From a virus (lineage: Duplodnaviria > Caudoviricetes): DNA of 64,000 bases. The stretch is from positions 15,100 to 79,099 of IMG/VR virus record IMGVR_UViG_2974666105_000001. One strand, given 5' to 3'. Positions 1 to 64,000 of this stretch are shown here, piece by piece. The notes beneath the pieces were generated by a model that saw only the letters and a program-made list of their open reading frames with translations, had not been told where the DNA came from and made no database searches. The position numbers and the translations under genes were made by a program. The first letter of the stretch is position 1. Every line of letters starts with the position of its first letter.

Positions 1-143
1 TAATTACCATATTTTGCAGGGATGTCAGTTGCAAGTTCTGACATTGTTGGTGCGATTGGTGGGAGCACCATTCCCATAATGACGTGTAAGTCTGTACGAC
101 TATTAAGGCCGCCTAAACTAAATTCATCTTCTTTTAATGCCAA
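1..143 (-). CDS. Distal tail (Dit) protein, N-terminal fragment (runs off window edge)
   Basis: GGAGG RBS then TTG at 143; reads MALKEDEFSLGGLNSRTDLHVIMGMVLPPIAPT...DIPAKYG; lies directly downstream of the tape measure gene. Confidence 0.75.
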   Translation of the reverse strand, partial: MALKEDEFSLGGLNSRTDLHVIMGMVLPPIAPTMSELATDIPAKYGN

Positions 144-201
144 CGGTTATTCCTCCCACTCTTATTCTATGTACATGGGGGAAATATCCCCCATAAAATG
201 G

Positions 202-3200
202 TTAATTTATCAGATGATTATAAACATCTTTTGGTTTCTGTTGTCGTTTAACCGAGTCGTAAATACTTTGATCAGTAATGACAGCAAGATTTGGAGTGTT
301 AGCTGATCCTAATAAAGCTTGCAATAGCGCGTTCGTCTGTTGCTGTAATGTTACCAGTTGAGAGAGCGTACTATTATCAATATTATTAGAGTTATTAGAC
401 GAGTTTGCGATGCTACCACTTTCAAGATAGTTAATTGATTGCTTCAACTGTCTGATAGCAGCATCCTTATCGGTTAAAGAAACGACCATTTCTGGCTTGT
501 TCTTTTCAGCGATGTTAATCGTCTGAGCTTTGTCAATTAATCCACCATGTTCCATACCCTTGATGTAACGATAGGCTGCGGATGCGTTAGCCAACCGTGT
601 ACCACCAGTCGAATCCATGGCGCCACCAGATTCCCATGTTGCAAAGAACTTTTGTGCGGCGGCAGTAGGACTTGTCATACGTAATACGGCCTTCAACATT
701 CCGTTTGCGCCAGGTTCATTTAAGGCGTAGCCAATTTGACCGGCAGCAGAGTTCCATGCGTAACCGTGTCTTCTTAGCCAACTTCTTAAACCAGTTTCAC
801 GAGTAAACGTCCATTGGCCTAACCCAGTACCGTGGTCACTACTATTGACAGCAGATGGATTTAAGTTAGATTCTTGAATCCAGTTACCCAAAATACCAGC
901 AATACCACCATTTTGAGATGCTGGATAACCTTGTTTAAACGCCTTTGCTAAGGCACGAGCACGAGAAGCGACGCTACCTGATAACTTGACGTTACCAACG
1001 AGCTGTTCGTCTTGTCCGGCCTTTAACATCTTCTTAAACCAACTAGTCAATGTGTGTACCACAATGTCGCCGGTCATTCCAATGGCCTTACCAGCTAAAC
1101 CGCCACCCTTTGCAAGAGCGTTTAGCGGTGAAGCAATCATAGCAGAAAGATATTTTCCAGGCGACTTAATCATCTTACCAAGGTTATCAATCAGCTTAGA
1201 TGCTTTGGTCTCAACTCCAGAGAACCAATTACCGACACCGTGCACAGCACCGCCAATAGCACTGCCGATACCATCTAACCAGCCAGTGGCACCAGCGAAA
1301 GCTGGAATGCCTTGTCCGCGTTCTAGGTATGGTTGTACCATTCTAGCATCTTCGCCCTTAGCAATTTCAGTGCCCTTTGGAAGATTTACAATGATATTTC
1401 GCTTATTAGGAAACATTCCCATGCGTCCATCTGGTAGTTTGTAGGCTTCGCGCCAATATTTAGACTTAGCATCGTTTACCAGCGCTGGACCACCAGCAGT
1501 ACCCTTTGCATAAGTGCTTATTTTAGATGAACTGTAACTTGCTTTTCCAAGTCTAAAACTCTTGCCAACACCGATTTTCTTTTCAACGCCGTTGATGGCG
1601 TCTGCAACAGCATTCCAACCATTAACAACAGGATGAATAAGTCCGTTGTTAACAATACCAGCCATTGAGTTCCAGATACCATGCCATGCACCTCTCAGAG
1701 CACTAGCGATTCGTCCCGGCAACTTCTTAAAGAAACTGGACATGTTATTCCCAAAAGTTTTAATTTTTTTCCATATTTTACCAACCCATCCGCCAATGGT
1801 GCTAGAGACAGATTTCCATAACTTAGCCACAGGAGACAATATCTTTCGGAACCATTTCACAACGCTGTTGTAGATGTTATGGACCCATTTTCCGATAGTA
1901 CCTGATATTGACTTCCACCATCGTGAGGCTGTCTTTGAAACAGACTGCCAAGCTTTGGCTACTGGACTTAATATTTTTTTAACCCACTTAGTAACACCTT
2001 TCCAAATATTGTGAGCCCATTTTCCGACCGTACCAGAAATAGATTTCCACCATTTTGATGCTGTCTTAGAGATTGAATGCCATGCTTTAGCTAACGGAGA
2101 TAGGAGCTTACCAATCCACCTAGTAGCGGTGTGATAAATGTTCTTAACAAACTTTGTAACAATCTTTAGCGCACCATTCCATCCTTTGGAGATGCCCTTA
2201 CCAATTTTGCCCATTGTTTTTTGGATTGGCCTGACCATCTTATCAATAGTCTTACGAACATCACTAGCCCAGCGTTTAATTTTCTTTCCAACATCAGTAA
2301 AGAATTTACCCATGTTTCTGACAGCCTTGCCAATTCCTTTGAATAACTTAGCTAGACCAATTGCGGCTAATTTACCAGCAATTGCTCCTAAGGCGGCGAT
2401 GAACTTACCAATGCCCTTAACCACACCAGCAATATCCTTGCCAATCGTTACAATTGATTTACCAACAGGACTTGTCTTAAACCATTTGCCGATTTTTTGA
2501 AATGGCTTCTGAATTGCTTTAACGGCCGGAGCAAAAAATCTTCCGATTCCCTTGACCCATTTCCAAATGGTTTTTTCAATACCAGATAACATTTTTCCAA
2601 CTGACTTTCCGATACCTGTTTTACCAAGACCAGAAAACATTTTTCCAAACGATGAACTAATTGATTTACCAAGACTACTCAAACTAGGCATTTTAATACC
2701 TTTGAATAATCCGCTAAACCACTTACCGATTCCACTAATTTTAGGAAACTTAAAGTTTTTGAACATCTTTCCAATATTAGGAAGTTTAAACCCTTTAAAC
2801 ATCTTACCAAAATTGATGTGTGGCATTTTTAGTTTGCCAATCCACTTACCAATACCACCAAACCAATTACCGATTGATTTTTTAATGGTTGACATCTTAG
2901 GCATTTTGAAGTTCTTCATGGACTTCTGGATCTTCTTACCTAATTTGCCACCCCAGTCTTGACCTTTTGATCCACCTAGCCAAGATCCTGCAAGTGATCC
3001 ACCCATAGATCCTAGCTTGGCTCCAACAACAGTCCCTGCGGGTCCAAATAGTGTACCAATAGCACCACCGGCAACGCCACCAATACCTCCGCCGATAGCA
3101 CCACCAGCAAGTGTTCCACCTAATTGTCCGGCTGTTTTACCAACCTTTGAACCAGCATTTTTCTTGTTGATTCCAATAAGGTTCATGGCAGCAAGCCCAG

Positions 3201-5862
3201 TTTGTAACCATGGGACACGTTTTAGTAAACCGCCACCGACTCTAGCAACTTTTCCAATTTTAGAACCAGTAGTACCAATTCTACCAACGCGACTGCTAAT
3301 TCTCTCAGCATCTTCTGTTGTAACCCCGCCTTTCGCCATTCGGCGTAATACTGAACCTTTCGATCCAGCCTTTTTAGCGGCTCGATACTCAGAGCGAGTT
3401 GTCGTAATTTCTTCTTTGGCGGCCTTTCCAGCCTTTCCAGCCTTACCGCCAGCTCCACCACCGATTCCCCCAGCAACCTCAGATGCTTCTGCTCCAGCAG
3501 CTTCACCGGCAGATGCCCATGCGTCTGCAAGAAGCTTAACGGCTGCTGTTTGTTCGTCGATCTTAGCCACAGCAATCTTACTTGCACTCGACGTATCAAT
3601 TTTATTCGTACTGAATAATTTAGATACGACTGATGCAATTGTACCAGAGTTGCGAATAAAGGCTGCAACAGCACCAGAAACCAATCCAATTGCTGGCACA
3701 AGTAGTGCAACAGAAGCAATGGCCTTTTTAGCGCTTGGATTAAGCTTATCAAACTTATCCATGATGATCGTTAGCGCCTTAGCACCTTTAGTGATATATG
3801 GTAAAATTACTTTACCAAACTCAATCTCTAATGCTTGCAAAGTCGTCTGGAAAATCTTAAGCTGGTTCTGAGACGTCTTTAAGTTCTTTTGAGCCAAGTT
3901 GCCAATATAGTCATTCTTAGCTGATCTCTCAACTTGACCATTTAATTTATCCAATGCTTTATAATTGTCTGTTAAGATACCACCGGCCTGTTGCCCAGTA
4001 GTACCAAAAATAGCATGAAAAACATCAGTACGATCATGTCCAGAAAGATTCTTCATGTGACTGTTTAAAATGCCAAAAATAGCGGACATTGACTTCATTT
4101 TTCCATTTTTATCAGTAAAACTTTTTGTGTTAAGCCCTAAACTCTTTAAGGCGGCTGCTCCGTTTTTAGATGGAGATACTAACGAGTTAATTGTTTTTCT
4201 TAGCCCAGTACCAGCTTTGTCAGATTCAAGACCGTTGTTCGATAAAATACCCATAGCACTAGCTGTTTCAGATATACTAAATCCAGCTTGATGAGCCGTG
4301 TTACCAACATATTCCATACCTTTTCCTAGGCTTTGGAAGTCAGTAGCAGTCATATCAGCGGCATAAGCCATTTCGTTAACAACCGTTGAGGTATTTTTTG
4401 CCATTTGAGCTGTTGACTTAGCTCTTAAACCAAATGACTCCAGTGTCTGTGTTGAAACAGCGGTAACATCATTGAAATCATCACCAGAAGCAATCGCACC
4501 TTTAACAAGAGTTTTCATAGCCCCAATCGCTTGGCTAGAACTATAACCACGCTTGATTAAATCTTGATACCCATCAGCAACTTGTTTTTGTGTCAACCCG
4601 TATTGCTTAGAGTATGACTTTGTATTCTTTTCCATTAGCGCCATGTTGGCGTTAATTTCTTTAGTCCCCTCAGTGTTTGAGCTGACGATTAAGTTTTTGG
4701 TTTTATTAAAAGATGTTTGTAATTCAACAGCAAGCGATGTACCATGCTTAGCGACTGCTGCCATACCCATTGTTGCATATCCTGCTCCGCGAGAAACTGA
4801 TCCCAAAGCAGTAGCAACACCAGAATACTTTTTCTGCATTCCACCAATCTTATCACTAAACGAGTTAATAGTATTGCCAGATAACCCTACGTGCTTGTTG
4901 AGTGACTTGATCTTGGCGTCAGTTTCACCGATTTTAGCACCAAGTTCGTTTACTTTCTTAGCCTGTGCTGAGTAAGCAGCAGAAGTTTCACCAGAACGAG
5001 ATTTTACCAATGACAATTCTGACATTTCTGTCTTGTATTGATTTAATAAACCCTTTTTAGATCCAACTAAAGACCTTAATTCTACCGACATTGCGGTATA
5101 ATTCTTGCCTTCTGACCTTAAACGGTTAGCTAATGATTCTGATATTTCACTGGTTGATTTTGAATACTGTTGCATTTGATGCAAACCAGTAGCATATTTT
5201 CTCTGAGCTTCTTGGGCCTTTAAATAAGACTCTCTGGCTTTTGAGACAATTGCTGATTGCTTGTTAATATCAACGCCGGAAGCACTAGAGCTTGATTTTA
5301 ATAGCTTGTAAGCTTTTTCTTCACGACCAAGTTCGTCTTTTAGATTACGAGTCTTGGCGGCGAGCAGCTCCTTGTGTTTGGCGTTGGCGTCAGTCTCTTT
5401 ACCCTCAGCAATAAGTGCTTTTTCACTAGCTTCTAATGAGTTAGTGTATGCTTGGTGAGATTTCTTAGCACGGTCAATCCCAGTTGAATATCTAATTTCG
5501 GCAGATCTAGCAGAATCTAGCTCACTTTTGCGACGGTTTAAAGCCGCATTACTCTTAGTGAGTTCGTTAGTCCAACGCATAACTGCCAACTTTTCTTTGT
5601 CGGTTGTTGCATTGGCATTCTTCAAAGCATCTGCTAATCTCTTGTTATAATCAGTTTGTAACTCAATTTCTTTGTTCAGTCCAGTGATTTTGGCGTCCAG
5701 TGCAGCAGCACTATCGCCGGCAGCTTGCATCGCTGAGGAGCTTGAACGCCATTCTTGGCCTGTGGAGCGAATGGCCCCTTTTAATGTACGCAAACTCGAT
5801 TGAGCCTTTGTATCATTGATATTAACGTTATATGTTAAACTACCATAGGCGGCTTGCTTCAT
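202..5862 (-). CDS. Tape measure protein with C-terminal lysozyme-like domain
   Basis: 1886 aa; Ala/Gly/Lys-rich helical sequence, TP901-type core (TDFQSLGKGMEYVG), Trp-periodic repeats, C-terminal GILGNWIQESNLNP...GLGQWT motif; canonical position. Confidence 0.95.
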   Translation of the reverse strand: MKQAAYGSLTYNVNINDTKAQSSLRTLKGAIRSTGQEWRSSSSAMQAAGDSAAALDAKITGLNKEIELQTDYNKRLADALKNANATTDKEKLAVMRWTNELTKSNAALNRRKSELDSARSAEIRYSTGIDRAKKSHQAYTNSLEASEKALIAEGKETDANAKHKELLAAKTRNLKDELGREEKAYKLLKSSSSASGVDINKQSAIVSKARESYLKAQEAQRKYATGLHQMQQYSKSTSEISESLANRLRSEGKNYTAMSVELRSLVGSKKGLLNQYKTEMSELSLVKSRSGETSAAYSAQAKKVNELGAKIGETDAKIKSLNKHVGLSGNTINSFSDKIGGMQKKYSGVATALGSVSRGAGYATMGMAAVAKHGTSLAVELQTSFNKTKNLIVSSNTEGTKEINANMALMEKNTKSYSKQYGLTQKQVADGYQDLIKRGYSSSQAIGAMKTLVKGAIASGDDFNDVTAVSTQTLESFGLRAKSTAQMAKNTSTVVNEMAYAADMTATDFQSLGKGMEYVGNTAHQAGFSISETASAMGILSNNGLESDKAGTGLRKTINSLVSPSKNGAAALKSLGLNTKSFTDKNGKMKSMSAIFGILNSHMKNLSGHDRTDVFHAIFGTTGQQAGGILTDNYKALDKLNGQVERSAKNDYIGNLAQKNLKTSQNQLKIFQTTLQALEIEFGKVILPYITKGAKALTIIMDKFDKLNPSAKKAIASVALLVPAIGLVSGAVAAFIRNSGTIASVVSKLFSTNKIDTSSASKIAVAKIDEQTAAVKLLADAWASAGEAAGAEASEVAGGIGGGAGGKAGKAGKAAKEEITTTRSEYRAAKKAGSKGSVLRRMAKGGVTTEDAERISSRVGRIGTTGSKIGKVARVGGGLLKRVPWLQTGLAAMNLIGINKKNAGSKVGKTAGQLGGTLAGGAIGGGIGGVAGGAIGTLFGPAGTVVGAKLGSMGGSLAGSWLGGSKGQDWGGKLGKKIQKSMKNFKMPKMSTIKKSIGNWFGGIGKWIGKLKMPHINFGKMFKGFKLPNIGKMFKNFKFPKISGIGKWFSGLFKGIKMPSLSSLGKSISSSFGKMFSGLGKTGIGKSVGKMLSGIEKTIWKWVKGIGRFFAPAVKAIQKPFQKIGKWFKTSPVGKSIVTIGKDIAGVVKGIGKFIAALGAIAGKLAAIGLAKLFKGIGKAVRNMGKFFTDVGKKIKRWASDVRKTIDKMVRPIQKTMGKIGKGISKGWNGALKIVTKFVKNIYHTATRWIGKLLSPLAKAWHSISKTASKWWKSISGTVGKWAHNIWKGVTKWVKKILSPVAKAWQSVSKTASRWWKSISGTIGKWVHNIYNSVVKWFRKILSPVAKLWKSVSSTIGGWVGKIWKKIKTFGNNMSSFFKKLPGRIASALRGAWHGIWNSMAGIVNNGLIHPVVNGWNAVADAINGVEKKIGVGKSFRLGKASYSSSKISTYAKGTAGGPALVNDAKSKYWREAYKLPDGRMGMFPNKRNIIVNLPKGTEIAKGEDARMVQPYLERGQGIPAFAGATGWLDGIGSAIGGAVHGVGNWFSGVETKASKLIDNLGKMIKSPGKYLSAMIASPLNALAKGGGLAGKAIGMTGDIVVHTLTSWFKKMLKAGQDEQLVGNVKLSGSVASRARALAKAFKQGYPASQNGGIAGILGNWIQESNLNPSAVNSSDHGTGLGQWTFTRETGLRSWLRRHGYAWNSAAGQIGYALNEPGANGMLKAVLRMTSPTAAAQKFFATWESGGAMDSTGGTRLANASAAYRYIKGMEHGGLIDKAQTINIAEKNKPEMVVSLTDKDAAIRQLKQSINYLESGSIANSSNNSNNIDNSTLSQLVTLQQQTNALLQALLGSANTPNLAVITDQSIYDSVKRQQKPKDVYNHLIN

Positions 5863-5934
5863 TTAATAAATCCTCCTCACATACGAAAACAAGCCCACCA
5901 AAGTAGACTTGACAAATAAACTAATCAAACGTTT

Positions 5935-6170
5935 CTAATGATCACGACTATCAAGCTCAGCTTTATGGTCTTCCATCCAATAACCCAAAGGCTCGATGGT
6001 GTCATCATCATCACCACTAACTTGACTACCATCTTCTTCAACTGTTAAAGTCTCGATAAGATCAAAATAGTTAGTTTCTTCTAGGTTATTAAAAGTATCA
6101 TTATGTTGCTGGATAAGATCTCTTTCGAGACGATTGATGTTATCTAGCGTCTCCTGAAACGTCTGCGGTG
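5935..6170 (-). CDS. Tail assembly chaperone T segment (frameshift extension of the upstream chaperone)
   Basis: No own RBS/start; overlaps the 3' end of the chaperone in the +1 frame; sits between chaperone and TMP. Confidence 0.75.
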
Positions 6171-6529
6171 TCGCTGGGCGTATCAGAATCGTCTTCACCA
6201 TCCTCATCATCAATGTGCATGATCTTTTGAATGATTTGTCCAAATAATTCATCAGTTTCGTCTGGTTCAATGTCTTCCAGCTTATCTGCTTGTGGTTCTG
6301 TTAGCTTTAAAATATCAGCAATAAATTCGATTGTTGCATCGGTTGCTTCTAACTTTCCACTTAGAAATGCGTCATAAGCTTCTTCATTAGACATGTTCTC
6401 AGCATCAATCTTACTTAATTTTTCAAGCTTGATTTGAACCTTTAACGTTTTCTTCAAGTTTTTATTTGTTTCGTTAACTTCGATAGGCTTTTTAATTCCT
6501 AATACCTTAGCATCAATTTTGACAGTCAT
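6140..6529 (-). CDS. Tail assembly chaperone (G)
   Basis: GAGGAG RBS before ATG 6529; between major tail and TMP; acidic C-terminus. Confidence 0.8.
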   Translation of the reverse strand: MTVKIDAKVLGIKKPIEVNETNKNLKKTLKVQIKLEKLSKIDAENMSNEEAYDAFLSGKLEATDATIEFIADILKLTEPQADKLEDIEPDETDELFGQIIQKIMHIDDEDGEDDSDTPSDTADVSGDAR

Positions 6530-6638
6530 ATAAATCTCCTCGTCTTTCATATTAAATTATGTATACCACCAAAAAGGTGGTAGTTGCTATTCAGCAACGA
6601 TGGTTGCGCCATCATAACTTGGAGTTATCGACACCACT

Positions 6639-7250
6639 TTAGGCGCCGGCGTCACTGGGGGTGTACCCTGGGAAGATAAACTTCATCCAATCATCAAGCT
6701 TAAATTCAGTGTTAGCTTCGTCACCCTTAGCATATGCAACCTTATCGGAAGAACGGTTAACGGCCGTAAATGTTAACGAATCAGCAGCCAACTGTTCCGT
6801 GTCGGTATTAGTTTGCATGTTATGTTCTTCAAGACCAAAGGTCCCTTTAACTAACGCCAAGTGAAGAATGTTGTTTAGACGCCCGTGGGTAACAAATTCA
6901 AGTGCTGAATATGGCGCCCTAGTGTCAGAAGTAACGACTGAGAAACCTTTAGAATTATCAACACCAGTAATAGCGTCGATGACATCTTCTGGAATGTCGT
7001 TTGCTCCAACGGTCGCGGTGATTGAACCAGTACCCTTGCCAGATGTTTCAACCACCATATCAGACCCATAAATCTTAGTCATAGTTGGTGCTAAACCTGT
7101 GATGTTACCGACCGTCATACCTTGCGCAGTTGATGCGTTTAGGTTGAAGACGCCGGTAGTACCAATAGCCTTATTCGTTAAATCAATTTTTTCGGTATCT
7201 TGTGTAAAAATAGCGACTTTGGCACTATCAATACCTTTGGTTTTTGCCAT
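6639..7250 (-). CDS. Major tail (tube) protein
   Basis: 203 aa; position; sequence typical of Firmicute siphovirus tube proteins. Confidence 0.85.
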   Translation of the reverse strand: MAKTKGIDSAKVAIFTQDTEKIDLTNKAIGTTGVFNLNASTAQGMTVGNITGLAPTMTKIYGSDMVVETSGKGTGSITATVGANDIPEDVIDAITGVDNSKGFSVVTSDTRAPYSALEFVTHGRLNNILHLALVKGTFGLEEHNMQTNTDTEQLAADSLTFTAVNRSSDKVAYAKGDEANTEFKLDDWMKFIFPGYTPSDAGA

Positions 7251-7267
7251 TAGTAATTACCTCTTTC

Positions 7268-7645
7268 TTAATAAATTGTCTTTTTGAAATGGTAAGTGCT
7301 ATATAATTGAGACGTGCTAGGGTCTCTATCAATACCGCCACCAATTGTTTGAAACCAACCATTCTTTCTTAACAAGTTCCTGATCGGTCTTTCGTATAAC
7401 GCTGTTAAATCTCCATCCGCTTTAACTGGATAAAAGAATTGAACTTGAACTGTCCCGTCATCAGAAATAATATCGTCGCTTCCAAAACCACTAGGAATAC
7501 GAGCAATGTCGTTTACTAAAATGACAATTTTATTCAGCTTTTGTGACTGAATGCTGTGTGGCAGTCCATATGAGAATACATACTTTGGATCAATTCCGTC
7601 AACTCCAGAGTTGCGGATGATCTCTTTTACATCATTTGAAATCAT
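7268..7645 (-). CDS. Tail terminator / tail completion protein
   Basis: 125 aa; VQVQFFY and STYHF motifs; immediately upstream of the major tail gene. Confidence 0.7.
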   Translation of the reverse strand: MISNDVKEIIRNSGVDGIDPKYVFSYGLPHSIQSQKLNKIVILVNDIARIPSGFGSDDIISDDGTVQVQFFYPVKADGDLTALYERPIRNLLRKNGWFQTIGGGIDRDPSTSQLYSTYHFKKTIY

Positions 7646-8100
7646 TATAGCAACCCCTTTGCATTAAGAATCGCTTTAGCAGTTTGTGTCTGAGCAGTAA
7701 AGATTTGATCATATGGCATCGTCTTTGTTGCATTCTCAAACCAAAACTGTGCTGGTTGCCTATACGTTCCCCAGTCAGTCCAGACCGCGATTGGGTAAGC
7801 TTTTCTTTCAAATCCAACCTCTGTTGCACCGTCGATGAACTGATTAGGCTTATGAGTAATATGATCACGCAAGTGCCCAATTGATTCTCCATATAATTGT
7901 TTATCTTTGGCATCTTCAAATTCATCATATGGTGTGTTATCATAGAGATGTTTCTCAATGATGGGCACGGCGGATTCAACGATTGCGGAGCGCTCTTTTC
8001 TTGAAAGTTTGAAATTATCAAGCTTTTTCAATAACTCGTCTTCACCAGTAACCTCAATTGATCCGAGACCATTAGTTACCAACGTTTTATTAACTGCCAA
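7645..8100 (-). CDS. HK97 gp10-like neck protein
   Basis: Probable TTG start at 8100; WTDWGT..QPAQFWFE motif; synteny. Confidence 0.7.
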   Translation of the reverse strand: MAVNKTLVTNGLGSIEVTGEDELLKKLDNFKLSRKERSAIVESAVPIIEKHLYDNTPYDEFEDAKDKQLYGESIGHLRDHITHKPNQFIDGATEVGFERKAYPIAVWTDWGTYRQPAQFWFENATKTMPYDQIFTAQTQTAKAILNAKGLL

Positions 8101-8512
8101 CGTCATCATCTCCATATCCGCCAGTGGATGCTTGATTGCCACCGTTCTTAACAACTGATTTCAATGACAATAAATCATAAGTGACGATAGCGGTAGTATC
8201 GGGAACTTTGTAGGTGATAATATAAAACTTGCCTCGATACTTAGCCCGATAACTATCATAGTCAAAATTAGGACGGTGTTTAACGGCAATGACCATCGTG
8301 TCTTCCATATCCATACCGTTAACACCAACAATGTTTCTGTCTGATACTCGATACGGAGCGCAATGGAATGTGTATTTAATTTTAAAGTTGCTATCATCTA
8401 ATGTGTCGGCACCATTATCAATAATGTTACCGTTGGACAGCTCTGTGTATTCATCTGCTACTCCTAGATAAACCTTTTCTTTGTATCGCCACAGGTCAAC
8501 TTTATTAGCCAT
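8090..8512 (-). CDS. Head-tail adaptor / head closure protein
   Basis: 140 aa; synteny; Y.A.Y.GK.Y.I motif. Confidence 0.65.
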   Translation of the reverse strand: MANKVDLWRYKEKVYLGVADEYTELSNGNIIDNGADTLDDSNFKIKYTFHCAPYRVSDRNIVGVNGMDMEDTMVIAVKHRPNFDYDSYRAKYRGKFYIITYKVPDTTAIVTYDLLSLKSVVKNGGNQASTGGYGDDDVGS

Positions 8513-8524
8513 TTATGCACCTTC

Positions 8525-8818
8525 TTAAATTGAGAAATTGCGTCCATAGTTGATAACCGTGTCAAGCGACGCAACATTTTGAGTCCCACTTGTAACAGGA
8601 GATCCATCTCTACGTAAGTATGATGCAGTTGCGACCTCTAAAACGGCTGTGTCAATCATGCTTTGATAGTCTTCTTGTCTCTTGTTAAGAAACTGGTTGT
8701 CTTTTCCTTGAACATATAAATCAACATAGTTCTTAGCGTTATCTAAATAAATCTTAACGTCTTCATCGTCATCTGCATTAATGTGATTTTTAAAATCATC
8801 GAGAGAAACTGACATCAT
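8525..8818 (-). CDS. Head-tail connector (gp6/gp15-like)
   Basis: SLDDFKNHINADDDED..YLDNAKNYV; AVLEVAT..Y..R pattern. Confidence 0.8.
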   Translation of the reverse strand: MMSVSLDDFKNHINADDDEDVKIYLDNAKNYVDLYVQGKDNQFLNKRQEDYQSMIDTAVLEVATASYLRRDGSPVTSGTQNVASLDTVINYGRNFSI

Positions 8819-8852
8819 TGCACCTCCTATGTACCCGTTAAGGGTTTACCCC

Positions 8853-9296
8853 TTAAGCGGTTGGCGTTGCTTTAACTGCTTCCGACTTAGCTGATTCCCC
8901 AGCGCCGTTCTTAACCGTTGCCTGGACAGTATATTCAGTACCAGCAGTCAGTCCAGTAATTGACCCAGTTAATGAAGTCTTTAAATCTACCGTTCCATTA
9001 TTGGTGCCGTCAGTCCAATAAACAACTCGGTCGGTGATTGCACTGCCTGTATTTTCACCATCAACTAAAGTAACATCAATTTTGCCAGAACCAGCGGTGA
9101 GCGTTGCGGTTGGTGCTGATGGTACTTTATCTAAAGTTGTAAAATCTGAAATTGTTGTCTTCTCAGATGCACCGGCATATGCAATTTGATATCCAGAAAC
9201 CTTTGTGTTCGGCTTTAACCCAGTAATTGTAACTGGAGATGGCTGATTGTCAATTTTCTTTGCGCCAGCATTATCGTAAACATCAAAATTTGCCAA
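8853..9296 (-). CDS. Fibronectin type III / Ig-like virion accessory (decoration) protein
   Basis: Two FN3-like segments (TITGLKPNTKVSGY; ITGLTAGTEYTVQATVKNGAGES); AGGAGG 8 nt before TTG 9296. Confidence 0.75.
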   Translation of the reverse strand: MANFDVYDNAGAKKIDNQPSPVTITGLKPNTKVSGYQIAYAGASEKTTISDFTTLDKVPSAPTATLTAGSGKIDVTLVDGENTGSAITDRVVYWTDGTNNGTVDLKTSLTGSITGLTAGTEYTVQATVKNGAGESAKSEAVKATPTA

Positions 9297-9421
9297 AAAC
9301 ATAACCTCCTATCGTGAAACCATATGTATGCCCCCACAATGGGGGTAATCGGATTTACTACTTGGCAACAACCGTTGCACCATCGGCGGTCGGTGTTACA
9401 CTAGTCACCGTCGGTGCCGGA

Positions 9422-10702
9422 TTAATTACTCGCAGGCTTAGCTACAACGAATGCTGATGGATTAGTAACAGTACCGTCCATATATCCGTTAAGAACAACC
9501 AAGTGACCACCAGTCATAGCTTGCGTAGTATCTGAAACTACGTGAGTTAACTGTAAGCCTTGCTTAGTCATAATCGTATAACCAGCGTTAAAGTTACCAA
9601 GGATAATTTGACCATTCTTGTTACCGTTCAAGACGTCTGAAACGAACACTGGGATTCCTTGGAAGGAATAACCAGGGCGTACACCAACTGCACCGGCGAT
9701 AGCCGTTTGCATTTGTGGCTTAAAGATCAAATGTTCGTTGTCGTCATCTTTCAACTTAGAAACAGCATTGAAGGCATCACGAGACATAACAAAGATCGCT
9801 TGGTCTAAATATGCAGGGTTAATTGACATAGTAAAGTCAAGCATTTCATCCAAGGTTGGGGTTGCACCGGCTAAAGTAACGACCTTAACGTCATCAGCAC
9901 CGATAACTGGTTTGAACGTCTTGTTAGCGTCTTCGCCAGTCTTAGCACCAACTAATACCGCGCGTTCAATAGCTTTACCTAATGAACGACCCAAACGGCC
10001 AATAGCATAATCGACAACGTCCGGTGCACTATCGTTAATCATCATTTCTGATAATTGCAATGCGGCACCGACACGCTTTTGAGTCAAGGTAACGTACTTC
10101 AAAGTTGGGGTTTGTGCCTTAACAGCTTCGAGTTCACCAACGAAACCATCGTCAGAAGTATCGTTTTCACGAACGACTTCCAAGTTACCATTCATAGAAC
10201 CAACCTTGTTTGACAAAGCAAACACTGGTGAAGTTTCTTGTAACTTCTGGATAATTGTTTGTGAGACGCTCGTTGGAATTAAAACACCACCGTTTGATGA
10301 AGTACCATTAACGGCATTACCCCATGACAAACCATTGTCAGGAAGATCACGAGATTCTTGTGGCAAGTCTTTTTGTTCCTTGACAGCTTCCACGTACTTC
10401 TTGGCTGCTTCACTCCCACGTAACTTACCACGGATCATATCAGCAGTGGCACGCTTTTCGAGAGCTTTAAATTGCTTCTTTTCCATTTCCACACTCCGTT
10501 CATTGTTTGCTGGAACTGCGTTACGACGTTCTTCGTCCAGTTCAGCAATATCATCGTTAATTTTTGAAATATCGTCTTTAATTGAACGCATTTCCTTAAT
10601 TTGATCATCAGTGATCGTCTTATTATCAATGGCGTCTTTAAAACCGCCCAGTTTTTCCTTTAAAGCAGTCCGCTTTTCTAAAAGACCTTTCTTAGTCTTC
10701 AT
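9422..10702 (-). CDS. Major capsid protein, HK97 fold, with N-terminal coiled-coil delta domain
   Basis: GGAGG RBS before ATG 10702; GGVLIPTSVSQTIIQKL, LSEMMINDS, ILGNF motifs; in frame with upstream protease as sequenced. Confidence 0.92.
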   Translation of the reverse strand: MKTKKGLLEKRTALKEKLGGFKDAIDNKTITDDQIKEMRSIKDDISKINDDIAELDEERRNAVPANNERSVEMEKKQFKALEKRATADMIRGKLRGSEAAKKYVEAVKEQKDLPQESRDLPDNGLSWGNAVNGTSSNGGVLIPTSVSQTIIQKLQETSPVFALSNKVGSMNGNLEVVRENDTSDDGFVGELEAVKAQTPTLKYVTLTQKRVGAALQLSEMMINDSAPDVVDYAIGRLGRSLGKAIERAVLVGAKTGEDANKTFKPVIGADDVKVVTLAGATPTLDEMLDFTMSINPAYLDQAIFVMSRDAFNAVSKLKDDDNEHLIFKPQMQTAIAGAVGVRPGYSFQGIPVFVSDVLNGNKNGQIILGNFNAGYTIMTKQGLQLTHVVSDTTQAMTGGHLVVLNGYMDGTVTNPSAFVVAKPASN

Positions 10703-11725
10703 CTGCCATGCCTCCAATTTCTTCATAGAGCTTAGATGCTTCAAGACTCCGTTTTCTTGCTTCTTTTTTTCGTCGTCTTTCTTGCTTGGTTTCTTACCAG
10801 CCGGAACTTGAACTCCGTCTTTTGGCTTATCATCGTCCGTTTGAGTGTCTTCGGGTGCGTCGCCAGAATCGTCTGGTTCTGGAACGTCCGAGTCATCGTC
10901 ACGGGCGGATAATACTCCTTGAATACCAGTAAGAATGCTTTGCGTTAAAGTAGCTGCGAAGTCGTCAAGGTCGATAGTTTGCTTTGTGTCAGTAACTGCA
11001 TCCTTACCATCTGGTTGATCGTCACGCTTTGCTGGCTTTACCACAACTTCATTTGCTGGTAATTTACCGGCACGACGTTCGAGTTCTTCACAAAGATCTC
11101 TTGTTTCTACACTGTCAAGCTTCAAGTCATTACCCTCCTTTTTAATATTCACAATTTCTGAAACGCTCTTGATACCTCTTTTTTCAAGGTCTCGTAGCGT
11201 CTTTAATCCACGTGCTTCAATGCTAGAACTTAAATATGCTGGGAATCTAACAGCGGAAACTTCCTTTAGGAACAGTTCATTGACTGTTCTAAGAGGAACA
11301 CCATCATCAAAGTCTCCGCCATCCATGTCCCAACTGTCATCTAGGACGATAAACCCAAAACTCATACTAGTGATAACACCAGTCTTAATTAACTCATAGG
11401 TATCTCGTCCGTCATTTGTATCTAGGATTTGAGCTTCCATATAAAGCCCTTGGTCGTCTACTCTTAAGACGAGCGATCCATTTGCGGTAGTAGCCAGAAG
11501 CTTGTCCGAGTCATGTTCAGCATAAAAGTCGATTACGTCTCCATCTGAGATTGCAGACTCGAAAGCCGTTGGAGAGATCGTCTCTCGGAACGGGCTACCA
11601 TCAGCCGACATAACTTGACTGTAAGATCCAGCTCGGTTAACATAACCAGAAACTTTAAGATTATCATCATCAAAAGATAAATCTCTAGTTTCAAAGCTAA
11701 GAGTTCTTAATTCTGTCTTTTTAAT
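10692..11725 (-). CDS. HK97-family prohead protease with acidic scaffold-like tail
   Basis: AEHD, GL..EA, SFGF, EVSAVRFPAY motifs; probable ATT start at 11725; end depends on a -1 shift at 10763-10769, otherwise fused to capsid. Confidence 0.85.
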
Positions 11726-13157
11726 CTTGATTGCCTCCTAACGCATTGTTATCAGCCTTATGTTGATGGCTGTCTTGCTGATTTTTTGTATTTGGTGCTT
11801 TCTGGGCACCTTTTGCAGGCGATTTGCCGACTGTGGCACTATCAGAATCAATCGATGTGTTTGCACCAACATCAGCACCACCAGCAATCCCAAGGTTAGG
11901 AATCTTCATTTCACCAGTCTTAGGATAATACAGAACAGATCCAAGACTTAAATTAATGAAGTCGTCTCCAGCAATGTCTGCGAACCCAAATTTGTTTCTG
12001 AACTCATCATAAGAAATCAAGCCTTTGTCATAAAGTGCCCCATAAGAGGCGACTTTTTCTTTGAAGGTATTCTGCATGATTGTGTCAGTATCGAACTTAA
12101 AGAAAATTCCGTCTTCTTTTTCGCTCTCTAGCAATAATTCCTTATTGATAGCAGCTTCAAAGCTTGACAGAATCGGTTTTAAACAATACTGGAAGAATTG
12201 GAGGTTATTTTGCTCATTAGAGTTATACTTGTTCGCACTCGCATTGATTAGTGTTTCTGGAATATTAAACATGCGCGCGATTTCACCAAGCATTGCTTTT
12301 TTGCTGGAATCTAGTTGCATATTATCTGGATTCGTGCTAATCTGTTTATATTCAAGCCCGCCTTCTAAGAACAATGTCTTACCAGCGTTTTTGCTACCCG
12401 TGTAACTTTGGTTAAACTGCGATTTCAAGCGGTCTAACGTTTCTTGCGCCACGGTCCTTTGGCTAGAAACAGCTCCAACTGGAACGGCACCGTTGGCCAT
12501 TAAGTTCTTTTCATAATCTCGTTGTGCCAGCGCTAGTTGCAACGTGGGTGCATAATCCGACATGATACCAGTAGAAGTAATACCATCTGGAGTGTCTGAA
12601 ATGATGTTCATTAGGTCATCTTCATCATAGTTATAACTGCCAGACTGGGAATTATACGTATAGACGCCATAATACTTATATCCACCATACGTATAAACTT
12701 CGGTTGTCATGTCTTTAGACATTAAGGGATAAATACCGTTAATGTTGTTTTTGCTTCTATCTATATACGAGAACGATCTACCATACAGAAGCAAGTCCTT
12801 GACAACTGAGCGCTTATAATTAAAAGCGGACATTGACTCGTTGACTTGCGAATTAAGTAATGCTGTACGATAGTCATTCTTAACGGGTAACGGGACGCCT
12901 TCATCGCTATTCTTCATCATAAGAATATCAAGTGACGCAACAGTATCAGCAACAAGTGCTACTGCGGCACCAAACGACGGAATTGCCATGACAGAATCTT
13001 CTGTGATTGGCTCCGTATCTCCGTTTAAAAGCATTGGTCCAGATCCAGTTTGGGATCTTACAAAAGTGCCGCCTCGACTGTCTTGTCCCGGCTGTTGTTG
13101 CGTAAATGGTAAGCTGAAAATATTCTTTAGCGACCATTTATTATTACTCTTAGCGAT
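11721..13157 (-). CDS. HK97-family portal protein
   Basis: NAGKTLFLEGGLEY, IARMFNIP..L, EQNNLQFFQYCLKP motifs; first in-frame ATG at 13034, probable true start ATC at 13157. Confidence 0.92.
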   Translation of the reverse strand: MAKSNNKWSLKNIFSLPFTQQQPGQDSRGGTFVRSQTGSGPMLLNGDTEPITEDSVMAIPSFGAAVALVADTVASLDILMMKNSDEGVPLPVKNDYRTALLNSQVNESMSAFNYKRSVVKDLLLYGRSFSYIDRSKNNINGIYPLMSKDMTTEVYTYGGYKYYGVYTYNSQSGSYNYDEDDLMNIISDTPDGITSTGIMSDYAPTLQLALAQRDYEKNLMANGAVPVGAVSSQRTVAQETLDRLKSQFNQSYTGSKNAGKTLFLEGGLEYKQISTNPDNMQLDSSKKAMLGEIARMFNIPETLINASANKYNSNEQNNLQFFQYCLKPILSSFEAAINKELLLESEKEDGIFFKFDTDTIMQNTFKEKVASYGALYDKGLISYDEFRNKFGFADIAGDDFINLSLGSVLYYPKTGEMKIPNLGIAGGADVGANTSIDSDSATVGKSPAKGAQKAPNTKNQQDSHQHKADNNALGGNQD

Positions 13158-13175
13158 TTTTAGTTCACCCCTTTG

Positions 13176-14885
13176 TTAAAGCAAAGTGATATTGGCCTGT
13201 CCACCGATGATATTTGAAAATTCATCAATTTCCCATAGTGACATTGCGTCAACCACGGCTGCAACCATATCAATTTTGCCGTTTGATTTTTTCTTATTTA
13301 AGAAATAAGACAAGTTACTGTCTGTAACCATTCTTGCGTTCATAAAGTTCTCTTTGAGCATATCGTTCTTATCATATGCAAAATTTCCATCTTCAATAGA
13401 CTCACGAAGTAATTTTGTCCCTGGGTATAATCCCTTTGCGTTTTGCGGAACCTCAATGCCATCATATCCAGCAGCCAAAAACTTAGCTACCGTAGATCGT
13501 GCGTTCCACTTATCATACCCAAAGCCCTTAATATTAACCCCGTATTTTTCCTCTAACTTAAAGAAGAAGTCTTCAACAAAACCATAATCAATCGTTGTGT
13601 CTCCAGACGAATAACCCCAACCTTCGTTTTCGCTATGCTGGTAGTCCCATCCTTCGACCTTTGATTTCTCATTAATTCTTCCGGCTGGGAAGAACGACCA
13701 TGCTTTTGCTACATATTTAGCATGACTTTCATCAAATGTAACCATCGCAAGACCAAAATTATCACGAGATTCAGCGAAATCAAGACCCACGAACACATCT
13801 TTGCCATACCAATCGTAACCTTGAACTAATTCTGAATTATCAAGATCATTCTCTGTGACAAACTGTTCAGCCTGTGCACCGTCAACGAAGATATTCATGA
13901 ACTTCGTCAAAAAGTTTTGACGCTTATCAGCATAGGTAATAGCATCTTCACGATCTTTAAAAAGTCTTTTTTTAACTGATGGAAATTCTTGCGAAAGAGG
14001 ATTGACTTTTATTAGCTCTTTATCGCTAGTTGCCCACTTTTTTGGCTCATCTGGACGATATATTAAAGCAAAATAAGTCGGATCATATAACTCCCCATCA
14101 ACAATCTTGTCCTTGGCGCGCTCTATTTCAGCAGTCATAGGATTATGTAATGAATCATACGCAGTTGAAATAATAATACCAAGCGGATTTGAAACAAGGT
14201 TTTGTCCAGATTGCATGGCTTGTATAGGATAACCATTTGGTAAGGCCCCGACTTCGTCAGCTAAAAACGCTACTGGCTCGCGGGCATCAAGCCTGTTGTT
14301 CGAGTTAGCTAATGGCTTATAAGTATTCTTTGTCACTAAACAAGTGATTTCCTTATTGGTTACTTTGAAGAATCTCTCCAGTTCTGGAGAACCATCAATC
14401 AAAGAGTCAACCTGTGTCTTCAATTGAGACGACAAGTCTAAGTCTGGAGCGACTGAATAAAATTTTGAGTATCTAGGCTCCAAAATTAACAATAAGATAA
14501 AAATTATAGAACTTATGAAAGTTTTTCCATTCTTGCGTGGGATAAGCATAGTAGCTGTGTTATATCTACGCAAACTATGGTCATCTTTATGTCTCCAGCA
14601 GAAAATATTAACAAAAAAGAACCACTGAAACCCAGCGAGGGCATCATAAGCACTTTCTCCTCGTCTAGGTCCAGTTGCCATAGTGATTAATTTAAGTAGC
14701 TTAGACACCTTATCAAGCGCCCTTATATCAAAATAGTAGTCGCCTTTTCCGTTTAAACTATCATTAACTTCTCTAATGAAGCGATCGGTAACAATTTTTA
14801 CATCATTGTTGACGATAATATCGCCGTTTTTGATTCCAAGCGCATATTTGTAAGCTGGATGATTAAATATTTCTTTATCTTTCAA
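13176..14885 (-). CDS. terL: Terminase large subunit
   Basis: Walker A IPRKNGKT, Walker B LADEVG, nuclease VGLDFA, GYDKWNA, KIDMVAA; GAGGTG RBS before TTG 14885. Confidence 0.96.
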   Translation of the reverse strand: MKDKEIFNHPAYKYALGIKNGDIIVNNDVKIVTDRFIREVNDSLNGKGDYYFDIRALDKVSKLLKLITMATGPRRGESAYDALAGFQWFFFVNIFCWRHKDDHSLRRYNTATMLIPRKNGKTFISSIIFILLLILEPRYSKFYSVAPDLDLSSQLKTQVDSLIDGSPELERFFKVTNKEITCLVTKNTYKPLANSNNRLDAREPVAFLADEVGALPNGYPIQAMQSGQNLVSNPLGIIISTAYDSLHNPMTAEIERAKDKIVDGELYDPTYFALIYRPDEPKKWATSDKELIKVNPLSQEFPSVKKRLFKDREDAITYADKRQNFLTKFMNIFVDGAQAEQFVTENDLDNSELVQGYDWYGKDVFVGLDFAESRDNFGLAMVTFDESHAKYVAKAWSFFPAGRINEKSKVEGWDYQHSENEGWGYSSGDTTIDYGFVEDFFFKLEEKYGVNIKGFGYDKWNARSTVAKFLAAGYDGIEVPQNAKGLYPGTKLLRESIEDGNFAYDKNDMLKENFMNARMVTDSNLSYFLNKKKSNGKIDMVAAVVDAMSLWEIDEFSNIIGGQANITLL

Positions 14886-15012
14886 AATAATCACCTCAAT
14901 ATATGTAAAGCCCAACTGTGGCATGGGCCAGCCATTTTATTACAGTTGATGGTTATAAAAGAACATGGAAAGAAAACGCCCACCTGTTTTGCTTTATTGA
15001 GTTAAGCTACAA

Positions 15013-15084
15013 GCGAATAATCGGACTCGAACCGATGTTATCAGATTGGAAATCTAATGTGTTGCCCAACTACACTATATTCGC
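15013..15084 (-). tRNA. tRNA-Gly(TCC)
   Basis: Cloverleaf GCGAATA...TTAGA-TTTCCAA-TCTGA...GGTTCGAGTCC...TATTCGC; no encoded CCA. Confidence 0.9.
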
Positions 15085-15227
15085 ATAAAGTCCCCACTTG
15101 GGCCACATTGTTAAGAGGTGTGTGGGGTGCGATTGTGTATGGTCGGATAAGTAGACGTCACTTATCGGGACTAGTGGTCAGATACAAAGCCTCTGCCGGG
15201 CAATATGGCGACCTCAACCATATTTAT

Positions 15228-15423
15228 GTGATTACTAGGGAGTCGAACCCTAGACTTAATCTGATTCTAAGCACCAACTTCTGTGCTAGTGTCGAACTAG
15301 CTCGCCATCAGATTTCAGATATTGCATAACTCAATGGCCCCCTGTATTTCAGCGTGCACATAGCCTACTCTGTGAGAGCATATGAATTAAGCTTTAGCAT
15401 TTTTACCTTTCCGCCATAATCAC
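15228..15423 (-). ncRNA. tRNA-shaped RNA with an ~118-nt domain in place of the anticodon loop
   Basis: Acceptor GTGATTA/TAATCAC, class II-type D arm GCGGAAAGG..TGC, T arm TAGGG-TTCGACT-CCCTA; insert contains a second T-arm-like hairpin. Confidence 0.6.
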
Positions 15424-15455
15424 GTGTTAAAATGTAAGTTTTATTAGTAATACAA

Positions 15456-15605
15456 CCACCCAGGCGGGTATCGAACCCACGCACAACGAATGCCTTTGTT
15501 CAAGCACGCTGTTAATCTCTACTATTTTGACAAAAGCTGACTAAGGCTATGCAGCGACATACCTTTAACCACTCGGAAGATTGATGTGCTCTCCATGACT
15601 GGGTA
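15456..15605 (-). ncRNA. Second tRNA-shaped RNA with insertions (Ser/Leu-like parts)
   Basis: Acceptor TACCCAG/CTGGGTG, D-like CCGAGTGGTTAAAGG, T arm GTGGG-TTCGATA-CCCGC; ~61 nt between anticodon-stem strands ATGTC/GGCAT. Confidence 0.5.
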
Positions 15606-15642
15606 AAATTAAGCTGGTTTTGTAGAGTTCCATAAACTCTTA

Positions 15643-15714
15643 CTGCTCGGGCTGGGATCGAACTAGCGATCTCTTGATTAACAGTCAATTATTCTACCGC
15701 TGAACTACCGAGCA
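15643..15714 (-). tRNA. tRNA-Asn(GTT)
   Basis: Cloverleaf TGCTCGG...ATTGA-CTGTTAA-TCAAG...TTCGATC...CCGAGCA G. Confidence 0.9.
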
Positions 15715-15725
15715 ATGATTATGTA

Positions 15726-15897
15726 TGCCCGACACACTAGCACCCGTAGCGCCGTGTTATCAGGGCTTTATCTATCTCAACCGAGGTTAGACCAGATAGA
15801 TTTGGTTTTTCTACTCGCAAAAGAATGCTCACCTCCAAAGGCTACTCCATTATGGAACTTTTACTTTCGGGTGCGCGCTTCTCGGAACTTAAATTAC
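15726..15897 (-). ncRNA. Unidentified structured RNA bounded by TACATA sites
   Basis: GCACCCG/CGGGTGC, ATCTATCT/AGATAGAT and GCCC..ACAC/GTGT..GGGC pairings; no credible ORF on the minus strand. Confidence 0.5.
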
Positions 15898-15972
15898 TAT
15901 GTAACATAAGCGGGTTTTACTACCCCGCGTGTATTATATCTTAAATATGTACTGCTGACGTTGTGTCAGCTT

Positions 15973-16476
15973 TTAACTGTTGATAATTTTCTCTAACTCA
16001 CTGTTACCACTGCTTCGATCACCAATGGTCATGGCGCTCAATTGAGCACGGCTAGACGGAGACAGTCCGTATTGGACAGCCAATGTTCTAAAACGATCTA
16101 AAAACTTAATATGTGTGTTAATGGCTGGATTTTCAACCATTTTGACACCAAATTTTGTTCTTTGCTCAACCATTAATTCATCATTTTTCATTGCTTTGTT
16201 GGATTGTTCCATCATAGCCAAACATTCAGCTAGAGCACCCACACCCATTCTGTCTACATTTGATAGAATGTCAACATCGGCTAAAAGGTGGTAGATATAA
16301 TGATAATACTTTTCGGCAGTTTCCCATCCTTTAATAAAGTCAGGTGCCACGTTTACTTCATTATCTTTGCCTTTGAGCCGTTCTTCATCCGCGATACGTG
16401 CTCTTAATTCTGATTGAGACTGATTATGACCTTTGGTTAGAGCAGCGGGCTTTCTTGCATTAGGCAATTTATCCAC
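15973..16476 (-). CDS. terS: Terminase small subunit, P27 family
   Basis: ENPAI....FL......YGLSPSSRAQL motif. Confidence 0.9.
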   Translation of the reverse strand: MDKLPNARKPAALTKGHNQSQSELRARIADEERLKGKDNEVNVAPDFIKGWETAEKYYHYIYHLLADVDILSNVDRMGVGALAECLAMMEQSNKAMKNDELMVEQRTKFGVKMVENPAINTHIKFLDRFRTLAVQYGLSPSSRAQLSAMTIGDRSSGNSELEKIINS

Positions 16477-16480
16477 CTCT

Positions 16481-16933
16481 CTAAAACGTTAAATCTTTAT
16501 CTAAATCTATTTTTACTTTTGTTAAATCCCAGTCGAAATCAATTCCGCCAAGCCCCATAGCAAGGTTGCACTCTCGACATAACGTAACACAATTTGATTC
16601 GTCATACATCAATGTCGGGAACTTGACCCTTGGCTTAATATGGTGGACAGTTAGATCGGTGTAGACATGCTTATGAAGCTTAATTAAGCATCTCTGACAC
16701 TCACCACCGTCCCTAAGAATGATCTGTTTTCTAAAAATCCGCCAACGTTTGGACGTTAATTCCCTGTCTGTATCGCGTTGATTGATTCTATTCTCCTTGG
16801 CAGTTCTATTATTTTTTCTTTTTTTAATTGGACAATCATGTGTTGAAATGTCAACAATCATGCCACAATAAGGGCATATTTTGGAGTCCTTACCCGATTT
16901 CGTATTCTTCAAGATCATCACCATTAACTTCAA
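16481..16933 (-). CDS. Packaging-associated HNH endonuclease (HK97 gp74-like)
   Basis: RDGGECQRC...VHHIKP...SNCVTLCRECN; adjacent to terS. Confidence 0.85.
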   Translation of the reverse strand: MKLMVMILKNTKSGKDSKICPYCGMIVDISTHDCPIKKRKNNRTAKENRINQRDTDRELTSKRWRIFRKQIILRDGGECQRCLIKLHKHVYTDLTVHHIKPRVKFPTLMYDESNCVTLCRECNLAMGLGGIDFDWDLTKVKIDLDKDLTF

Positions 16934-17021
16934 TTAGAATACCGCAATAGGGACAAACAATATATGTGTCTTTCTTGCCTACTTCGACTGGAGTTGAACA
17001 TGACGGACATTCTTGTGCCAT
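16890..17021 (-). CDS. 43-aa zinc-ribbon protein (not in ORF track)
   Basis: MAQECPSCSTPVEVGKKDTYIVCPYCGILIEV...; GGGAG RBS. Confidence 0.65.
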   Translation of the reverse strand: MAQECPSCSTPVEVGKKDTYIVCPYCGILIEVNGDDLEEYEIG

Positions 17022-17182
17022 GCGTCTCACTCCCTTTTAATATGTATTACCAATGCAAAGACTGAAAGAAATCATTGGTATGCGCTTCCTTGGCGAATTT
17101 TTTGAACAATAATGTTCGTCTCTATAACTTTGACGAGTTATGTACGAGAAGATAAAATCTTCTCAGGAGGAATAATGAATGA

Positions 17183-17458
17183 TTACAGTGATTGAGCGAC
17201 TGTTCTGCGAGTTTCTAATTTCAATCCAGGCCAAACTGAGTCTGCGAATTTCAAATCACCAGCAGTAGGCGTATCTTTTACTGCATCTGACAAGTTGTTA
17301 TACTGAGAATAACCTGTACCATAAGCGATACCTGCTCCGTAGTCCCAATTCCTAACAACGGAACGAATAGCATCATATTTTGTGTCATCATCTAAATCGT
17401 AAGATGAAACAATTGTTTGAATTACTTTAATTTGTTGAGTTCTATCCTTTTCTTCCAT
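17183..17458 (-). CDS. Hypothetical protein
   Basis: AAGGAG RBS; 91 aa. Confidence 0.65.
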   Translation of the reverse strand: MEEKDRTQQIKVIQTIVSSYDLDDDTKYDAIRSVVRNWDYGAGIAYGTGYSQYNNLSDAVKDTPTAGDLKFADSVWPGLKLETRRTVAQSL

Positions 17459-17660
17459 AAATAGTACACTCCTTTATATAAGTGCTAAAGCACTAACTGA
17501 GAGTAACTCGCTAACGCTCGAACTCTCAGTCTCCTGTCACACGATTAATTAAATGTTATCATGTGGTCGCCAAATGCGACATCGGGACACCCCTAACGGG
17601 AACTCATCACAGCAAGCTGTGCTGATTCCCTTCCCCCTAGCTCCCTACACTATACTCCCA

Positions 17661-17715
17661 AAGTGGTGGAAATATTACCATAATTTTGCGTTTTTTGGTC
17701 GTATTTCCACCACTT
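17661..17715. repeat. Perfect 14-bp inverted repeat with 27-bp spacer
   Basis: AAGTGGTGGAAATA (17661-17674) / TATTTCCACCACTT (17702-17715). Confidence 0.9.
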
Positions 17716-17738
17716 CCAAAAAATTCTTTTTTTTACTA

Positions 17739-17767
17739 TTGACTATTCTTAAATTATATGATATACT
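17739..17767 (+). promoter_or_regulatory. Sigma70-type promoter
   Basis: TTGACT-N17-TATACT upstream of 17791. Confidence 0.8.
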
Positions 17768-17790
17768 CTTTAGTATAGGAGGAATCAAAA

Positions 17791-18411
17791 ATGGACAAAC
17801 ACTTAGTAAAGCATGAATTAAACGAAGCAGAGTTACTTGGGACAATTAAGAAGTTAGACGAATTAGAACACGATGACGGAGTAGTACAAATGTTGGGGTC
17901 ATATGACGAAATATTAACATACAACTTTCTTGTACCAAAGAACGATAAGACGAAATTACTATCAATGATCATGATTGATATTTCGAGAGGTCGAGAACCA
18001 TCAGAATATGAAACTAAATTTCTTGATGAAATTGATAGCAGGTTTATTGCACATAAAGATAAAAAGGATTTTACCCCACGAGAAACCCTATGTCTATTTA
18101 TGAAAGAATATTGGGATTGGGATGACTATGAATGGACAAATTACAGAAATGTTTCCGTATTAGTAAAAGATATGTTCAAAATTTATACTGATTTTTGTAA
18201 GAATAATAAAATTGCCAGAAGAAAAAGAATCTTATATGAAGATTTCAAAAATTATCTGTCAAAATATGGAAACTTGAAAAGATACCGAAAGAACGGTAGT
18301 AGTAGAACAACAGATGTCATGGTTATCACAAATCTTCCAGCCTACAAAGAATCATTAACGGAAATTCCAAGTTTTGATCTGTCGAAGCATACAGAGTTAA
18401 AACAAGCATAG
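17791..18411 (+). CDS. Hypothetical protein, possible C-terminal winged-helix DNA-binding domain
   Basis: Strong RBS; IYTDFCKNNK...YEDFKNYL resembles primase/D5-type C-terminal wHTH. Confidence 0.6.
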   Translation: MDKHLVKHELNEAELLGTIKKLDELEHDDGVVQMLGSYDEILTYNFLVPKNDKTKLLSMIMIDISRGREPSEYETKFLDEIDSRFIAHKDKKDFTPRETLCLFMKEYWDWDDYEWTNYRNVSVLVKDMFKIYTDFCKNNKIARRKRILYEDFKNYLSKYGNLKRYRKNGSSRTTDVMVITNLPAYKESLTEIPSFDLSKHTELKQA

Positions 18412-18462
18412 ACAAAACGTCAATAGGTGTTATAATATAAGATATTAGAAAGGGTGATAAAT

Positions 18463-18633
18463 ATGTTTAATCAAGGAGCTTTTCATTTCTTTGTTATGGT
18501 AATCGTCTCACTTATCGTTATGGCGATCATTGCCGTATTCGTCATGGTTTGTGCAGTGTTCCCACACGTGTTAGCAACTGTATCTGTGATACTTGGAGCT
18601 ATTTGTTACACTTGTGGCAAGTTATTTAAATAG
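18463..18633 (+). CDS. Small membrane protein (56 aa, not in ORF track)
   Basis: AGGGTGA RBS; two hydrophobic stretches. Confidence 0.6.
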   Translation: MFNQGAFHFFVMVIVSLIVMAIIAVFVMVCAVFPHVLATVSVILGAICYTCGKLFK

Positions 18634-18644
18634 GAGGAATAAAA

Positions 18645-18998
18645 ATGATTAATAGTATAAGACTTTGGAGTGAATATTATAAAGAATATGTCGATTGGTA
18701 TGACGGGGTTATGTTTGATTGCGACGGTAAAATATATTATGACGATGGAGTTGCTAGTGATGGGGACATCGGAATTGTTTATGAATGGTGTACAGGGGTC
18801 AAAGATATTAATGATAAATATATCTTCACTGGCGATATTATCAAGACTAAAGCCGGACGTATTCAGATTGTTAAGCAGGGCGTATTATTATCAGATGAAA
18901 ACAACATCATTAGCGGATTTTATGCAGAGGATATAAAAAGTGGAAACCCATACACGTTTAGTCCCCATGATAAAGTAATTGGTACCGTGCACAATTAA
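18645..18998 (+). CDS. YopX-like protein
   Basis: WCTGVKDINDKYIFTGDII motif. Confidence 0.75.
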   Translation: MINSIRLWSEYYKEYVDWYDGVMFDCDGKIYYDDGVASDGDIGIVYEWCTGVKDINDKYIFTGDIIKTKAGRIQIVKQGVLLSDENNIISGFYAEDIKSGNPYTFSPHDKVIGTVHN

Positions 18999-19024
18999 TA
19001 AAAAAATGCTGGAGGTAAACGATA

Positions 19025-19480
19025 ATGATTAAGTTTAGAGGAGTTCCGTTAGATGATTATAGTCATGATGCTAATGTCGACTTTGATGGAACATTTATTT
19101 ATGGGAATTATGAAAAAGTGGGTGACGATGTATTAATTTCTAGTGGAAAATTTGATTTAGAAGGAGTATCTGTTCCAGATTTATTTGCAAAAGTAGATCC
19201 TAAGACAGTGGGACAGTTTACTGGTCTGAAAGATATTAATGGTAAGGAAATCTATGAAAATGATATTATCCATTTTGGAAGCATTTGGTGTGTCGGTGAT
19301 GAATGTGACCCTAGGGAAGAAGAACATATAGGTGCTGTGAAATATCGTACCGACTGTGCGAGTTATGAGGTCAATTGTAATGGACAAATATTTCCACTAA
19401 TGGAAGTAATCAATTTTGATGGTTATTCAGTACAAGGCAACGTGCACGAGAACCCGGATCTATTGGAGGAAGACAAATGA
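19025..19480 (+). CDS. YopX family protein
   Basis: MIKFRG..., TVGQFTGLKDINGKEIYENDII, GNVHENPDLL. Confidence 0.9.
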   Translation: MIKFRGVPLDDYSHDANVDFDGTFIYGNYEKVGDDVLISSGKFDLEGVSVPDLFAKVDPKTVGQFTGLKDINGKEIYENDIIHFGSIWCVGDECDPREEEHIGAVKYRTDCASYEVNCNGQIFPLMEVINFDGYSVQGNVHENPDLLEEDK

Positions 19481-19689
19481 AATGTCCATATTGTCACAGT
19501 GATGGTTCACGTTTAGACAACGCTAGTGTTTGGGGATCAAAACCAGTTGCCAATGTATCTGGGCCTGAATATCCGGCTTTATACATTGACCTATCTACAC
19601 ACAAACTAGTTATGGCCAACGCCCTAGAAGCATGGCGAATTAGATATTGCCCTATGTGTGGGCGAAAGTTATTGGAGGAAGAGAAATGA
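19477..19689 (+). CDS. Small zinc-binding protein (CPYC...YCPMCGRKL)
   Basis: Two CxxC motifs. Confidence 0.7.
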   Translation: MKCPYCHSDGSRLDNASVWGSKPVANVSGPEYPALYIDLSTHKLVMANALEAWRIRYCPMCGRKLLEEEK

Positions 19690-19874
19690 CTGAGACAGAG
19701 AAGCAAAAAGCGTGTCGATATTGTCATGGGAACTCGCCACAACAAATTATGGACGTAGATAATGGCGATTTGATGGATGTATGGTTATTAGGACGTACAT
19801 TGATGGCCAAAGAGATCAATATGTCTGGAGTTTATATTAATTACTGCCCAATGTGTGGGCGGAAGCTAGTTTAG
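19686..19874 (+). CDS. Small zinc-binding protein (CRYC...YCPMCGRKL)
   Basis: Two CxxC motifs; paralog of the previous gene. Confidence 0.7.
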   Translation: MTETEKQKACRYCHGNSPQQIMDVDNGDLMDVWLLGRTLMAKEINMSGVYINYCPMCGRKLV

Positions 19875-19883
19875 GAGATAATA

Positions 19884-20117
19884 ATGACAATTAATTTAAA
19901 AGTTGGAAACGTATTTCATATTGAAGATCCAGAAAACCACGTTAGAATCAATAATAAAGACTACATGGTAGTTGAAGATGCAATAGGATGGACTAAAAGG
20001 TTCTTTGTAGTAGATCTAACTGGGTCACGGGTATTAGAAAGCTTTAAATCATTGAATGACATCAACAAGTTTCTAAAAGACGCTTGGGATAAATATGATG
20101 TTGTTGTAGTGAATTAA
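19884..20117 (+). CDS. Hypothetical protein, distant member of the 34.3-35.3 kb paralog family
   Basis: KVGNVF...YMVV...FFVVDL...FKSLNDI pattern. Confidence 0.6.
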   Translation: MTINLKVGNVFHIEDPENHVRINNKDYMVVEDAIGWTKRFFVVDLTGSRVLESFKSLNDINKFLKDAWDKYDVVVVN

Positions 20118-20123
20118 GATGTT

Positions 20124-20146
20124 GGCTGCTTAAATGCAGCTTTTTT
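20124..20146 (+). terminator. Intrinsic terminator
   Basis: GCTGC-TTAAAT-GCAGC then T6. Confidence 0.8.
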
Positions 20147-20156
20147 AATAAAATTG

Positions 20157-20185
20157 TTGACACTGAAAAACATGTGCGTTAGTAT
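20157..20185 (+). promoter_or_regulatory. Sigma70-type promoter pointing into the non-coding skew region
   Basis: TTGACA-N17-TAGTAT. Confidence 0.6.
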
Positions 20186-20408
20186 TAAGTCAATCAAGAA
20201 AGGATCGTGTTGAGGATGGATAAGTATGCCCTGATTGGCCAAAAAATGTGTTTCTCAAATCTCTGAACTAGGATTTTGTGTGAACAAGAGTAGGGCGCTC
20301 ATTGTTTGAAGCTTTGTCTTTTTTCTGAGTTAGCTTGCGGGGTGCCTATATGCGTACGCGTACCTGTGTGTTTGCTGTTTTCCTGGCTTTCCAAGCCATA
20401 CAAATTAC

Positions 20409-20487
20409 AATATAATAATTTATTATCATGACTACAATAAAATACTATTGTAGTTTCTTTATTAATATGATAATAATTTATTATATT
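20409..20487. repeat. AT-rich nested palindrome (potential cruciform)
   Basis: Arms 20409-20430 / 20466-20487 near-perfect; inner ACTACAATA/TATTGTAGT. Confidence 0.8.
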
Positions 20488-20589
20488 TTTTCCGTCTCAA
20501 CATACTTTTTACGAACTTTTATGTATTTATTATAATAATGCGATATTGTGCTGAACTGCGTTCAATATCCGTCTTGTCACGTCCGTTCT

Positions 20590-20990
20590 ACGATCGTGCA
20601 AGCATAGATCATCACATACAACATCAAGTCATCAACTTACAATCAACATCACAACATCAATGTAACAACACACATCACACAACCAACAACACATGAACAC
20701 TCACTCATAACAAGTCATACAATCACGTTTAAGCAACTCAACACATCATCAACACAATAGTATACAACTAACACACAACTGCTTACAACGTCTCTCAATC
20801 GCTTATAATGTTGTTGTATTTAGTATCTATCATCAATCACGATCAACATACATCATTCAACCAACAATCGTCAATATAATTAGATCTAACAACGTTTAAC
20901 CTATTCTCTTATAACTACACACAATAACGCTTAAAACGTATCACAACGCTTCTTATTGACTAATATAATCAATAACACAATATAAATATG
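20590..20990 (+). repeat. Low-complexity C/A-rich (G-poor) tract
   Basis: Degenerate ACAACATCA/CAACA units; no ORF of 60 aa or more. Confidence 0.85.
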
Positions 20991-20995
20991 TACAC

Positions 20996-21029
20996 AAAAA
21001 AAAGATCTAACTAATTAAGTTAGATCTTA
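20996..21029 (-). terminator. Intrinsic terminator of the leftward block
   Basis: AAGATCTAAC-TTAATTA-GTTAGATCTT then T run. Confidence 0.8.
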
Positions 21030-21035
21030 AATACA

Positions 21036-21338
21036 TCAATACTTATCCAATTCATTTATGATATTGTTCACATCATCAATACTTAATAACTTCTCTTGAT
21101 CAGTGAACACATAACACATCAACCTATCATCGTTGTAACCTTTAACACGATTATAATGTTTGCGAATTCTTTCCCTAATATTATAGCAACTACTGATCGT
21201 GGCTGTTGTATATACATCGATTAACTCTTTCTTAACGGCTTTCACGCTTTCAATACCGTATTCAGACAACACAACGGCTTGTCTTAACGTCATGTCGGTA
21301 CCGGCCATATAATCATTTAGAACTTTTTCGGGCGTCAT
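21036..21338 (-). CDS. Hypothetical protein
   Basis: AAGG/GGTGA RBS before MTPEKV. Confidence 0.6.
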   Translation of the reverse strand: MTPEKVLNDYMAGTDMTLRQAVVLSEYGIESVKAVKKELIDVYTTATISSCYNIRERIRKHYNRVKGYNDDRLMCYVFTDQEKLLSIDDVNNIINELDKY

Positions 21339-21339
21339 G

Positions 21340-21753
21340 TTATTCACCAACCTTGATAGTCTTTTTAGTAAACCACAACCCAACGCCGTGATACTTTCCC
21401 GTTCGTTGCTCTTTAATGCGATCGCGCTTACTTAATCGTGTTATAGTCAATTTATAAGCCTTTAAAGGTTTCTTGTTGAATAGAATACCATCACCGCCAC
21501 GCGTCTTGGTGTATAACAGCACGGACTTTTTAGATCTTATTGGAACGTCAATACTAAAGCTTTTACCTTTATCGGGCGTAATTTTAAAATTGTATGTTTG
21601 TACGTGTCGTGTCGTATTCGTGATCACAACATTATTTTGATCGGTTGTACTTAACTTTACACCGCTTAGCATACTAGCCTGGGGCTTAATAGCAAACATC
21701 ATTCCCAATAGAACCCCAACCATAATCAACACTACTTTATTTACTTTAAACAT
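21340..21753 (-). CDS. Basic secreted/membrane-anchored protein, paralog A
   Basis: Signal peptide MFKVNKVVLIMVGVLLGMMFAIKPQA; own promoter. Confidence 0.7.
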   Translation of the reverse strand: MFKVNKVVLIMVGVLLGMMFAIKPQASMLSGVKLSTTDQNNVVITNTTRHVQTYNFKITPDKGKSFSIDVPIRSKKSVLLYTKTRGGDGILFNKKPLKAYKLTITRLSKRDRIKEQRTGKYHGVGLWFTKKTIKVGE

Positions 21754-21785
21754 ATTTACATTTCCCCTTTCCATTGATTGATATA

Positions 21786-21814
21786 AGTATATCAACACCA
21801 GCTTTATTTGTCAA
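21786..21814 (-). promoter_or_regulatory. Early-type sigma70 promoter
   Basis: TTGACA-N17-TATACT. Confidence 0.85.
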
Positions 21815-21861
21815 GCATATTTTAACAAACAAAAAAGCACCCAATCAAGGGCGCTTATTAC

Positions 21862-22317
21862 TTACATAAAACTCACATACAATTTTGTTTTATGATCTTG
21901 TAACCATTCGTAAAATTTAAATGATCCGCCGTTCAAAATATCTTGGCCAAAAATATCATAGCCACATCCGTGTACTGTATAATATGCGTCGGGTAATTCT
22001 ACTACTGATCGCATATTAGATAAAGCATAATTAGTAGTAGGATCTTTTGCATAAGCTCGCAAGCATTGTCCTAATAGCGAATTCTTTTTGATACGCCCAA
22101 TCGTAATCATACCATCAATAGTTTCATCGATGGTAGCGGTGTCCTCATCATAATCACCAATTAAGCAGTCGGAACATTCTTTTTTAGCCATTTCCCTGAT
22201 CGTTTCCATGTCTAAATCGTAATCATGATAACTAAACCCACTCATAACGTCATTATCACAAACAACAGTGTTCGCGTCTAAATATTCCATGTCATTTTCT
22301 AAATCATATTTAATCAT
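21862..22317 (-). CDS. Hypothetical acidic protein
   Basis: GGGGA RBS; 151 aa. Confidence 0.7.
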   Translation of the reverse strand: MIKYDLENDMEYLDANTVVCDNDVMSGFSYHDYDLDMETIREMAKKECSDCLIGDYDEDTATIDETIDGMITIGRIKKNSLLGQCLRAYAKDPTTNYALSNMRSVVELPDAYYTVHGCGYDIFGQDILNGGSFKFYEWLQDHKTKLYVSFM

Positions 22318-22329
22318 ATTTATTCCCCC

Positions 22330-22653
22330 TTAATCAAAGTCAACGTAGAATTCATTGCCAACCACATACACATCGTAATATTCCGTAAAAAGTCTGATTT
22401 TTCTTTCATGGCTCGCTAACTGCTCTTGATCCGCTTGCAACAATTCTTTCATATCATCATTAAAGTATTCACCAATCACACAAAACAGACTATTAACTGT
22501 ATGATCTATTGGGGTAATGTTTTCTAATTCTGATAAACAAAGACCCGTTTCAGCTTCAAAATTTTTCGAGGTATCAAAATTACTAATGTTCATTAAAGCA
22601 ATCTTTAACTCGTCATTGTCTTGCTTACTTATTTCATTTTTTAAATTAATCAT
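22330..22653 (-). CDS. Hypothetical acidic protein
   Basis: AAGGA RBS before MINLK; own promoter. Confidence 0.7.
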   Translation of the reverse strand: MINLKNEISKQDNDELKIALMNISNFDTSKNFEAETGLCLSELENITPIDHTVNSLFCVIGEYFNDDMKELLQADQEQLASHERKIRLFTEYYDVYVVGNEFYVDFD

Positions 22654-22687
22654 ATTTACAGATCCTTTTCTTTTATTTAATGACTTA

Positions 22688-22716
22688 ATTATAATCTTAG
22701 TTAGATACCTTGTCAA
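22688..22716 (-). promoter_or_regulatory. Early-type sigma70 promoter
   Basis: TTGACA-N17-TATAAT (perfect consensus). Confidence 0.9.
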
Positions 22717-22733
22717 CCACTATTTTTTATTTT

Positions 22734-23048
22734 TTAATAAGTTTCGATGGTGTATCCGCAATCCTTTAGCATGTCCAACTTATTACCCGATAGCTGCAAG
22801 CCACTGACTAGCGCTGTCTGAGTTTCAGGGACTAGCCGGGCAACTGCATAATGTTGGTGCAGCTCCTCATACGTGTCGGAGTTAGGCAACTCACCTAGTA
22901 ACGTATTATGATCAGCTCCTCGAATACCGTCGCAAAACTCGCCAGACACTAGCACGCCATTTTCAAACATGTAAATAGCCTCGCCAAGATTGTCAGCTAG
23001 TTCAATACCGTCATCTAATAATCGTGCTTCTAATTGTTCTCTGGTCAT
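22734..23048 (-). CDS. Hypothetical acidic protein
   Basis: AAGGAGG RBS; own promoter. Confidence 0.7.
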   Translation of the reverse strand: MTREQLEARLLDDGIELADNLGEAIYMFENGVLVSGEFCDGIRGADHNTLLGELPNSDTYEELHQHYAVARLVPETQTALVSGLQLSGNKLDMLKDCGYTIETY

Positions 23049-23080
23049 ATTTATTATTCCCTCCTTTATTTAATAACCTA

Positions 23081-23109
23081 ATTCTAGCAAATTTTATTAG
23101 ATCCGTCAA
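23081..23109 (-). promoter_or_regulatory. Early-type sigma70 promoter
   Basis: TTGACG-N17-TAGAAT. Confidence 0.8.
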
Positions 23110-23118
23110 CAACTTTTT

Positions 23119-23157
23119 ACAAAAAAAACTAGCCTAATGGCTAGTTATTTTTTTTAT
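23119..23157 (-). terminator. Intrinsic terminator (bidirectional-looking)
   Basis: AACTAGCC-TAAT-GGCTAGTT flanked by A and T runs. Confidence 0.75.
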
Positions 23158-23208
23158 CGATTCCAGATCGTACGTTGTGTGTTTTTAATTCCTTGTGGTA
23201 TAAAATGG

Positions 23209-23526
23209 TTACGTGGGATCAGCATTTCGTTTTTCGTCCGACTTTGAGACGCGCCGAACAGTGACGCTATACTTGCCAGGCTGCTTGATCATCCATGATT
23301 GCCGTGAGTTCAAAGCCATATAATACCATGTTGTTTTGTTACTCTTGACAGTAACTCGGTACATGTTTTCAGTGCGTCCCGTATTTGTAAGCTTAATTGC
23401 GTGTTGACTTGTGCGTGTTAGGCTATACGCATAATTAGGTTTTTTACTGGCGTCCGCATTATATGCGGTAACTAGCGACAATGTAACACCGGCAATAACA
23501 GCGATCAATAATTTATAAAATTTCAT
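23209..23526 (-). CDS. Basic secreted protein, paralog B
   Basis: Signal peptide ending AYNADA; aligns by eye with 21340-21753. Confidence 0.7.
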   Translation of the reverse strand: MKFYKLLIAVIAGVTLSLVTAYNADASKKPNYAYSLTRTSQHAIKLTNTGRTENMYRVTVKSNKTTWYYMALNSRQSWMIKQPGKYSVTVRRVSKSDEKRNADPT

Positions 23527-23542
23527 TTTTATACCCTCCGAA

Positions 23543-23677
23543 TTATTTAAAGAATGACTGGAAAAATTTTGAATTTTTAAGCGATGGAAATTGTAAAATT
23601 AATCCGTAACAGAAACCGAATACCGAAAAAATTAAAATCAATAGATAGAACACATTACTAAGATCAACAACTAACAT
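23543..23677 (-). CDS. Small membrane protein
   Basis: AGGAGG RBS before MLVVDLSNVFYLLILIFSVFGFCYG. Confidence 0.55.
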   Translation of the reverse strand: MLVVDLSNVFYLLILIFSVFGFCYGLILQFPSLKNSKFFQSFFK

Positions 23678-23690
23678 TTTGACACCCCTC

Positions 23691-23849
23691 CTACATTTCC
23701 TTGAAATATTGCCCTGTTTCCTTAACGTGATAAACCAAACCTTTTTGATCGTCAATTTCTAGTGGACCCAATTCTATGAAAAAGTCATAGGGTAAATAAT
23801 GGTTGTCGTATGCGATTTTCTCAAGTTCTGACATTGTTAATTCGATCAT
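23691..23849 (-). CDS. 52-aa hypothetical protein (not in ORF track)
   Basis: GGGGGGA RBS; MIELTMSELEKIAYDNHY... Confidence 0.55.
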   Translation of the reverse strand: MIELTMSELEKIAYDNHYLPYDFFIELGPLEIDDQKGLVYHVKETGQYFKEM

Positions 23850-23862
23850 ATTTATCCCCCCC

Positions 23863-24111
23863 TTATAAATTATTGCCTAGTATATTGACGATTTTTTCTG
23901 ACGTCAGCACGACCATATTATCAGTGTAGTAATATTGATCTTCGATAACTTTTCCGTCATATTCAATACTAACCTTATTGCGTTTACAATTAACTGATAA
24001 ATGCTTGCTTTTGTTCGTAACTAACATTTTGTTGCCTACTATTCGAGCGCTTAAATTGCCTTCAAGTCGTAGGTCAATCTTCAAATCGCGGTAAAAATCT
24101 TTTTTAGTCAT
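23863..24111 (-). CDS. Hypothetical protein
   Basis: AGGAG RBS; own promoter. Confidence 0.7.
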   Translation of the reverse strand: MTKKDFYRDLKIDLRLEGNLSARIVGNKMLVTNKSKHLSVNCKRNKVSIEYDGKVIEDQYYYTDNMVVLTSEKIVNILGNNL

Positions 24112-24139
24112 ATTTATTTTCTCCTTTTTGATTTTCTAA

Positions 24140-24168
24140 ATCCTAGCATATTTATTAAAATCTGTCAA
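24140..24168 (-). promoter_or_regulatory. Early-type sigma70 promoter
   Basis: TTGACA-N17-TAGGAT with TG extension. Confidence 0.8.
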
Positions 24169-24174
24169 CAAATT

Positions 24175-24429
24175 TCACAACTTTTTATATCCCAACCCGT
24201 CTAAAATTTCGATAATCTTTTTTAGATCCTTGCTGACATTCCCTGCGATCAAAACGTTATGAGTTGATGTTCCTTGCCAATTGCTTTTTTCAAGATAGAT
24301 CTTGTCAACCGCATTTACTTCAAGAATTTTGCCATTCCCATACATGTCAAGCTGGCTGACAACCTCAAAGTGGTTCGTGTTGAGTAGCATTTCAACTAAT
24401 TTCGCATTGATTTTCATAATATTTACCAT
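24175..24429 (-). CDS. Hypothetical protein
   Basis: AAGGA RBS; own promoter at 24449-24477 (TTGCAA-N17-TAGAAT). Confidence 0.65.
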   Translation of the reverse strand: MVNIMKINAKLVEMLLNTNHFEVVSQLDMYGNGKILEVNAVDKIYLEKSNWQGTSTHNVLIAGNVSKDLKKIIEILDGLGYKKL

Positions 24430-24460
24430 CCTTTTTTTGATTGACTAAATTCTAGCATAT

Positions 24461-24796
24461 TTATTTTTTAATTGCAACCCGATCATTAAATAAATTATTA
24501 AAGCTTTTCAAAACATCTTGATAACCGCCACTGCATTCGTATTTGTCACTATCGTACAAGCAATATTTTTCGCGCTCCGGCGTTCCTTTAGCAGCATAAT
24601 ACACGAACGTATATTTTTTGTTGATCGTGAAAATATACATCAATCCGGCGGTTCGGGACTTAAAACGCTCTACAATTATTTCGGCGTTTCGTTTTCCGTA
24701 GCCCAGGGCGTTCGCAATTCCGACAAGTGTTTTTGTTTCCCGACAGCAATATTTAATTTTGTTTTTTAAAAATAACTCTTGATCCATTTTTAACAA
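24461..24796 (-). CDS. Hypothetical protein, first gene of the leftward block
   Basis: GGGAGG RBS; promoter-like TTGTTT-N17-TATTAT at 24819-24847. Confidence 0.65.
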   Translation of the reverse strand: MLKMDQELFLKNKIKYCCRETKTLVGIANALGYGKRNAEIIVERFKSRTAGLMYIFTINKKYTFVYYAAKGTPEREKYCLYDSDKYECSGGYQDVLKSFNNLFNDRVAIKK

Positions 24797-25029
24797 CCTC
24801 CCTCGCTTGATTGATTAAATAATATCACGTTCCAGGATCAAAAACAACCCTCCAGAGCAAAAATATTTGATCAACCAAAAAACGATTTTTCATATTATAG
24901 TAGAAAACTTTATTTTTGTAACTCTATTTTAAGCTTAAACGCCCGTTATATAAGTATTTAAGGGCTATTTTTATTGCTTATGTGTTATTTTATAGAATCG
25001 TTTTACATATTATAGTAAGAAAAATTCTT

Positions 25030-25290
25030 TTTTATATGTGTGTTTGTTTATGTAAACGCCTATATACTAGCGTTTTAAAGCTTATATGTATGTGTGTATA
25101 TGTGTGTTTTCAGGGCTGCATGCGTGATCATGCGTTTGTGTTTGCATGTATGTATGCGTGTTTATTCGTACTTGTGTGTATATGCGTGTTTCGTAGGGCG
25201 GTGTCGCATGTACGTATGTGTGCGTGTTTCGTATAGCGCTATATACGTGTCTGCGCGTGTTTTCCTATGTGTGCGTGCGTGTTTTTCATG
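25030..25290 (+). repeat. TG-rich alternating purine-pyrimidine low-complexity tract
   Basis: Repeated TGTGTG/TGCGTG/TATGTATG/GCGCGTGT units. Confidence 0.85.
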
Positions 25291-25924
25291 AGTCTCACAT
25301 AGGCATGGGCTATTAGATCTAGGCCGTGTATGTGCGAGTAATATGCTAAGGTGGCCAGGATGCTATTGCCCCGTATTAATATTTGGCTACCCAAGCAAAA
25401 GCGCTAAATGATACTCACAGCCTTTTTAGACGTTTTTGTGCATAGAAATGTCGCTAGAAACATCGAATAACATATCCAATACAGAATAAACCTGCCCGTA
25501 GCATTTTGATTAGAATGAGCATATGAAAAACCATCCAACAAACAAACCATTGTCAGATTATTGAGAATGACTGGGCATTATCTAATAGTAAAACTCTAAT
25601 AAATACCGCATGGGAATATTTTTAATATTTTTTCAGATTGCAAGCATTAATCTAGTGTCGACAAACATTTAATAAATCATTTTTATATGTAATTATTAAC
25701 AATGATGTTTTCCAAGATGCGTTTCAATCATTAATCATGCCAATCGTCACTAATCCCATAGCATGTATAATTGTAAAACTTTATCTGGACGAATTATTAT
25801 AAAATATATAAATATAGTTAGAGCCGGGGTATATTGAAGAACTTTTTCTGATCAACATTTCTTGTATGTTACATATTTACTGTCATAAGGGGTAAATAAA
25901 AAGTCCTCTATTGAGGACTGATCA

Positions 25925-26080
25925 TTATTTAACAGGAAACTCATAAATGTTCTTGTTCCCACATTTTTCACATTGATATTGTGCTCTTACACGTTTTCTA
26001 GTTGTCGCAGCCATCGAAATTTTCTTAAAGTATTGGTTCGTATGACAAGCAGAGCAATAGCAAAGTATTTCTTCTTTCAT
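25925..26080 (-). CDS. 51-aa zinc-ribbon protein (not in ORF track)
   Basis: MKEEILCYCSACHT...YQCEKCGNKN; followed by terminator AGTCCTC/GAGGACT near 25900. Confidence 0.65.
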   Translation of the reverse strand: MKEEILCYCSACHTNQYFKKISMAATTRKRVRAQYQCEKCGNKNIYEFPVK

Positions 26081-26418
26081 TCAGTCACCTCAGAACCTTC
26101 CACTAATTCATCGGGGATTACCGCTATATATTTCCCATCTTCTCGTTGTTTTATTAACCCGCTGTTGATTATCATGCCTATGATTTCCCCTGCCACACTA
26201 GATTTGCTATCGCCGATAATCTGATACCCTATAGATAATCCATCGAATAATTCGGGATGATCCCGTTTTAAGTCTAATAGCGCTGATTTAATTTTGTGGG
26301 CGCTATCATTATCATAGCTATTATTGCGTTGCAAAGTCCATGGTTCATCTGATGGCACCACTAGCGTGGCGACCATTTCGTTTAACGATGTTTCGTAACT
26401 TTTGTTAGTGTTATTCAT
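26077..26418 (-). CDS. Hypothetical protein
   Basis: Coupled to neighbouring genes. Confidence 0.6.
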   Translation of the reverse strand: MNNTNKSYETSLNEMVATLVVPSDEPWTLQRNNSYDNDSAHKIKSALLDLKRDHPELFDGLSIGYQIIGDSKSSVAGEIIGMIINSGLIKQREDGKYIAVIPDELVEGSEVTE

Positions 26419-26419
26419 G

Positions 26420-26608
26420 TTAACCCAGCTTTCTTCCACATAGGGGGCAGTAATTTATTCTGACTTCATCATCATCTGGTTGATCATCATAATAGTCCCA
26501 GCCATTATATACTAAATGATTTCCGCTGACATACACAGAGCCGGATTGAAAATCCATGAGGGAATTGCTGTCTTCGCCTTTGGGTCTGCATGCTTTACAT
26601 TCACTCAT
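26420..26608 (-). CDS. Small zinc-binding protein (CKAC...YCPLCGRKL)
   Basis: Third paralog of 19477/19686. Confidence 0.7.
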   Translation of the reverse strand: MSECKACRPKGEDSNSLMDFQSGSVYVSGNHLVYNGWDYYDDQPDDDEVRINYCPLCGRKLG

Positions 26609-26789
26609 TCAATTAACCCCATTTCTCCGCCTAATAAAGGGGAGTAATTCATCTCTGTTCCCATAGTATAAACAACCCTTTTATATTTCCAACCATATCC
26701 GTCAATAAATACACTCCCGGTGTAGCATTCTTTCATTATCATTTATCTCCTCAACATTAAAATGGTGATTAATCTGATCGCTATATACT

Positions 26790-27365
26790 TCAATAAGCGT
26801 AATATTCTGTGCGTACCTTGTTATTGTTCATGCGATTATTAATTGTACCAATATTCGTATTTTTATACTTAAAGGGCTTAGATACTTCAATTTTATTCTT
26901 CTTTGAGTTCCATGATGAGGTAAATACAACCTCATAGTGGGCGGCCTTATAGCTCGTTTGAACACGGGTACCTACTTTAAAGTTCTTAACCTTACGATTA
27001 TAACTGCTATCACTAAACCCGTCGAATAGATTATTCATCATATCTAAATCAGCTTTGTTACCCTCAGTGCCAATATTAACACCATTAGTATCTGCTTCGT
27101 CTTGCTTACTGGTAGTTCCATCAGATAGCACAATCTCAGACACATTGACATTACGCTTATACTTATACTCATCAAACGTCCGTAGCCCAACAATATAAGC
27201 ATACTTAGAACTCCCGGGTACATAATGTTGTGATATAATTTCAGCATTAGAGTTATCGTACGATGTATGTTCCTTAATTGCAATAGAGATAACATACCCA
27301 GAAACAATTAATAATACAGTCATTACTACCCCAAACAAGATATAGTGTTTCTTCTTACTATTCAC
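26790..27365 (-). CDS. Membrane-anchored hypothetical protein
   Basis: N-terminal TM helix; GGAGG RBS. Confidence 0.7.
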   Translation of the reverse strand: MNSKKKHYILFGVVMTVLLIVSGYVISIAIKEHTSYDNSNAEIISQHYVPGSSKYAYIVGLRTFDEYKYKRNVNVSEIVLSDGTTSKQDEADTNGVNIGTEGNKADLDMMNNLFDGFSDSSYNRKVKNFKVGTRVQTSYKAAHYEVVFTSSWNSKKNKIEVSKPFKYKNTNIGTINNRMNNNKVRTEYYAY

Positions 27366-27417
27366 TATTACCCAGCCTCCTAAAATAATAGTTTTATCGT
27401 GATGAGTGTCATAAGTT

Positions 27418-27849
27418 TTACGACACGTAAATAGGTTTAATGTTCACCTTATCCCAATCTAACGGGATGTCTTTGCGTTCTTTAATTTTTGAAATCTCCG
27501 CCAGCGTAAAAATTGTTTGATAGCTATCCGTATTAAGATCATCAGCAAGTAAAGGTTTATTGTTTTCATCAATGTTCAAATATTCATTAAGCACATTTAC
27601 TTTGTACTTAGTTTTGTCTTTTCGATCTTCGACCGGGGTTGCTGATAGTTCAGCCATAATCATATACGCTTTTTCAAACATAGGAAAACTTGTGCTCATA
27701 GACGTTAATTCAAGACCATATCTATAAGGTCTAACGTAGATAATTAAGGAGTCCTGATAGAAAACATCAAACTCTCCGTCGAGATCAACGTCGGCGCTGT
27801 AATTCTTACTCAATGCTTCGATTTGTTTCTGTGCATCGGTGTACTTCAT
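27418..27849 (-). CDS. Hypothetical protein
   Basis: GGAGG RBS; 143 aa. Confidence 0.7.
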   Translation of the reverse strand: MKYTDAQKQIEALSKNYSADVDLDGEFDVFYQDSLIIYVRPYRYGLELTSMSTSFPMFEKAYMIMAELSATPVEDRKDKTKYKVNVLNEYLNIDENNKPLLADDLNTDSYQTIFTLAEISKIKERKDIPLDWDKVNIKPIYVS

Positions 27850-27852
27850 TTT

Positions 27853-28464
27853 TCATTCCTCCAACGTTTTAGACTTCAATCCGACTTTTTTAATGTCGTA
27901 TAACTTTTGCTGGACAATGTCAGCGCCATTATCATCTGCATTAACAAACCAATATCCGTTCGCTTGTTTTCTGTTTCCTTTAATGACACTGTGAATATTT
28001 CCTTGGCTAACTTCTAATACTTGGCTAGCTCTGATTTGTGATGGAAATTGATACACTTCTAATGTTGATAAGTTTATCGCAAATACAGGGTGGTTTCGTG
28101 ATTTTCCGAATTTTTCCCGATATTTGCTATTGTACAAGCTTGAACACCATTCAAGGTTTTCAACACAATTGTCATCTCTAACACAGTCTTTATGGTTTAC
28201 CTCTGGAAAATTATCAGGATTTGGAATAAAAGCTTGAGCCACAAGGCGATGAACTTTTTTCATAGTCCATTTACCATCAACTGGAATAGATACTTGTAGA
28301 TAACCATGACCATTTTCAAATTGTTTTAAAATTCGTCCTTTCGTGAAACGTGTCTTGTTTTCGCTTGATACCACCCTATCTAACATGCGAACATTGCCAA
28401 AATCAGAAATTTCTACCCCTGTAATTCCCGGAATTGATTTCCAAGTTTCACTTTCTTCAAACAT
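27853..28464 (-). CDS. Free-standing HNH homing endonuclease (NUMOD4-HNH-NUMOD1 type)
   Basis: WKSIPG...ISDFGNVR, VHRLVAQAFIPNP...VNHKD..RDDN..NLEW. Confidence 0.9.
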   Translation of the reverse strand: MFEESETWKSIPGITGVEISDFGNVRMLDRVVSSENKTRFTKGRILKQFENGHGYLQVSIPVDGKWTMKKVHRLVAQAFIPNPDNFPEVNHKDCVRDDNCVENLEWCSSLYNSKYREKFGKSRNHPVFAINLSTLEVYQFPSQIRASQVLEVSQGNIHSVIKGNRKQANGYWFVNADDNGADIVQQKLYDIKKVGLKSKTLEE

Positions 28465-28506
28465 AACTATTTCTCCTCAACTTTCCATTTCCTCGTTTTG
28501 CTATAT

Positions 28507-28967
28507 TTCATTTATCTTCCTCCACTTGGTATCCGTCTAGCCATGCTCTAACAAAATCATCTTGAATTTCAACCCACTGTTCACGTGTGCGATACTTTTC
28601 TGAAATAATCAGCTACCTTTTCTGGCAGGTCTGGTTCGTTCATTGCTCCACCAATTGCAACCATGTTTGCCTTACACTTATCAATCCAGTCACCTACTGC
28701 CTTAGGAATAACTGGTAACTCAGCATAAGTCTTCTTGAATACGTCATCGGCGATTGCCCAGTTTTCATCCTCAACTCCAGATGCAATCCAGTCGCCAATA
28801 TTCACTCTTAGCTCGCCTTCCATTGTTGGCAAGAAGTAGGCTCCTTCAAATCCTATAGCAGTAGATGCAAGCTGTGTATTAATAATATCATATTTATCAA
28901 TCATCTCATCGCTACCATCAAACCGTTCAGCCTTGATAGTAGCTGTTTTAATATAAGTTTTAATCAT
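28507..28967 (-). pseudogene. Two-domain phage protein interrupted by an apparent +1 frameshift near 28600
   Basis: Frame 0 ends VSHT at 28581; +1 frame continues SEKYRTREQW...FVRAWLDGYQVEEDK, a DUF1642-like C-terminus matching the ELPVIPKAV segment. Confidence 0.55.
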
Positions 28968-28972
28968 CTTAG

Positions 28973-29164
28973 TCACCCCATAACGTTTTTCTGATACCAT
29001 TTATCTATTTGTCGTGCTACTGTTAGTGGATTATCATCACTAGATAGCAAGTCTTTAAACTCAGAACGCACTATGTCAAACTCTTCCCATGTATCTACTA
29101 CGTGGTGTGCCCTCTCAGCAATTTCATTAAAATCATCACGTTTCTTTAATTCTGATAGCTTCAT
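28973..29164 (-). CDS. Hypothetical protein
   Basis: GGAGG RBS. Confidence 0.6.
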   Translation of the reverse strand: MKLSELKKRDDFNEIAERAHHVVDTWEEFDIVRSEFKDLLSSDDNPLTVARQIDKWYQKNVMG

Positions 29165-29337
29165 TTGTCCGCCTCCGTATAAAGGATAGTTAACGTATGT
29201 GAATGGTCGTCATATGGCAATACCGTGTCACTTGCAGAAATTTGAACGACATTTTTGTCTTTAATGAAATCATTGACTTTATCATCAAATTCATCATCAC
29301 TTGTACAGTTAGTCCAGAATGTTTTAACTTTCATCAT
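29161..29337 (-). CDS. Small hypothetical protein (MKVKTF...DDKVNDFIKDKNVVQI)
   Basis: GGAG RBS; common phage small-protein pattern. Confidence 0.6.
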   Translation of the reverse strand: MMKVKTFWTNCTSDDEFDDKVNDFIKDKNVVQISASDTVLPYDDHSHTLTILYTEADK

Positions 29338-29347
29338 TTTATTACTC

Positions 29348-29668
29348 CTAATCAGAAATTGTAAGAGATGAGTGCATGTATACAGTGTTTGTGGCATCAT
29401 CATAAAATGAATCAGTACGTACTCCCATTCCAGCCCAATTAGTCTCAACCGGCATGTCTTTGGGTAATTTTTTAAGATCTTCGATTAATCCCCCGACGGT
29501 TTCTCCAAAATCCCAATTTTCATCTACGACCGGGGATGTGATAACAGCTTTCTCCGCTTCAACACAACCGTCTAATTCATCCTTAATTTTGTCATGATCA
29601 ATAGGATAATTACTAAAGACTGGAATTCCCCAGACCTCATCTTCATGCTTCCACTTATTATTGCTCAT
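29348..29668 (-). CDS. Hypothetical acidic protein
   Basis: Operon context. Confidence 0.6.
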   Translation of the reverse strand: MSNNKWKHEDEVWGIPVFSNYPIDHDKIKDELDGCVEAEKAVITSPVVDENWDFGETVGGLIEDLKKLPKDMPVETNWAGMGVRTDSFYDDATNTVYMHSSLTISD

Positions 29669-29855
29669 CGGTTTCATCCCCAATTTTTCCAATCATAATT
29701 TTTGTAAATTCCTCTGTTTCATCAATATGATCAAGAAGAGTTTTCAAAATTGTCGGTAAATCATAAGGAGTATCAAACTCCATTTCAATCTCATACCCAT
29801 CTGATTCTCCAACCGTTTTGATATGATATTTGTTTTCAATTTCTGATTTTACCAT
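29658..29855 (-). CDS. Hypothetical protein
   Basis: Operon context. Confidence 0.55.
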   Translation of the reverse strand: MVKSEIENKYHIKTVGESDGYEIEMEFDTPYDLPTILKTLLDHIDETEEFTKIMIGKIGDETDEQ

Positions 29856-30062
29856 TTAATCATCGTCTTCTTTCTTTTTATCCTCAATATCTTCAATCCT
29901 ACCCATGACATAGCTGATCACGGCGAACAATGTTGACACGCCATATATTACATAACATTCATTGTTTGACAGTACCCCACTATTGTTAGCTATAATCAGT
30001 GCACCAAGTATGGAGGTTACGCACCATACAATATACGATCTAAGTAAGCTAATCTTCACCAT
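29856..30062 (-). CDS. Two-TM membrane protein
   Basis: Two hydrophobic helices. Confidence 0.6.
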   Translation of the reverse strand: MVKISLLRSYIVWCVTSILGALIIANNSGVLSNNECYVIYGVSTLFAVISYVMGRIEDIEDKKKEDDD

Positions 30063-30297
30063 CTCCCACTAAAATGAATCTTTTATCATTGGGGTTAAAT
30101 TCTGGAAGATAGTCTCTAAACACGTACTGATAGTAAAAATAGGTATCTTCATCAAATACTTGGGTGTATTCTGGTCCACCAAGGTCTGAAAAATCTTTAT
30201 TACAATCTTTATCCGCCATATATACGGACTTACCATCAGGTCCAAAATATGCTTCCAAATATTGATCTCCTGGGAGCATTTTCACCCTAAATTTCAT
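30049..30297 (-). CDS. Hypothetical protein
   Basis: GGAGG RBS before MKFRVKM. Confidence 0.6.
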   Translation of the reverse strand: MKFRVKMLPGDQYLEAYFGPDGKSVYMADKDCNKDFSDLGGPEYTQVFDEDTYFYYQYVFRDYLPEFNPNDKRFILVGDGED

Positions 30298-30691
30298 TTT
30301 TACTTTCCTCCAATTCTTTATCAACTTCTGAAATTGAAGCATTCAAATCATCATCAATGCTCATGGCCAGTGTTTTTGGATCGTATGGTCTTGTCGCGTT
30401 GAGAGTCCAGACTTTTGAACAATACGGACAAGTACATTTATACTCTTCTTTAAGCAACTTCTGATGGTCAATTTCTACCATATGTTGGTTATGCCCCTCA
30501 CCAAATAGTCTTTCAACAAACGTAAAGCCGCACCGGGTACAGGTCATTTCAGTTTGAATCCAGTTGTTCAAGTCTGTATTCACCTTTGTATTAGAGTTAT
30601 AACAAAAAATCTTACAAGGTTTGTTCAAGTAAATGTCATAAATTGGAAAAAGCGTTTCATTGTCCGTTTTAAAACCGTCTAGTTTTTGCAT
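30287..30691 (-). CDS. Zinc-finger hypothetical protein
   Basis: CTRC...CPYC motifs. Confidence 0.65.
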   Translation of the reverse strand: MQKLDGFKTDNETLFPIYDIYLNKPCKIFCYNSNTKVNTDLNNWIQTEMTCTRCGFTFVERLFGEGHNQHMVEIDHQKLLKEEYKCTCPYCSKVWTLNATRPYDPKTLAMSIDDDLNASISEVDKELEESKNEI

Positions 30692-30768
30692 ACTTCATCG
30701 TTCCTTTCTATAAACAGAAGATCATATCTAGGGCGTCATTACAAGCGCAAAATAATATTTTTATTTAA

Positions 30769-31620
30769 TTATTGTGCCACCAGAGGATCCACTTTAGAGG
30801 CCACCTCATTACCGAATTTCGCTCTGATGGACTCCATAGCATTACCATTATCTTCTACGAACCAATAACCGCTAGTTTGTTTTTGTCTGCCTTTTAGAAC
30901 ATTATTAATACATACTATGTTAACTCCAAGTTCGCGCCCGGCTTCTCTCTGTGACGAAAACTTCAAGACCTCTAGTGTTTCCAAATTGACTGCAACTGTG
31001 CCTCCTATAAATAGCATACCACCTTTAATCTCGTGCAACTTATCTTTATTAATTTCACTCTCGTCTTCTGTAAACCAATATCCACATGCCTGATTGCGTT
31101 TACCTTTTAAGATACTGCAAATGTGTGCTTGGCTGATCTCTAATTTGCGGCTTGCTTCATGCTGTGACAAAAATTGTAAAACCTCGTATGTTGCTAGGTT
31201 GATTGCATACAAAGGGTGGCCTAGTGTTTTTGTGTTTGATATTCCGTATTTTTCACGGTACTTCGCATTGTCCGAAGGAGTAACCCACTCAAGGTTGACT
31301 AGCCGATTATCTGTCCTATCGCAATTTTTGTGATTGACCTGTGGTAAGCTATCTGGGTTGGGTAAGAAGCATTCTGCCACGAGTCTATGAACACTTCTAT
31401 TAATTGTCTTGCCATCCATGCTAAAGTTCACACGTAGATAGCCATTGTTACTACGGTGTTGCTTCAAGATTCTACCCTTCACAAAAAGTCTCCCACCTTT
31501 GCCGGTTGTCGCTTGTCTATCTAACATCCTTATCCGTCCCCATGTACTCACCTCGATAAACGAGAAATCTGGGTGCATTTTCCAATTTTCAAACTCTTGT
31601 TTAGTCTTATTTTTAATCAC
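30769..31620 (-). CDS. Free-standing HNH homing endonuclease with duplicated C-terminal DNA-binding repeat
   Basis: VHRLVAECFLPNP...VNHKN..RTDNRLVNLEW; two AINL.T.EVL.F.SQ.EA.R.L repeats. Confidence 0.9.
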   Translation of the reverse strand: MIKNKTKQEFENWKMHPDFSFIEVSTWGRIRMLDRQATTGKGGRLFVKGRILKQHRSNNGYLRVNFSMDGKTINRSVHRLVAECFLPNPDSLPQVNHKNCDRTDNRLVNLEWVTPSDNAKYREKYGISNTKTLGHPLYAINLATYEVLQFLSQHEASRKLEISQAHICSILKGKRNQACGYWFTEDESEINKDKLHEIKGGMLFIGGTVAVNLETLEVLKFSSQREAGRELGVNIVCINNVLKGRQKQTSGYWFVEDNGNAMESIRAKFGNEVASKVDPLVAQ

Positions 31621-31692
31621 TATAATTTCCTTCTTGAATTTTGTAAACTAAGATTGCTGCATTACCCATTACAGTGTACGATAATCTACATT

Positions 31693-32130
31693 TTAGTCAA
31701 CTGGGATTGGATCAAAATTATTCTCTGTCAAGAAGAAGCCTGGATTATTAATCATCCCATCAATTTCGTTCACAGAAAAACTAACCTTTGCCCATGAAAA
31801 AGAATCATCGGCATCATCAGTGAAGTATCGATCTTCTTGCATGTCATAATTCAGATAACCATCTTTTTCACCCAACCCCTTAATTTTGACATAATATTTT
31901 TTAGAAGCGTCGCGCCAATTCTTTAAAGTTTTTTGATCTTTTGTTGGGATATCTTTTGATTGGTTTGCTAGGTTCATGAATGTCTCCTCAACGTTTTCAT
32001 CTCTAATCGCAATATTTGACCCATCATCAAACACTAACCGCCAGTTTCCAAATTCATTCTTATATATATATTCGATATTATCAGTATCTAAATATAGTTC
32101 ATCATTAGCTTTAATCAACATATTCGTCAC
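31693..32130 (-). CDS. Hypothetical protein
   Basis: KKYYVKIKGL..KDGYLN motif. Confidence 0.65.
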   Translation of the reverse strand: MTNMLIKANDELYLDTDNIEYIYKNEFGNWRLVFDDGSNIAIRDENVEETFMNLANQSKDIPTKDQKTLKNWRDASKKYYVKIKGLGEKDGYLNYDMQEDRYFTDDADDSFSWAKVSFSVNEIDGMINNPGFFLTENNFDPIPVD

Positions 32131-32219
32131 CTGTCCTTTTCTCGATAAATATATTATCTCATTTTAACTTCTCCATGTCAAATTTATTTACAAAAAAAGA
32201 CCCTATAGGGGCCCTGATA

Positions 32220-32417
32220 CTATTTATAAAACGCTTGTTTTGTAATTCCAACTTTAGTAATCAATACTGTATTTTGCTCGTCAGCTAATCTAACTTTTAG
32301 ACCAGAAATAGCTTTTTCTTCATCACCACAAAAGTTCGTATACCAGATAAATCCATGAGATTTTGCCCACGTATTTGATTCTCCTAGCGTTTTGAACTCC
32401 TTATGACTAACTCTCAT
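32220..32417 (-). CDS. Hypothetical protein
   Basis: GGGGGTGA RBS. Confidence 0.6.
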   Translation of the reverse strand: MRVSHKEFKTLGESNTWAKSHGFIWYTNFCGDEEKAISGLKVRLADEQNTVLITKVGITKQAFYK

Positions 32418-32444
32418 GTTTTATCACCCCCTATTATAAATTAT

Positions 32445-32771
32445 CTACTCTTCTCGTACGGTCGCGTACGGATACTCAGCGCAATTTTCTGACAACTCTC
32501 GCATAAAGTTCAAGCAACCCTCAATCGTCCCCCACCCATTTTCAGCCTCAAATTGTTGGTAAAATAATGGTTTGGAATTAATATCCATAATTGCTTTTCT
32601 AAGTTTTGGTTCCAAATCTCTAGCGATCATACCGTTCCAATCTTTCGGACTGCTGCCAACACTTTCCACAAACATGTCTCTCAGATTGTAAGTAATACTA
32701 AAATCGTCACCCATCTCAATCCACTTATCAACATCTTGAATTTTAGCCTCTAAATAAATACAATAACTCAT
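32445..32771 (-). CDS. Conserved phage hypothetical protein
   Basis: SITYNLRDMF...ENGWGTIEG.L.F motif. Confidence 0.7.
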   Translation of the reverse strand: MSYCIYLEAKIQDVDKWIEMGDDFSITYNLRDMFVESVGSSPKDWNGMIARDLEPKLRKAIMDINSKPLFYQQFEAENGWGTIEGCLNFMRELSENCAEYPYATVREE

Positions 32772-32772
32772 T

Positions 32773-33165
32773 TTAATTATCCCGCCTTTTCAATAGTTTA
32801 GGGTTAGTGTGAATATTGCCAGATACCTTAATTTCATTGCTAAAGTAATAGTCATTTACGCCGAATCCCTTGCTAGAAACATCCTTTGCAATCCATTTAC
32901 CGTATACATAATTGCCTTTCTTAACTTTAAAAGGCTTACCAATCTTGTGCTCTGTATACAACATAATTGGTTGTATAATATCACCTTCATAAATGTCCTT
33001 GTCGTTCAAGTCTTTCAGTCCAGTAAACTGTTCAACAGCATATCGCTCATTGTCGAGTAAGAAGTCGCCAAAGCAAGATTCATTTGTGTCGTAAGTGTCC
33101 TGCACATCATATAGGTAAGATTCGTTTTCCTTGTTCCATGCTCTAAACTTAATCATCGTCGCCAT
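32773..33165 (-). CDS. YopX family protein
   Basis: IKFRAWNK, VEQFTGLKDLNDKDIYEGDII, GNIHTNPKLL. Confidence 0.9.
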   Translation of the reverse strand: MATMIKFRAWNKENESYLYDVQDTYDTNESCFGDFLLDNERYAVEQFTGLKDLNDKDIYEGDIIQPIMLYTEHKIGKPFKVKKGNYVYGKWIAKDVSSKGFGVNDYYFSNEIKVSGNIHTNPKLLKRRDN

Positions 33166-33417
33166 CTCCTACTAAATCGTCTATCTCATCAATTGCCCTC
33201 TGAATTCCATCAACGTATGTAGCATTATAATTAGCATCTTCACTCATTGATAGTTGCTGATTTCTTGCATCCACTAATCGACGCCACAATTCTTTCATTT
33301 CATCGCTCATTTTCAATCCTCCCCAAACGCTTCGAATGCTTATTTTCGTTCTTCAATAGTTGGTTCTGTTATGATTACCATATTTACTCCTCCTTTCCAT
33401 GAAAACGGAAATTTCAT

Positions 33418-33810
33418 TTAATGTGATGATATATACTGCACATCTTTGTATTTCTTCCAAAATCGTTTAATTAGTCGAATTAATTCGTGCCGGCTCAATC
33501 GTTGATGAGCGACGAGAATGGTAACCGCAACCAGATCAGCCATTAACTGTTTGTAACTCCTATTAGGATAATCAACAGTATAACCGCCATTATCAATTGA
33601 GATAGTAATTTTCCCCTTCACTGTTGCTTCTCCTCTATATAAAATAGTAATTTTATTGTGATTTTTCTTTGACGTGTGCCCACAAAACACCCTACAAGCC
33701 ATTTGCGGGGTGTCTAAGCAATTATACCATGATTCTAGTATAATTACATTAAGAACATTTTTAACACCCGTTAGAATCTCTTTAAGAGAGTCACTTTTTC
33801 TGTTGCTCAA
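33418..33810 (-). CDS. Hypothetical protein
   Basis: Operon context. Confidence 0.55.
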   Translation of the reverse strand: MSNRKSDSLKEILTGVKNVLNVIILESWYNCLDTPQMACRVFCGHTSKKNHNKITILYRGEATVKGKITISIDNGGYTVDYPNRSYKQLMADLVAVTILVAHQRLSRHELIRLIKRFWKKYKDVQYISSH

Positions 33811-34069
33811 TATTTTTGACTAAATACCAGTCTGCTGATAGCATGTCAGTTTGACTTGCAAGCCAACCAACCTGCACAACCCCACTTGTTGTTTTGATTG
33901 CTAATACATCAGAACATTCCTCAAAATCTTGAACCGATGTGCCGTAAAATACTCCATCTTCAAGGTCTCCACCCTGAATAAGAAAAATATATTGTCCAGA
34001 TCCATTCCATCCATGACGTGAAACGAGATTTCCATTTTTTAATTCTTCAAGTGCTTCTCCAAAAGTCAT
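33791..34069 (-). CDS. tad2: DUF2829 / Tad2-family (Thoeris anti-defence sponge-like) protein
   Basis: MTFGEALEELK.G..V.R.GWNG...GWLASQTDMLSADW signature. Confidence 0.75.
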   Translation of the reverse strand: MTFGEALEELKNGNLVSRHGWNGSGQYIFLIQGGDLEDGVFYGTSVQDFEECSDVLAIKTTSGVVQVGWLASQTDMLSADWYLVKNIEQQKK

Positions 34070-34242
34070 TACTTAATCCCCCTCCAAACATGAATACCAA
34101 ACGCTACATACAATGAAACAAAAATCAGGTACAATGCGCCCGCAATCAATTCAGGTAACAGTACAAGCCACCACGACCATGTGATAATTCCCATTAACTT
34201 CAATACGATAAACACAATCGTCAATGTTTCTGTAAATCCCAC
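34069..34242 (-). CDS. Small membrane protein (not in ORF track)
   Basis: GTG start; LTIVFIVLKLMGIITWSWWLVLLP motif. Confidence 0.65.
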   Translation of the reverse strand: MGFTETLTIVFIVLKLMGIITWSWWLVLLPELIAGALYLIFVSLYVAFGIHVWRGIK

Positions 34243-34262
34243 TATATAATTCCCCCCATTTT

Positions 34263-34520
34263 TTAAAATTTAACCGCCATAGTACCACTTAAAACAGAAT
34301 CAAGTACACCTGAAAACAACATTACTAAATCGTTTAATTCTGGATAGACCCATGTTTTCCCAGTGTCAAGATTAGTTATCCCATATTTGTAAGAATCATT
34401 GTAGCGTTCCTTGATACTAGTGATCATATAATATTGCCCTACCTTATCCTTAATCACGTTCCCTGGTTTAAATGCCGTTTCGGGTTTGATCCCGATTTCT
34501 AATCCGCTTAAAATTTCCAT
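34263..34520 (-). CDS. Paralog array member 4
   Basis: GAGGAG RBS before MEILSG; FKPGNVIKD..GQYYMI...YGITNLDTG. Confidence 0.7.
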   Translation of the reverse strand: MEILSGLEIGIKPETAFKPGNVIKDKVGQYYMITSIKERYNDSYKYGITNLDTGKTWVYPELNDLVMLFSGVLDSVLSGTMAVKF

Positions 34521-34521
34521 T

Positions 34522-34809
34522 TTACTCCTCAGAATCAGGTTTAAACTCGAACGAACCAGAAAGAATATCGTCACCGTAATCTGAATAAGCATCTTCTAGT
34601 TCACTTTCACTATCAAACGAAATATCGTGATGACTATGTCTTGCAATCATGGAATTAGACAGATTAACCAAAGCAAATTTTTTATTCTCAGTTTCTTGAT
34701 CATAGACTCCAACAACTAAATATACATTTCCACACTGATCTAAAATAACGTTTCCTTGTTTATACAGCCCATCAACTTTTTGTTCTTTATCAATTCCTGT
34801 AATTTTCAT
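34522..34809 (-). CDS. Paralog array member 3
   Basis: YKQGNVILD..GNVYLVV...FALVNL...FDSESEL. Confidence 0.75.
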   Translation of the reverse strand: MKITGIDKEQKVDGLYKQGNVILDQCGNVYLVVGVYDQETENKKFALVNLSNSMIARHSHHDISFDSESELEDAYSDYGDDILSGSFEFKPDSEE

Positions 34810-34824
34810 TATATTCCTCCTAAT

Positions 34825-35055
34825 TTAGCCAAAGTCAACTACATGTTCACCAGTTACATGAACATCGTCAGCGTCTAAGTATGATCGTAATTGTTGCAAT
34901 GAATCATAACATGCACCAGCAAGTCCGTCACTCAAGTCAATCAACGTATATTTGTTTTCAACTCTGACGACAATAAACAACTGGCTACAATGATAGATTA
35001 CATCACCTAAATTGTATGAATCTTTTTCTATATCAAGATCTCCAACTAACTTCAT
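34825..35055 (-). CDS. Paralog array member 2
   Basis: YNLGDVI...FIVV...YTLIDLSDG...YDSLQQL. Confidence 0.75.
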   Translation of the reverse strand: MKLVGDLDIEKDSYNLGDVIYHCSQLFIVVRVENKYTLIDLSDGLAGACYDSLQQLRSYLDADDVHVTGEHVVDFG

Positions 35056-35065
35056 TTTTCTCTCC

Positions 35066-35347
35066 TTAATCCATATCGAATGTGATTTTTCCAGTTAATA
35101 AAACATCACTACAATCATAGAACGCATCTGATAACTCTTCCTTAGTGTCAAACCAACATTCTCCATCGTGGTATTGTAATCTTCCAGATCTTAAAGACAC
35201 CAATCCAAATTTATCATTTGAGTGATTTACTCGATTGTCATCCTTTGATACTACAAAGTAGATTCCATTCCCATTCCTAATTACATTTCCAACATTATAT
35301 AGATTACTTGCATCTTGGGGGTTAATACCATTATCTAAAAGTCTCAT
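35066..35347 (-). CDS. Paralog array member 1
   Basis: YNVGNVIR..GIYFVV...FGLVSLRSG...FDTKEEL. Confidence 0.75.
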   Translation of the reverse strand: MRLLDNGINPQDASNLYNVGNVIRNGNGIYFVVSKDDNRVNHSNDKFGLVSLRSGRLQYHDGECWFDTKEELSDAFYDCSDVLLTGKITFDMD

Positions 35348-35348
35348 T

Positions 35349-35867
35349 TTATTCGTCCACCTCGTCTAAATTAATAACATGGATTGTACCTTCCGGCAAG
35401 TGGCTGTTTTTAATTAATACGTCAATTGCATCCTGTTTACTCATGAAAACTTTTCCTTGTGTTTTATCAAACTTAAATCCATCAGCAGCATACCACGAGT
35501 CATAAAAAATATCATGAAGCATGTATCGATGTTCGATCAACGGGTTAACATGATTTACCGCATCCCATTTCTTTTGAGTATCTGCAATGGGAATTTCAAG
35601 CCTATCCCTGTCAACAAAATATCCTTGTTCGTTAGGATCTACCTCAATTAAAGATTCTATATAAGATTCTGGAATATACCCATACAAATTTGGTACTTCA
35701 TGTACCACAAACTTATAGCTATCTTCAACTCTATAATCACGAGATACATACAATACTTTTCCAGACATATCTGGATTTGAATTAACGAACGTAAGATCAC
35801 CGCTAATGTATTGTAACATAGATGTTCCAAGATCTTTCTTTAATACGCAAAAATAATATTTTCTCAT
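35349..35867 (-). CDS. Hypothetical protein
   Basis: GAGGA RBS; 172 aa. Confidence 0.65.
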   Translation of the reverse strand: MRKYYFCVLKKDLGTSMLQYISGDLTFVNSNPDMSGKVLYVSRDYRVEDSYKFVVHEVPNLYGYIPESYIESLIEVDPNEQGYFVDRDRLEIPIADTQKKWDAVNHVNPLIEHRYMLHDIFYDSWYAADGFKFDKTQGKVFMSKQDAIDVLIKNSHLPEGTIHVINLDEVDE

Positions 35868-36080
35868 TTCGATTCCTCACTTTTCAACATTGGCAAAAAT
35901 ATGGCAATCTTTGCATTCAACGACATCCACATTTCCAAACGTCTTTAACCACGGTTTGTTGTGTACTTTCTTCCATCGATGTTTCTCATGTCCAGTAAAA
36001 ATATTCATATGTTTTTCCTCCATGAATTAATAATACAGCTCCTGATTCTTTGTGTCAATATAAAAAGGGCTTTTAGCCCT

Positions 36081-37826
36081 TTAAAAAATAAAATTGTCTG
36101 CTGTCTGCTTGATTTTAACTTCGTCACTCTTAACGCATTTGTCAATTATTAACTGAGGAACGGGGCTTTTACCCCAATAGTTGAACCCTGATGAACAAAC
36201 GAAGCTAATTGTCTTATCTGAAAATCCGCTCTTAATGTACTTTTTTAGTTCATCAGTAACATTAAAATCATCAATTGTAATTCCAGACATCTTAATTGAC
36301 ATCCAATTATTAACTAGTTTTATATCTTTTTTAGGGACTTTTAACCCAATCACAGCAATTTTTATTTCATCCCTTGCCCCTCTAAAAATATTTGCTGATC
36401 TGTAAATTTCTGAAATATCATCAATAGTTGGGAGTTCGTCTACAAATCCAGCGTCAACGTAATATTCATAATCTGGTACGGATTCTGAATATTCTTCAAT
36501 TTTAGAAGCGACATCATTCCACTTGTCATCATATAGTGCAACACCAAACGCTTGCTCATGCCCCGCAGCAAACTTAACGCCATCCAACTTTTTAAGTAAG
36601 GACATTCCGTCAATGTTTTCTGGAAAGCGTCCACTCCCTTGAAGGACATTACCCTTTGCTTTCAACACTAAGGTTGGTTTCTTGGTGTTTCCAAGCATCT
36701 TGTTAGCGACAAGGCCAGCAATCCCTTTGTCATACTTCTCTGACAAAATAGCAATATTATACTGGCATTCTTCATTTGAAAGCATTTTGATTTCTTTTAA
36801 AGCTTTTTTGACTAGCCGGTCCTGTCTACTTTTTACTTTTTGAAGCATATCAGCGGCTCGATCATAAACATTCATCTCAATATCAACACTGTGCATCTTA
36901 CCATCTGATAATTTTCGACGTTTTTTCACCATCTCGGTTTTTCCAATTCCGACGAGTGCATTAAATGTTAGTTCACGTTCTTCATGGCTACCGATACGTG
37001 CGACTGCATTAATTTTAGGAATTAATGAAAATTGAATATGTTTGATTGTCATTTTTTCTGGATCATCCTTAAAAAATGACTTCAACATTTTGTTACTAAC
37101 GTTTTCCATACCATATGAAACAATTTTCATAATCGAGGCATCATTCAAATCACTCATATCAGCAATTTGTCCAACGGCAGTTAAGTCTGGATAAGGAATT
37201 TTATCAGATCCAAGCCATAATTTAGCAACTTGTGCCACCATTCCAGATCCAGTCAGTTCTTTGTTTAATTCACCGTCTTGATATTGGTTGCTGACTACCA
37301 TATAGTTAGGATAGTTTTCAGTAATAAATTCTTCATTTTCAAGAATATGATGATCAATCACCATAACCTTTGTGCCTTTCGATTGAATCTTGTTAATTGT
37401 GACTAGATCGTTACTTGAACTATCTGGGCAAATAATCCAATCATATTTTTCACCATCAAAAAGTTCCTCGTTGGCTTTGATCCCATGAAGCTTGGCATTT
37501 GGAAAAACTGGAATAACATCATTATTTTTATTCATCGATTTTAGAGCTTCATAAATAATCGATGAAGACATATAACCGTCGACATCGACATCAACTAGAA
37601 TGGCAACTCTTAAATCGTTGTGATCTCGATAATACTTTGAAAAATTAATCAATTCTTTTTCAAACGGAAGATGCCATTCCTCGCCACAATAATCTCCCCA
37701 GACATTATTTTTTCGATATTCAATAGCACCTTTGACAATATTGCCAATATTATCATTTGTCAGTTCAATATTGAATCCATTAATCTGATTGTTTACATTT
37801 TCAACGTCGCTTTGTGCAATTCTCAT
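36081..37826 (-). CDS. recJ: RecJ-like DHH ssDNA exonuclease
   Basis: DVDVDGYMS, IDHH, INAVARI, GSGR, FAAGHEQAFG motifs. Confidence 0.9.
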   Translation of the reverse strand: MRIAQSDVENVNNQINGFNIELTNDNIGNIVKGAIEYRKNNVWGDYCGEEWHLPFEKELINFSKYYRDHNDLRVAILVDVDVDGYMSSSIIYEALKSMNKNNDVIPVFPNAKLHGIKANEELFDGEKYDWIICPDSSSNDLVTINKIQSKGTKVMVIDHHILENEEFITENYPNYMVVSNQYQDGELNKELTGSGMVAQVAKLWLGSDKIPYPDLTAVGQIADMSDLNDASIMKIVSYGMENVSNKMLKSFFKDDPEKMTIKHIQFSLIPKINAVARIGSHEERELTFNALVGIGKTEMVKKRRKLSDGKMHSVDIEMNVYDRAADMLQKVKSRQDRLVKKALKEIKMLSNEECQYNIAILSEKYDKGIAGLVANKMLGNTKKPTLVLKAKGNVLQGSGRFPENIDGMSLLKKLDGVKFAAGHEQAFGVALYDDKWNDVASKIEEYSESVPDYEYYVDAGFVDELPTIDDISEIYRSANIFRGARDEIKIAVIGLKVPKKDIKLVNNWMSIKMSGITIDDFNVTDELKKYIKSGFSDKTISFVCSSGFNYWGKSPVPQLIIDKCVKSDEVKIKQTADNFIF

Positions 37827-37828
37827 TA

Positions 37829-38857
37829 TTATGACATAACCTTTCTTGATCTCATCAATTCGTAAAACGGTTCTGATCCTTTATCAGTGGGACTATCTTT
37901 GTAACCGAGTAACCCATCACAATCATCAAACAGAACTGACACATTAAACCTTAGCAGCATTCTCTTAAACATTTTGACAATCATTTCTGCTCTTGTCTTT
38001 CTCGACTGCTCATCATTGTAATCCTTATCTAGTCCAACAATTATTTCATTGATCCCAAGTTTTGATAATTCATTTATTTGCCAACTCGAAATACTAGATC
38101 CAGATAAGGCAACCCCATTGCCATTCCCATTCATGATTGTATCTAATTGCATGACCGATTTTTCAGACTCAAAAATAATCACTTTTCCAGCCTTTAAAAT
38201 ATTCCTTTTATTTTGAAACAATCCGTACAGGTTTAGGCTGGTTGGGTATGATAATACTTTTCCCTTATATCTAACGGGGCGATACTTGCCAAAATTATCT
38301 ATCTCGTACTGGTCTAATGATCTTCCACGGACACCAATCAACCTTCCATTAATATCAAGTTGTGGAATTATTATTTTGTTTTCAGATATTGAATACCTTA
38401 TTCCGAATTTTTTCTGTGTTTCAGCACTAATTCCTTCATCAATCCACCCACCGTACGCATAGGGGTGATACCTTTCTAGCAGTTTGGCACTTATTTCAGA
38501 AACGTCTTGGTATTCATTTTCATTCTTTTTTAGCGCTACTGCCGGATTGTAAAGATCCTGTGAAAAGAACCCTTCAATTCTTCTGCCACCGATAATCGTA
38601 TTTAGCTCACTCATGGCTTGTGGGTATTCGATTTCTCTATAACGCATTATGAATCCGACTAAATTCATTGACCCACAATTTGAGTAGCAATACATTGACA
38701 CTGATAGGTTCTCATCAAAATACGCATACAACTTATATCCACCATCCCCGTCGCGATGATGACAATAAGATCTTATTTGGTAGTATTTTCCTCTGTCTTG
38801 ATAATCCAGATCATAATATTTGATTACCTTATCAAGATCACTTTTCTTATAATCCAT
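37829..38857 (-). CDS. DNA primase
   Basis: N-terminal CHH..C..C zinc finger; TOPRIM IFESEKS and GLDKD. Confidence 0.9.
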   Translation of the reverse strand: MDYKKSDLDKVIKYYDLDYQDRGKYYQIRSYCHHRDGDGGYKLYAYFDENLSVSMYCYSNCGSMNLVGFIMRYREIEYPQAMSELNTIIGGRRIEGFFSQDLYNPAVALKKNENEYQDVSEISAKLLERYHPYAYGGWIDEGISAETQKKFGIRYSISENKIIIPQLDINGRLIGVRGRSLDQYEIDNFGKYRPVRYKGKVLSYPTSLNLYGLFQNKRNILKAGKVIIFESEKSVMQLDTIMNGNGNGVALSGSSISSWQINELSKLGINEIIVGLDKDYNDEQSRKTRAEMIVKMFKRMLLRFNVSVLFDDCDGLLGYKDSPTDKGSEPFYELMRSRKVMS

Positions 38858-38864
38858 ATCTCAC

Positions 38865-40469
38865 CTAGAACACCAATTGTTCTTTAACCCCGTAGTTTCC
38901 GTCATTATCAATCTTAATAGTAGTTCTTGGAAGATCAATATAATTGTATTGATAATCTGTGGCAAATAGTGAATATTCGTGAAGCGTCCCAAGATCAACC
39001 ACCGACCAGATAACAATGTTTTTCTTTCCAAGTCTATTTTTATAGCAAAAATTTCCAATATTTGGTTTTAAATGATAAGGATTAACAGCATCATCACTAA
39101 TCAATGGCTCTAAAGACTTTAAATCCCTAGGGGTAACGTCTGCTGAGATCATGCCAAAATCAATTTTGTCAGCAATACTCTTAGAATCACGGAGAGCTTG
39201 CGATGTTCTTGACATCTCATAATTGCTATCATCATATGTTGGCGTAATTTGAGTCGCAGACATAATATAGATGTCAAGTTCTTTTGCCTTATTGCGTAAT
39301 CTGTCTGTAAAACTTAACAGAATACGATCATCACGGGTGTCTCTACCACCATAAAGTTCAGATCCAGATCTTAGTAACTTAGGCGCTGCCCAAATGTAGT
39401 CAAAATCAACGTATTTAACGTCGTAATTGAAAACATACTCATCAATAGTCGACATGACATCATCTATATCGAAGTCCTGAATCTCCTTGAAATGAAGTTT
39501 GGTCTCCTGTAAGACTTTTACACCGTGATTAATAATATTTTTTACGTCGTTTGTGTAATGTCCACGCTTAATAACTTCTGGATTAATTCTTGTAACTGCG
39601 CATATTAGAATTAATTGAATTTCTTTTTTTGAAAGTTCAGTAGAAATAAATAATGATGGCTGGGGATTTTCGTTTGTAACCCATTTTCCAGTGTTTTTAT
39701 TAAAAATTTGAGTAGCAGAAACATTCACCAAATCCATCAGGCCCAGTCGTGTCTTACCACCACCAGCTTTCATAGATCTTAGAAATAACTTTCCAAGTTG
39801 CATACCAGAAGTGATCGTATTCATAAGACCATCATGAAACCCATAACCAAAATCAGGTGACTGATTAATATTTTCAAGCATTTCTTCAATATCATCACCA
39901 GCGTCAAATGATTCTGAATTTTGTTCCCAATCAGAAACTTCATTCTTAATGTCGCTGATTGTTTTTGAAAAATGATTGACAATATCTTGTTCAGTCATTG
40001 CATTCAATTGATCTTGTTGTTTGGAAAGTTTATCTGGTTCTTCCGTATATACATCGTATATACTGCTAATATCAATGCCAGAAGACAATAATTTTCTTAA
40101 GACCGTCATTTTTTTAATATAATGATAGTTTAATTTAAACATGCCTTCATTTGCAGATTCTTTTGCAGACTGGACATATTCAATCCCTTTATATCCAGTA
40201 AAGATAGAATAATATTTTTCAAATTGTTTTAAATACGTGTCAATGTCAATGGCGGTTATTTCTTCTAGCTTATCCGATTCGTTAACAATATTGTTGATAG
40301 CAAAAAAAATAATTCTGTGAACACTATTTGAAAAATCTTCTTTAGTCAGACACACGCTATCTGATAATAATTTAGCTGGATTGTTCATTAACACTCCAAT
40401 AACACCGAAAATTTGGCTTTGGGGTGTAAGAGCTTTTAACTCATTTTTATTCAAGTAGATCATCCTCAC
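38865..40469 (-). CDS. DnaB-like replicative helicase
   Basis: AGGGKTR Walker A, ISTELS, VDFDYI, ATQI, SIADKID motifs. Confidence 0.9.
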   Translation of the reverse strand: MRMIYLNKNELKALTPQSQIFGVIGVLMNNPAKLLSDSVCLTKEDFSNSVHRIIFFAINNIVNESDKLEEITAIDIDTYLKQFEKYYSIFTGYKGIEYVQSAKESANEGMFKLNYHYIKKMTVLRKLLSSGIDISSIYDVYTEEPDKLSKQQDQLNAMTEQDIVNHFSKTISDIKNEVSDWEQNSESFDAGDDIEEMLENINQSPDFGYGFHDGLMNTITSGMQLGKLFLRSMKAGGGKTRLGLMDLVNVSATQIFNKNTGKWVTNENPQPSLFISTELSKKEIQLILICAVTRINPEVIKRGHYTNDVKNIINHGVKVLQETKLHFKEIQDFDIDDVMSTIDEYVFNYDVKYVDFDYIWAAPKLLRSGSELYGGRDTRDDRILLSFTDRLRNKAKELDIYIMSATQITPTYDDSNYEMSRTSQALRDSKSIADKIDFGMISADVTPRDLKSLEPLISDDAVNPYHLKPNIGNFCYKNRLGKKNIVIWSVVDLGTLHEYSLFATDYQYNYIDLPRTTIKIDNDGNYGVKEQLVF

Positions 40470-40911
40470 TTATCTTAGCGATTTGTTTCCTCTCTCTTTT
40501 AGGAGGCTTGATAACCACAACAGATTTATTGTAATTGTAGGAATTATCATTTTCTTCTCTCACATAACTATTGTGATCGGCATAGTAATACTTAATCAGT
40601 CCGATTCCGTAAGTTGAATCAAATTTAACATTTTTATGTGTCTTGATCCAATCAAATGTATGCAACATTCCCTCATAAGTCATGCCTAGTGAAGTATATT
40701 TTTTAATCTGGGCATACACCATCGACGGTAAGACAACTTGACCATATTCCTCTCGCAGTCCGTGAGTGAATGCTTTTTTACATTGGTCATTATGAATAAC
40801 TATGTTTAGGCACTCTCGACAGTAATTTTTATTTTTATATTGAGTTAACTCGTCTTTTTCATGTTTTATACCTTGTTCATAACAATTAGGCCCATAACAT
40901 TTTAATAACAT
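40447..40911 (-). CDS. Replication-associated protein (possible helicase loader)
   Basis: GAGGTG RBS before MLLKCYGPNC; CRECL; GIGLIKYYY; directly upstream of the helicase. Confidence 0.55.
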   Translation of the reverse strand: MLLKCYGPNCYEQGIKHEKDELTQYKNKNYCRECLNIVIHNDQCKKAFTHGLREEYGQVVLPSMVYAQIKKYTSLGMTYEGMLHTFDWIKTHKNVKFDSTYGIGLIKYYYADHNSYVREENDNSYNYNKSVVVIKPPKRERKQIAKISEDDLLE

Positions 40912-40976
40912 ATTTAACACCTCTTTCTCTATTATATCAAAAAAGGCGCAGCTCATCAAGCCGACGCCAATCATTT

Positions 40977-41171
40977 TTACTTCAATTTGCTCGTAATTAT
41001 GCTTAAAACCCAGCCGATACAGAATACTGTGGTTCCAATTTTCCATAGTAAAAGCCATGACCACGGAGTCCCCCACAAACACATAACCAGCATCCCAATT
41101 AACCCATAAACAAACACTAAGGCAACATCAGCAAGTAACGATGCTAAAGTATTAACAACAATATCTCTCAT
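40977..41171 (-). CDS. Small two-TM membrane protein
   Basis: Hydrophobic. Confidence 0.6.
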   Translation of the reverse strand: MRDIVVNTLASLLADVALVFVYGLIGMLVMCLWGTPWSWLLLWKIGTTVFCIGWVLSIITSKLK

Positions 41172-41872
41172 TTTCTAGTCCCCCATGATCTCTTGCCTGT
41201 CATATTAAAAAATTCCTTGTCGGTTAGATAACCAAGCTCGACTAGTTTCGCTTCAATTAAGTCCAAAACAAAATTACGATCCCCCATATTAGACTCAAAA
41301 TCAAGGTTGTCTCTGTTGATCCTAATAATCGGGGCTTCACTATATGAGTCTGCCCAATTTTTAAACCCTTTGTTAATTGACCTGTAGTATTCAACTAAGT
41401 TTGGATCTGCTGTTTCCATGTCTCGTCCGCGTCCGATAATATCTTCAATTTCCTTTTCTGGGCTAATATCCAAGAAAACATATAGATCTGGATAATGTCC
41501 TTTAGGAGTAGCACTAATAGAATCAAGCATGTGTCGCAATAGCTTTAAATAGAGATTATATTCCTGATCTGTTGTTTCTCCTCTATCATGGATCACTTTA
41601 TATACGATAGAGTCAGCTACTAGATTTGAATCCATAACAGCTTTTTCATCAACAACGGCATCTCTTAGCTGTGAAAATCTTTCATCAAGCCAGGCGATTT
41701 GTAACGGGAATCCAAATTTTTTACGTGTTTCTTTTCCGCCTGAGTAGTAATCCTTCAAAATCGGAATGGCATATGGATCTTCCAAATATTCTTTTGCCCC
41801 CAGATCCTCACTCAAAATCTTTACTAAAGTGCTTTTACCACTCCCAAAAGCCCCCATAACATTAATCAGCAT
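41168..41872 (-). CDS. Deoxynucleoside kinase
   Basis: GAFGSGKSTL P-loop; LQIAWLDERF; DLYVFLD...GRDME. Confidence 0.9.
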   Translation of the reverse strand: MLINVMGAFGSGKSTLVKILSEDLGAKEYLEDPYAIPILKDYYSGGKETRKKFGFPLQIAWLDERFSQLRDAVVDEKAVMDSNLVADSIVYKVIHDRGETTDQEYNLYLKLLRHMLDSISATPKGHYPDLYVFLDISPEKEIEDIIGRGRDMETADPNLVEYYRSINKGFKNWADSYSEAPIIRINRDNLDFESNMGDRNFVLDLIEAKLVELGYLTDKEFFNMTGKRSWGTRK

Positions 41873-42072
41873 TACTTTGTCTCCTTTGTATGCGAATATT
41901 TAAACATTTCATTTTTAAAGTCATCATAGTATTCAACAGGAATTTTATAAGGTTCGTCAGTGCCATCGTCAACAAATACATTAAACAATTTTTGTCCATC
42001 ATAAAGACCAACAAAGATTACATGTGACAGCATGATAGTTCCCCTAATCCCATCCTTTTCATAACCAAACAT
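41872..42072 (-). CDS. Hypothetical protein
   Basis: GGAGG RBS. Confidence 0.6.
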   Translation of the reverse strand: MFGYEKDGIRGTIMLSHVIFVGLYDGQKLFNVFVDDGTDEPYKIPVEYYDDFKNEMFKYSHTKETK

Positions 42073-42085
42073 ATATGTTTCCCTC

Positions 42086-42364
42086 CTAAATTAGATATGG
42101 AATAATTGAAACGTAGGCATGAATACCAATATAATAAGCCGTATCATTTACCCCATTTTGTAGTCTAAAATCCCCTACACTCAATGATTTAGCCCCGTAC
42201 ACGTGAGCCAAGTTGTTATACCGTCTCGTAATATTAGACTTAACAATCTCCAAATCTTTATCAACACATTGATATTCTATCCCATCAGATGAAATAGTTC
42301 CAATATACACTGTTTCACGTTCAAATCCGCCAATTGGACTATAAACGTCACTCCATTCGCTCAT
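42086..42364 (-). CDS. Hypothetical protein
   Basis: 92 aa. Confidence 0.55.
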   Translation of the reverse strand: MSEWSDVYSPIGGFERETVYIGTISSDGIEYQCVDKDLEIVKSNITRRYNNLAHVYGAKSLSVGDFRLQNGVNDTAYYIGIHAYVSIIPYLI

Positions 42365-42407
42365 ATTATCAGCTCTTCTACATATTATTCATTTATGTGT
42401 ATACATA

Positions 42408-42454
42408 TACAATATATAAACATAAATATGAATAATAATACAATATATAAACAT
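42408..42454. repeat. Direct repeat TACAATATATAAACAT x2 within an AT-rich palindromic spacer
   Basis: 42408-42423 and 42439-42454. Confidence 0.8.
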
Positions 42455-42507
42455 TTTATTCATATAAAGCATTATAAAAGTCGTATTTTATTAAATCTGT
42501 GCTATTC

Positions 42508-42903
42508 TTAATAATTATTCAATCTATTAATTAATGTGTCAAGTTTTCTTGATAATTCTGAGGTGTCGATCTGCACTGACATCGCTAATTGTTTGTTAAA
42601 GTTTTCTTGCTTTTTCTTTTGAGATTCTTTCAGCAAATCGTCAGTCGACACAAAACGATCGCCGTTATCAACAATACCACCCTTTAAACTATTTTCCCAA
42701 TTCCTCCAACGTTTCGCATATTCAATAATTTTCCCGATTTCGACATTAACATTGTCTTTCTTGCCAGCACGGTCAGCATACTTAAAAATATTAAACTTAT
42801 ATGCCCCTCGCATCTCGTCTTCTGTGAGAATTTTTTCCATATGATCCAACAAATCTTTCCCACCATGTTGATAGTGTTCTGGGATAATCTTTTCTTCTGC
42901 CAT
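42508..42903 (-). CDS. DUF3310-like protein
   Basis: PEHYQHGGKD...GAYKFNIFKYADRAGKK. Confidence 0.8.
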   Translation of the reverse strand: MAEEKIIPEHYQHGGKDLLDHMEKILTEDEMRGAYKFNIFKYADRAGKKDNVNVEIGKIIEYAKRWRNWENSLKGGIVDNGDRFVSTDDLLKESQKKKQENFNKQLAMSVQIDTSELSRKLDTLINRLNNY

Positions 42904-42914
42904 TTCAGTTCCTC

Positions 42915-43199
42915 CTATTTAAATTCAATTACGGTGTCTGATAAACTAATTTCATCACTGTCTTCTCCAAATACCAATGAAACTGGTTTCCCACTCCCAT
43001 AGACAGCTGCAACACCACTAGCATTGTACTTTTCTTTCAGCTTGTTAGCAACAATATCCATAATGAATTCACTTCTGTTAATTGTTATGACATTCCGATT
43101 TTTATCATAATCGAACAAATCTAATAACTCTAGTAGCATATCCTGCTGAGCACTGATTTTATCATATTCGTTTTCATTCATAATAATCTTTTTATCCAT
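42915..43199 (-). CDS. Hypothetical protein
   Basis: GGAG RBS before MDKKIIM. Confidence 0.6.
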   Translation of the reverse strand: MDKKIIMNENEYDKISAQQDMLLELLDLFDYDKNRNVITINRSEFIMDIVANKLKEKYNASGVAAVYGSGKPVSLVFGEDSDEISLSDTVIEFK

Positions 43200-43482
43200 T
43201 CTTAATTGTCTCCTCTGCGTATGATTGTAATTTATGATCAAAATAAGACATAATTTCTTTGTCAATATCTTTATTAGTTGCAATAATCGGTTCATCATCG
43301 GTACTAAACCACATGATTAAGCAATCCGTGTCTCCAAATACAAATGGATAACTAATCTTAGTGACGCTTTTACCGTCCTGATCATAACGTTCAAGTTCTA
43401 CATTTTGTTCATTGTAAGACCCATCAAAGAAATGATCTAAAAAGTCATACATATTTTCAACTGTTAATTTCTTTTTTCTCAT
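43192..43482 (-). CDS. Hypothetical protein, first gene of the leftward unit
   Basis: GGGGA RBS; promoter at 43520-43548. Confidence 0.7.
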   Translation of the reverse strand: MRKKKLTVENMYDFLDHFFDGSYNEQNVELERYDQDGKSVTKISYPFVFGDTDCLIMWFSTDDEPIIATNKDIDKEIMSYFDHKLQSYAEETIKNG

Positions 43483-43519
43483 ATTATATTCCCCGTCTTT
43501 ATTTTATTAACTGAATACA

Positions 43520-43589
43520 ATTATAGCATTAAAACATCCAATTGTAAACAAAACTTTATGTTGACTTAAAAATAATTCCGTGTTAATAT
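43520..43589. promoter_or_regulatory. Divergent sigma70 promoter pair
   Basis: Minus: TTTACA-N17-TATAAT (43520-43548); plus: TTGACT-N17-TAATAT (43561-43589). Confidence 0.8.
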
Positions 43590-43596
43590 TGTATTT

Positions 43597-44150
43597 ACAA
43601 ACAAATGAAAACTTAATAAGCTACAAATATTCAACGCAGACAACCTACTGCGGAACTAACAAATGGGTATGTGCTGGCATGGCTTTAGGGAAATTGAAGT
43701 AATGTCAGTCGAGTCAAGTAGCAAAAAACTCCAAAAGCTACTAATCATTAAGATGAACGCTAAACCGACAAAATATCGGCAAGCGGAAGATGGGGTGGAA
43801 AGGGACAAGGTTCGCGCGGCTTGTGCTAAGTTAGACACTGGCAGATATGGTTTCTGTTATTTTCTATAAATAGGCACCGTGACTTAACTCAATCCGAAAG
43901 GCAGACTAACAGATATGTGAAAACTAAGCTTCTGGGACGGACGGCGTAGAAGCAGAAAGTTAGTTGATTGGTTGAAATACCAATTAGAGACAATTTCTCT
44001 TGTATACGCGATGCGCTCAGTGTTGCGAAACTAATTACAAGTCTTTGCTCCTTAGTCAGTGTATTAGTCTGCACTTTTTCGTTGACTAAGGCAAAGACTT
44101 GTTCCGCTCAACAACTCGTATTACAAAACTGGTAGCCGAGACTTTCGTTA
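43597..44150 (+). ncRNA. Large structured ncRNA, probably ROOL family
   Basis: Own promoter; no credible ORF; long hairpin ACAAGTCTTTGC/GCAAAGACTTGT with inner CCTTAGTCA/TGACTAAGG; long-range AGCGGAA/TTCCGCT; GAGTCAAG and GGAAAG..AAGGTTC segments resemble ROOL as I recall it (not verified by search). Confidence 0.6.
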
Positions 44151-44206
44151 CTTTAAATCCTAACTAAACAAAACAAATAACAACCAAACTTGATATTAAT
44201 TGGATT

Positions 44207-44234
44207 TGGTTTTTGGTTTTTAGTTTTTAGTTTT
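44207..44234 (+). repeat. 7-bp tandem repeat T(G/A)GTTTT x4
   Basis: TGGTTTT TGGTTTT TAGTTTT TAGTTTT; can pair with the upstream A/C-rich arm 44161-44189. Confidence 0.8.
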
Positions 44235-44521
44235 GGTGACACGTATGTGTGTCACGGTTGGTGCTAGACTAATAACGCTTATTAGCTACTAGCGCGACGT
44301 TGCCCGAAAGATGGTGAGAAACTGGCCCTTCGGCAGGAACACTATTCAGTTGATCCCAGCTAAGCCGAGCTGTTTTCTAAAGCGAGACCCTTAGCACTAT
44401 GCTAATTAGAACATATTTGGACTTATGTTAGTTAATTATGAGATTACAAAAAAGTGGTTGAAAAAACTATATGTTGTGTTATAATTAAATCATATAAAGT
44501 ATTAATAAGGAGTAATTTGTA

Positions 44522-45160
44522 ATGAGTGGTATTGAATCTTGGAAACTACAACCAGAGTTTTGTTTTATCGAAGTGAGCACATTAGGTAACGTGCGCACAC
44601 TTGATAGAGTAGTACCATGTGGAAAAGGGACACAATTCGTAAAAGGGCGAGTGTTGAAGCAACAATGTGACAAAAACGGTTATCTACGTGTGCATTTCCG
44701 CGGAAATGGAAAAAATTTTTTTAGGTTCGTCCATCGTCTTGTGGCTCAAACTTTTATTCCTAACCCTGATAACCTACCAGAGGTTAATCACAAGGATTGT
44801 AATCCAACAAACAATAACGTTTCAAATTTGGAATGGATTACACGTAAAGGTAACAATCAATATCGGAACAAATATGGAGTATCATACAAAGAAGCCGCGC
44901 GAAAGAAACCTGTATGTGCAATCAACTTAGATACCTTAGAAGTATACCGTTTCCCCTCACAAATGGAAGCGAGTCGCGTTTTGGGAGCTAACGTAGGACA
45001 TATTAATGATGTTATATTAGGAAAACGAAACCACACGCACGGTTATTGGTTTACAAACGCCGATAACAATGCCATAGAAGCCACCAGAGTTAAGCTTGGC
45101 AACAGCATGGCCCGTAAGGTTGAAGAATTGATGATTAATAAAGAATTACAATTAGTATAG
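44522..45160 (+). CDS. Free-standing HNH homing endonuclease
   Basis: VHRLVAQTFIPNPDNLPEVNHKDCNPTNN.VSNLEW; close paralog of 27853 and 30769. Confidence 0.9.
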   Translation: MSGIESWKLQPEFCFIEVSTLGNVRTLDRVVPCGKGTQFVKGRVLKQQCDKNGYLRVHFRGNGKNFFRFVHRLVAQTFIPNPDNLPEVNHKDCNPTNNNVSNLEWITRKGNNQYRNKYGVSYKEAARKKPVCAINLDTLEVYRFPSQMEASRVLGANVGHINDVILGKRNHTHGYWFTNADNNAIEATRVKLGNSMARKVEELMINKELQLV

Positions 45161-45196
45161 AAACATTTGAAAAGGTAATATAATAGTAAAAAAGAG

Positions 45197-45598
45197 GTGA
45201 TTATGTTGAATGTTTCTGAGTATAAAAGAAAAGTAGATCTTGAAAATAAAGATGAAGAGTTATGTAAATATGAAGAATTTATTAAAAATGAAATAAGACA
45301 TGGGTATGATTACATTTTATTATCAGAAGACAAAAATATTGGTATTGGATTGACATATCACAAGTCATCACCATTGGCAAAAATATTTGAAAATAAAATC
45401 AATGAAATCGGAAATGTTGATTGTCATAAAATATTTTCGAATCCGATGCGTTTGCCATCAGATGAATACTTAATTGAAAATTACTCGTTGATAGATGGAA
45501 TTTCTTACGCTGAAAAAGATGTTACAATAAAATATAAGAAATTGTTCTTTTACAAAGATATAACTGTACATGCTAAATTGCTTAAAATAAATTATTAG
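45197..45598 (+). CDS. Hypothetical protein
   Basis: GAGGTGA RBS. Confidence 0.6.
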   Translation: MIMLNVSEYKRKVDLENKDEELCKYEEFIKNEIRHGYDYILLSEDKNIGIGLTYHKSSPLAKIFENKINEIGNVDCHKIFSNPMRLPSDEYLIENYSLIDGISYAEKDVTIKYKKLFFYKDITVHAKLLKINY

Positions 45599-45797
45599 TG
45601 AGGGAAATATGGAGATTGGTGATAGTGTTTTAGTTCGTGGAACAACGTTAGCCGGCAAGATAGTTGAGATATTTGATCCATTTTGTATATGCGACAGTGA
45701 TAAAGAGATGTTTTCAGTTGAAATTGATAGAAAAGATAATAAAAAGGAATTAGCAATATTTGAATTGACTAGTTTACAGAAAGTGTGAGATTTATAT

Positions 45798-46040
45798 TTG
45801 AAAGAAGTTAAGGACAATAAAATAGAAATTAACGGAGAGTTGGTTTCACTTGAAGACTTGTGCCAAGTTGTAGCCGAGTCAGATTCGATTGCAGGACTAA
45901 TTACCCAAAGATTTAATTTTATTGGATCAAATCAATCATGCCTTGATAAAATATCTAATACGGATGTTAATCCCGAACGTGGATCACATTTTTCAATTGC
46001 AGTCGCTAAATGGTGGACAGTTGAAAAGAGTGGTGTATAA
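45798..46040 (+). CDS. Hypothetical protein
   Basis: Operon context. Confidence 0.5.
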   Translation: MKEVKDNKIEINGELVSLEDLCQVVAESDSIAGLITQRFNFIGSNQSCLDKISNTDVNPERGSHFSIAVAKWWTVEKSGV

Positions 46041-46042
46041 CT

Positions 46043-46480
46043 ATGGGATTACAACATTATGGAAACAAGGTAGAATATGATGGATTCACATTTGATAGCA
46101 CTAAAGAGTTTAACTTTTACAAGAGATTCATTAAAGATTGCGGCTATACTTTTAAAGTTCACGAAAAATTCAATCTAATTGAAAAGATAAAAATAAACGA
46201 TAAAATGTCCATTAGAAGTCTGACATATAAGCCTGACTTCATTATATTCAACAAGGATGGTGGTATTAAGCACGTTTATGATGTCAAAAATGGATATACT
46301 CCTTATGCGATTGATCGTGGAGCTGCAATATCGTTTAAATTGTTTGCTAAAAAATACGGCATTCCTGTTGAAGTTGTTGTTATCAGAACGCATGATTTTA
46401 AGACAAAAATATTGGGGACAACAAAGAAATATGATGTAAAAATTAGAAACGATGTTGACTATGATTGGAGAGAAAACTGA
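46043..46480 (+). CDS. DUF1064-like PD-(D/E)XK endonuclease
   Basis: YDGFTFDSTKE, TYKPDFII, VYDVK motifs. Confidence 0.8.
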   Translation: MGLQHYGNKVEYDGFTFDSTKEFNFYKRFIKDCGYTFKVHEKFNLIEKIKINDKMSIRSLTYKPDFIIFNKDGGIKHVYDVKNGYTPYAIDRGAAISFKLFAKKYGIPVEVVVIRTHDFKTKILGTTKKYDVKIRNDVDYDWREN

Positions 46481-46797
46481 TGTATAGAGAATTTAAGGGG
46501 GGACTTGACGGAGTAACCTTGGATGAAATTAAAGAAGAATTTTTTGAAGATTACTATGATCAAGAACACTCAGCAGATGAGCGAGTCGAGGACGTTAAGA
46601 GATTTATTAAAGAACAAAGCAACGGTTTCTTTGAGGATTACTATTGTGAACAATACTTAGCTAAAACACCATCCCAACAAGTTATGTCTGATCAGGACAA
46701 TGTTTGTCATTTTGTTGAGATTATGGCATCATATGTTATTACTGGCGAAGATGATGATTTACCATATGATAAAGATTTATTTTTTATCGGAAATTAG
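46465..46797 (+). CDS. Hypothetical acidic protein
   Basis: Operon context. Confidence 0.6.
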   Translation: MERKLMYREFKGGLDGVTLDEIKEEFFEDYYDQEHSADERVEDVKRFIKEQSNGFFEDYYCEQYLAKTPSQQVMSDQDNVCHFVEIMASYVITGEDDDLPYDKDLFFIGN

Positions 46798-46863
46798 TTG
46801 ACTTGGTTAGCGGATAATGTTATGATTAAATAGTTGTAAGACAACATCTAGGAGGAATAAACA

Positions 46864-47832
46864 GTGATGGAAACTCAATTGAACGAGCTAAAAGGTAATG
46901 CAGTCTCAATTGTTGGGACGCTAGAATCTAAGGATCTCTCATTAGATAAAGATAAGCAAGGCAACGATATTGTTAAAGGATTAGTTCGTTTGCAAGTTAA
47001 GAATGGCAATAAGGTGAACTCATTTGTTCTCAACGTGTACAACAAGAAATTTACCAATGCTGGTAAAGAAAACAAGCTTTACAATGGAATTGTAACAGTT
47101 ATGAATGAATACAAGTCCATTGAAGAAACTGGTAGTGAAGAAACCGCTGACCGAGTTTCCGTAAATGCAGACTTGTCATACAACATTTATGCAAAAGATG
47201 GGAATATCATGGAAAACAACCGCCTACGCGCAAGTACATTCCATCGAGTAAACGGTAATCCAGGCGCAAAGGATCAGGCAATTGGTCAAATTACTGCGGT
47301 TATTGATAGCTATGTCGACGAAGAAGATTCTAATGGCGACCCAACTGGTAAGACGTTAGTTAACGCATTTACTGTTGGTTATAATGGCCGCGTCGGTAAA
47401 ATCATGAAACTTAAGGTTGCTGGTGATCTTTCAGAGCAAATGCAGAGCTTCTTCCCAACTGGATCTACTGGCGTGCTGTCGTATGATTTATTCAATTATG
47501 TGATTGTTGAAGAACAAAGTGTTGACAATAACAGTAGCTCATTTGGTGAAATTCATGAAGTTGTACAACGCAAGTCATATGTTAACGAGCTTCTAATTTC
47601 TGGTGGAGAAATGCTTAAGAATGAGGAAGAAGCGTTAGACGAAGATCAAATTAACGCTGCAAAGGTTGCACTGCGTAAACAAAAGACAGAAGCATTGTCA
47701 AATGACACTCAAAGTGTAACACATAAGACTGGATTTGGTAGTGCTAAGCCGAAGAGTGAATCAAATTCATCTGACCCATTTGCTAGTGGGGGCGGCAACA
47801 TTGACATTACCGATGATGACTTACCTTTCTAA
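46864..47832 (+). CDS. ssb: Single-stranded DNA-binding protein
   Basis: Acidic tail ending DITDDDLPF; own promoter near 46799-46829. Confidence 0.8.
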   Translation: MMETQLNELKGNAVSIVGTLESKDLSLDKDKQGNDIVKGLVRLQVKNGNKVNSFVLNVYNKKFTNAGKENKLYNGIVTVMNEYKSIEETGSEETADRVSVNADLSYNIYAKDGNIMENNRLRASTFHRVNGNPGAKDQAIGQITAVIDSYVDEEDSNGDPTGKTLVNAFTVGYNGRVGKIMKLKVAGDLSEQMQSFFPTGSTGVLSYDLFNYVIVEEQSVDNNSSSFGEIHEVVQRKSYVNELLISGGEMLKNEEEALDEDQINAAKVALRKQKTEALSNDTQSVTHKTGFGSAKPKSESNSSDPFASGGGNIDITDDDLPF

Positions 47833-47864
47833 AGAATTACGATAACATTAATGGAGGATTATGA

Positions 47865-48926
47865 ATGATTGATTTAACAAAAATTAAAGCTAACAAAGTT
47901 TCGACAGACCCATCAAGTTACAGTTTCTTACTTTATGGTAGCTCTAAGATTGGTAAGACTACTTTTGTAAATGGGCTGTTTCCAAATAATCGTCTGCTTA
48001 ACATCATGACGGAAAAACGCTACGGTGCTTTAGATGGTGCCATGGTTCAATACATTTCTTCTTGGGGTGAATTTAAGCAAGTTTTAGCACAATTAAAGCG
48101 ACCAGAAGTACAGAAGAACTTCGATGCTGTCTCAATCGATACCGTTGAAAATTTGTATCGTTACGCGACTAAATTTACCGCCGGACAGTTTGGTGAGTTT
48201 AGTGTTGGTGATGGTGATGTTGGTTATGGTCGTGATTATACTCGATTAGATGAAGTTTGGTTCCGGGGATTAAAGGAACTAGAATCATTACCTTATACGA
48301 ACATCTTTGTGTCTCACTCAACTAGTATTCAGACTAAGATTCCATATATCGACTCTGATGAAGTTGAAAACATTCCAGATGCAACCACCAGTGAAGAAAA
48401 AGATGGCAGTAAGTTTATTGAGTTCACAAAGATTGTTCCAGATTTGAAACAAAAGGCGTTGGGACCCGTTTCAAAAATGGTTGATAATATCTTATTCGCA
48501 GAAAATAACTTGGTGAATGGCAAAGAAACACGCGTGTTACATCTACGTGGATCACTACAATACGATGCTGGGACAACATTTAAGAACGTTAAGCCTGTCA
48601 TTGGGTTTAGTCCAGAAGAATACACAAAAGAAGTAAAGCGATCATTAGGTGAAAACTACTCTGAAACCACTGATAAGAAAGTTCTACATGCAGATGTAAA
48701 AGATAACGAATATGACTTCAAAGAACTACTTGAAAAAACCAAAAAGGTCGCATTTTCGTTCAGTGAAAACGATGACATGAAGTCGTTAACAACTATTGTT
48801 GAATCTGTAATTGGTAAAGGCCACAAGGTTAATGACTTAGATGAAAAACGGTCAGATGACTTGCTTGTTATTTTGTCAGAATTGAAATCAGAAGCTGATA
48901 AGAAGGGTTACTCATATGGGGAATAA
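47865..48926 (+). CDS. Sak4-like AAA ATPase / ssDNA annealing recombinase
   Basis: LYGSSKIGKTT Walker A; VSIDTV; FVSH; next to SSB. Confidence 0.8.
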   Translation: MIDLTKIKANKVSTDPSSYSFLLYGSSKIGKTTFVNGLFPNNRLLNIMTEKRYGALDGAMVQYISSWGEFKQVLAQLKRPEVQKNFDAVSIDTVENLYRYATKFTAGQFGEFSVGDGDVGYGRDYTRLDEVWFRGLKELESLPYTNIFVSHSTSIQTKIPYIDSDEVENIPDATTSEEKDGSKFIEFTKIVPDLKQKALGPVSKMVDNILFAENNLVNGKETRVLHLRGSLQYDAGTTFKNVKPVIGFSPEEYTKEVKRSLGENYSETTDKKVLHADVKDNEYDFKELLEKTKKVAFSFSENDDMKSLTTIVESVIGKGHKVNDLDEKRSDDLLVILSELKSEADKKGYSYGE

Positions 48927-49119
48927 CTCTATTGGGTCTACAAATCCGGCGTTTCTAAACGCTGCTTACGCATTATCCAAGGCACTCAGTAATGTTGAAA
49001 CTGGCAAATTTACCCAGGCAGAAGCATATATGATCTATTCAATGTCGTCAAAAGTCAGTCGTGCTGTTTTAGAATCTGTTCCGTACGACATGTTAGGAGA
49101 TAGTGATAGCAATGAGTAG
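48916..49119 (+). CDS. Hypothetical protein
   Basis: Coupled overlap. Confidence 0.5.
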   Translation: MGNNSIGSTNPAFLNAAYALSKALSNVETGKFTQAEAYMIYSMSSKVSRAVLESVPYDMLGDSDSNE

Positions 49120-49309
49120 CAATTTGCTAGATTGGCAAGATGAAATTTGGGGCATCGAAAGTAGCATTGACTATTTATCTGATGTGCTAGAAGCTAGAAA
49201 GATTAGTATTACTGATAGTAGACGCACCTTAGTAGAAATTGATTCACTTATTAATAAGCTAAATGGAGTCGAGTTGATGTTGAAAAATGCTGAGATCGGA
49301 GAAAATTGA
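49112..49309 (+). CDS. Hypothetical protein
   Basis: Coupled overlap. Confidence 0.5.
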   Translation: MSSNLLDWQDEIWGIESSIDYLSDVLEARKISITDSRRTLVEIDSLINKLNGVELMLKNAEIGEN

Positions 49310-50532
49310 TGGCTATTTACAGCGATAAAAAAGATAAGAAACATGAAATTGATGATGTCGGCCTTGAAAAGGCCGTTAAATATAAGATCGAATTACAACG
49401 TGACAATGGACGTGCCAATTGGAATAAAGTGGCACGATTATTGCGCGAAGACGGTTATGACGCGAAACAGTGTGAAGGTTTCCGCCAAGCTGTAAAGAAC
49501 AAGCAGCATAAAATGGGTCTTTTACCAACTCAAAAAGATCAGTGGTCAAATGAACTTGACCATAAAAAAGACGCAATTAATAAAGAAATCGATCAAATGC
49601 TCCTTGAAAAGCGTGAGCTTCAATTAATTAGACGAGACTTCAATAAGAATCGTCGGGCATATGCGGATCAGGAATTATTTAAACGAGATATTGCCACTGC
49701 TTTAAAGAAAAGCATTCATATTGACATCGTAAGCCCACCTAAAACGACTTACGCATATGGACAACATGCTTTGCTTGTCGTGCTTTCAGATCTTCATATC
49801 GGAGCAAGTGTCGATGTTGATGGCTATGCGTACAATGAAGATATTGCAAAGCAAAAGCTTGAACAATACCGTAATCGAGTTGTAGAATATGCAAAAATGG
49901 CTAAGCCTGGCGTAATCTATGTTGAAAATATTGGTGATAGTATTGAAGGCGCGTATATGCGCAGTAATCAATCGTATGAAATCACCATGAAATTATCAGA
50001 TCAGATTAAGACGGCTGTTAAATTAATTTCTGAGTTTGTTGTTGGACTGCAACAAGAATTGGGGATTGAAGTTTATTACACTGGCATTATGGGAAACCAC
50101 GATCGTGCCAATGGGAATAAGTTTGATAACTTGCCAGACGATGGCTTTCAAACAGTCATCTCAATGGCTTTGTCAACGATCTCTGAACAGTACGATAAGT
50201 TACACGTACTAGAACCAGACAAGCAAACAGAAGATCATATTAGTGTGAACGGTACAAACGTCAAGTTTGTTCATGGGGATTTACAGAATTTGTCTAAATC
50301 AGAAACATTGGCTACGTCAAGCCAATTCGATGACATGCGGTATAGCGCTTTGGTTGGCGGACACTTCCATAGTTTGGCCATTCGTGAAGAATCTGGATTA
50401 GTTATTCAGTCTGGATCGGTGATTGGCCCAACAAGCTATTCTGAACGTTTGCACTTCAAAGCATCACGATCTCAGGTAATTTTAGATGTCGATGAACATG
50501 GCGTTATTACGCCGATTCCAGTTATCTTATAA
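49306..50532 (+). CDS. Calcineurin-like metallophosphoesterase / DNA repair exonuclease
   Basis: LSDLHIG, IGDSIEG, MGNHDR, FVHGD, GGHFH motifs. Confidence 0.85.
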   Translation: MMAIYSDKKDKKHEIDDVGLEKAVKYKIELQRDNGRANWNKVARLLREDGYDAKQCEGFRQAVKNKQHKMGLLPTQKDQWSNELDHKKDAINKEIDQMLLEKRELQLIRRDFNKNRRAYADQELFKRDIATALKKSIHIDIVSPPKTTYAYGQHALLVVLSDLHIGASVDVDGYAYNEDIAKQKLEQYRNRVVEYAKMAKPGVIYVENIGDSIEGAYMRSNQSYEITMKLSDQIKTAVKLISEFVVGLQQELGIEVYYTGIMGNHDRANGNKFDNLPDDGFQTVISMALSTISEQYDKLHVLEPDKQTEDHISVNGTNVKFVHGDLQNLSKSETLATSSQFDDMRYSALVGGHFHSLAIREESGLVIQSGSVIGPTSYSERLHFKASRSQVILDVDEHGVITPIPVIL

Positions 50533-50550
50533 AAGAAAGAAGATTAAAAA

Positions 50551-51315
50551 TTGCAATCTAATGTACTTAGCGAACAATCTGCAACGAAAAACGAAAATTA
50601 CTTCAAGTGGTTATTCAATCAAATTAAGGGGTGGCCACAACAAAATTACTACTTATTCTGGTTTGCCATCGGTGCACAAGTAATGACACTTGTTAGCAAC
50701 CCTATCACATTAGTTTCATTTCTAACTTTCGTTGGTACGACTTTAGGCGTACTTTGCGTTTTGAGTATTAATGCTGCTAAATCTGTCAATGGATGGTTAG
50801 GGCTTGTATCAGCGATGCTATTCATCTATGTGGGGTTTGAAGCTAAAAATTACCTCAGCATGGCCGAACAGTTAGCATACATTGTTACTCTTGATCTGCC
50901 GGTGTTATTAGCAGTTAAGTCATGGAACGGAAATACTGTTCATAACTTGCGGAAATTTGGTTCAAAAGAATGGATGATCGCAATTGTTGGAACATTAGTT
51001 GTTTATGCTTTGTCTGGTTATTTAATTGGTGCGTTAACAGACGATCCTCGTCCATGGATTGATGCAATTGCTTTCTCAATTAGTTTAACTGCCGGAGTTA
51101 TGTGCTTCATGCGCTATAACAATCAGTATTACTGGTGGTTAGCATCTGGGTTAGCACAAATGGTTTTGTGGTTTGTATCTTTCAAGCAAGGATCAGCAAC
51201 GCTTGCAATGTTTGTTAACAGTTCAATTTACTTGATGAATGATGTTTTAGCATTTACGGTGTCACCGTGGTTCTCACGAGGCCGTAAAAATGCTGGACTA
51301 GAACAGATTAAGTAA
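50551..51315 (+). CDS. pnuC: PnuC-family transporter (nicotinamide riboside / nucleoside-type)
   Basis: Multiple TM helices; DPRPWIDAIAFSISLTAG.M...RY..QYYWW; NSSIYLMND. Confidence 0.85.
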   Translation: MQSNVLSEQSATKNENYFKWLFNQIKGWPQQNYYLFWFAIGAQVMTLVSNPITLVSFLTFVGTTLGVLCVLSINAAKSVNGWLGLVSAMLFIYVGFEAKNYLSMAEQLAYIVTLDLPVLLAVKSWNGNTVHNLRKFGSKEWMIAIVGTLVVYALSGYLIGALTDDPRPWIDAIAFSISLTAGVMCFMRYNNQYYWWLASGLAQMVLWFVSFKQGSATLAMFVNSSIYLMNDVLAFTVSPWFSRGRKNAGLEQIK

Positions 51316-51334
51316 CTCTATAGGAGGTGCCATT

Positions 51335-51538
51335 ATGGAAGATGAATTTGTCCCAATTGAAGAACTAGAAGAAGAACGAGAACAAGCTAAACAATATGAT
51401 GTGTTAGAGGTAATCGGACGCATTCATTCATTAATTGGCAATGGAATTTCTTCCCACCAATTCAAAGTTATTGCAGATGACCTGACAAATTATTATGACA
51501 TTCATGATCCTATTGATGGTTATGATTATAATGTTTAA
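51335..51538 (+). CDS. Hypothetical acidic protein
   Basis: GGAGGTG RBS. Confidence 0.6.
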   Translation: MEDEFVPIEELEEEREQAKQYDVLEVIGRIHSLIGNGISSHQFKVIADDLTNYYDIHDPIDGYDYNV

Positions 51539-51710
51539 TGATTTCATGGAAGAGTCTGAACGTATTAATTGGCTGGAAGAAAAAGTTGAAGAATACCAGG
51601 ATAAAATTGATGTTTTAAACGATAAGATTGATGATTTACAATATCTCAATGAAGCCCTAGAACAAGAGAACAGTTATCTTAGCAATAGGATGTTCAGAAA
51701 GGATTATTAA
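51531..51710 (+). CDS. Small coiled-coil protein
   Basis: Heptad pattern. Confidence 0.5.
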   Translation: MFNDFMEESERINWLEEKVEEYQDKIDVLNDKIDDLQYLNEALEQENSYLSNRMFRKDY

Positions 51711-52030
51711 TGACGCAAAAAGTTTTAACAACTGTTTATAGAAAAGATAATTGTAGCCAATGTCGTATGACATTAAAAGCAATGGAAAAATACGATATTC
51801 ATCCGTTAATTGCCAATATCTCTGACTTTTCAGATGATGAGATTGAAGGACTGAAAGAAAAGGGCATGGGACATGCGCCAATCGTGACATTTAACTATCT
51901 TAGACAAGATAAGGGTGTGTCTATCTCGGAAACTGGATTATGGTCAGGATTCCAGCCAGATGAAATTAAGAAGCTTTCTAAGCTGTACAAGGATGGTGCA
52001 AAGTGGAAGAACAGAAGTTCAGAGAATTAG
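51710..52030 (+). CDS. nrdH: NrdH-like glutaredoxin
   Basis: VYRKDNCSQCRMT, HAPIV, WSGFQPDEI. Confidence 0.9.
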   Translation: MTQKVLTTVYRKDNCSQCRMTLKAMEKYDIHPLIANISDFSDDEIEGLKEKGMGHAPIVTFNYLRQDKGVSISETGLWSGFQPDEIKKLSKLYKDGAKWKNRSSEN

Positions 52031-52248
52031 CAGTTGAGCAAGTGAAAAAGTATTGTCAAAACGTAACTGGGATTACAGTATTTGAAACATATGTTGTCTG
52101 GATCGTCAAAGACTTACAAAACAACAAGGCATTGCTATCTACGAACATTCCAGATGGAAGATATTATGAAGTCACTCATGACGGAGATAAGCATGAACTG
52201 TATGTTGATGTTTATGCTAAAGAAAAAAATTTCTCGGTTGAAGTTTAA
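52003..52248 (+). CDS. DUF6275-like conserved phage protein
   Basis: VVWIVKDLQNNKALLST..PDGRYYEVTHDGDKHELYVDVY. Confidence 0.75.
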   Translation: MEEQKFRELAVEQVKKYCQNVTGITVFETYVVWIVKDLQNNKALLSTNIPDGRYYEVTHDGDKHELYVDVYAKEKNFSVEV

Positions 52249-52254
52249 TATTAA

Positions 52255-52287
52255 TTGACAAGAGCATACTTTATATGGTATGCTCTT
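52255..52287 (+). promoter_or_regulatory. Promoter overlapped by palindromic operator AGCATAC-N8-GTATGCT
   Basis: TTGACA 52255-52260; TGgTATGCT; palindrome extends to AAGAGCATAC/GTATGCTCTT. Confidence 0.75.
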
Positions 52288-52315
52288 TTATGTTAAATAG
52301 AAAAGAGGAATTAAG

Positions 52316-52696
52316 ATGCCCAAACACGTAAAAACTGGTCAAGAGTTGTATCTATCAACTATTGATGATAATAATGAGGTAAGTACGCAAAAAGTGTATG
52401 TTATTGATCATAATCACTCATCTATCTACTTTGGATATAACAAATATGACAGAAAGAACTCATATTTGAAGGTGAAAGCATCTGGCAACTTTCCATCATT
52501 TTGGCAGCCAAACATTCTAGATTTTGGATATTTGAGCGATGATCAAGAGTTTAGTAAACAATGGGAAAAAGAAGTTAAAGAGCGTTCGCGTTATAAGAAA
52601 GAAATTAGTCATAGAATCAGCAAGTTATTTTTTGACGACTATAGCGTTGATGACTATAAAAAGGTTGCTGAATTTTTGGATGAAATTTTGAGATAA
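52316..52696 (+). CDS. Hypothetical protein
   Basis: GAGGA RBS. Confidence 0.65.
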   Translation: MPKHVKTGQELYLSTIDDNNEVSTQKVYVIDHNHSSIYFGYNKYDRKNSYLKVKASGNFPSFWQPNILDFGYLSDDQEFSKQWEKEVKERSRYKKEISHRISKLFFDDYSVDDYKKVAEFLDEILR

Positions 52697-52697
52697 A

Positions 52698-53030
52698 ATG
52701 GGGGAATTAAATATGAAAACATATAACCAACGATTGCACAAAGATTTTTACAAGAGGGTTGAATATGCAAGACAACTTGCAAAAAATAATGATGACTGTT
52801 TACCACAAGAAGGTAGGAGACTATTTAGATTAGCACATGGCACCATCAATAATTATACATCTAACGCAGATTTTTCGACAAATAATAATAGAAATGTATG
52901 TTTTGGAGCGCATGGTCTTCGTTACGGTGATGGCTATACGGAGTCCAAGATTACTTCACTTTTAATTGGACTTAGTTCAGAAGAAATTGTTAGCAAATTA
53001 CAGAACGTAATCAATAATCTTGTTAACTAA
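52698..53030 (+). CDS. Hypothetical protein
   Basis: Operon context. Confidence 0.6.
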   Translation: MGELNMKTYNQRLHKDFYKRVEYARQLAKNNDDCLPQEGRRLFRLAHGTINNYTSNADFSTNNNRNVCFGAHGLRYGDGYTESKITSLLIGLSSEEIVSKLQNVINNLVN

Positions 53031-53062
53031 AATTATAGCTTTTATAAAGGAAGTGAACAGTT

Positions 53063-53548
53063 ATGACCCCTATTCTTGATGCTTGCTGTGGCGGAAAAAT
53101 GTTTTGGTTTGACAAAGACAATCAAAACGTTACATTTATGGATCGTCGTGAGGAAGAAAACATCATTGGTAAATATCAAACAAAACAAGGAGAAAAAGAC
53201 AGGGTGTTAAGGGTTGCACCAGATATAGTTGGCGATTTTAGAAATATGCCATTCAGCAATGAATCATTTTACATGGTCGTGTTTGATCCACCACATTTAC
53301 GGTATGCCGGTAAATCATCATGGCTGGCCAAGAAGTATGGCACGTTAGACGAAACTTGGCCATTTGATCTACGGAAGGGGTTTACCGAGTGCATGCGGGT
53401 ATTAAAGCCGCATGGCACATTAATATTTAAATGGAATGAAGAACAAATTAAATTGAGTGAGCTGTTAGATGCTATTGGACAACAACCATTGTTTGGCGAC
53501 AAGCGTGGCAAGACGCACTGGTTGGTATTTATGAAAGGAATTTTATAA
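53063..53548 (+). CDS. SAM-dependent amino-methyltransferase (probable N6A/N4C DNA MTase)
   Basis: ILDACCGGKMFW motif I; VFDPPH motif IV. Confidence 0.8.
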   Translation: MTPILDACCGGKMFWFDKDNQNVTFMDRREEENIIGKYQTKQGEKDRVLRVAPDIVGDFRNMPFSNESFYMVVFDPPHLRYAGKSSWLAKKYGTLDETWPFDLRKGFTECMRVLKPHGTLIFKWNEEQIKLSELLDAIGQQPLFGDKRGKTHWLVFMKGIL

Positions 53549-54672
53549 TGAGATTTTTAGATCTATTTGCTGGTGTTGGCGGGATTAGGCTTGGTATGGA
53601 ACAAGCCGGACACAAGTGTGTTGGCTGGGTAGAATGGGACAAATTCGCTCGAAAAAGCTATATTGCAATTCACCAGCCTACAAATGAGTACACAGAAAAA
53701 GACGTTAATGACATTAAAACAAGCGATTTACCAGTTACTGATTGTTGGTGCTTTGGCTTTCCTTGCCAAGACATCTCAGTTGCTGGAAAACAAGGAGGAT
53801 TTACAAATGGAAAAAGATCAAGTCTGTTCTTCAAAGTTACAGGACTTATTAGGGAACTCAAAGAAGAAGATAGACCCAGCTACCTATTCATTGAAAACGT
53901 TAAAAACCTACTTAGCATCAACAAAGGGTGGGACTTCGCAAAGCTGCAAATTGAACTGGATGAAATCGGGTATGATGTCGAGTGGGACGTTCTCGACTCA
54001 GCAGAAATCGTGCCTCAGCACCGGGAGCGTATCTTCATTGTCGGACATCTTAGAGGACGAAGTACCAGAAAAGTATTTCCTATCACAAGACAAGGTGGAA
54101 AAATTAACAAAGAGATAAAAGAGATTGCTAAAATTGATAAAAATCGTCACAGTTCAGAGGGTAATTCCGTACTGGATGTAAATGGTTTGGGACAAACTAT
54201 TTCTGCAACTAGCTTTAAACATGTAATGAAAGTAGCAATTCACCAGGTTGGCAATATAAGCAATTCAAAATCATATAATGGCAATCCGCAGGTTGGACGA
54301 GTATATGGAACTGACGGCATTGCGCCAACCTTAAGCACTATGCAAGGTGGTGGTCAAGAGCCAAAGATTGCCATACCAGTTAGCGATGTTGCTAGAATTA
54401 ATAAAGCCCAAAATGGACGGCGTGTTAAAAATAACGGTGATCCTGAATTTTCATTGACAACGCAGGACAGACATGGTGTCATGTTTGAAGATACCAGGAT
54501 TAGAAAACTGATACCGCTTGAATGCTGGCGCCTACAGGGCTTCCCAGATTGGGCGTTTGAACGTGCCAAGAAAGCTGGATTAAGCGACAGCCAATTATAT
54601 AAGCAGGCTGGTAACAGTGTAACTGTACCAGTTATTAAAGCTATCGCCGAAAGAATGGAAATAGATTTTTAA
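53548..54672 (+). CDS. dcm: DNA cytosine-5 methyltransferase
   Basis: LFAGVGG, GFPCQ, ENV, QHRER, YKQAGNSV motifs. Confidence 0.95.
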   Translation: MRFLDLFAGVGGIRLGMEQAGHKCVGWVEWDKFARKSYIAIHQPTNEYTEKDVNDIKTSDLPVTDCWCFGFPCQDISVAGKQGGFTNGKRSSLFFKVTGLIRELKEEDRPSYLFIENVKNLLSINKGWDFAKLQIELDEIGYDVEWDVLDSAEIVPQHRERIFIVGHLRGRSTRKVFPITRQGGKINKEIKEIAKIDKNRHSSEGNSVLDVNGLGQTISATSFKHVMKVAIHQVGNISNSKSYNGNPQVGRVYGTDGIAPTLSTMQGGGQEPKIAIPVSDVARINKAQNGRRVKNNGDPEFSLTTQDRHGVMFEDTRIRKLIPLECWRLQGFPDWAFERAKKAGLSDSQLYKQAGNSVTVPVIKAIAERMEIDF

Positions 54673-54680
54673 ATTTATTG

Positions 54681-54709
54681 TTGACACAGCATACGTTATT
54701 TAGTATGCT
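54681..54709 (+). promoter_or_regulatory. mazF promoter overlapped by operator AGCATAC-N8-GTATGCT
   Basis: TTGACA-N17-TATGCT; palindrome 54688-54709; TACATA at 54713-54718. Confidence 0.8.
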
Positions 54710-54739
54710 ATATACATATTAAAGAAAGAGGTCATAAAT

Positions 54740-55105
54740 ATGTTAGTAAACGGAGAAAAAATTAGTAGAGGAAATATTTATATTGCGGATCTTGGTGAAC
54801 GGACAAGCAAGCATGACGCAACACAACGCGGACGTCGTCCAGTAATTGTGGTATCTAATGATAAGGCAAACGAATATTCGCCGTCAGTTACGATCGTACC
54901 TTTGACATCTTCAACTAGTAAGCATGAATTGCCAACACACTCATCTTTTTATCTTGAAAATCATGGTACTGAGGTCATGAATACTGCTCTCTGTGAACAA
55001 ATTCAAAACATCAATGTTTATCAACTTCTATACTGTGTTGGTAGCATTGACTACAGTGTAATGAACAGTATTGATCATAACTTGATGGTAGCGTTGGGAT
55101 TATGA
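54740..55105 (+). CDS. mazF: MazF/PemK-family endoribonuclease, no upstream antitoxin
   Basis: RGNIYIADL...QRGRRPVIVVSND..N..SP..TIVPLTS...LPTH...CEQI; catalytic Arg and Thr positions intact; aligns by eye with B. subtilis EndoA. Confidence 0.92.
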   Translation: MLVNGEKISRGNIYIADLGERTSKHDATQRGRRPVIVVSNDKANEYSPSVTIVPLTSSTSKHELPTHSSFYLENHGTEVMNTALCEQIQNINVYQLLYCVGSIDYSVMNSIDHNLMVALGL

Positions 55106-55425
55106 AAGTCTGTATAATTATCAACAAGACTGACGATGGCATGTGTGTGAATTATGCGTCTATTTCAGAAGATGGACTTGAAAGTTATTACAAGCATGGA
55201 TTTTACTATTTTGATGCTGAGAATGCTGTTAAATATATTACTGATCAAATTAATAAAAAACATGTTGATATTATATCAGACAATAAAAAGTTAATTAGAG
55301 TGTTTAAGAAGATCAAGAAGTCAAAATATAAAGAAAATGTTAATTTTATATGCTTTCCAGTCGATAATGAGAAAATAAATAATATATTCAATAGATTGCA
55401 TATGATCTATAAGGAGAACTGTTAA
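55102..55425 (+). CDS. Hypothetical protein coupled to mazF
   Basis: ATGA overlap. Confidence 0.6.
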   Translation: MKVCIIINKTDDGMCVNYASISEDGLESYYKHGFYYFDAENAVKYITDQINKKHVDIISDNKKLIRVFKKIKKSKYKENVNFICFPVDNEKINNIFNRLHMIYKENC

Positions 55426-55427
55426 AT

Positions 55428-55976
55428 ATGGGAAAATCAAGTAGTGAAAACATGGATTTTGTTAATTTTGAAAGGTCAGATCATTTTGCTCAACGTGCAT
55501 TGCAGAGATTTTGCATTGAAAAGAGTGTGCTGTCAAGATGGACTACAAATATATTATCAAACGGGACAAAACAAAAATGTGTTAGCAATAGCCGAGGAAC
55601 AGTATATAGTGTAGTATATCACGAAGTGAAAATAATCGTCTCCCCGAGTACCAGAACTATTGTGACGTGTTATCCTGTAAATAATATTCAATCTTTGTCT
55701 AAGTTGGCCGAAAAAGGTAAGGAAAATGAAGCTACTAGGATGGCAATTGATGCTATCAATCAGGGTATTCAATCTGTTGTACGTAAGAAGAATAAAAAGA
55801 TCAGAGAAATAATCAATGCAATTAAAGACATGGAAGATATTCATGTTAAAACTACCAGAGTTGATTACTACGTGAAACAAGAAAAGCAGATTGATGATAT
55901 GTATAATGTATTAGACAAAGAGATGACGGAAAAACATACTATTTCAGATGTGTTACAAAACATTCATATTTATTAA
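55428..55976 (+). CDS. Hypothetical protein (N-terminus RelE-like/DUF4258-like)
   Basis: SDHFAQRALQRF...IIVSP.TRTIVTCYP. Confidence 0.55.
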   Translation: MGKSSSENMDFVNFERSDHFAQRALQRFCIEKSVLSRWTTNILSNGTKQKCVSNSRGTVYSVVYHEVKIIVSPSTRTIVTCYPVNNIQSLSKLAEKGKENEATRMAIDAINQGIQSVVRKKNKKIREIINAIKDMEDIHVKTTRVDYYVKQEKQIDDMYNVLDKEMTEKHTISDVLQNIHIY

Positions 55977-56059
55977 CATAATGTTAATATTTCTGAAACG
56001 GTTTTGAAACATTGGTGTGTTATAATGGTATTTAAAATAAGAAAGAGGTTTTTAATTAT

Positions 56060-56665
56060 ATGAAGAAAAGTGTTATTTTAACAGGGCTATCGTTGGCAGT
56101 TGGATTAATCATCGGTGGGGCATCTGTATCAGCTAATACGGTCACTGTGCAAGCTGGAGATACGGTTGCGGAAATTGCAAGTCAGAATGGTACCACGATT
56201 CAACAAATTGTGAACCAAAACAATTTACAAAACCCAAATCTGATTTATGTTGGGGATAAGATTGTCATCCCAGGTGGTAACAGCGCAGCCACTAGTAGCT
56301 CAGTTGCTAGTGAAACAGTTGCTAATGGAACTACGGCGACAAACCAACAACCACAACAAAGCACGAAATCAAGCGATCAAAATAACTATCAATCAGTAAG
56401 TGCTACAAGTGGCACGTTATCACCATCAGAAAAACAAGCTGTTGTCAACCAAATGGAACAGCGCACTGGCGTGAGTGCATCTGAATGGTCACATATTATT
56501 TATCGTGAATCACGAGATCAGGTTCATGCGTCAAATCCTTCCAGTACAGCTACAGGATTATTTCAAACTCTCGTAGGTGGCGAAGGCGATGTTCAATCTC
56601 AAATTGACAATGCGGTTAATTTGTATCAAAAGCAAGGCATGCAAGCCTGGGCATTAACTAACTAG
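56060..56665 (+). CDS. Secreted LysM-domain lytic transglycosylase-like protein
   Basis: Signal peptide; LysM TVQAGDTV..IA...NPNLIYVGDKI; IIYRES...NP.STATGLFQ...GMQAW. Confidence 0.9.
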   Translation: MKKSVILTGLSLAVGLIIGGASVSANTVTVQAGDTVAEIASQNGTTIQQIVNQNNLQNPNLIYVGDKIVIPGGNSAATSSSVASETVANGTTATNQQPQQSTKSSDQNNYQSVSATSGTLSPSEKQAVVNQMEQRTGVSASEWSHIIYRESRDQVHASNPSSTATGLFQTLVGGEGDVQSQIDNAVNLYQKQGMQAWALTN

Positions 56666-56672
56666 ATCTACT

Positions 56673-56698
56673 AGACACGCAAAGCGTGTCTTTTTTTT
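56673..56698 (+). terminator. Intrinsic terminator
   Basis: AGACACGC-AAA-GCGTGTCT then T run. Confidence 0.85.
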
Positions 56699-56748
56699 GT
56701 TGACAAAATACTAAACTGGCGTATACTTAATTATTAGGAGGAATTAGT

Positions 56749-57015
56749 ATGATTTTGAATAGAGGACCGATTGGGACAAGCTTGAGCAATTTAGCAGATG
56801 TATATATATTTGAAAACCCGCCTAAATATTGGGATGAATTGTTGGCGAAAATGACAACTACTGCAAAGACTGGACACAGACAGATAGTTATTGACGATGA
56901 AGATACGATTATTGACATTTTACACAATGTTGATCAGTATGAGACTCTTTGTAAAATCGAGATTATTAAATTTGATTTTGACGAGGATGAAGAATATGCC
57001 TATTTTGGGTGGTAA
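56749..57015 (+). CDS. Hypothetical protein
   Basis: AGGAGG RBS; promoter TTGACA...TATACT near 56700-56727. Confidence 0.65.
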   Translation: MILNRGPIGTSLSNLADVYIFENPPKYWDELLAKMTTTAKTGHRQIVIDDEDTIIDILHNVDQYETLCKIEIIKFDFDEDEEYAYFGW

Positions 57016-57194
57016 CGAAAAAGTGACATCGTTATAAGCCATCTAAGAAGCTTTAAAAATATAAATGATTAATTATACACAGATGGAATTAAAGTTTCTT
57101 AGGTGGCTTGATATTAGCCAATACGGTTATTGTGGACACACCATGGTGATTTTTTACCAATAAAATGTGTATTTTACACAACAGGAGGATATTG

Positions 57195-57476
57195 ATGAAG
57201 TATTTAGTTAAAGATGAATATTACGACTTAAAAGACGAAGATAAGGTTTTACACTCGGTTTATCGTTTAGTTGATAATGAAACACCATCGGGAGAAATTT
57301 TGGGCGATCTCGCTGAAATGATGCTTCCAGAATATCAACATGACAAATGGGAAGAGTTGTTTCAAGAAGACAAAGTCGGCTGTGGAACATCAGAGGTTTA
57401 CGAGTTTGTCGATGGAAAAACAGTTGGTGAAAATTTGATTAGTGTTGTGATGAAAGAGGGCGCTTATATTGAGTAA
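57195..57476 (+). CDS. Hypothetical acidic protein
   Basis: AGGAGG RBS before MKYLVK. Confidence 0.65.
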   Translation: MKYLVKDEYYDLKDEDKVLHSVYRLVDNETPSGEILGDLAEMMLPEYQHDKWEELFQEDKVGCGTSEVYEFVDGKTVGENLISVVMKEGAYIE

Positions 57477-57657
57477 AACATCAAAAGTAATCATTACGGT
57501 GTGGGTGACTGCTATGGCATTGGGCTTTGTTGCTCTTATCATAGGCGGACTTTTATGGCGACCAATCTTATTGCCGGCAATTGCAGTTCTAATGGTCGGA
57601 ATGGTATTAGAAATGTCTGCTATGATATTCGTACTTATAAAAGATCTATGGTTTTAA
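57469..57657 (+). CDS. Two-TM membrane protein
   Basis: Hydrophobic. Confidence 0.6.
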   Translation: MSKTSKVIITVWVTAMALGFVALIIGGLLWRPILLPAIAVLMVGMVLEMSAMIFVLIKDLWF

Positions 57658-57758
57658 AAATGTGTTGACTTACAAAATGTAGTATGCTAACATATATCTT
57701 GTAGGGAAATGAAAAAACACAAACTTCCAAGTTACAGGAGCGCCAACTCCTGTATATT

Positions 57759-57832
57759 GCGTCCTTAGCTCAAATGGATAGAGCAGGAATCTTCTAAATT
57801 TCAGGTTGTCGGATCGTACCCGACAGGACGCA
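57759..57832 (+). tRNA. tRNA-Arg(TCT)
   Basis: GCGTCCT...GGAAT-CTTCTAA-ATTTC...AGGACGC A; atypical T-loop ATCGTAC. Confidence 0.88.
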
Positions 57833-57834
57833 TA

Positions 57835-57917
57835 GCGGGATTAAGATAACGGTAGTCTATCGGGGTGCGCACAGTAAAACTGGCCCGAAAGCGCTGGTTC
57901 GACTCCAGAGTCCCGCG
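57835..57917 (+). tRNA. tRNA-like gene with a 19-nt anticodon loop (12-nt insertion)
   Basis: Acceptor GCGGGAT/GTCCCGC, D arm AGAT/GTCT, stem TCGGG/CCCGA, T arm GCTGG-TTCGACT-CCAGA; loop GTGCGCACAGTAAAACTGG. Confidence 0.7.
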
Positions 57918-57921
57918 TAAC

Positions 57922-57994
57922 GTGTCCTTAGTATAATTGGATAAAACACATGGCTCCTACCCATGAGATGACAGTTCAATTCTGTCAGGACACA
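57922..57994 (+). tRNA. tRNA-Arg(CCT)
   Basis: GTGTCCT...CATGG-CTCCTAC-CCATG...AGGACAC A. Confidence 0.88.
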
Positions 57995-58020
57995 TATTAA
58001 AATATATTGGAGGAATTTTA

Positions 58021-58251
58021 ATGGAAGATACCGATGAAATGCTATATCAGGCCACCAAAGCAGCTAATGGTTTTGATTGGTCGTTTGATCTGAGAGCAGC
58101 GATTGAATACTATGCTGATGTTTATATGACATCTCATGATGAAGCGATCAAAAACGGTAAAACAGAAGAAGAATCATCGCGAGTTGCTCGCAATGTGTTA
58201 ATTACGATGATGGAATACGGCGACCAGATTAATGGTGATACCGATGAATAA
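58021..58251 (+). CDS. Hypothetical protein
   Basis: GGAGG RBS. Confidence 0.65.
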   Translation: MEDTDEMLYQATKAANGFDWSFDLRAAIEYYADVYMTSHDEAIKNGKTEEESSRVARNVLITMMEYGDQINGDTDE

Positions 58252-58471
58252 TAAAGTGTGGGTTGTGACATACGTTAATGTTGATGGTAATTATCCAGGA
58301 GATCCAGTAATAACCGTATTTAAAAATAGAAGTGATGCCATGCAAAAACTTTATTTTTATACGCGTGGCGAGGGCACAGAACAAATTAATGGATTAGATG
58401 GTGATTTAGAGTATACTTATCACGACAAGAATTTTGTGGTAAAATGTACGAAAAGGATTGTGTTTGTCTAA
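58232..58471 (+). CDS. Hypothetical protein
   Basis: Overlap-coupled. Confidence 0.6.
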   Translation: MVIPMNNKVWVVTYVNVDGNYPGDPVITVFKNRSDAMQKLYFYTRGEGTEQINGLDGDLEYTYHDKNFVVKCTKRIVFV

Positions 58472-58514
58472 AATCACACTTTTATTTGTAAATAATAAGT
58501 AAAAATCATATTTT

Positions 58515-58811
58515 ATGAGTGAGGTGATACTATTGGATGCGACAATTGATAAAAAAAGTAAGTTTAGATCAATCAGAGACTTATTGTTTGGTGATAAAGA
58601 GAGTCCAGAAGTCTTCGTATTGAGTATTGTAAGTAACAATAATGTCACCAATACTGTATTTAAAGATTATAAACTCGCATATCATGAGTTCACACACATG
58701 TTAAATGATTATAATGCGTCAATTTATTTTGATTCAGAAACGTCAAAAGAAGCATTTAATAGTGATGGAATCAAAATACAACTACAAAAAAGAGCCTTAA
58801 TTGGAGGGTAA
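58515..58811 (+). CDS. Hypothetical protein
   Basis: Operon context. Confidence 0.55.
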   Translation: MSEVILLDATIDKKSKFRSIRDLLFGDKESPEVFVLSIVSNNNVTNTVFKDYKLAYHEFTHMLNDYNASIYFDSETSKEAFNSDGIKIQLQKRALIGG

Positions 58812-58814
58812 ATA

Positions 58815-59102
58815 ATGAGTGTTGAAATTAAAATTGCCAAGAATTGGACGATTAAAAATGATCCAAGAAGTAGTGCTGGACTAACATTACAAAAGTATGG
58901 TGATAAGAACAAGAATAAAAAACAGTTTTACTTTCCATCTATCGATTACGCACTTGCGTTTTGTGCAAGATATGTAATCAACAAAGACAAGGAAAAGGTA
59001 AAAACTTTAGATCAATATTTGGAAAAATATAGAGATCTGTATGATCATATGCACTCACAATTTATCAAGAAAGAAGTTGTCCCAACTGATGAAAAAAAAT
59101 AA
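58815..59102 (+). CDS. Hypothetical protein
   Basis: GGAGG RBS; YFPSIDYAL motif. Confidence 0.65.
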   Translation: MSVEIKIAKNWTIKNDPRSSAGLTLQKYGDKNKNKKQFYFPSIDYALAFCARYVINKDKEKVKTLDQYLEKYRDLYDHMHSQFIKKEVVPTDEKK

Positions 59103-59409
59103 CAAATATTCGAGATACAATTCTTTTTTGAATGGGGGGGTGTCTCGTAAGCGTTGGAACTTTGCTCATGGAAATTATAATATTTCTAGCGGTGAAACAT
59201 TTGCTACATTCTACAAGTCAGTAGAAAAGAGTGGGATTGTTGTTGATCTTGGAAGCGGATATAGCGTAGCAATCACAGACGACATTGTTGATGATTATTC
59301 CAGAAAAGATGTACTTGCTGTATATGCAGTTCTTCAAGCAACTGGATTTAACGACCAAGAAATTGGTAAGATTATTGATGATCACATGAAAAAGTTAGGG
59401 GCACAATAA
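59089..59409 (+). CDS. Hypothetical protein
   Basis: Overlap-coupled. Confidence 0.55.
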   Translation: MKKNNKYSRYNSFLNGGVSRKRWNFAHGNYNISSGETFATFYKSVEKSGIVVDLGSGYSVAITDDIVDDYSRKDVLAVYAVLQATGFNDQEIGKIIDDHMKKLGAQ

Positions 59410-59736
59410 ATGTTAAAAAACAATGAATATCTTAACGAACGAATTGCAGATATTTTACAAGAAATTCCGATTGACTTTTTCTTTCTTTCTCCCGGAGAAA
59501 AGATTATCCGTAGGGACAACCATCAAATTATGTTGAGCGAAATAACAAAAGATTTACTTTTGGAAAAAGAGCTAATCAAAGATGATAGTGAAACAAAAAG
59601 TAATACTTTAATCGTTAAAAATATTCCAGATGGGTTTGCTTACATGGGAAATATTTTCTCGGATGTTTATGCTGTGAACGATAAGGAAATCGAACTCGGA
59701 AACACTGGAGACATTGTGCTATTTTATGTAAAATAA
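59410..59736 (+). CDS. Hypothetical protein
   Basis: Abuts the previous stop. Confidence 0.55.
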   Translation: MLKNNEYLNERIADILQEIPIDFFFLSPGEKIIRRDNHQIMLSEITKDLLLEKELIKDDSETKSNTLIVKNIPDGFAYMGNIFSDVYAVNDKEIELGNTGDIVLFYVK

Positions 59737-59896
59737 TTATGAATTATGGTTTACTTTCTCTGACATATGTGTTATTATTACTTTATAGTAAGAATAACAA
59801 TCGATTGAGGGGCGTTTCTAAAAAGGAATGTCTCTTTTTTTTGTGTTGATAAAAACACCATTTGATGATATAATTATTGCATTGGGAGGAAATCTA

Positions 59897-62408
59897 ATGA
59901 ACAAACAAGAACTAATTGAATATGGTTATGGCAACCTACACGGACATACTGACTTATCTAGTAACCTGAGACTGCTAGACAGCTCAATCACCGTAAAAGA
60001 GATGCTGGATTATAGTACAAAAATTGGAATGAAAGCAATTTCATTTACTGGACACGAAGCCTTGTCCGATCATATTAAAGCAGAAAGATATTACCATAGT
60101 AACCCAGAAAAGTTTAAAAACATCAAGCTTGTTTTGGGAAATGAAATTTACTTGGTTGATCATGATGAAATGCAAAAAGCAGAAGATAACAATGAAAAGT
60201 TCAGATTCAATCACTTCCTGTTGAATGCAATTGACAAAAAAGGACACGACTTTTTACAAAAACAGTCTTCGTTGGCGTGGTCACATTATCATCGTTATCG
60301 TAGTATGGAACGTGTACCAAGTTATTATGATGAAGTTGAAAGTCTGATGAATAGTGGAGACTACAAGGGGCACGTAATTGCGTCAACCGCTTGTCTGGGG
60401 TCTTTTACATCACAAGAAATCTTGGCGTATCAACAAGATAACGACAAATCGCACTTTGAAAATGTTAAAAACATGATCTTGTGGATGGTAAAAGTATTTG
60501 GAAAAGAGAATGTCTTTCTTGAACTTATGCCAAGTCACCACGAAGAACAGATTATCGTAAATAATTGGTTGCGAAAAATCAGTGCTAAAATGAATATTCC
60601 GTATATTATTACTACTGATGCTCATTATTTAAATGAAGCTCAACGTCCAGTCCATAGTGCGCTACTGCTTTCAAGAAACTCTGATCGCGACTTAACTGCA
60701 TATGATACGGCTCACTTGTTTAGTGTAGAGGAACTGTTTGAGTTCTTTGATGATGATGTATTAACCAATGCCTTTAAAGCATTGCACGGAATTTTTGACA
60801 GGATTGAAGATTATACACTAGAGCATTCTCCAATTGTTCCAGAGGGTCGCATTCCAGAATTTGAAGATCCAAAATATGGCGATTTCTACCGTGGGAAAGA
60901 GTTAAAAAACATCAAAACGATGGTAGATAGCAAGTACAAGACCGACAGATATTTAATGAGGTTGGCACTTGATGGATTGAAAAAACACAGTTTGGCTGAT
61001 AAGGAAGAATACCTTGAACGATTGGATCTTGAAGTTGGAGAATTAGTCAAGATTACTCACAACATCGGTCAGCCTATGAGTTCTTACTTTATTGCTCAAC
61101 ATGACTTTGTTAATATTATGTGGTCTCAAAGTTTGGTTGGACCCGGACGTGGTAGCTCTTCGTGCTGGTTGCTAAACTACTTAATTGGATTAACACAAGT
61201 TGATGCTCTTAAGTACAAGTTGCCTCATTATCGTTTTCTATCAGCAGAACGTGTCACTGAAAACAAAGCATCAAACTATCCCGACATCGATACAGATTCA
61301 GAAGGAACTAAACGTAGTAATATTATCGAAAAAATTAGAGAAATCTATGGCAAAGATAAAGTCTTGAATTTTTCCACTTTTAGCACAATTAAAACACGTA
61401 GTGCTATTCAATATGCTGGACGTGGACTTAACATTGATCGTCCAGAGATTGACTATATTGTAAGCTTACTGCCAGCGGATGGACACAATGAATGGCCAAT
61501 TACGGATGCACTTCTTGGAAATGATAAAGAAGACCGCAAACCATCAAAGAAGCTGACAGAAGAGGTCTCTAAATATCCAAAGTTGAAAGAGACAATTCTC
61601 GGACTGTTTGGGCTTGTCGTTGGTAGAAGCGAACACGCTTCTGGTGTATTAATTGCTAATGATTCTTATACTGCTCACAATGCTTTGATGTATACTCCAA
61701 AGGGAATTGCTGTTACACAATTTGAAGCAGATGATTCTGAATATGCTGGCATGATCAAGTTTGATTTTTTATCCTTGTCTGCTTTAGATAAGATTCATTC
61801 AGCCATTGATATGTTAGTGAGAGATCATAAGATTGAAAAACAAGGCTCACTACATCAAACCTACATGAAATACTTTGGTCCAGAAGCACTCGATATGACA
61901 AATGTGGACATGTACAAGATGCTATTCAATGGAGATGTCATCGATGCTTTTGAATTTAGCTCATCCGTTGGCTATAAGACGCTACGCAAATTGAATGCTC
62001 GCGATTATTTAGCCTTGGTATCTGCTAATGGTCTTATGAGACTAACTGGTGGTGACGATGATGAATTGGCGCTTGACAGATACATTCGCTATCAGAACAA
62101 CCCTGATGATTGGGACAAAGACATGGACAGCGCAGGTCTTAATGGCGATGAAAAACGATTGATGCACGAACTACTTGATGATTACAAAGGCGTTAATAAC
62201 TCACAGGAGCGATTGATGCAGATGGTTCTTAAGATCGCTGGCTATTCATTAGAAGAAGCTAACAAGTTGCGTAAGTCAATTGCTAAAAAAGATAAAAAGA
62301 AACAAGAAGAACAACACGTATTTTTCTTGAAGAAAGCTAAATCATATGGATTACGCGACGAGTTTGCAAACTATATCTGGGACAAACAAATCGCTATTCA
62401 ATCTGGGT
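59897..62408 (+). CDS. dnaE: DNA polymerase III alpha subunit, exon 1 (PHP + polymerase core)
   Basis: LHGHTD, FTGHE, ITTDAHY, GPGRGSS, YPDIDTD, RSEHASG, KFDFLSL motifs; GGGAGG RBS before ATG 59897. Confidence 0.95.
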
Positions 62409-62747
62409 GGACAGAAGCACGCCCTTTCTAATTGAACGCAGACCAGCGGTGTCGGATTTTATCCGGCTAACGGTATCAGCAAAATAAGACAGCGAGGATA
62501 GATGTAATAACTCACGATACTCGCATTTAAAAATGACGAATAAGCTGACTAAGAAACTCTAAGTCCTCAATGGATAGCCGAGAATACCGTGCTAAGCCCT
62601 TAAATGGGAATGTTTAGAGACTATCTCCTTGATAGGAGAGTACGCCACCTATTGGTACGGTGGTGGAAGTGGTTAGACAAAATATTGTATCCATGATATT
62701 TTGAAGATATAGTCCGTGCCTGTATGAAAATATAGGATTACACAATG
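62409..62747 (+). mobile_element. Group I intron (IA-type), 339 nt, no homing ORF
   Basis: P1 GGGT|...GCCC with U.G; P10 AGAAG/CTTTT; P4 ACGGTAT/ATACCGT; R GTTTAGAGACTA; S GAAGATATAGTCC; P9 CCTGTAT-GAAA-ATATAGG; ends AATG. Confidence 0.9.
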
Positions 62748-64000
62748 CTTTTAGTGTATCACACTCACTACCATACACGCTTGTACTAATGGTTGAAATG
62801 AATATTTGTAAACGATTCGATCCCGTCTATTGGCAAACAGCAGTGCTATCAGTAAACGCCAAAACATATGGAGATGAATTATCAAACCCAGATTACAATA
62901 AGCTCGCTACTGCAATTGGACAGCTTCCAAAAGGGCTGGTCATATATCCAGATATTAATGACAGTGAGGTTGGATTTGTACCTCAAATTAATGGACAATC
63001 AAAACACATTCTGCTTGGACTTAATGCGATTTCTGGAATCGGAGAACAAGAAATAAATGAAATCATTGAAAAACGTCCCTATACGTCACTTGATGATTTT
63101 ATGAACAGAAGCTCAGACGTCTTCTCAACAAAAAAGATGATCCTATTAATTAAGTCTGGCGCTTTAAATTGCTTTGATGAAAATAGACGAAAACTGATGA
63201 TTAACTATATCTCGAAGATCGTTGAGCCAAAGAAGAAATTGACGACTGTTCAAATTAAAAAAATTGGTAACTATATTCCAAAAGAATTTGAGAATCAAAA
63301 GAATGCTTATCTAATGAAAGACTATGTTAAAAACAACAAAACATTGTATGATAGTCCAATTGGACGATGGTTTTTAAATGTTGTTAAGCCACTTATTTCT
63401 CACTATGAGAATGAACTTAGAAATAAGCCAGAAGGAGACTTTTGGAGCATTGAATATGGTAAAATTATCATAGATTCAAAACGTTATAGTAAGTGGTTTA
63501 ATGAGTATTCTAAGCCACTTAAAGATTGGCTGAAAACGGATGAAGCTATTAATATTGAAAGAAAGGTTAGATGCTCTGAAATTTGGAAGAAAGAGTGCCA
63601 AGGAAACCCAGAGCACTGGGTATTTGAAGCCTTAAACTTCTATCCAGAAAAACATGAACTTGAAGTATCGAATTTATGGAGCCAACTGCCATACAAATCT
63701 TTTAACGATCTAAGTCCAGAACCAAAACTAGTCAAAACAGTTAAGTCAAAAAACGGACGGGAGTTCAATATTTATCACACATATATTATCGCTGGTACAA
63801 TTGTTGCAAAGAACAATGTAAAATCAACTGTTAGTTTACTAACTCCAGATGGACTTGCGATTGTATCTCTTGGCAGAAACACATATTCTAAGATCGGTAA
63901 AAAGAAATGGTGGGAAAAGGAAAAAATAGAAAGTGCATTTCAGATAGTTGGTTAGAGCGGGGCGAGATGCTCGTGGTGACTGGCTATCGGCAACAGGATT
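62748..64000 (+). CDS. dnaE: DNA polymerase III alpha, exon 2 (HhH and OB fold); apparent -1 frameshift near 63899; runs off window
   Basis: SFSVSHSLPY...YWQTAVL, GLNAISGIG, LIKSGA, IAGTIVAKN; stop at 63955 but the -1 frame continues ISDSWLERGEMLVVTGYR. Confidence 0.9.

Follow-up and report, generated by a model that had tools for sequence, protein, structure and literature searches.

The T4 RegB endoribonuclease cuts GGAG inside the SD of early mRNA leaders and inactivates these messages, an action for which ribosomal protein S1 is needed. In T7, a long polycistronic RNA is cut by the host RNase III, within long duplexes, at intergenic hairpin signals, yielding stable monocistronic pieces with a 3' hairpin. 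Sequence-specific RNA cleavage in the Bacillota is also a property of the MazF toxins: the in-vivo site of B. subtilis EndoA (ndoA) is U/ACAUA, with UACAU being cut only when A follows (PMC11780869), and the Listeria and S. aureus enzymes likewise cut U^ACAUA, with UACAUC and UACUUA as weak off-targets (bioRxiv 10.64898/2026.08.06.743204; PMC10893535). Work on phi3T and SPbeta, two arbitrium phages, ties a Bacillota phage life cycle to such a U^ACAUA-specific MazF, in that the host MazEF is modulated via AimX, YosL, and MazE binders to set lysogeny, and describes neither a phage-borne MazF nor hairpin-capped sites at gene junctions (PMC10769878; Guler et al. 2024).

Both of the latter elements occur in the 64,000-nt stretch of DNA analyzed here (the window), which belongs to a Lenus-like L. 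plantarum siphophage of the Tybeckvirinae. With the EndoA/MazF systems it has in common the six-letter word, its single-stranded context, and the off-target order UACAUC, UACUUA, as well as a protein with a PemK/MazF domain in which the catalytic Arg and Thr are present; however, the phage gene lacks a MazE, its product is about 37% identical to EndoA, and hairpin-capped sites at gene junctions, as seen in this virus, have not been described in cellular MazF regulons. The likeness to RegB would lie in a phage-encoded, toxin-like, sequence-specific RNase that cuts messages of its own phage, in regions that are intergenic or serve translation initiation, but here the proposed cut would fall in late messages, between a protective hairpin and an SD that is left intact, and the protein family is a different one. 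As in T7, a long polycistronic RNA would be divided at intergenic hairpin signals; yet an RNase III site of the T7 type (a duplex of about 20 bp cut in the stem) was rejected as a candidate, as the stems here, variable and 5-9 bp in length, are too short for RNase III, and as conservation resides in a single-stranded hexamer outside the stem. If cut, the hairpin+UACAUA modules would represent a new variant of phage mRNA processing.

Hairpin-capped UACAUA sites at late gene junctions

The first-pass annotation of the window had listed TATGTA at ten plus-strand positions from 168 to 20987, all of which are real (Table 1), as are the coding copies of TACATA that it gave at 14144 and 33216. On the minus strand a hairpin (dG -7.5 to -20.8) does end 0-6 nt ahead of each late TACATA. 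The nine late positions recorded there are correct but form an incomplete set, as a tenth late junction of this kind lies in the window at 17139; two more late junctions with hairpin+TACATA, Dit/Tal and holin/recombinase, are situated upstream of the window (genome 13433 and 2126, respectively), and the plus-strand TACATA at 54713, 21 nt ahead of the mazF start, had also been missed. A TACAT reported at 15432 is present, but the hexamer there reads TACATT. A module is present in about 8 of the 10 true intergenic gaps of the late region and is always positioned upstream of the SD, with the claimed contact between motif and ribosome-binding site at 8828 seen as TACATA directly against GGAGG. A U-run, described as missing from the late hairpins, is indeed lacking at 10 of the 11 minus-strand sites, the sole exception being 20987, and the late hairpins are therefore not intrinsic terminators, an identity that only 20987 retains. 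A scan of the window with Rfam returned four tRNAs above threshold and nothing else.

Table 1. Hairpin+UACAUA sites and the mazF gene (window coordinates)
Feature	Span	Strand	Details
TMP/Dit junction	168..195	-	hairpin 174-195 (9 bp); UACAUA 168-173, 24 nt before Dit start
Major tail protein/chaperone junction	6558..6582	-	hairpin 6564-6582; UACAUA 6558-6563
FN3 protein/connector junction	8828..8860	-	hairpin 8835-8860; UACAUA 8828-8833, adjoining SD GGAGG
Capsid/FN3 junction	9323..9345	-	hairpin 9331-9345; UACAUA 9323-9328
Upstream of terL	14902..14949	-	hairpin 14912-14949; UACAUA 14902-14907, 16 nt before terL start
Upstream of tRNA-Asn (15642-15715)	15720..15766	-	long imperfect hairpin 15727-15766; UACAUA 15720-15725, 6 nt before tRNA
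Non-coding stretch after terS	15898..15928	-	hairpin 15910-15928; UACAUA 15898-15903
Directly after terS stop	15946..15970	-	hairpin 15954-15970; UACAUA 15946-15951
Before 43-aa Lar-like ORF/HNH/terS block	17041..17080	-	hairpin 17048-17080; UACAUA 17041-17046; gap 19 nt
After 91-aa gene	17139..17164	-	hairpin 17146-17164; UACAUA 17139-17144; new in this analysis
Ordinary terminator, weaker member	20987..21028	-	hairpin 21002-21028 and U-run; UACAUA 9 nt later
Upstream of mazF	54681..54718	+	sigma-A-like promoter TTGACA-17-TATGCT; spacer is inverted repeat 54688-54709; UACAUA 54713-54718
Orphan MazF/PemK endoribonuclease gene, 121 aa, candidate cutter	54740..55105	+	PF02452 and homology

Sense intergenic TACATA is over-represented in this phage (13 observed vs 4.4 expected), and a hairpin precedes 9 of these 13 same-strand copies, whereas it does so for 10% of intergenic positions overall (binomial p=5e-7). 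When all hexamers were ranked blind, TACATA and TTTTTT came out as the top words after intergenic hairpins. The UACAUA sites have a mean probability of being unpaired of 0.66, vs 0.43 for random hexamers (p=0.0015), i.e., they lie in a single-stranded context. The rarity of sense TACATA within genes, noted by eye in the first-pass annotation, was borne out by the codon-preserving shuffle which it had proposed, with 2 copies observed vs 15-16 expected (z about -4). Among about 3000 hexamers in sense-strand coding sequence, the word takes 7th place in depletion; the other strongly depleted ones are for the most part restriction sites (palindromic or two-orientation), joined by GGAGGT. The whole-window total (37 vs 51 expected) masks this signal because the coding depletion and the intergenic enrichment cancel.

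Selection on UACAUA in related and unrelated phages

Across four Tybeckvirinae genomes the sense coding sequences hold 10 copies of TACATA vs 59-60 expected, an about 6-fold depletion seen in all three frames, while the antisense copy (TATGTA) stands at expectation in the genes (90 vs 88, ratio 1.02); the sense-antisense comparison suggested by the first-pass annotation thus confines the depletion to the sense strand. Depletion in all three frames, together with an undepleted reverse complement of equal TA content, rules out a codon-pair artefact. In the same sense coding sequences the observed/expected ratio rises from 0.17 for TACATA through 0.47 for TACATC and 0.63 for TACTTA to 0.65 for TACATT, with the 13 other one-base variants lying at 0.75-1.12; TACATG is not depleted, and TACATC and TACATT are mildly so. 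The selection pattern on UACAUA accordingly mirrors the on- and off-targets of MazF. The match to MazF proposed earlier is thereby supported, although the motif then given, U^ACAU, has to be extended to the six-letter U^ACAUA of the literature, which is the very word depleted and planted here.

The modules themselves are conserved in position. This phage, B2, Satyr, and ATCCB each have 13-18 intergenic copies of TACATA vs about 4.5 expected, coupled to hairpins with p values of 5e-7 to 1e-13, and TACATA ranks first or second in the blind ranking of hexamers after hairpins in these phages. Three or four genera share hairpin+TACATA at corresponding junctions, with stem sequences that are unrelated, and the lack of common sequence among the stems rules out a mobile repeat. 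The TMP/Dit module has counterparts with differing stems in B2 (22805) and Satyr (59223), and the module between the major tail protein and the chaperone in B2, Satyr, and ATCCB; the TACATA-GGAGGTG layout of the FN3/connector junction is repeated in B2 and Satyr, as is the placement of hairpin+TACATA before tRNA-Asn (B2 6162, Satyr 75562). Orthologues of the post-terS module at 15898 are found at B2 5409 and Satyr 75740, and that of the 17139 module at Satyr 77017. The strand-specific removal, hairpin coupling, conservation, and single-stranded context together support an action of the motif at the RNA level.

Phages without a MazF show the same depletion. In the MazF-less L. plantarum and L. 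brevis phages LP65, phiJL-1, Lb, and Sha1, sense TACATA amounts to 5 copies vs 49 expected (2 vs 30.4, 0 vs 5.3, 0 vs 4.7, and 3 vs 8.5, respectively), with the UACAUC off-target depleted likewise, and the S. aureus phage phi11 is comparable (2 vs 13). Since phages of the same hosts are depleted just as strongly without a MazF, the depletion is not creditable to the phage MazF, and a host U^ACAUA cutter therefore acts too. Streptococcus phages, taken as a no-MazF baseline, have 16 copies vs 30-31 expected, mostly contributed by MM1, and give no UACAUC/UACUUA signal; from this milder deficit, some background TACATA deficit of about 0.5-0.7 may be MazF-independent. The modules differ in their distribution: they number 7-15 per Tybeckvirinae genome vs 0-3 in the MazF-less LP65, phiJL-1, Lb, Sha1, phi11, and SPP1. 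The co-occurrence of module and mazF holds in that the modules are densest in the mazF-bearing Tybeckvirinae, but it is loosened by Sha1, which without a MazF has three hairpin/terminator+TACATA junction sites and carries hairpin+TACATA at both TMP/Dit and Dit/Tal, and by the MazF-bearing myophage Semele, with only three modules in 50 kb.

Proposed MazF-type processing of the late RNA and its alternatives

Based on these observations, we propose that the hairpin+UACAUA modules are probably, if by no means securely, RNA-level cut sites of a MazF/EndoA-type (U^ACAUA) enzyme that divide the late transcript, with a possible share of the phage MazF in the cutting. The roughly 32-kb late transcript and the tRNA cluster would be split into defined pieces at UACAUA. 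After a cut between U and A, a hairpin at the end of the upstream piece would shield it from 3' exonucleases, and the downstream cistron or tRNA precursor would keep a 5'-OH leader of 14-34 nt with the SD intact. As the genes are nearly free of UACAUA, the messages would be cut only at the junction modules. The antitoxin-less phage MazF, made from the early/middle arm, would supply or guarantee the cutting and attack host mRNAs too, a role for the phage's own enzyme that we give about an even chance. The earlier suggestion that either the phage MazF or the host enzyme cuts the late mRNA stands with respect to a MazF-type motif acting in RNA, but its tie to the phage MazF is not supported in the form given, since MazF-less phages are equally depleted; the naming of the host enzyme as an alternative does allow for this.

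A short conserved word ahead of most late cistrons might instead recall the -10-only late promoters of T4, with TACATA as a late promoter or initiator for the host RNA polymerase plus a phage factor and the hairpins as the 3' ends of the preceding transcripts; TACATA also lies near +1 at a few sigma-A promoters (54681 in this phage, B2 3461, Satyr 15687 and 35729). We regard this as highly improbable: antisense copies at expectation and sense copies removed from genes are the opposite of what a promoter word in DNA predicts, TACATA lacks the -7 T and a -35, and the late region shows no promoter excess (45 vs 42 expected). Furthermore, at 8828 and its orthologues the word adjoins the SD, and a start 7 nt downstream would therefore land inside or past the SD; the same depletion occurs in phi11 and LP65, unrelated phages with different late control, and the word is missing from most consensus early promoters. 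The doubt voiced in the first-pass annotation about a -10 element is thus upheld by the antisense counts, the missing -35, and the SD position. The selection on one strand and the coupling to hairpins tell that the RNA is read but not what reads it, leaving room for a binding site of another RNA-binding protein or RNase, or for factor-dependent pausing or attenuation by hairpin+UACAUA; such a role is improbable, though less so than a promoter, as it would make a coincidence of both the precise hexamer and the stepwise depletion of the published MazF off-targets UACAUC and UACUUA.

More weight attaches to the host enzyme acting on its own, such that the sites are used for, or with hairpin buffering tolerated in the face of, a U^ACAUA MazF of the host that is set free in the course of infection, with the phage MazF otherwise employed, be it through a different specificity, in general host shutoff, or in the titration of host MazE. 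The sense depletion and UACAUC signal of the MazF-less L. plantarum and L. brevis phages, the Sha1 junction sites, and the phi11 depletion all favor it, and L. plantarum WCFS1 carries an endogenous MazEF (PMC10221531). The Tybeckvirinae MazFs are, moreover, only 39-60% mutually identical (differences of up to 61%) with the TACATA motif constant throughout, a pattern that a conserved host enzyme would explain no less well. Against it, the hairpin-coupled intergenic enrichment is concentrated in one subfamily that always bears mazF, LP65 and phiJL-1 simply do without the word, and the genus Lactobacillus reportedly lacks canonical MazF (bioRxiv 10.64898/2026.08.06.743204). On balance we consider it rather unlikely that the host enzyme suffices. 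That UACAUA is removed 6- to 12-fold, and strand-specifically, from the genes of L. plantarum and L. brevis phages implies that a U^ACAUA RNase is active in hosts where the canonical enzyme is reportedly missing, and this host enzyme may share in the MazF-type processing or do all of the cutting.

The phage-borne MazF

The product of the phage mazF, gp54740, matches Pfam PemK_toxin (PF02452; E 6.3e-18, 107 of 109 profile positions) and falls in the MazF-like PHROG 1936. Of its solved relatives, B. subtilis EndoA and S. aureus MazF score best (E about 1e-14), ahead of other MazFs by nine orders of E-value, and the catalytic Arg25 and Thr48 of EndoA align to its Arg33 and Thr56, both of which are invariant in 12 phage homologues. 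It shares only about 37% identity with any characterized U^ACAUA enzyme, and among the proven cutters identity is at least 60-65%; through its nearest solved relatives gp54740 is nonetheless a plausible candidate for a U^ACAUA cutter. A word-indexed protein search with the phage MazF returned phage relatives only, and a search of genome contigs only Lachnospiraceae loci. The earlier description of a mazF without MazE is confirmed in that no cognate antitoxin gene adjoins it upstream, with only 68 nt separating mazF from the methylase gene; downstream, the coupled 107-aa ORF and the 182-aa ORF matched no Pfam family, and the AlphaFold model of the former is of low confidence (pLDDT 59).

We entertain the possibility, somewhat doubtful as yet, that the Tybeckvirinae, an entire subfamily of lytic phages of Lactobacillaceae, domesticated an antitoxin-less MazF as a processing and host-shutoff RNase: with the phage genes cleared of the word, it would cut only host messages and the hairpin-capped junctions, freeing stable single-cistron mRNAs and tRNA precursors from a single late transcript. 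Cleavage at the sites would add to T7/RNase III and T4 RegB a second kind of mRNA processing programmed by a phage, with a toxin-antitoxin RNase at its base that was recognized as 6-nt-specific only in 2024-2026, and the modules could become portable RNA-processing parts for lactobacilli. If true, it would also mean that MazF shapes phage genomes, and would provide a function in physiology for the orphan mazF genes that many Bacillota phages carry (99 phage records with MazF). A mazF is present in all Tybeckvirinae examined, and in favor of the phage enzyme having a part, the mazF leader itself carries the module in three genera, hairpin+TACATA preceding the gene in B2 as well and, with an unrelated stem, in ATCCB.

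Hairpin-hexamer modules between late genes

In its structural region, the window (positions 15100-79099 of a complete genome of 79,099 bp) matches Lenus and Nyseid, L. plantarum siphophages of the Tybeckvirinae, at 93-94% identity; identity to ATCC 8014-B2 (hereafter B2), Gut-P1, Satyr, Maenad, P1, and P2 is ~75%. The late (structural) operon lies on the minus strand and extends leftwards from ~17458, out of the window, as far as the lysis genes and a recombinase. Every plus-strand TATGTA coordinate in the first-pass annotation is real, and each of its nine late-operon positions has, on the minus strand, TACATA 0-6 nt past a stable hairpin, as does one that it missed (17139). These late hairpins lack a U-tract, as that annotation held, and are thereby ruled out as terminators; their stems are too short for RNase III sites. 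Of the truly non-coding gaps in this operon, ~8/10 contain a module (hairpin, then TACATA), which in every case comes after the stop of the preceding gene and ahead of the SD of the next, 9-29 nt from the latter's start codon.

Hairpin-TACATA sites and TTGACA/TATGCT promoters (plus-strand window coordinates unless a relative is named)
Feature	Position	Strand	Remark
Module	168	minus	
Module	6558	minus	
Module	8828	minus	
Module	9323	minus	
Module	14902	minus	
Module	15720	minus	
Module	15898	minus	
Module	15946	minus	
Module	17041	minus	
Module	17139	minus	
Module	beyond window		Dit/Tal junction
Module	beyond window		holin/recombinase junction
Module	21 nt ahead of mazF start	plus	
TACATA site	20987		sole listed site behind a genuine terminator
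Promoter	52255-52290		
Promoter	54681-54712		
Promoter	B2 70041		
Promoter	B2 47916		
Promoter	B2 47092		
Promoter	Satyr 35729		

A hairpin followed by TACATA recurs at orthologous junctions in this phage, B2, Satyr, and often the L. brevis phage ATCCB, namely after terS (two sites), before tRNA-Asn, before terL, and at capsid/FN3, FN3/connector, MTP/chaperone, TMP/Dit, Dit/Tal, and holin/recombinase. The stems at these junctions have no common sequence; what is conserved is a structure plus a hexamer and not a repeat.

The 43-aa ORF directly downstream of the 17041 module (16890-17021, minus) hits a PHROG for Lar-like restriction alleviation (E 5e-11). Between tRNA-Asn and tRNA-Gly lie 557 non-coding nt (15085-15641, minus) with two tRNA T-arm-like segments uncalled by ARAGORN (GGTTCGATACC and GGTTCGACTCC) and a sub-threshold match to the Listeria sRNA rli62 (15153-15277, E 0.011); portions of the stretch share 84-88% identity with Listeria phage B025 and Lactobacillus phage Lb. 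TACACA near 15140 may be a decayed site, since Satyr has a hairpin and TACATA there. The A/C-rich, ORF-poor stretch at 24800-25900 (minus-strand sense), with many ACACA/ACATA-type repeats, holds three sense TACATA, two without a preceding hairpin (25085, 25149) and one behind a weak 5-6 bp stem (25049); similar regions occur in B2 at 75.4-75.6 kb and near 80 kb, and this one may be an origin or packaging-related repeat region.

Strand-specific avoidance and a MazF-like fingerprint

The statistics rest on gene calls by an ORF heuristic, cross-checked against the Lenus RefSeq annotation. Codon-preserving shuffles bear out the earlier impression that sense TACATA is scarce in coding sequence (2 vs 15-16 expected, z about -4), the reverse complement standing at 17-18 vs 18-19 expected. 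It is the seventh most depleted of all hexamers, the others strongly depleted being mainly restriction sites (palindromic or two-orientation), with the SD-like GGAGGT in addition, and is among the very few words avoided strand-specifically. A codon-pair effect is ruled out because depletion spans all three reading frames. Same-strand intergenic TACATA is enriched (13 vs 4.4 expected), and a hairpin precedes 9/13 of these vs 10% of all positions (p 5e-7), with like coupling in B2, Satyr, and ATCCB (p down to 1e-13). In each of the four genomes, a blind ranking of hexamers behind intergenic hairpins has TACATA in one of the top two places, along with TTTTTT, the terminator word.

In the pooled data of four Tybeckvirinae genomes, sense-coding observed/expected is 0.17 for TACATA (10 vs 59), 0.47 for TACATC, 0.63 for TACTTA, 0.65 for TACATT, 0.93 for TACATG, and 0.75-1.12 for twelve other one-base variants (thirteen with TACATG); antisense values are ~1. 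In vivo, B. subtilis EndoA (MazF) requires the full 6-mer U/ACAUA, cutting UACAU solely when A follows (PMC11780869), Listeria and S. aureus MazF share this 6-mer with weak off-targets UACAUC and UACUUA (bioRxiv 10.64898/2026.08.06.743204), and Symbiobacterium MazF has the same off-target order (PMC10893535). At the level of word counts, the phage depletion values reproduce this on-/off-target fingerprint. Structure prediction leaves the motif unpaired more often than random hexamers from that region (0.66 vs 0.43, p 0.0015), the context an ssRNA-specific enzyme requires. With good confidence, TACATA is read as a MazF-type RNA site, another RNA-level reader being improbable.

Restriction-type words are likewise near-absent from the genes of this phage (GATATC 2 vs 21; CTGAAG 0 vs 19; CTTCAG 0 vs 17; ATGCAT 0 vs 15; also TTCGAA, TCTAGA, AGTACT, CTGCAG). 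The phage LP65 also avoids CTGAAG/CTTCAG, GAATTC, and ATGCAT, suggesting shared host restriction systems; it further has a sense-strand CAAAAA deficit (8 vs 70).

Candidate enzymes and rival readings

We propose that a MazF-type enzyme would cleave the late polycistron and tRNA cluster at U^ACAUA, with the upstream hairpin capping the fresh 3' end and the downstream piece retaining its SD behind a short 5'-OH leader; gene bodies would be immune because the site has been purged from them. Modules behind the capsid and major tail genes would fit a role in making the messages most in demand relatively more stable. A promoter on DNA is a far less credible reading: it predicts avoidance that is no weaker in the antisense orientation, where none is seen, TACATA lacks the critical -7 T as well as -35 and TGn elements, and most consensus early promoters of these phages are without it. 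Moreover, the word lies against the RBS at 8828, as first observed, with GGAGG adjoining at the FN3/connector junctions of three genera; equal depletion is seen in unrelated phages whose late control differs, and a scan of the late region found no excess of sigma-70-like sites (45 vs 42).

The first-pass annotation named the phage's orphan MazF, or the host enzyme, as the cutter. The phage gene indeed lacks MazE, occurs in every Tybeckvirinae genome (39-100% identity to the window copy), encodes a PemK domain with invariant catalytic Arg33 and Thr56, has U^ACAUA cutters as its product's nearest solved relatives, and is itself preceded by a hairpin and UACAUA in this phage, B2, and ATCCB. Module density is also far higher in Tybeckvirinae (7-15 per genome) than among phages that lack MazF (LP65, two in 131 kb; phiJL-1, Lb, phi11, and SPP1, none). 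On the opposing side, the gene product is ~37% identical to EndoA, below the 60-65% that proven U^ACAUA enzymes share; Semele, a MazF-bearing myophage, has just three modules in its 44-kb structural arm; and Sha1 is a temperate, MazF-less L. plantarum phage with hairpin-UUUU-TACATA at TMP/Dit (19004) and hairpin-UUUU-TACATACATA at Dit/Tal (20848-20857), the same two junctions as in Tybeckvirinae. Also against the phage enzyme, coding depletion is equally strong in phages of the same hosts in which tblastn found no MazF: LP65 (2 vs 30.4, z -5.4; TACATC 11 vs 23.5), phiJL-1 (0 vs 5.3), Lb (0 vs 4.7), and Sha1 (3 vs 8.5). Together with the Sha1 sites, this indicates on comparative grounds that L. 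plantarum and L. brevis cells must hold a U^ACAUA activity of their own. L. plantarum WCFS1 carries a MazEF of its own (PMC10221531); the genus Lactobacillus is nonetheless reported to lack canonical MazF (bioRxiv 10.64898/2026.08.06.743204). Given the module density, cutting by the host enzyme alone seems rather unlikely, and we lean towards a model that gives the phage MazF a part.

Our literature search found no paper on hairpin-capped MazF sites between phage genes or on a phage-borne MazF serving RNA processing; T4 RegB, T7/RNase III, and the phi3T/SPbeta-MazF interplay are among the nearest published systems.

Promoters and a split polymerase gene

A distinct promoter class, one copy of which drives mazF, combines a perfect TTGACA, a 17-18 nt spacer opening with (A)AGCATA, and a TATGCT -10; spacer and -10 form an inverted repeat (AGCATA..TATGCT) resembling an operator for a phage regulator. 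Two ORFs (59828-62431 and 62789-63955, plus) make up the DnaE-type DNA polymerase of this phage, where Lenus has a single 3.9-kb gene and B2 and Satyr a gene divided by an intervening ORF; the pattern suggests a place of insertion for an intron, intein, or homing endonuclease.

What the first reader, a model, noticed from the sequence alone, without database searches (positions are those of the whole stretch)
43597..44150. ~550-nt promoter-driven ornate ncRNA (ROOL-like) at the central divergence point
Seen: a dedicated consensus promoter, no credible ORF, dense hairpins and long-range pairings. Established: ROOL RNAs occur in Lactobacillales and their phages, form RNA-only nanocages and have no known function. 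The family assignment rests on recalled motifs. I saw no UACAU in it, consistent with survival alongside MazF. A phage with ROOL, odd tRNA-like RNAs and an RNA-processing toxin would be a good model for finding ROOL function.
Basis: partly seen in the sequence, partly recalled or inferred. Interest (0 to 1): 0.7.

Follow-up and report, generated by a model that had tools for sequence, protein, structure and literature searches.

The report
Large GEBRO-like phage RNA, not ROOL
This Lactiplantibacillus plantarum phage has a gene, with its own promoter, for a roughly 535-nt intricately folded non-coding RNA that is not ROOL; it belongs to an uncatalogued family that shares core modules with the plasmid-borne GEBRO RNA, adding to the few very large microbial RNAs of unknown function.

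Summary
Window 43597-~44130 (+) is a non-coding RNA gene behind a sigma-A promoter that is conserved in every homolog with a 5' flank. No ORF is conserved.

I found homologs at 60-95% identity in 14 sequences of about 9 lineages. All come from virulent L. plantarum phages (Tybeckvirinae siphoviruses, LP65-like Herelleviridae) or metagenome contigs. A curated 91-pair structure is 98% paired, against 33-44% in slid controls. 41 pairs show double-sided changes, and 0 of 500 shuffles match this. The structure includes an 8-bp long-range pseudoknot (43688-43695 with 43992-43999) that pairs perfectly in 13 of 13 sequences.

The ROOL reading is not supported. The Rfam ROOL and GOLLD models give no hit even at E<=10. 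One related contig carries a true ROOL (140.6 bits) 2.8 kb from its copy of this RNA.

The closest known family is GEBRO (RF02988). Shared features, in the same order, are:
- an 11-nt GAAA-receptor hairpin;
- a three-way junction with an invariant GAAA tetraloop;
- a UGAAAU hairpin;
- a long-range helix immediately after that hairpin.

A model built only from the phage family finds the GEBRO 3' domain reciprocally (E about 1e-8). The RNA still fails GEBRO membership (37 bits against a cut-off of 284.7) and carries about 250 nt of extra domains.

Function is unknown. My best guess is a compactly folded trans-acting RNA that serves the replicon. Other agents of this scan found the same family on sister phages.

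The parts
43561..43589 (+). Sigma-A (sigma-70-type) promoter of the RNA: TTGACT, 17-nt spacer, TG-extended TAATAT. The TSS is inferred at about 43597.
   Evidence: A -35/-10 pair is conserved at the same position in 12 of 12 homologs with a 5' flank, despite divergent spacers.
43520..43548 (-). Back-to-back divergent promoter (TTTACA-17-TATAAT, TG-extended) for the leftward operon.
   Evidence: 11 of 12 consensus matches. This is a consensus match only.
43597..44130 (+). Conserved core of the structured ncRNA, about 535 nt.
   Evidence: Alignments A1-A3, nhmmer screen, pair counts. Many invariant G-U pairs fix the strand as +.
43673..43709 (+). Hairpin H2. Its large loop carries the 5' strand of the long-range pseudoknot PK1 (43688-43695, GGGAAAUU).
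   Evidence: The outer and middle stem covary (7 of 12 pairs have double-sided changes).
43759..43784 (+). Hairpin H5, the 11-nt GAAA-tetraloop-receptor hairpin. The window, Nyseid and GutP1 carry a variant (CUAAAC in the window and Nyseid, CUAACC in GutP1, each paired with GCAAG). Most relatives have the canonical GCUAAG...UAUGC.
   Evidence: It aligns to the GEBRO receptor hairpin. Per-sequence display. The helices covary (helices 6 and 7).
43809..43889 (+). Domain D3, a long irregular hairpin closed by NGUU/AACN. It has no counterpart in GEBRO.
   Evidence: Single-sequence MFE folds give the same architecture in nearly all 14 homologs, with many compensatory variants. Pair counts. Model R2 finds nothing in GEBRO plasmids.
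43906..43986 (+). Three-way junction with an invariant GAAA tetraloop (43919-43922), followed by the adjacent 8-bp hairpin with a UGAAAU loop (43965-43986). This is the GEBRO-like 3' domain.
   Evidence: Rfam GEBRO local hit at 43895-43986: 37.1 bits, E=1.6e-8. Reciprocal model R1 hits the GEBRO of pSt0 and pUA140 at 40.9 and 38.7 bits; the next best hit is 10.9 bits. Covariation.
43992..43999 (+). 3' strand of PK1 (AAUUUCUC), pairing with 43688-43695.
   Evidence: 8 bp, 100% paired in 13 sequences, 5 covarying positions.
44037..44102 (+). Long hairpin of the 3' extension. The base is 12 bp perfect in the window, and the apical region has a conserved U-run.
   Evidence: Inverted repeat I5. Helix 19 is 100% paired with 2 covarying pairs.
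44103..44130 (+). Highly conserved, apparently single-stranded 3' segment (…CAACAACUCGUAUUACAAAAC) that ends the core.
   Evidence: Alignment A3.
44160..44240 (+). A-rich/U-rich long hairpin between the core and the tail. It may be a terminator or a DNA-unwinding stretch.
   Evidence: Sequence. A similar A-run followed by a U-run is present in GutP1, Satyr, P1, L065 and L019. Its function is inferred only.
44238..44400 (+). Separable conserved non-coding 'tail' module, with a terminator-like hairpin at 44357-44372.
   Evidence: It is conserved in 12 lineages, including Lpa804-type phages that lack the core, and is absent from Lenus-type phages that have the core. Its first hairpin covaries. 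Terminator-like site.

Best explanation
The locus is an autonomous gene for a large structured non-coding RNA. The conserved core is about 535 nt, possibly continuing into a roughly 250-nt tail. It is transcribed by the host sigma-A RNA polymerase from its own strong promoter at the point where the phage's two early, DNA-metabolism gene blocks diverge.

The RNA belongs to an uncatalogued family. I found it only in virulent L. plantarum phages of two unrelated lineages and in metagenome contigs.

Its core is an expanded relative of the plasmid-borne GEBRO RNA. The two share, in the same order:
- an 11-nt GAAA-receptor hairpin;
- a three-way junction with an invariant GAAA tetraloop;
- a UGAAAU hairpin;
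- a long-range helix formed by the strand just 3' of that hairpin.

The phage RNA adds 5' hairpins, an 80-nt inserted domain and a 135-nt 3' extension.

How it works is inferred, not shown. The tetraloop-receptor contact and the long-range pseudoknot would lock the RNA into a compact globular fold, and that fold is the functional entity acting in trans. GEBRO sits by plasmid replication origins, and this RNA sits amid replication genes in Tybeckvirinae. My best single guess is therefore a role in propagating the replicon (initiation or copy control of DNA replication) through binding of a host or phage factor.

Sub-probabilities:
- real structured RNA gene: 0.95;
- shares ancestry with the GEBRO core: 0.65;
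- replication-linked function: 0.3;
- a ROOL/GOLLD-like RNA particle acting on host translation, tRNA or defence: 0.3.
For: - Promoter: a consensus promoter is conserved in 12 of 12 homologs.
- Strand and structure: z=-3.6 on the + strand only. 98.1% of 1234 cells are paired, against 33-44% in slid controls. 41 of 91 pairs have double-sided changes. 0 of 500 shuffles match.
- PK1 is perfect in 13 of 13 sequences, with 5 covarying positions.
- No ORF is conserved.
- Autonomy: the Tybeckvirinae and LP65-type contexts share no flanking protein family.
- GEBRO link, 3' domain: Rfam local hit of 37.1 bits, E=1.6e-8, to model positions 249-338. The reciprocal phage-only model R1 hits the GEBRO 3' domain in two streptococcal plasmids at 40.9 and 38.7 bits, against a background of 10.9 bits or less.
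- GEBRO link, receptor: the receptor hairpin aligns to GEBRO's GCUAAGUC...GGAUAUGC.
- GEBRO link, topology: the full GEBRO model has a long-range helix (113-121 with 342-350) directly after the same hairpin.
- The GAAA tetraloop is invariant in 14 of 14 sequences.
- Replication theme: GEBRO lies between the ss- and ds-origins of pUA140 (PMC5737381). The window's flanking genes include dNK, DUF1064 and a homolog of a gene annotated as 'replication protein'. The cumulative GC skew has its minimum at the promoter.
Against: - Transcription is not shown. RNA-library contigs cover the locus but cover neighbouring genes equally.
- Only two modules plus the topology are shared with GEBRO. Models of the 5' part and of domain D3 find nothing significant in GEBRO plasmids.
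- LP65's copy alone gives no Rfam GEBRO hit. The tetraloop and receptor are generic RNA modules, so convergence is possible.
- In LP65-type phages the RNA lies by a tRNA array and NAD-salvage genes, not replication genes.
- There are no iterons in the region.
- The GC-skew switch is confounded by the switch in gene orientation.
- The window's own receptor hairpin is a non-canonical variant.
Confidence: 0.55

Rival explanations
1. It is a member, or a divergent member, of the ROOL family, and would form ROOL-type RNA-only nanocages.
For: It resembles ROOL in size, in being a Lactobacillales-phage RNA and in having an ornate fold. In LP65-type phages it lies near a tRNA array, as ROOL often does (ROOL background).
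Against: The ROOL model gives no hit at gathering threshold or at E<=10 on the region alone. As a positive control, a true ROOL scores 140.6 bits in L020, which also carries a separate homolog of this RNA. In the window the tRNAs are 14-28 kb away.
Confidence: 0.02
2. It is a cis-acting replication element. The transcript, or the structured DNA, serves as an origin primer in the manner of ColE1 RNA II or the T7/T4 promoter-primed origins, with the AT-rich stretch at 44160-44240 as the unwinding element.
For: It has a strong promoter, a roughly 550-nt structured RNA and then an AT-rich run. It lies between divergent early/DNA-metabolism operons at the GC-skew minimum. GEBRO lies between plasmid origins, and its authors proposed that it helps or regulates replication.
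Against: An RNA-type tertiary motif (GAAA tetraloop with 11-nt receptor) and a conserved pseudoknot point to a folded RNA rather than an R-loop primer. The cassette moves between phage families with unrelated replication modules, and in LP65-type phages it sits away from replication genes. Lenus-type phages lack the AT-rich hairpin and the tail. There are no iterons.
Confidence: 0.15
3. It is a very long cis-regulatory 5' leader (riboswitch-like or an antitermination platform) of the rightward early operon.
For: It is always co-oriented with the downstream genes. No strong canonical terminator follows the core directly.
Against: The downstream genes differ completely between lineages: an HNH endonuclease, small hypothetical proteins, or orf82 and PnuC. 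The downstream genes have their own promoter-like sites, for example 44458-44485, which matches 11 of 12 positions. A mobile HNH cassette and the tail can be inserted between the RNA and the operon without loss of the RNA.
Confidence: 0.07
4. It is a real new RNA family, but its resemblance to GEBRO is convergent reuse of common modules (tetraloop, receptor, three-way junction) rather than shared ancestry.
For: Only about 120 of 535 nt match. The 5' part and D3 have no GEBRO counterpart. The Rfam hit is lineage-dependent. The 5' strand of the long-range helix sits in a hairpin loop here but in a linker in GEBRO.
Against: The similarity includes unpaired sequence (CGAA.G.A.AC..ACA, AAGCA.AAAGU, UUGAAAUA, GCUAAGUC...GGAUAUGC). 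The modules come in the same order, and the long-range helix sits at the same place. The reciprocal E-values are about 1e-8, with a clean gap to background.
Confidence: 0.25

Closest known systems
GEBRO RNA motif (Rfam RF02988; Weinberg et al. 2017, PMC5737381), e.g. S. mutans pUA140 and S. thermophilus pSt0
   Same: Both are carried by mobile replicons of Lactobacillales and are GC-enriched relative to their surroundings. The shared modules come in the same 5'-to-3' order: the 11-nt GAAA-receptor hairpin (GCUAAGUC...GGAUAUGC), a three-way junction with a GAAA tetraloop hairpin and a 6-bp hairpin with a large loop, an adjacent hairpin with a UUGAAAU(A) loop, and then a covarying long-range helix. 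The function of both is unknown.
   Different: - The window scores 37 bits against a cut-off of 284.7.
- The RNA is about 535 nt, against about 350 for GEBRO.
- GEBRO's 5' hairpins (model positions 1-112) and its 122-192 region have no detectable counterpart.
- The phage RNA has extra hairpins H1-H4, the 80-nt domain D3 and a 135-nt 3' extension.
- The host replicon is a virulent phage rather than a rolling-circle plasmid.
- The window's receptor is a variant.
ROOL RNA (Rfam RF03087)
   Same: Both are about 550-600 nt, ornate, have pseudoknots and are encoded by phages of Lactobacillales. The function of both is unknown. In LP65-type phages both lie in the same tRNA-rich region.
   Different: The covariance model gives no hit. 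ROOL co-occurs as a separate gene. The motifs differ. Oligomerisation was not tested.
GOLLD RNA (Rfam RF01998)
   Same: Both are large phage-borne structured RNAs of Lactobacillales. GOLLD likewise has a conserved part plus a variable part.
   Different: The covariance model gives no hit. This RNA is smaller. No tRNA is embedded in it.
ColE1 RNA II pre-primer (own knowledge)
   Same: Both are roughly 550-nt, promoter-driven, structured non-coding transcripts in a replication-control region.
   Different: There is no sequence or structure similarity. No antisense RNA I-type partner is evident. Tertiary motifs suggest a globular fold rather than a DNA-hybrid primer.

Membership tests
ROOL (RF03087) | Match to the Rfam covariance model at or above 99.1 bits | tested here: not met
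   No hit at gathering threshold on the window and none at E<=10 on 43400-44600. Positive control: L020 scores 140.6 bits.
ROOL (RF03087) | [quoted passage not shown] | tested here: inconclusive
   The curated structure has 19 helices, at least one three-way junction and one proven pseudoknot. It was not compared helix by helix with ROOL.
ROOL (RF03087) | Frequent location next to tRNA islands in phages or prophages | tested here: not met
   The window's tRNAs lie at 15.0-15.7 kb and 57.8-58.0 kb, 14-28 kb from the RNA. The feature is met only in LP65-type relatives.
ROOL (RF03087) | RNA-only homo-oligomeric nanocage | not testable with these tools
   This needs cryo-EM, SEC-MALS or DLS of the transcript (background).
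GEBRO (RF02988) | Full-length match to the Rfam covariance model at or above 284.7 bits | tested here: not met
   Only a local hit of 37.1 bits to model positions 249-338. Genuine GEBROs score 290-347 bits.
GEBRO (RF02988) | 3' domain: three-way junction with a GAAA hairpin, plus the UUGAAAUA hairpin (model 259-338) | tested here: met
   (E=1.6e-8). Reciprocal model R1 finds it in pUA140 and pSt0 at E=7e-8 and 2e-8. It covaries within the phage family.
GEBRO (RF02988) | 11-nt GAAA tetraloop receptor hairpin (model 193-219) | tested here: met
   Profile alignment of H5 to the GEBRO receptor. The motif is fully canonical (CUAAG/UAUG) in 9 of 14 family members. L112 and L020 have UAAG in the 3' strand. 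The window, Nyseid and GutP1 have a variant with GCAAG in the 3' strand.
GEBRO (RF02988) | Long-range helix between an upstream segment and the strand just 3' of the last hairpin (model 113-121 with 342-350) | tested here: met
   PK1, 43688-43695 with 43992-43999, starts 5 nt after the hairpin. GEBRO structure line. The local context of the 5' strand differs.
GEBRO (RF02988) | 5' hairpins and the central 122-192 region of the model | tested here: not met
   Models R3 (5' part) and R2 (D3) give only background-level scores in GEBRO plasmids.
GEBRO (RF02988) | Plasmid context between the single-strand and double-strand origins | tested here: not met
   The locus is in a virulent phage genome. 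BLAST finds no relative in 72,556 plasmids.
GOLLD (RF01998) | Match to the Rfam covariance model | tested here: not met
   No hit.

The most novel reading that the evidence does not exclude
This RNA, GEBRO and possibly the unrelated-looking 0.95-kb RNA-like region that occupies the same slot in Lpa804-type phages may define a superfamily of replicon-borne giant RNAs of Lactobacillales phages and plasmids. The shared tetraloop-receptor core would build a self-assembling or factor-sequestering particle that controls replicon copy number or replication initiation. That would be an RNA-based device shared by plasmids and lytic phages.
Probability: 0.2. Interest if true: 0.85.

Novelty: new variant of a known kind. 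Interest (0 to 1): 0.66.

Why it matters
Bacterial and phage RNAs above about 500 nt with conserved tertiary architecture are very rare. The known examples are rRNA, group I and II introns, RNase P, OLE, GOLLD, ROOL and raiA. Nearly every one studied has turned out to do unusual biochemistry or to form unexpected assemblies.

This family is absent from Rfam 15 and from the literature I could search. It has exceptionally clean covariation, and it sits in culturable virulent phages of a tractable food and probiotic bacterium, so it can be tested by genetics. It also gives the obscure plasmid motif GEBRO its first relatives outside plasmids. That points to a function tied to replicon propagation rather than to a particular host gene.

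One relative encodes both this RNA and a true ROOL, which offers a system for comparing two giant phage RNAs side by side.

Tried and rejected
- ROOL and GOLLD assignment: rejected.
- BLAST of the RNA against 72,556 plasmids: no match.
- Motif scans: the strict and relaxed scans of IMG/VR returned only the already known phages, and a looser hairpin motif gave only chance hits. The genome-contig scan of 185k species gave no family member, only chance matches.
- The genome search 'relatives' is not available for virus records.
- The Weinberg 2017 supplement is not held. My guess at the pUA140 accession failed. The plasmid was then found by BLAST with the GEBRO consensus printed.
- Expression: contigs from three RNA libraries in two studies cover 43531-44384, but they cover flanking genes at similar low depth. 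Being contigs, they show no ends or strand. A stretch without cover at 42855-43530, and contig breaks at 44129, are not interpretable.
- Sub-domain models R2 (D3) and R3 (5' part) against GEBRO plasmids: nothing above background. R3 gave hits of 12-13 bits inside both GEBROs, but equal scores occur elsewhere.
- LP65's copy scanned alone against Rfam: no GEBRO hit.
- nhmmer with --max returned nothing because no residues passed its pipeline. I re-ran it with relaxed filter thresholds.
- The Lpa804 slot: no nhmmer, CM or Rfam similarity to this RNA, despite a few short look-alike motifs.
- A closing helix between the 5' and 3' ends, and pairing of the conserved 3' segment: RNAalifold proposals differ between runs and lack covariation. 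Left open.
- A local 11-nt receptor reading of CUAAG/UAUG inside D3: rejected, because covariation supports other pairings there.
- Iterons or direct repeats typical of origins: none.
- The MazF/UACAU argument: no statistical weight.
- Structure-aware MAFFT (Q-INS-i, X-INS-i) is not installed.
- A consensus fold for the tail could not be obtained from the MAFFT alignment.

Full report
**Context.** The window comes from a 79-kb virus record. It is 94% identical in this region to Lactobacillus phage Nyseid (Tybeckvirinae, Lenusvirus), a virulent siphovirus of L. plantarum.

The flagged stretch lies in a 1,040-nt ORF-free gap (43483-44521) between two diverging gene blocks. The leftward block holds small unknowns, a DUF3310 protein and a deoxynucleoside kinase. 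The rightward block holds an I-HmuI-like HNH endonuclease, a DUF1064 protein and a homolog of a gene annotated as 'replication protein'.

**Observation check.**
- Promoter. A sigma-70-type promoter (TTGACT, 17 nt, TG-extended TAATAT) lies at 43561-43589, back to back with a leftward promoter. All 12 homologs whose 5' flank is available have a -35/-10 pair at the same distance from the conserved block, although the spacer sequences differ. That is good evidence for a real transcription start near 43597.
- Strand and fold. The + strand folds better than shuffles (z=-3.6). The - strand does not (z=-1.3).
- Coding. No ORF is conserved in position or frame, and phage P1's copy has none of 25 aa or more on either strand.
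- UACAU. Its absence is real but uninformative. 0.75 sites are expected, so P(0)=0.47, and four homologs have a site.

**Family and covariation.**
- BLAST finds the block, unannotated, in Nyseid, Lenus, Gut-P1, Satyr/Maenad, P1/P2, ATCC 8014-B2 and the unrelated myovirus LP65 (Herelleviridae), at 69-94% identity.
- A motif scan of metagenomes, screened with an nhmmer profile, added six contigs: L019, L020, L065, L081, L104 and L112. This gives 14 sequences in about nine lineages at 60-97% pairwise identity.
- Scans of IMG/VR, of 185k species genomes and of 72k plasmids added nothing. As far as these searches reach, the family is confined to virulent L. plantarum phages.
- On alignment A3, an unbiased scan of all column pairs and a curated 19-helix, 91-pair structure give 98.1% paired cells, against 33-44% when partners are slid by 1-3 columns. 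41 pairs have double-sided changes, against 3-10 in slid controls. None of 500 shuffles reaches the observed values. Many invariant G-U pairs fix the strand.
- The long-range pseudoknot PK1 joins the loop of hairpin H2 (43688-43695) to 43992-43999. It has 8 bp, is perfect in 13 of 13 sequences and shows several distinct sequence variants.
- MAFFT misaligned one helix in the 80-nt domain D3 (43809-43889). Independent single-sequence folds nevertheless give the same architecture in nearly all homologs, with many compensatory variants.

**Not ROOL.**
- The Rfam 15 scan of the whole window at gathering threshold finds only four tRNAs.
- A permissive scan of the gap alone (E<=10) finds no ROOL or GOLLD match.
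- The tool does detect ROOL when it is present. The LP65-like contig L020 has a ROOL of 140.6 bits (cut-off 99.1) inside its tRNA array at 4913-5478. The same contig has a homolog of the present RNA at 1590-2124 on the other strand.

The two RNAs are distinct genes that can coexist in one phage.

**Relation to GEBRO.**
- The only significant Rfam similarity is a local match of 43895-43986 to GEBRO positions 249-338: 37.1 bits, E=1.6e-8, against a family cut-off of 284.7.
- I retrieved genuine GEBROs by BLAST with the consensus printed. They are S. mutans pUA140 (347 bits) and S. thermophilus pSt0 (290 bits).
- Reciprocal test. A covariance model built only from the phage family's segment (R1, 114 positions) finds exactly the GEBRO 3' domain in both plasmids. 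Scores are 40.9 and 38.7 bits, E=2e-8 and 7e-8, and the next best hit in 19 kb scores 10.9 bits.
- Second shared block. A relaxed profile comparison shows that hairpin H5 (43759-43784) aligns with GEBRO's canonical 11-nt GAAA-tetraloop receptor hairpin (GCUAAGUC...GGAUAUGC). Nine of 14 family members have the fully canonical CUAAG/UAUG motif. L112 and L020 have UAAG in place of UAUG. The window, Nyseid and GutP1 have a variant with GCAAG in the 3' strand, in which the G·U wobble is replaced by A·C (window, Nyseid) or C·C (GutP1). An A·C pair could be isosteric with G·U; that point rests on my own knowledge.
- The GAAA tetraloop in the three-way junction (43919-43922) is invariant in 14 of 14 sequences.
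- Topology. In the GEBRO model a long-range helix (113-121 with 342-350) is formed by the strand 3 nt after the UUGAAAUA hairpin. PK1 is formed by the strand 5 nt after the equivalent hairpin here.
- Limits. Models of the 5' part (R3) and of D3 (R2) find nothing above background in GEBRO plasmids. LP65's copy alone gives no Rfam GEBRO hit.

I read this as an expanded relative of the GEBRO core (about 0.65 probability of shared ancestry) that fails GEBRO membership as defined by Rfam. The other possibility is convergent reuse of common modules.

**Transcription unit and the tail.** The conserved core ends at about 44130. Downstream features, in order:
- An A-rich/U-rich long hairpin at 44160-44240.
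- A second conserved non-coding module at about 44238-44400, with a terminator-like hairpin at 44357-44372.
- A promoter-like site at 44458-44485.
- The HNH gene.

The tail occurs without the core in Lpa804-type myoviruses. The core occurs without the tail in Lenus-type phages. The two are therefore separable modules, and whether they form one transcript here is unknown.

RNA-library contigs from two studies cover 43531-44384. They cover neighbouring genes at similar depth, so they do not prove transcription.

**How it most likely works.**
- Shown: an autonomous promoter-plus-RNA cassette, a fold under selection with an RNA-type tertiary motif pair and a long-range pseudoknot, and transfer between unrelated phage lineages of one host with no shared flanking protein family.
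- Inferred: the compact fold acts in trans on a host or phage component.
- For a replicon-level role. GEBRO lies between the ss- and ds-origins of pUA140, and its discoverers suggested it helps or regulates replication (PMC5737381). This RNA sits amid DNA-metabolism genes at the GC-skew minimum in Tybeckvirinae. A paper on a staphylococcal Kayvirus states that the large ncRNA (the ROOL class) of an L. salivarius megaplasmid may be linked to replicon copy number (PMC9241854).
- Against a replicon-level role. In LP65-type phages the RNA lies by tRNAs and NAD-salvage genes. There are no iterons.
- The main functional alternative is a ROOL/GOLLD-like particle acting on translation, tRNAs or defence. 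I rate it about equally likely (0.3 each).
- A cis-acting primer or origin (0.15) and a cis-regulatory leader (0.07) are less likely, for the reasons given under the rival explanations.

**Novelty.** The family is not in Rfam 15, and I found no paper describing it. Other agents of this scan reached a similar reading on sister phages. I used those notes as leads and re-tested the GEBRO link independently.

**Verdict.** This is a real, well-supported large structured RNA. It is not ROOL. It is a new, enlarged variant of the GEBRO kind, and its function is open.

Noticed in passing
window 44238-44400 (also L008:2501-2739, L006:3054-3356 and others): A second conserved non-coding 'tail' module lies downstream of the RNA core. 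It is present in 12 phage lineages, including Lpa804, Bromius, Dionysus and Iacchus, which lack the core. It is absent from Lenus-type phages. Its first hairpin covaries. A terminator-like hairpin lies at 44357-44372. No Rfam match.
   Followed up: partly
window 44522-45160 (+): An I-HmuI-like HNH homing endonuclease (NUMOD4 + HNH_3 + I-HmuI NUMOD-like domains) with its own promoter-like site at 44458-44485. It is absent at this position in Lenus, Satyr, LP65 and 8014-B2, and present in Nyseid, Gut-P1, P1 and Lpa804. It looks like a free-standing mobile insertion.
   Followed up: partly
L020:4913-5478 (+), metagenome contig JXWR01002552.1: A bona fide ROOL RNA (140.6 bits) lies embedded in an array of about 14 tRNA genes of an LP65-like phage contig. 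The same contig also carries this RNA family 2.8 kb away, so one phage has two different giant RNAs.
   Followed up: partly
L008:1540-2500 (+), Lactobacillus phage Lpa804: In Lpa804-type (Harbinvirus) myoviruses, the slot upstream of the tail holds a different ORF-free region of about 0.95 kb. Its MFE z-score is -3.2. It is 96-98% conserved in Bacchae, Semele, Dionysus, Bromius and Iacchus, and partly conserved in LpeD. It has no Rfam hit and no detectable similarity to this RNA. It may be another large ncRNA.
   Followed up: partly
L008:464-1525 (-): An unannotated 353-aa ORF in the Lpa804 record, in the position of LP65 orf81 (367 aa, no Pfam or PHROG family).
   Followed up: no
window 15012-15084, 15643-15714 (-); 57759-57832, 57922-57994 (+): Four tRNA genes in two pairs, far from the RNA. 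One (57922-57994) has two non-canonical pairs in the Rfam alignment.
   Followed up: no
window 46465-46797 (+): A small 110-aa protein with a weak PHROG match to a sigma-factor family (phrog_5767, E=2.9e-5) in the rightward early operon.
   Followed up: no
L182:5167-5510 and L183:7528-7870: In both streptococcal plasmids, GEBRO lies about 400-500 nt upstream of, and co-oriented with, a hypothetical gene followed by a gene for a type IV secretion DNA-binding-domain protein. This arrangement resembles the phage RNA at the head of a rightward operon.
   Followed up: no
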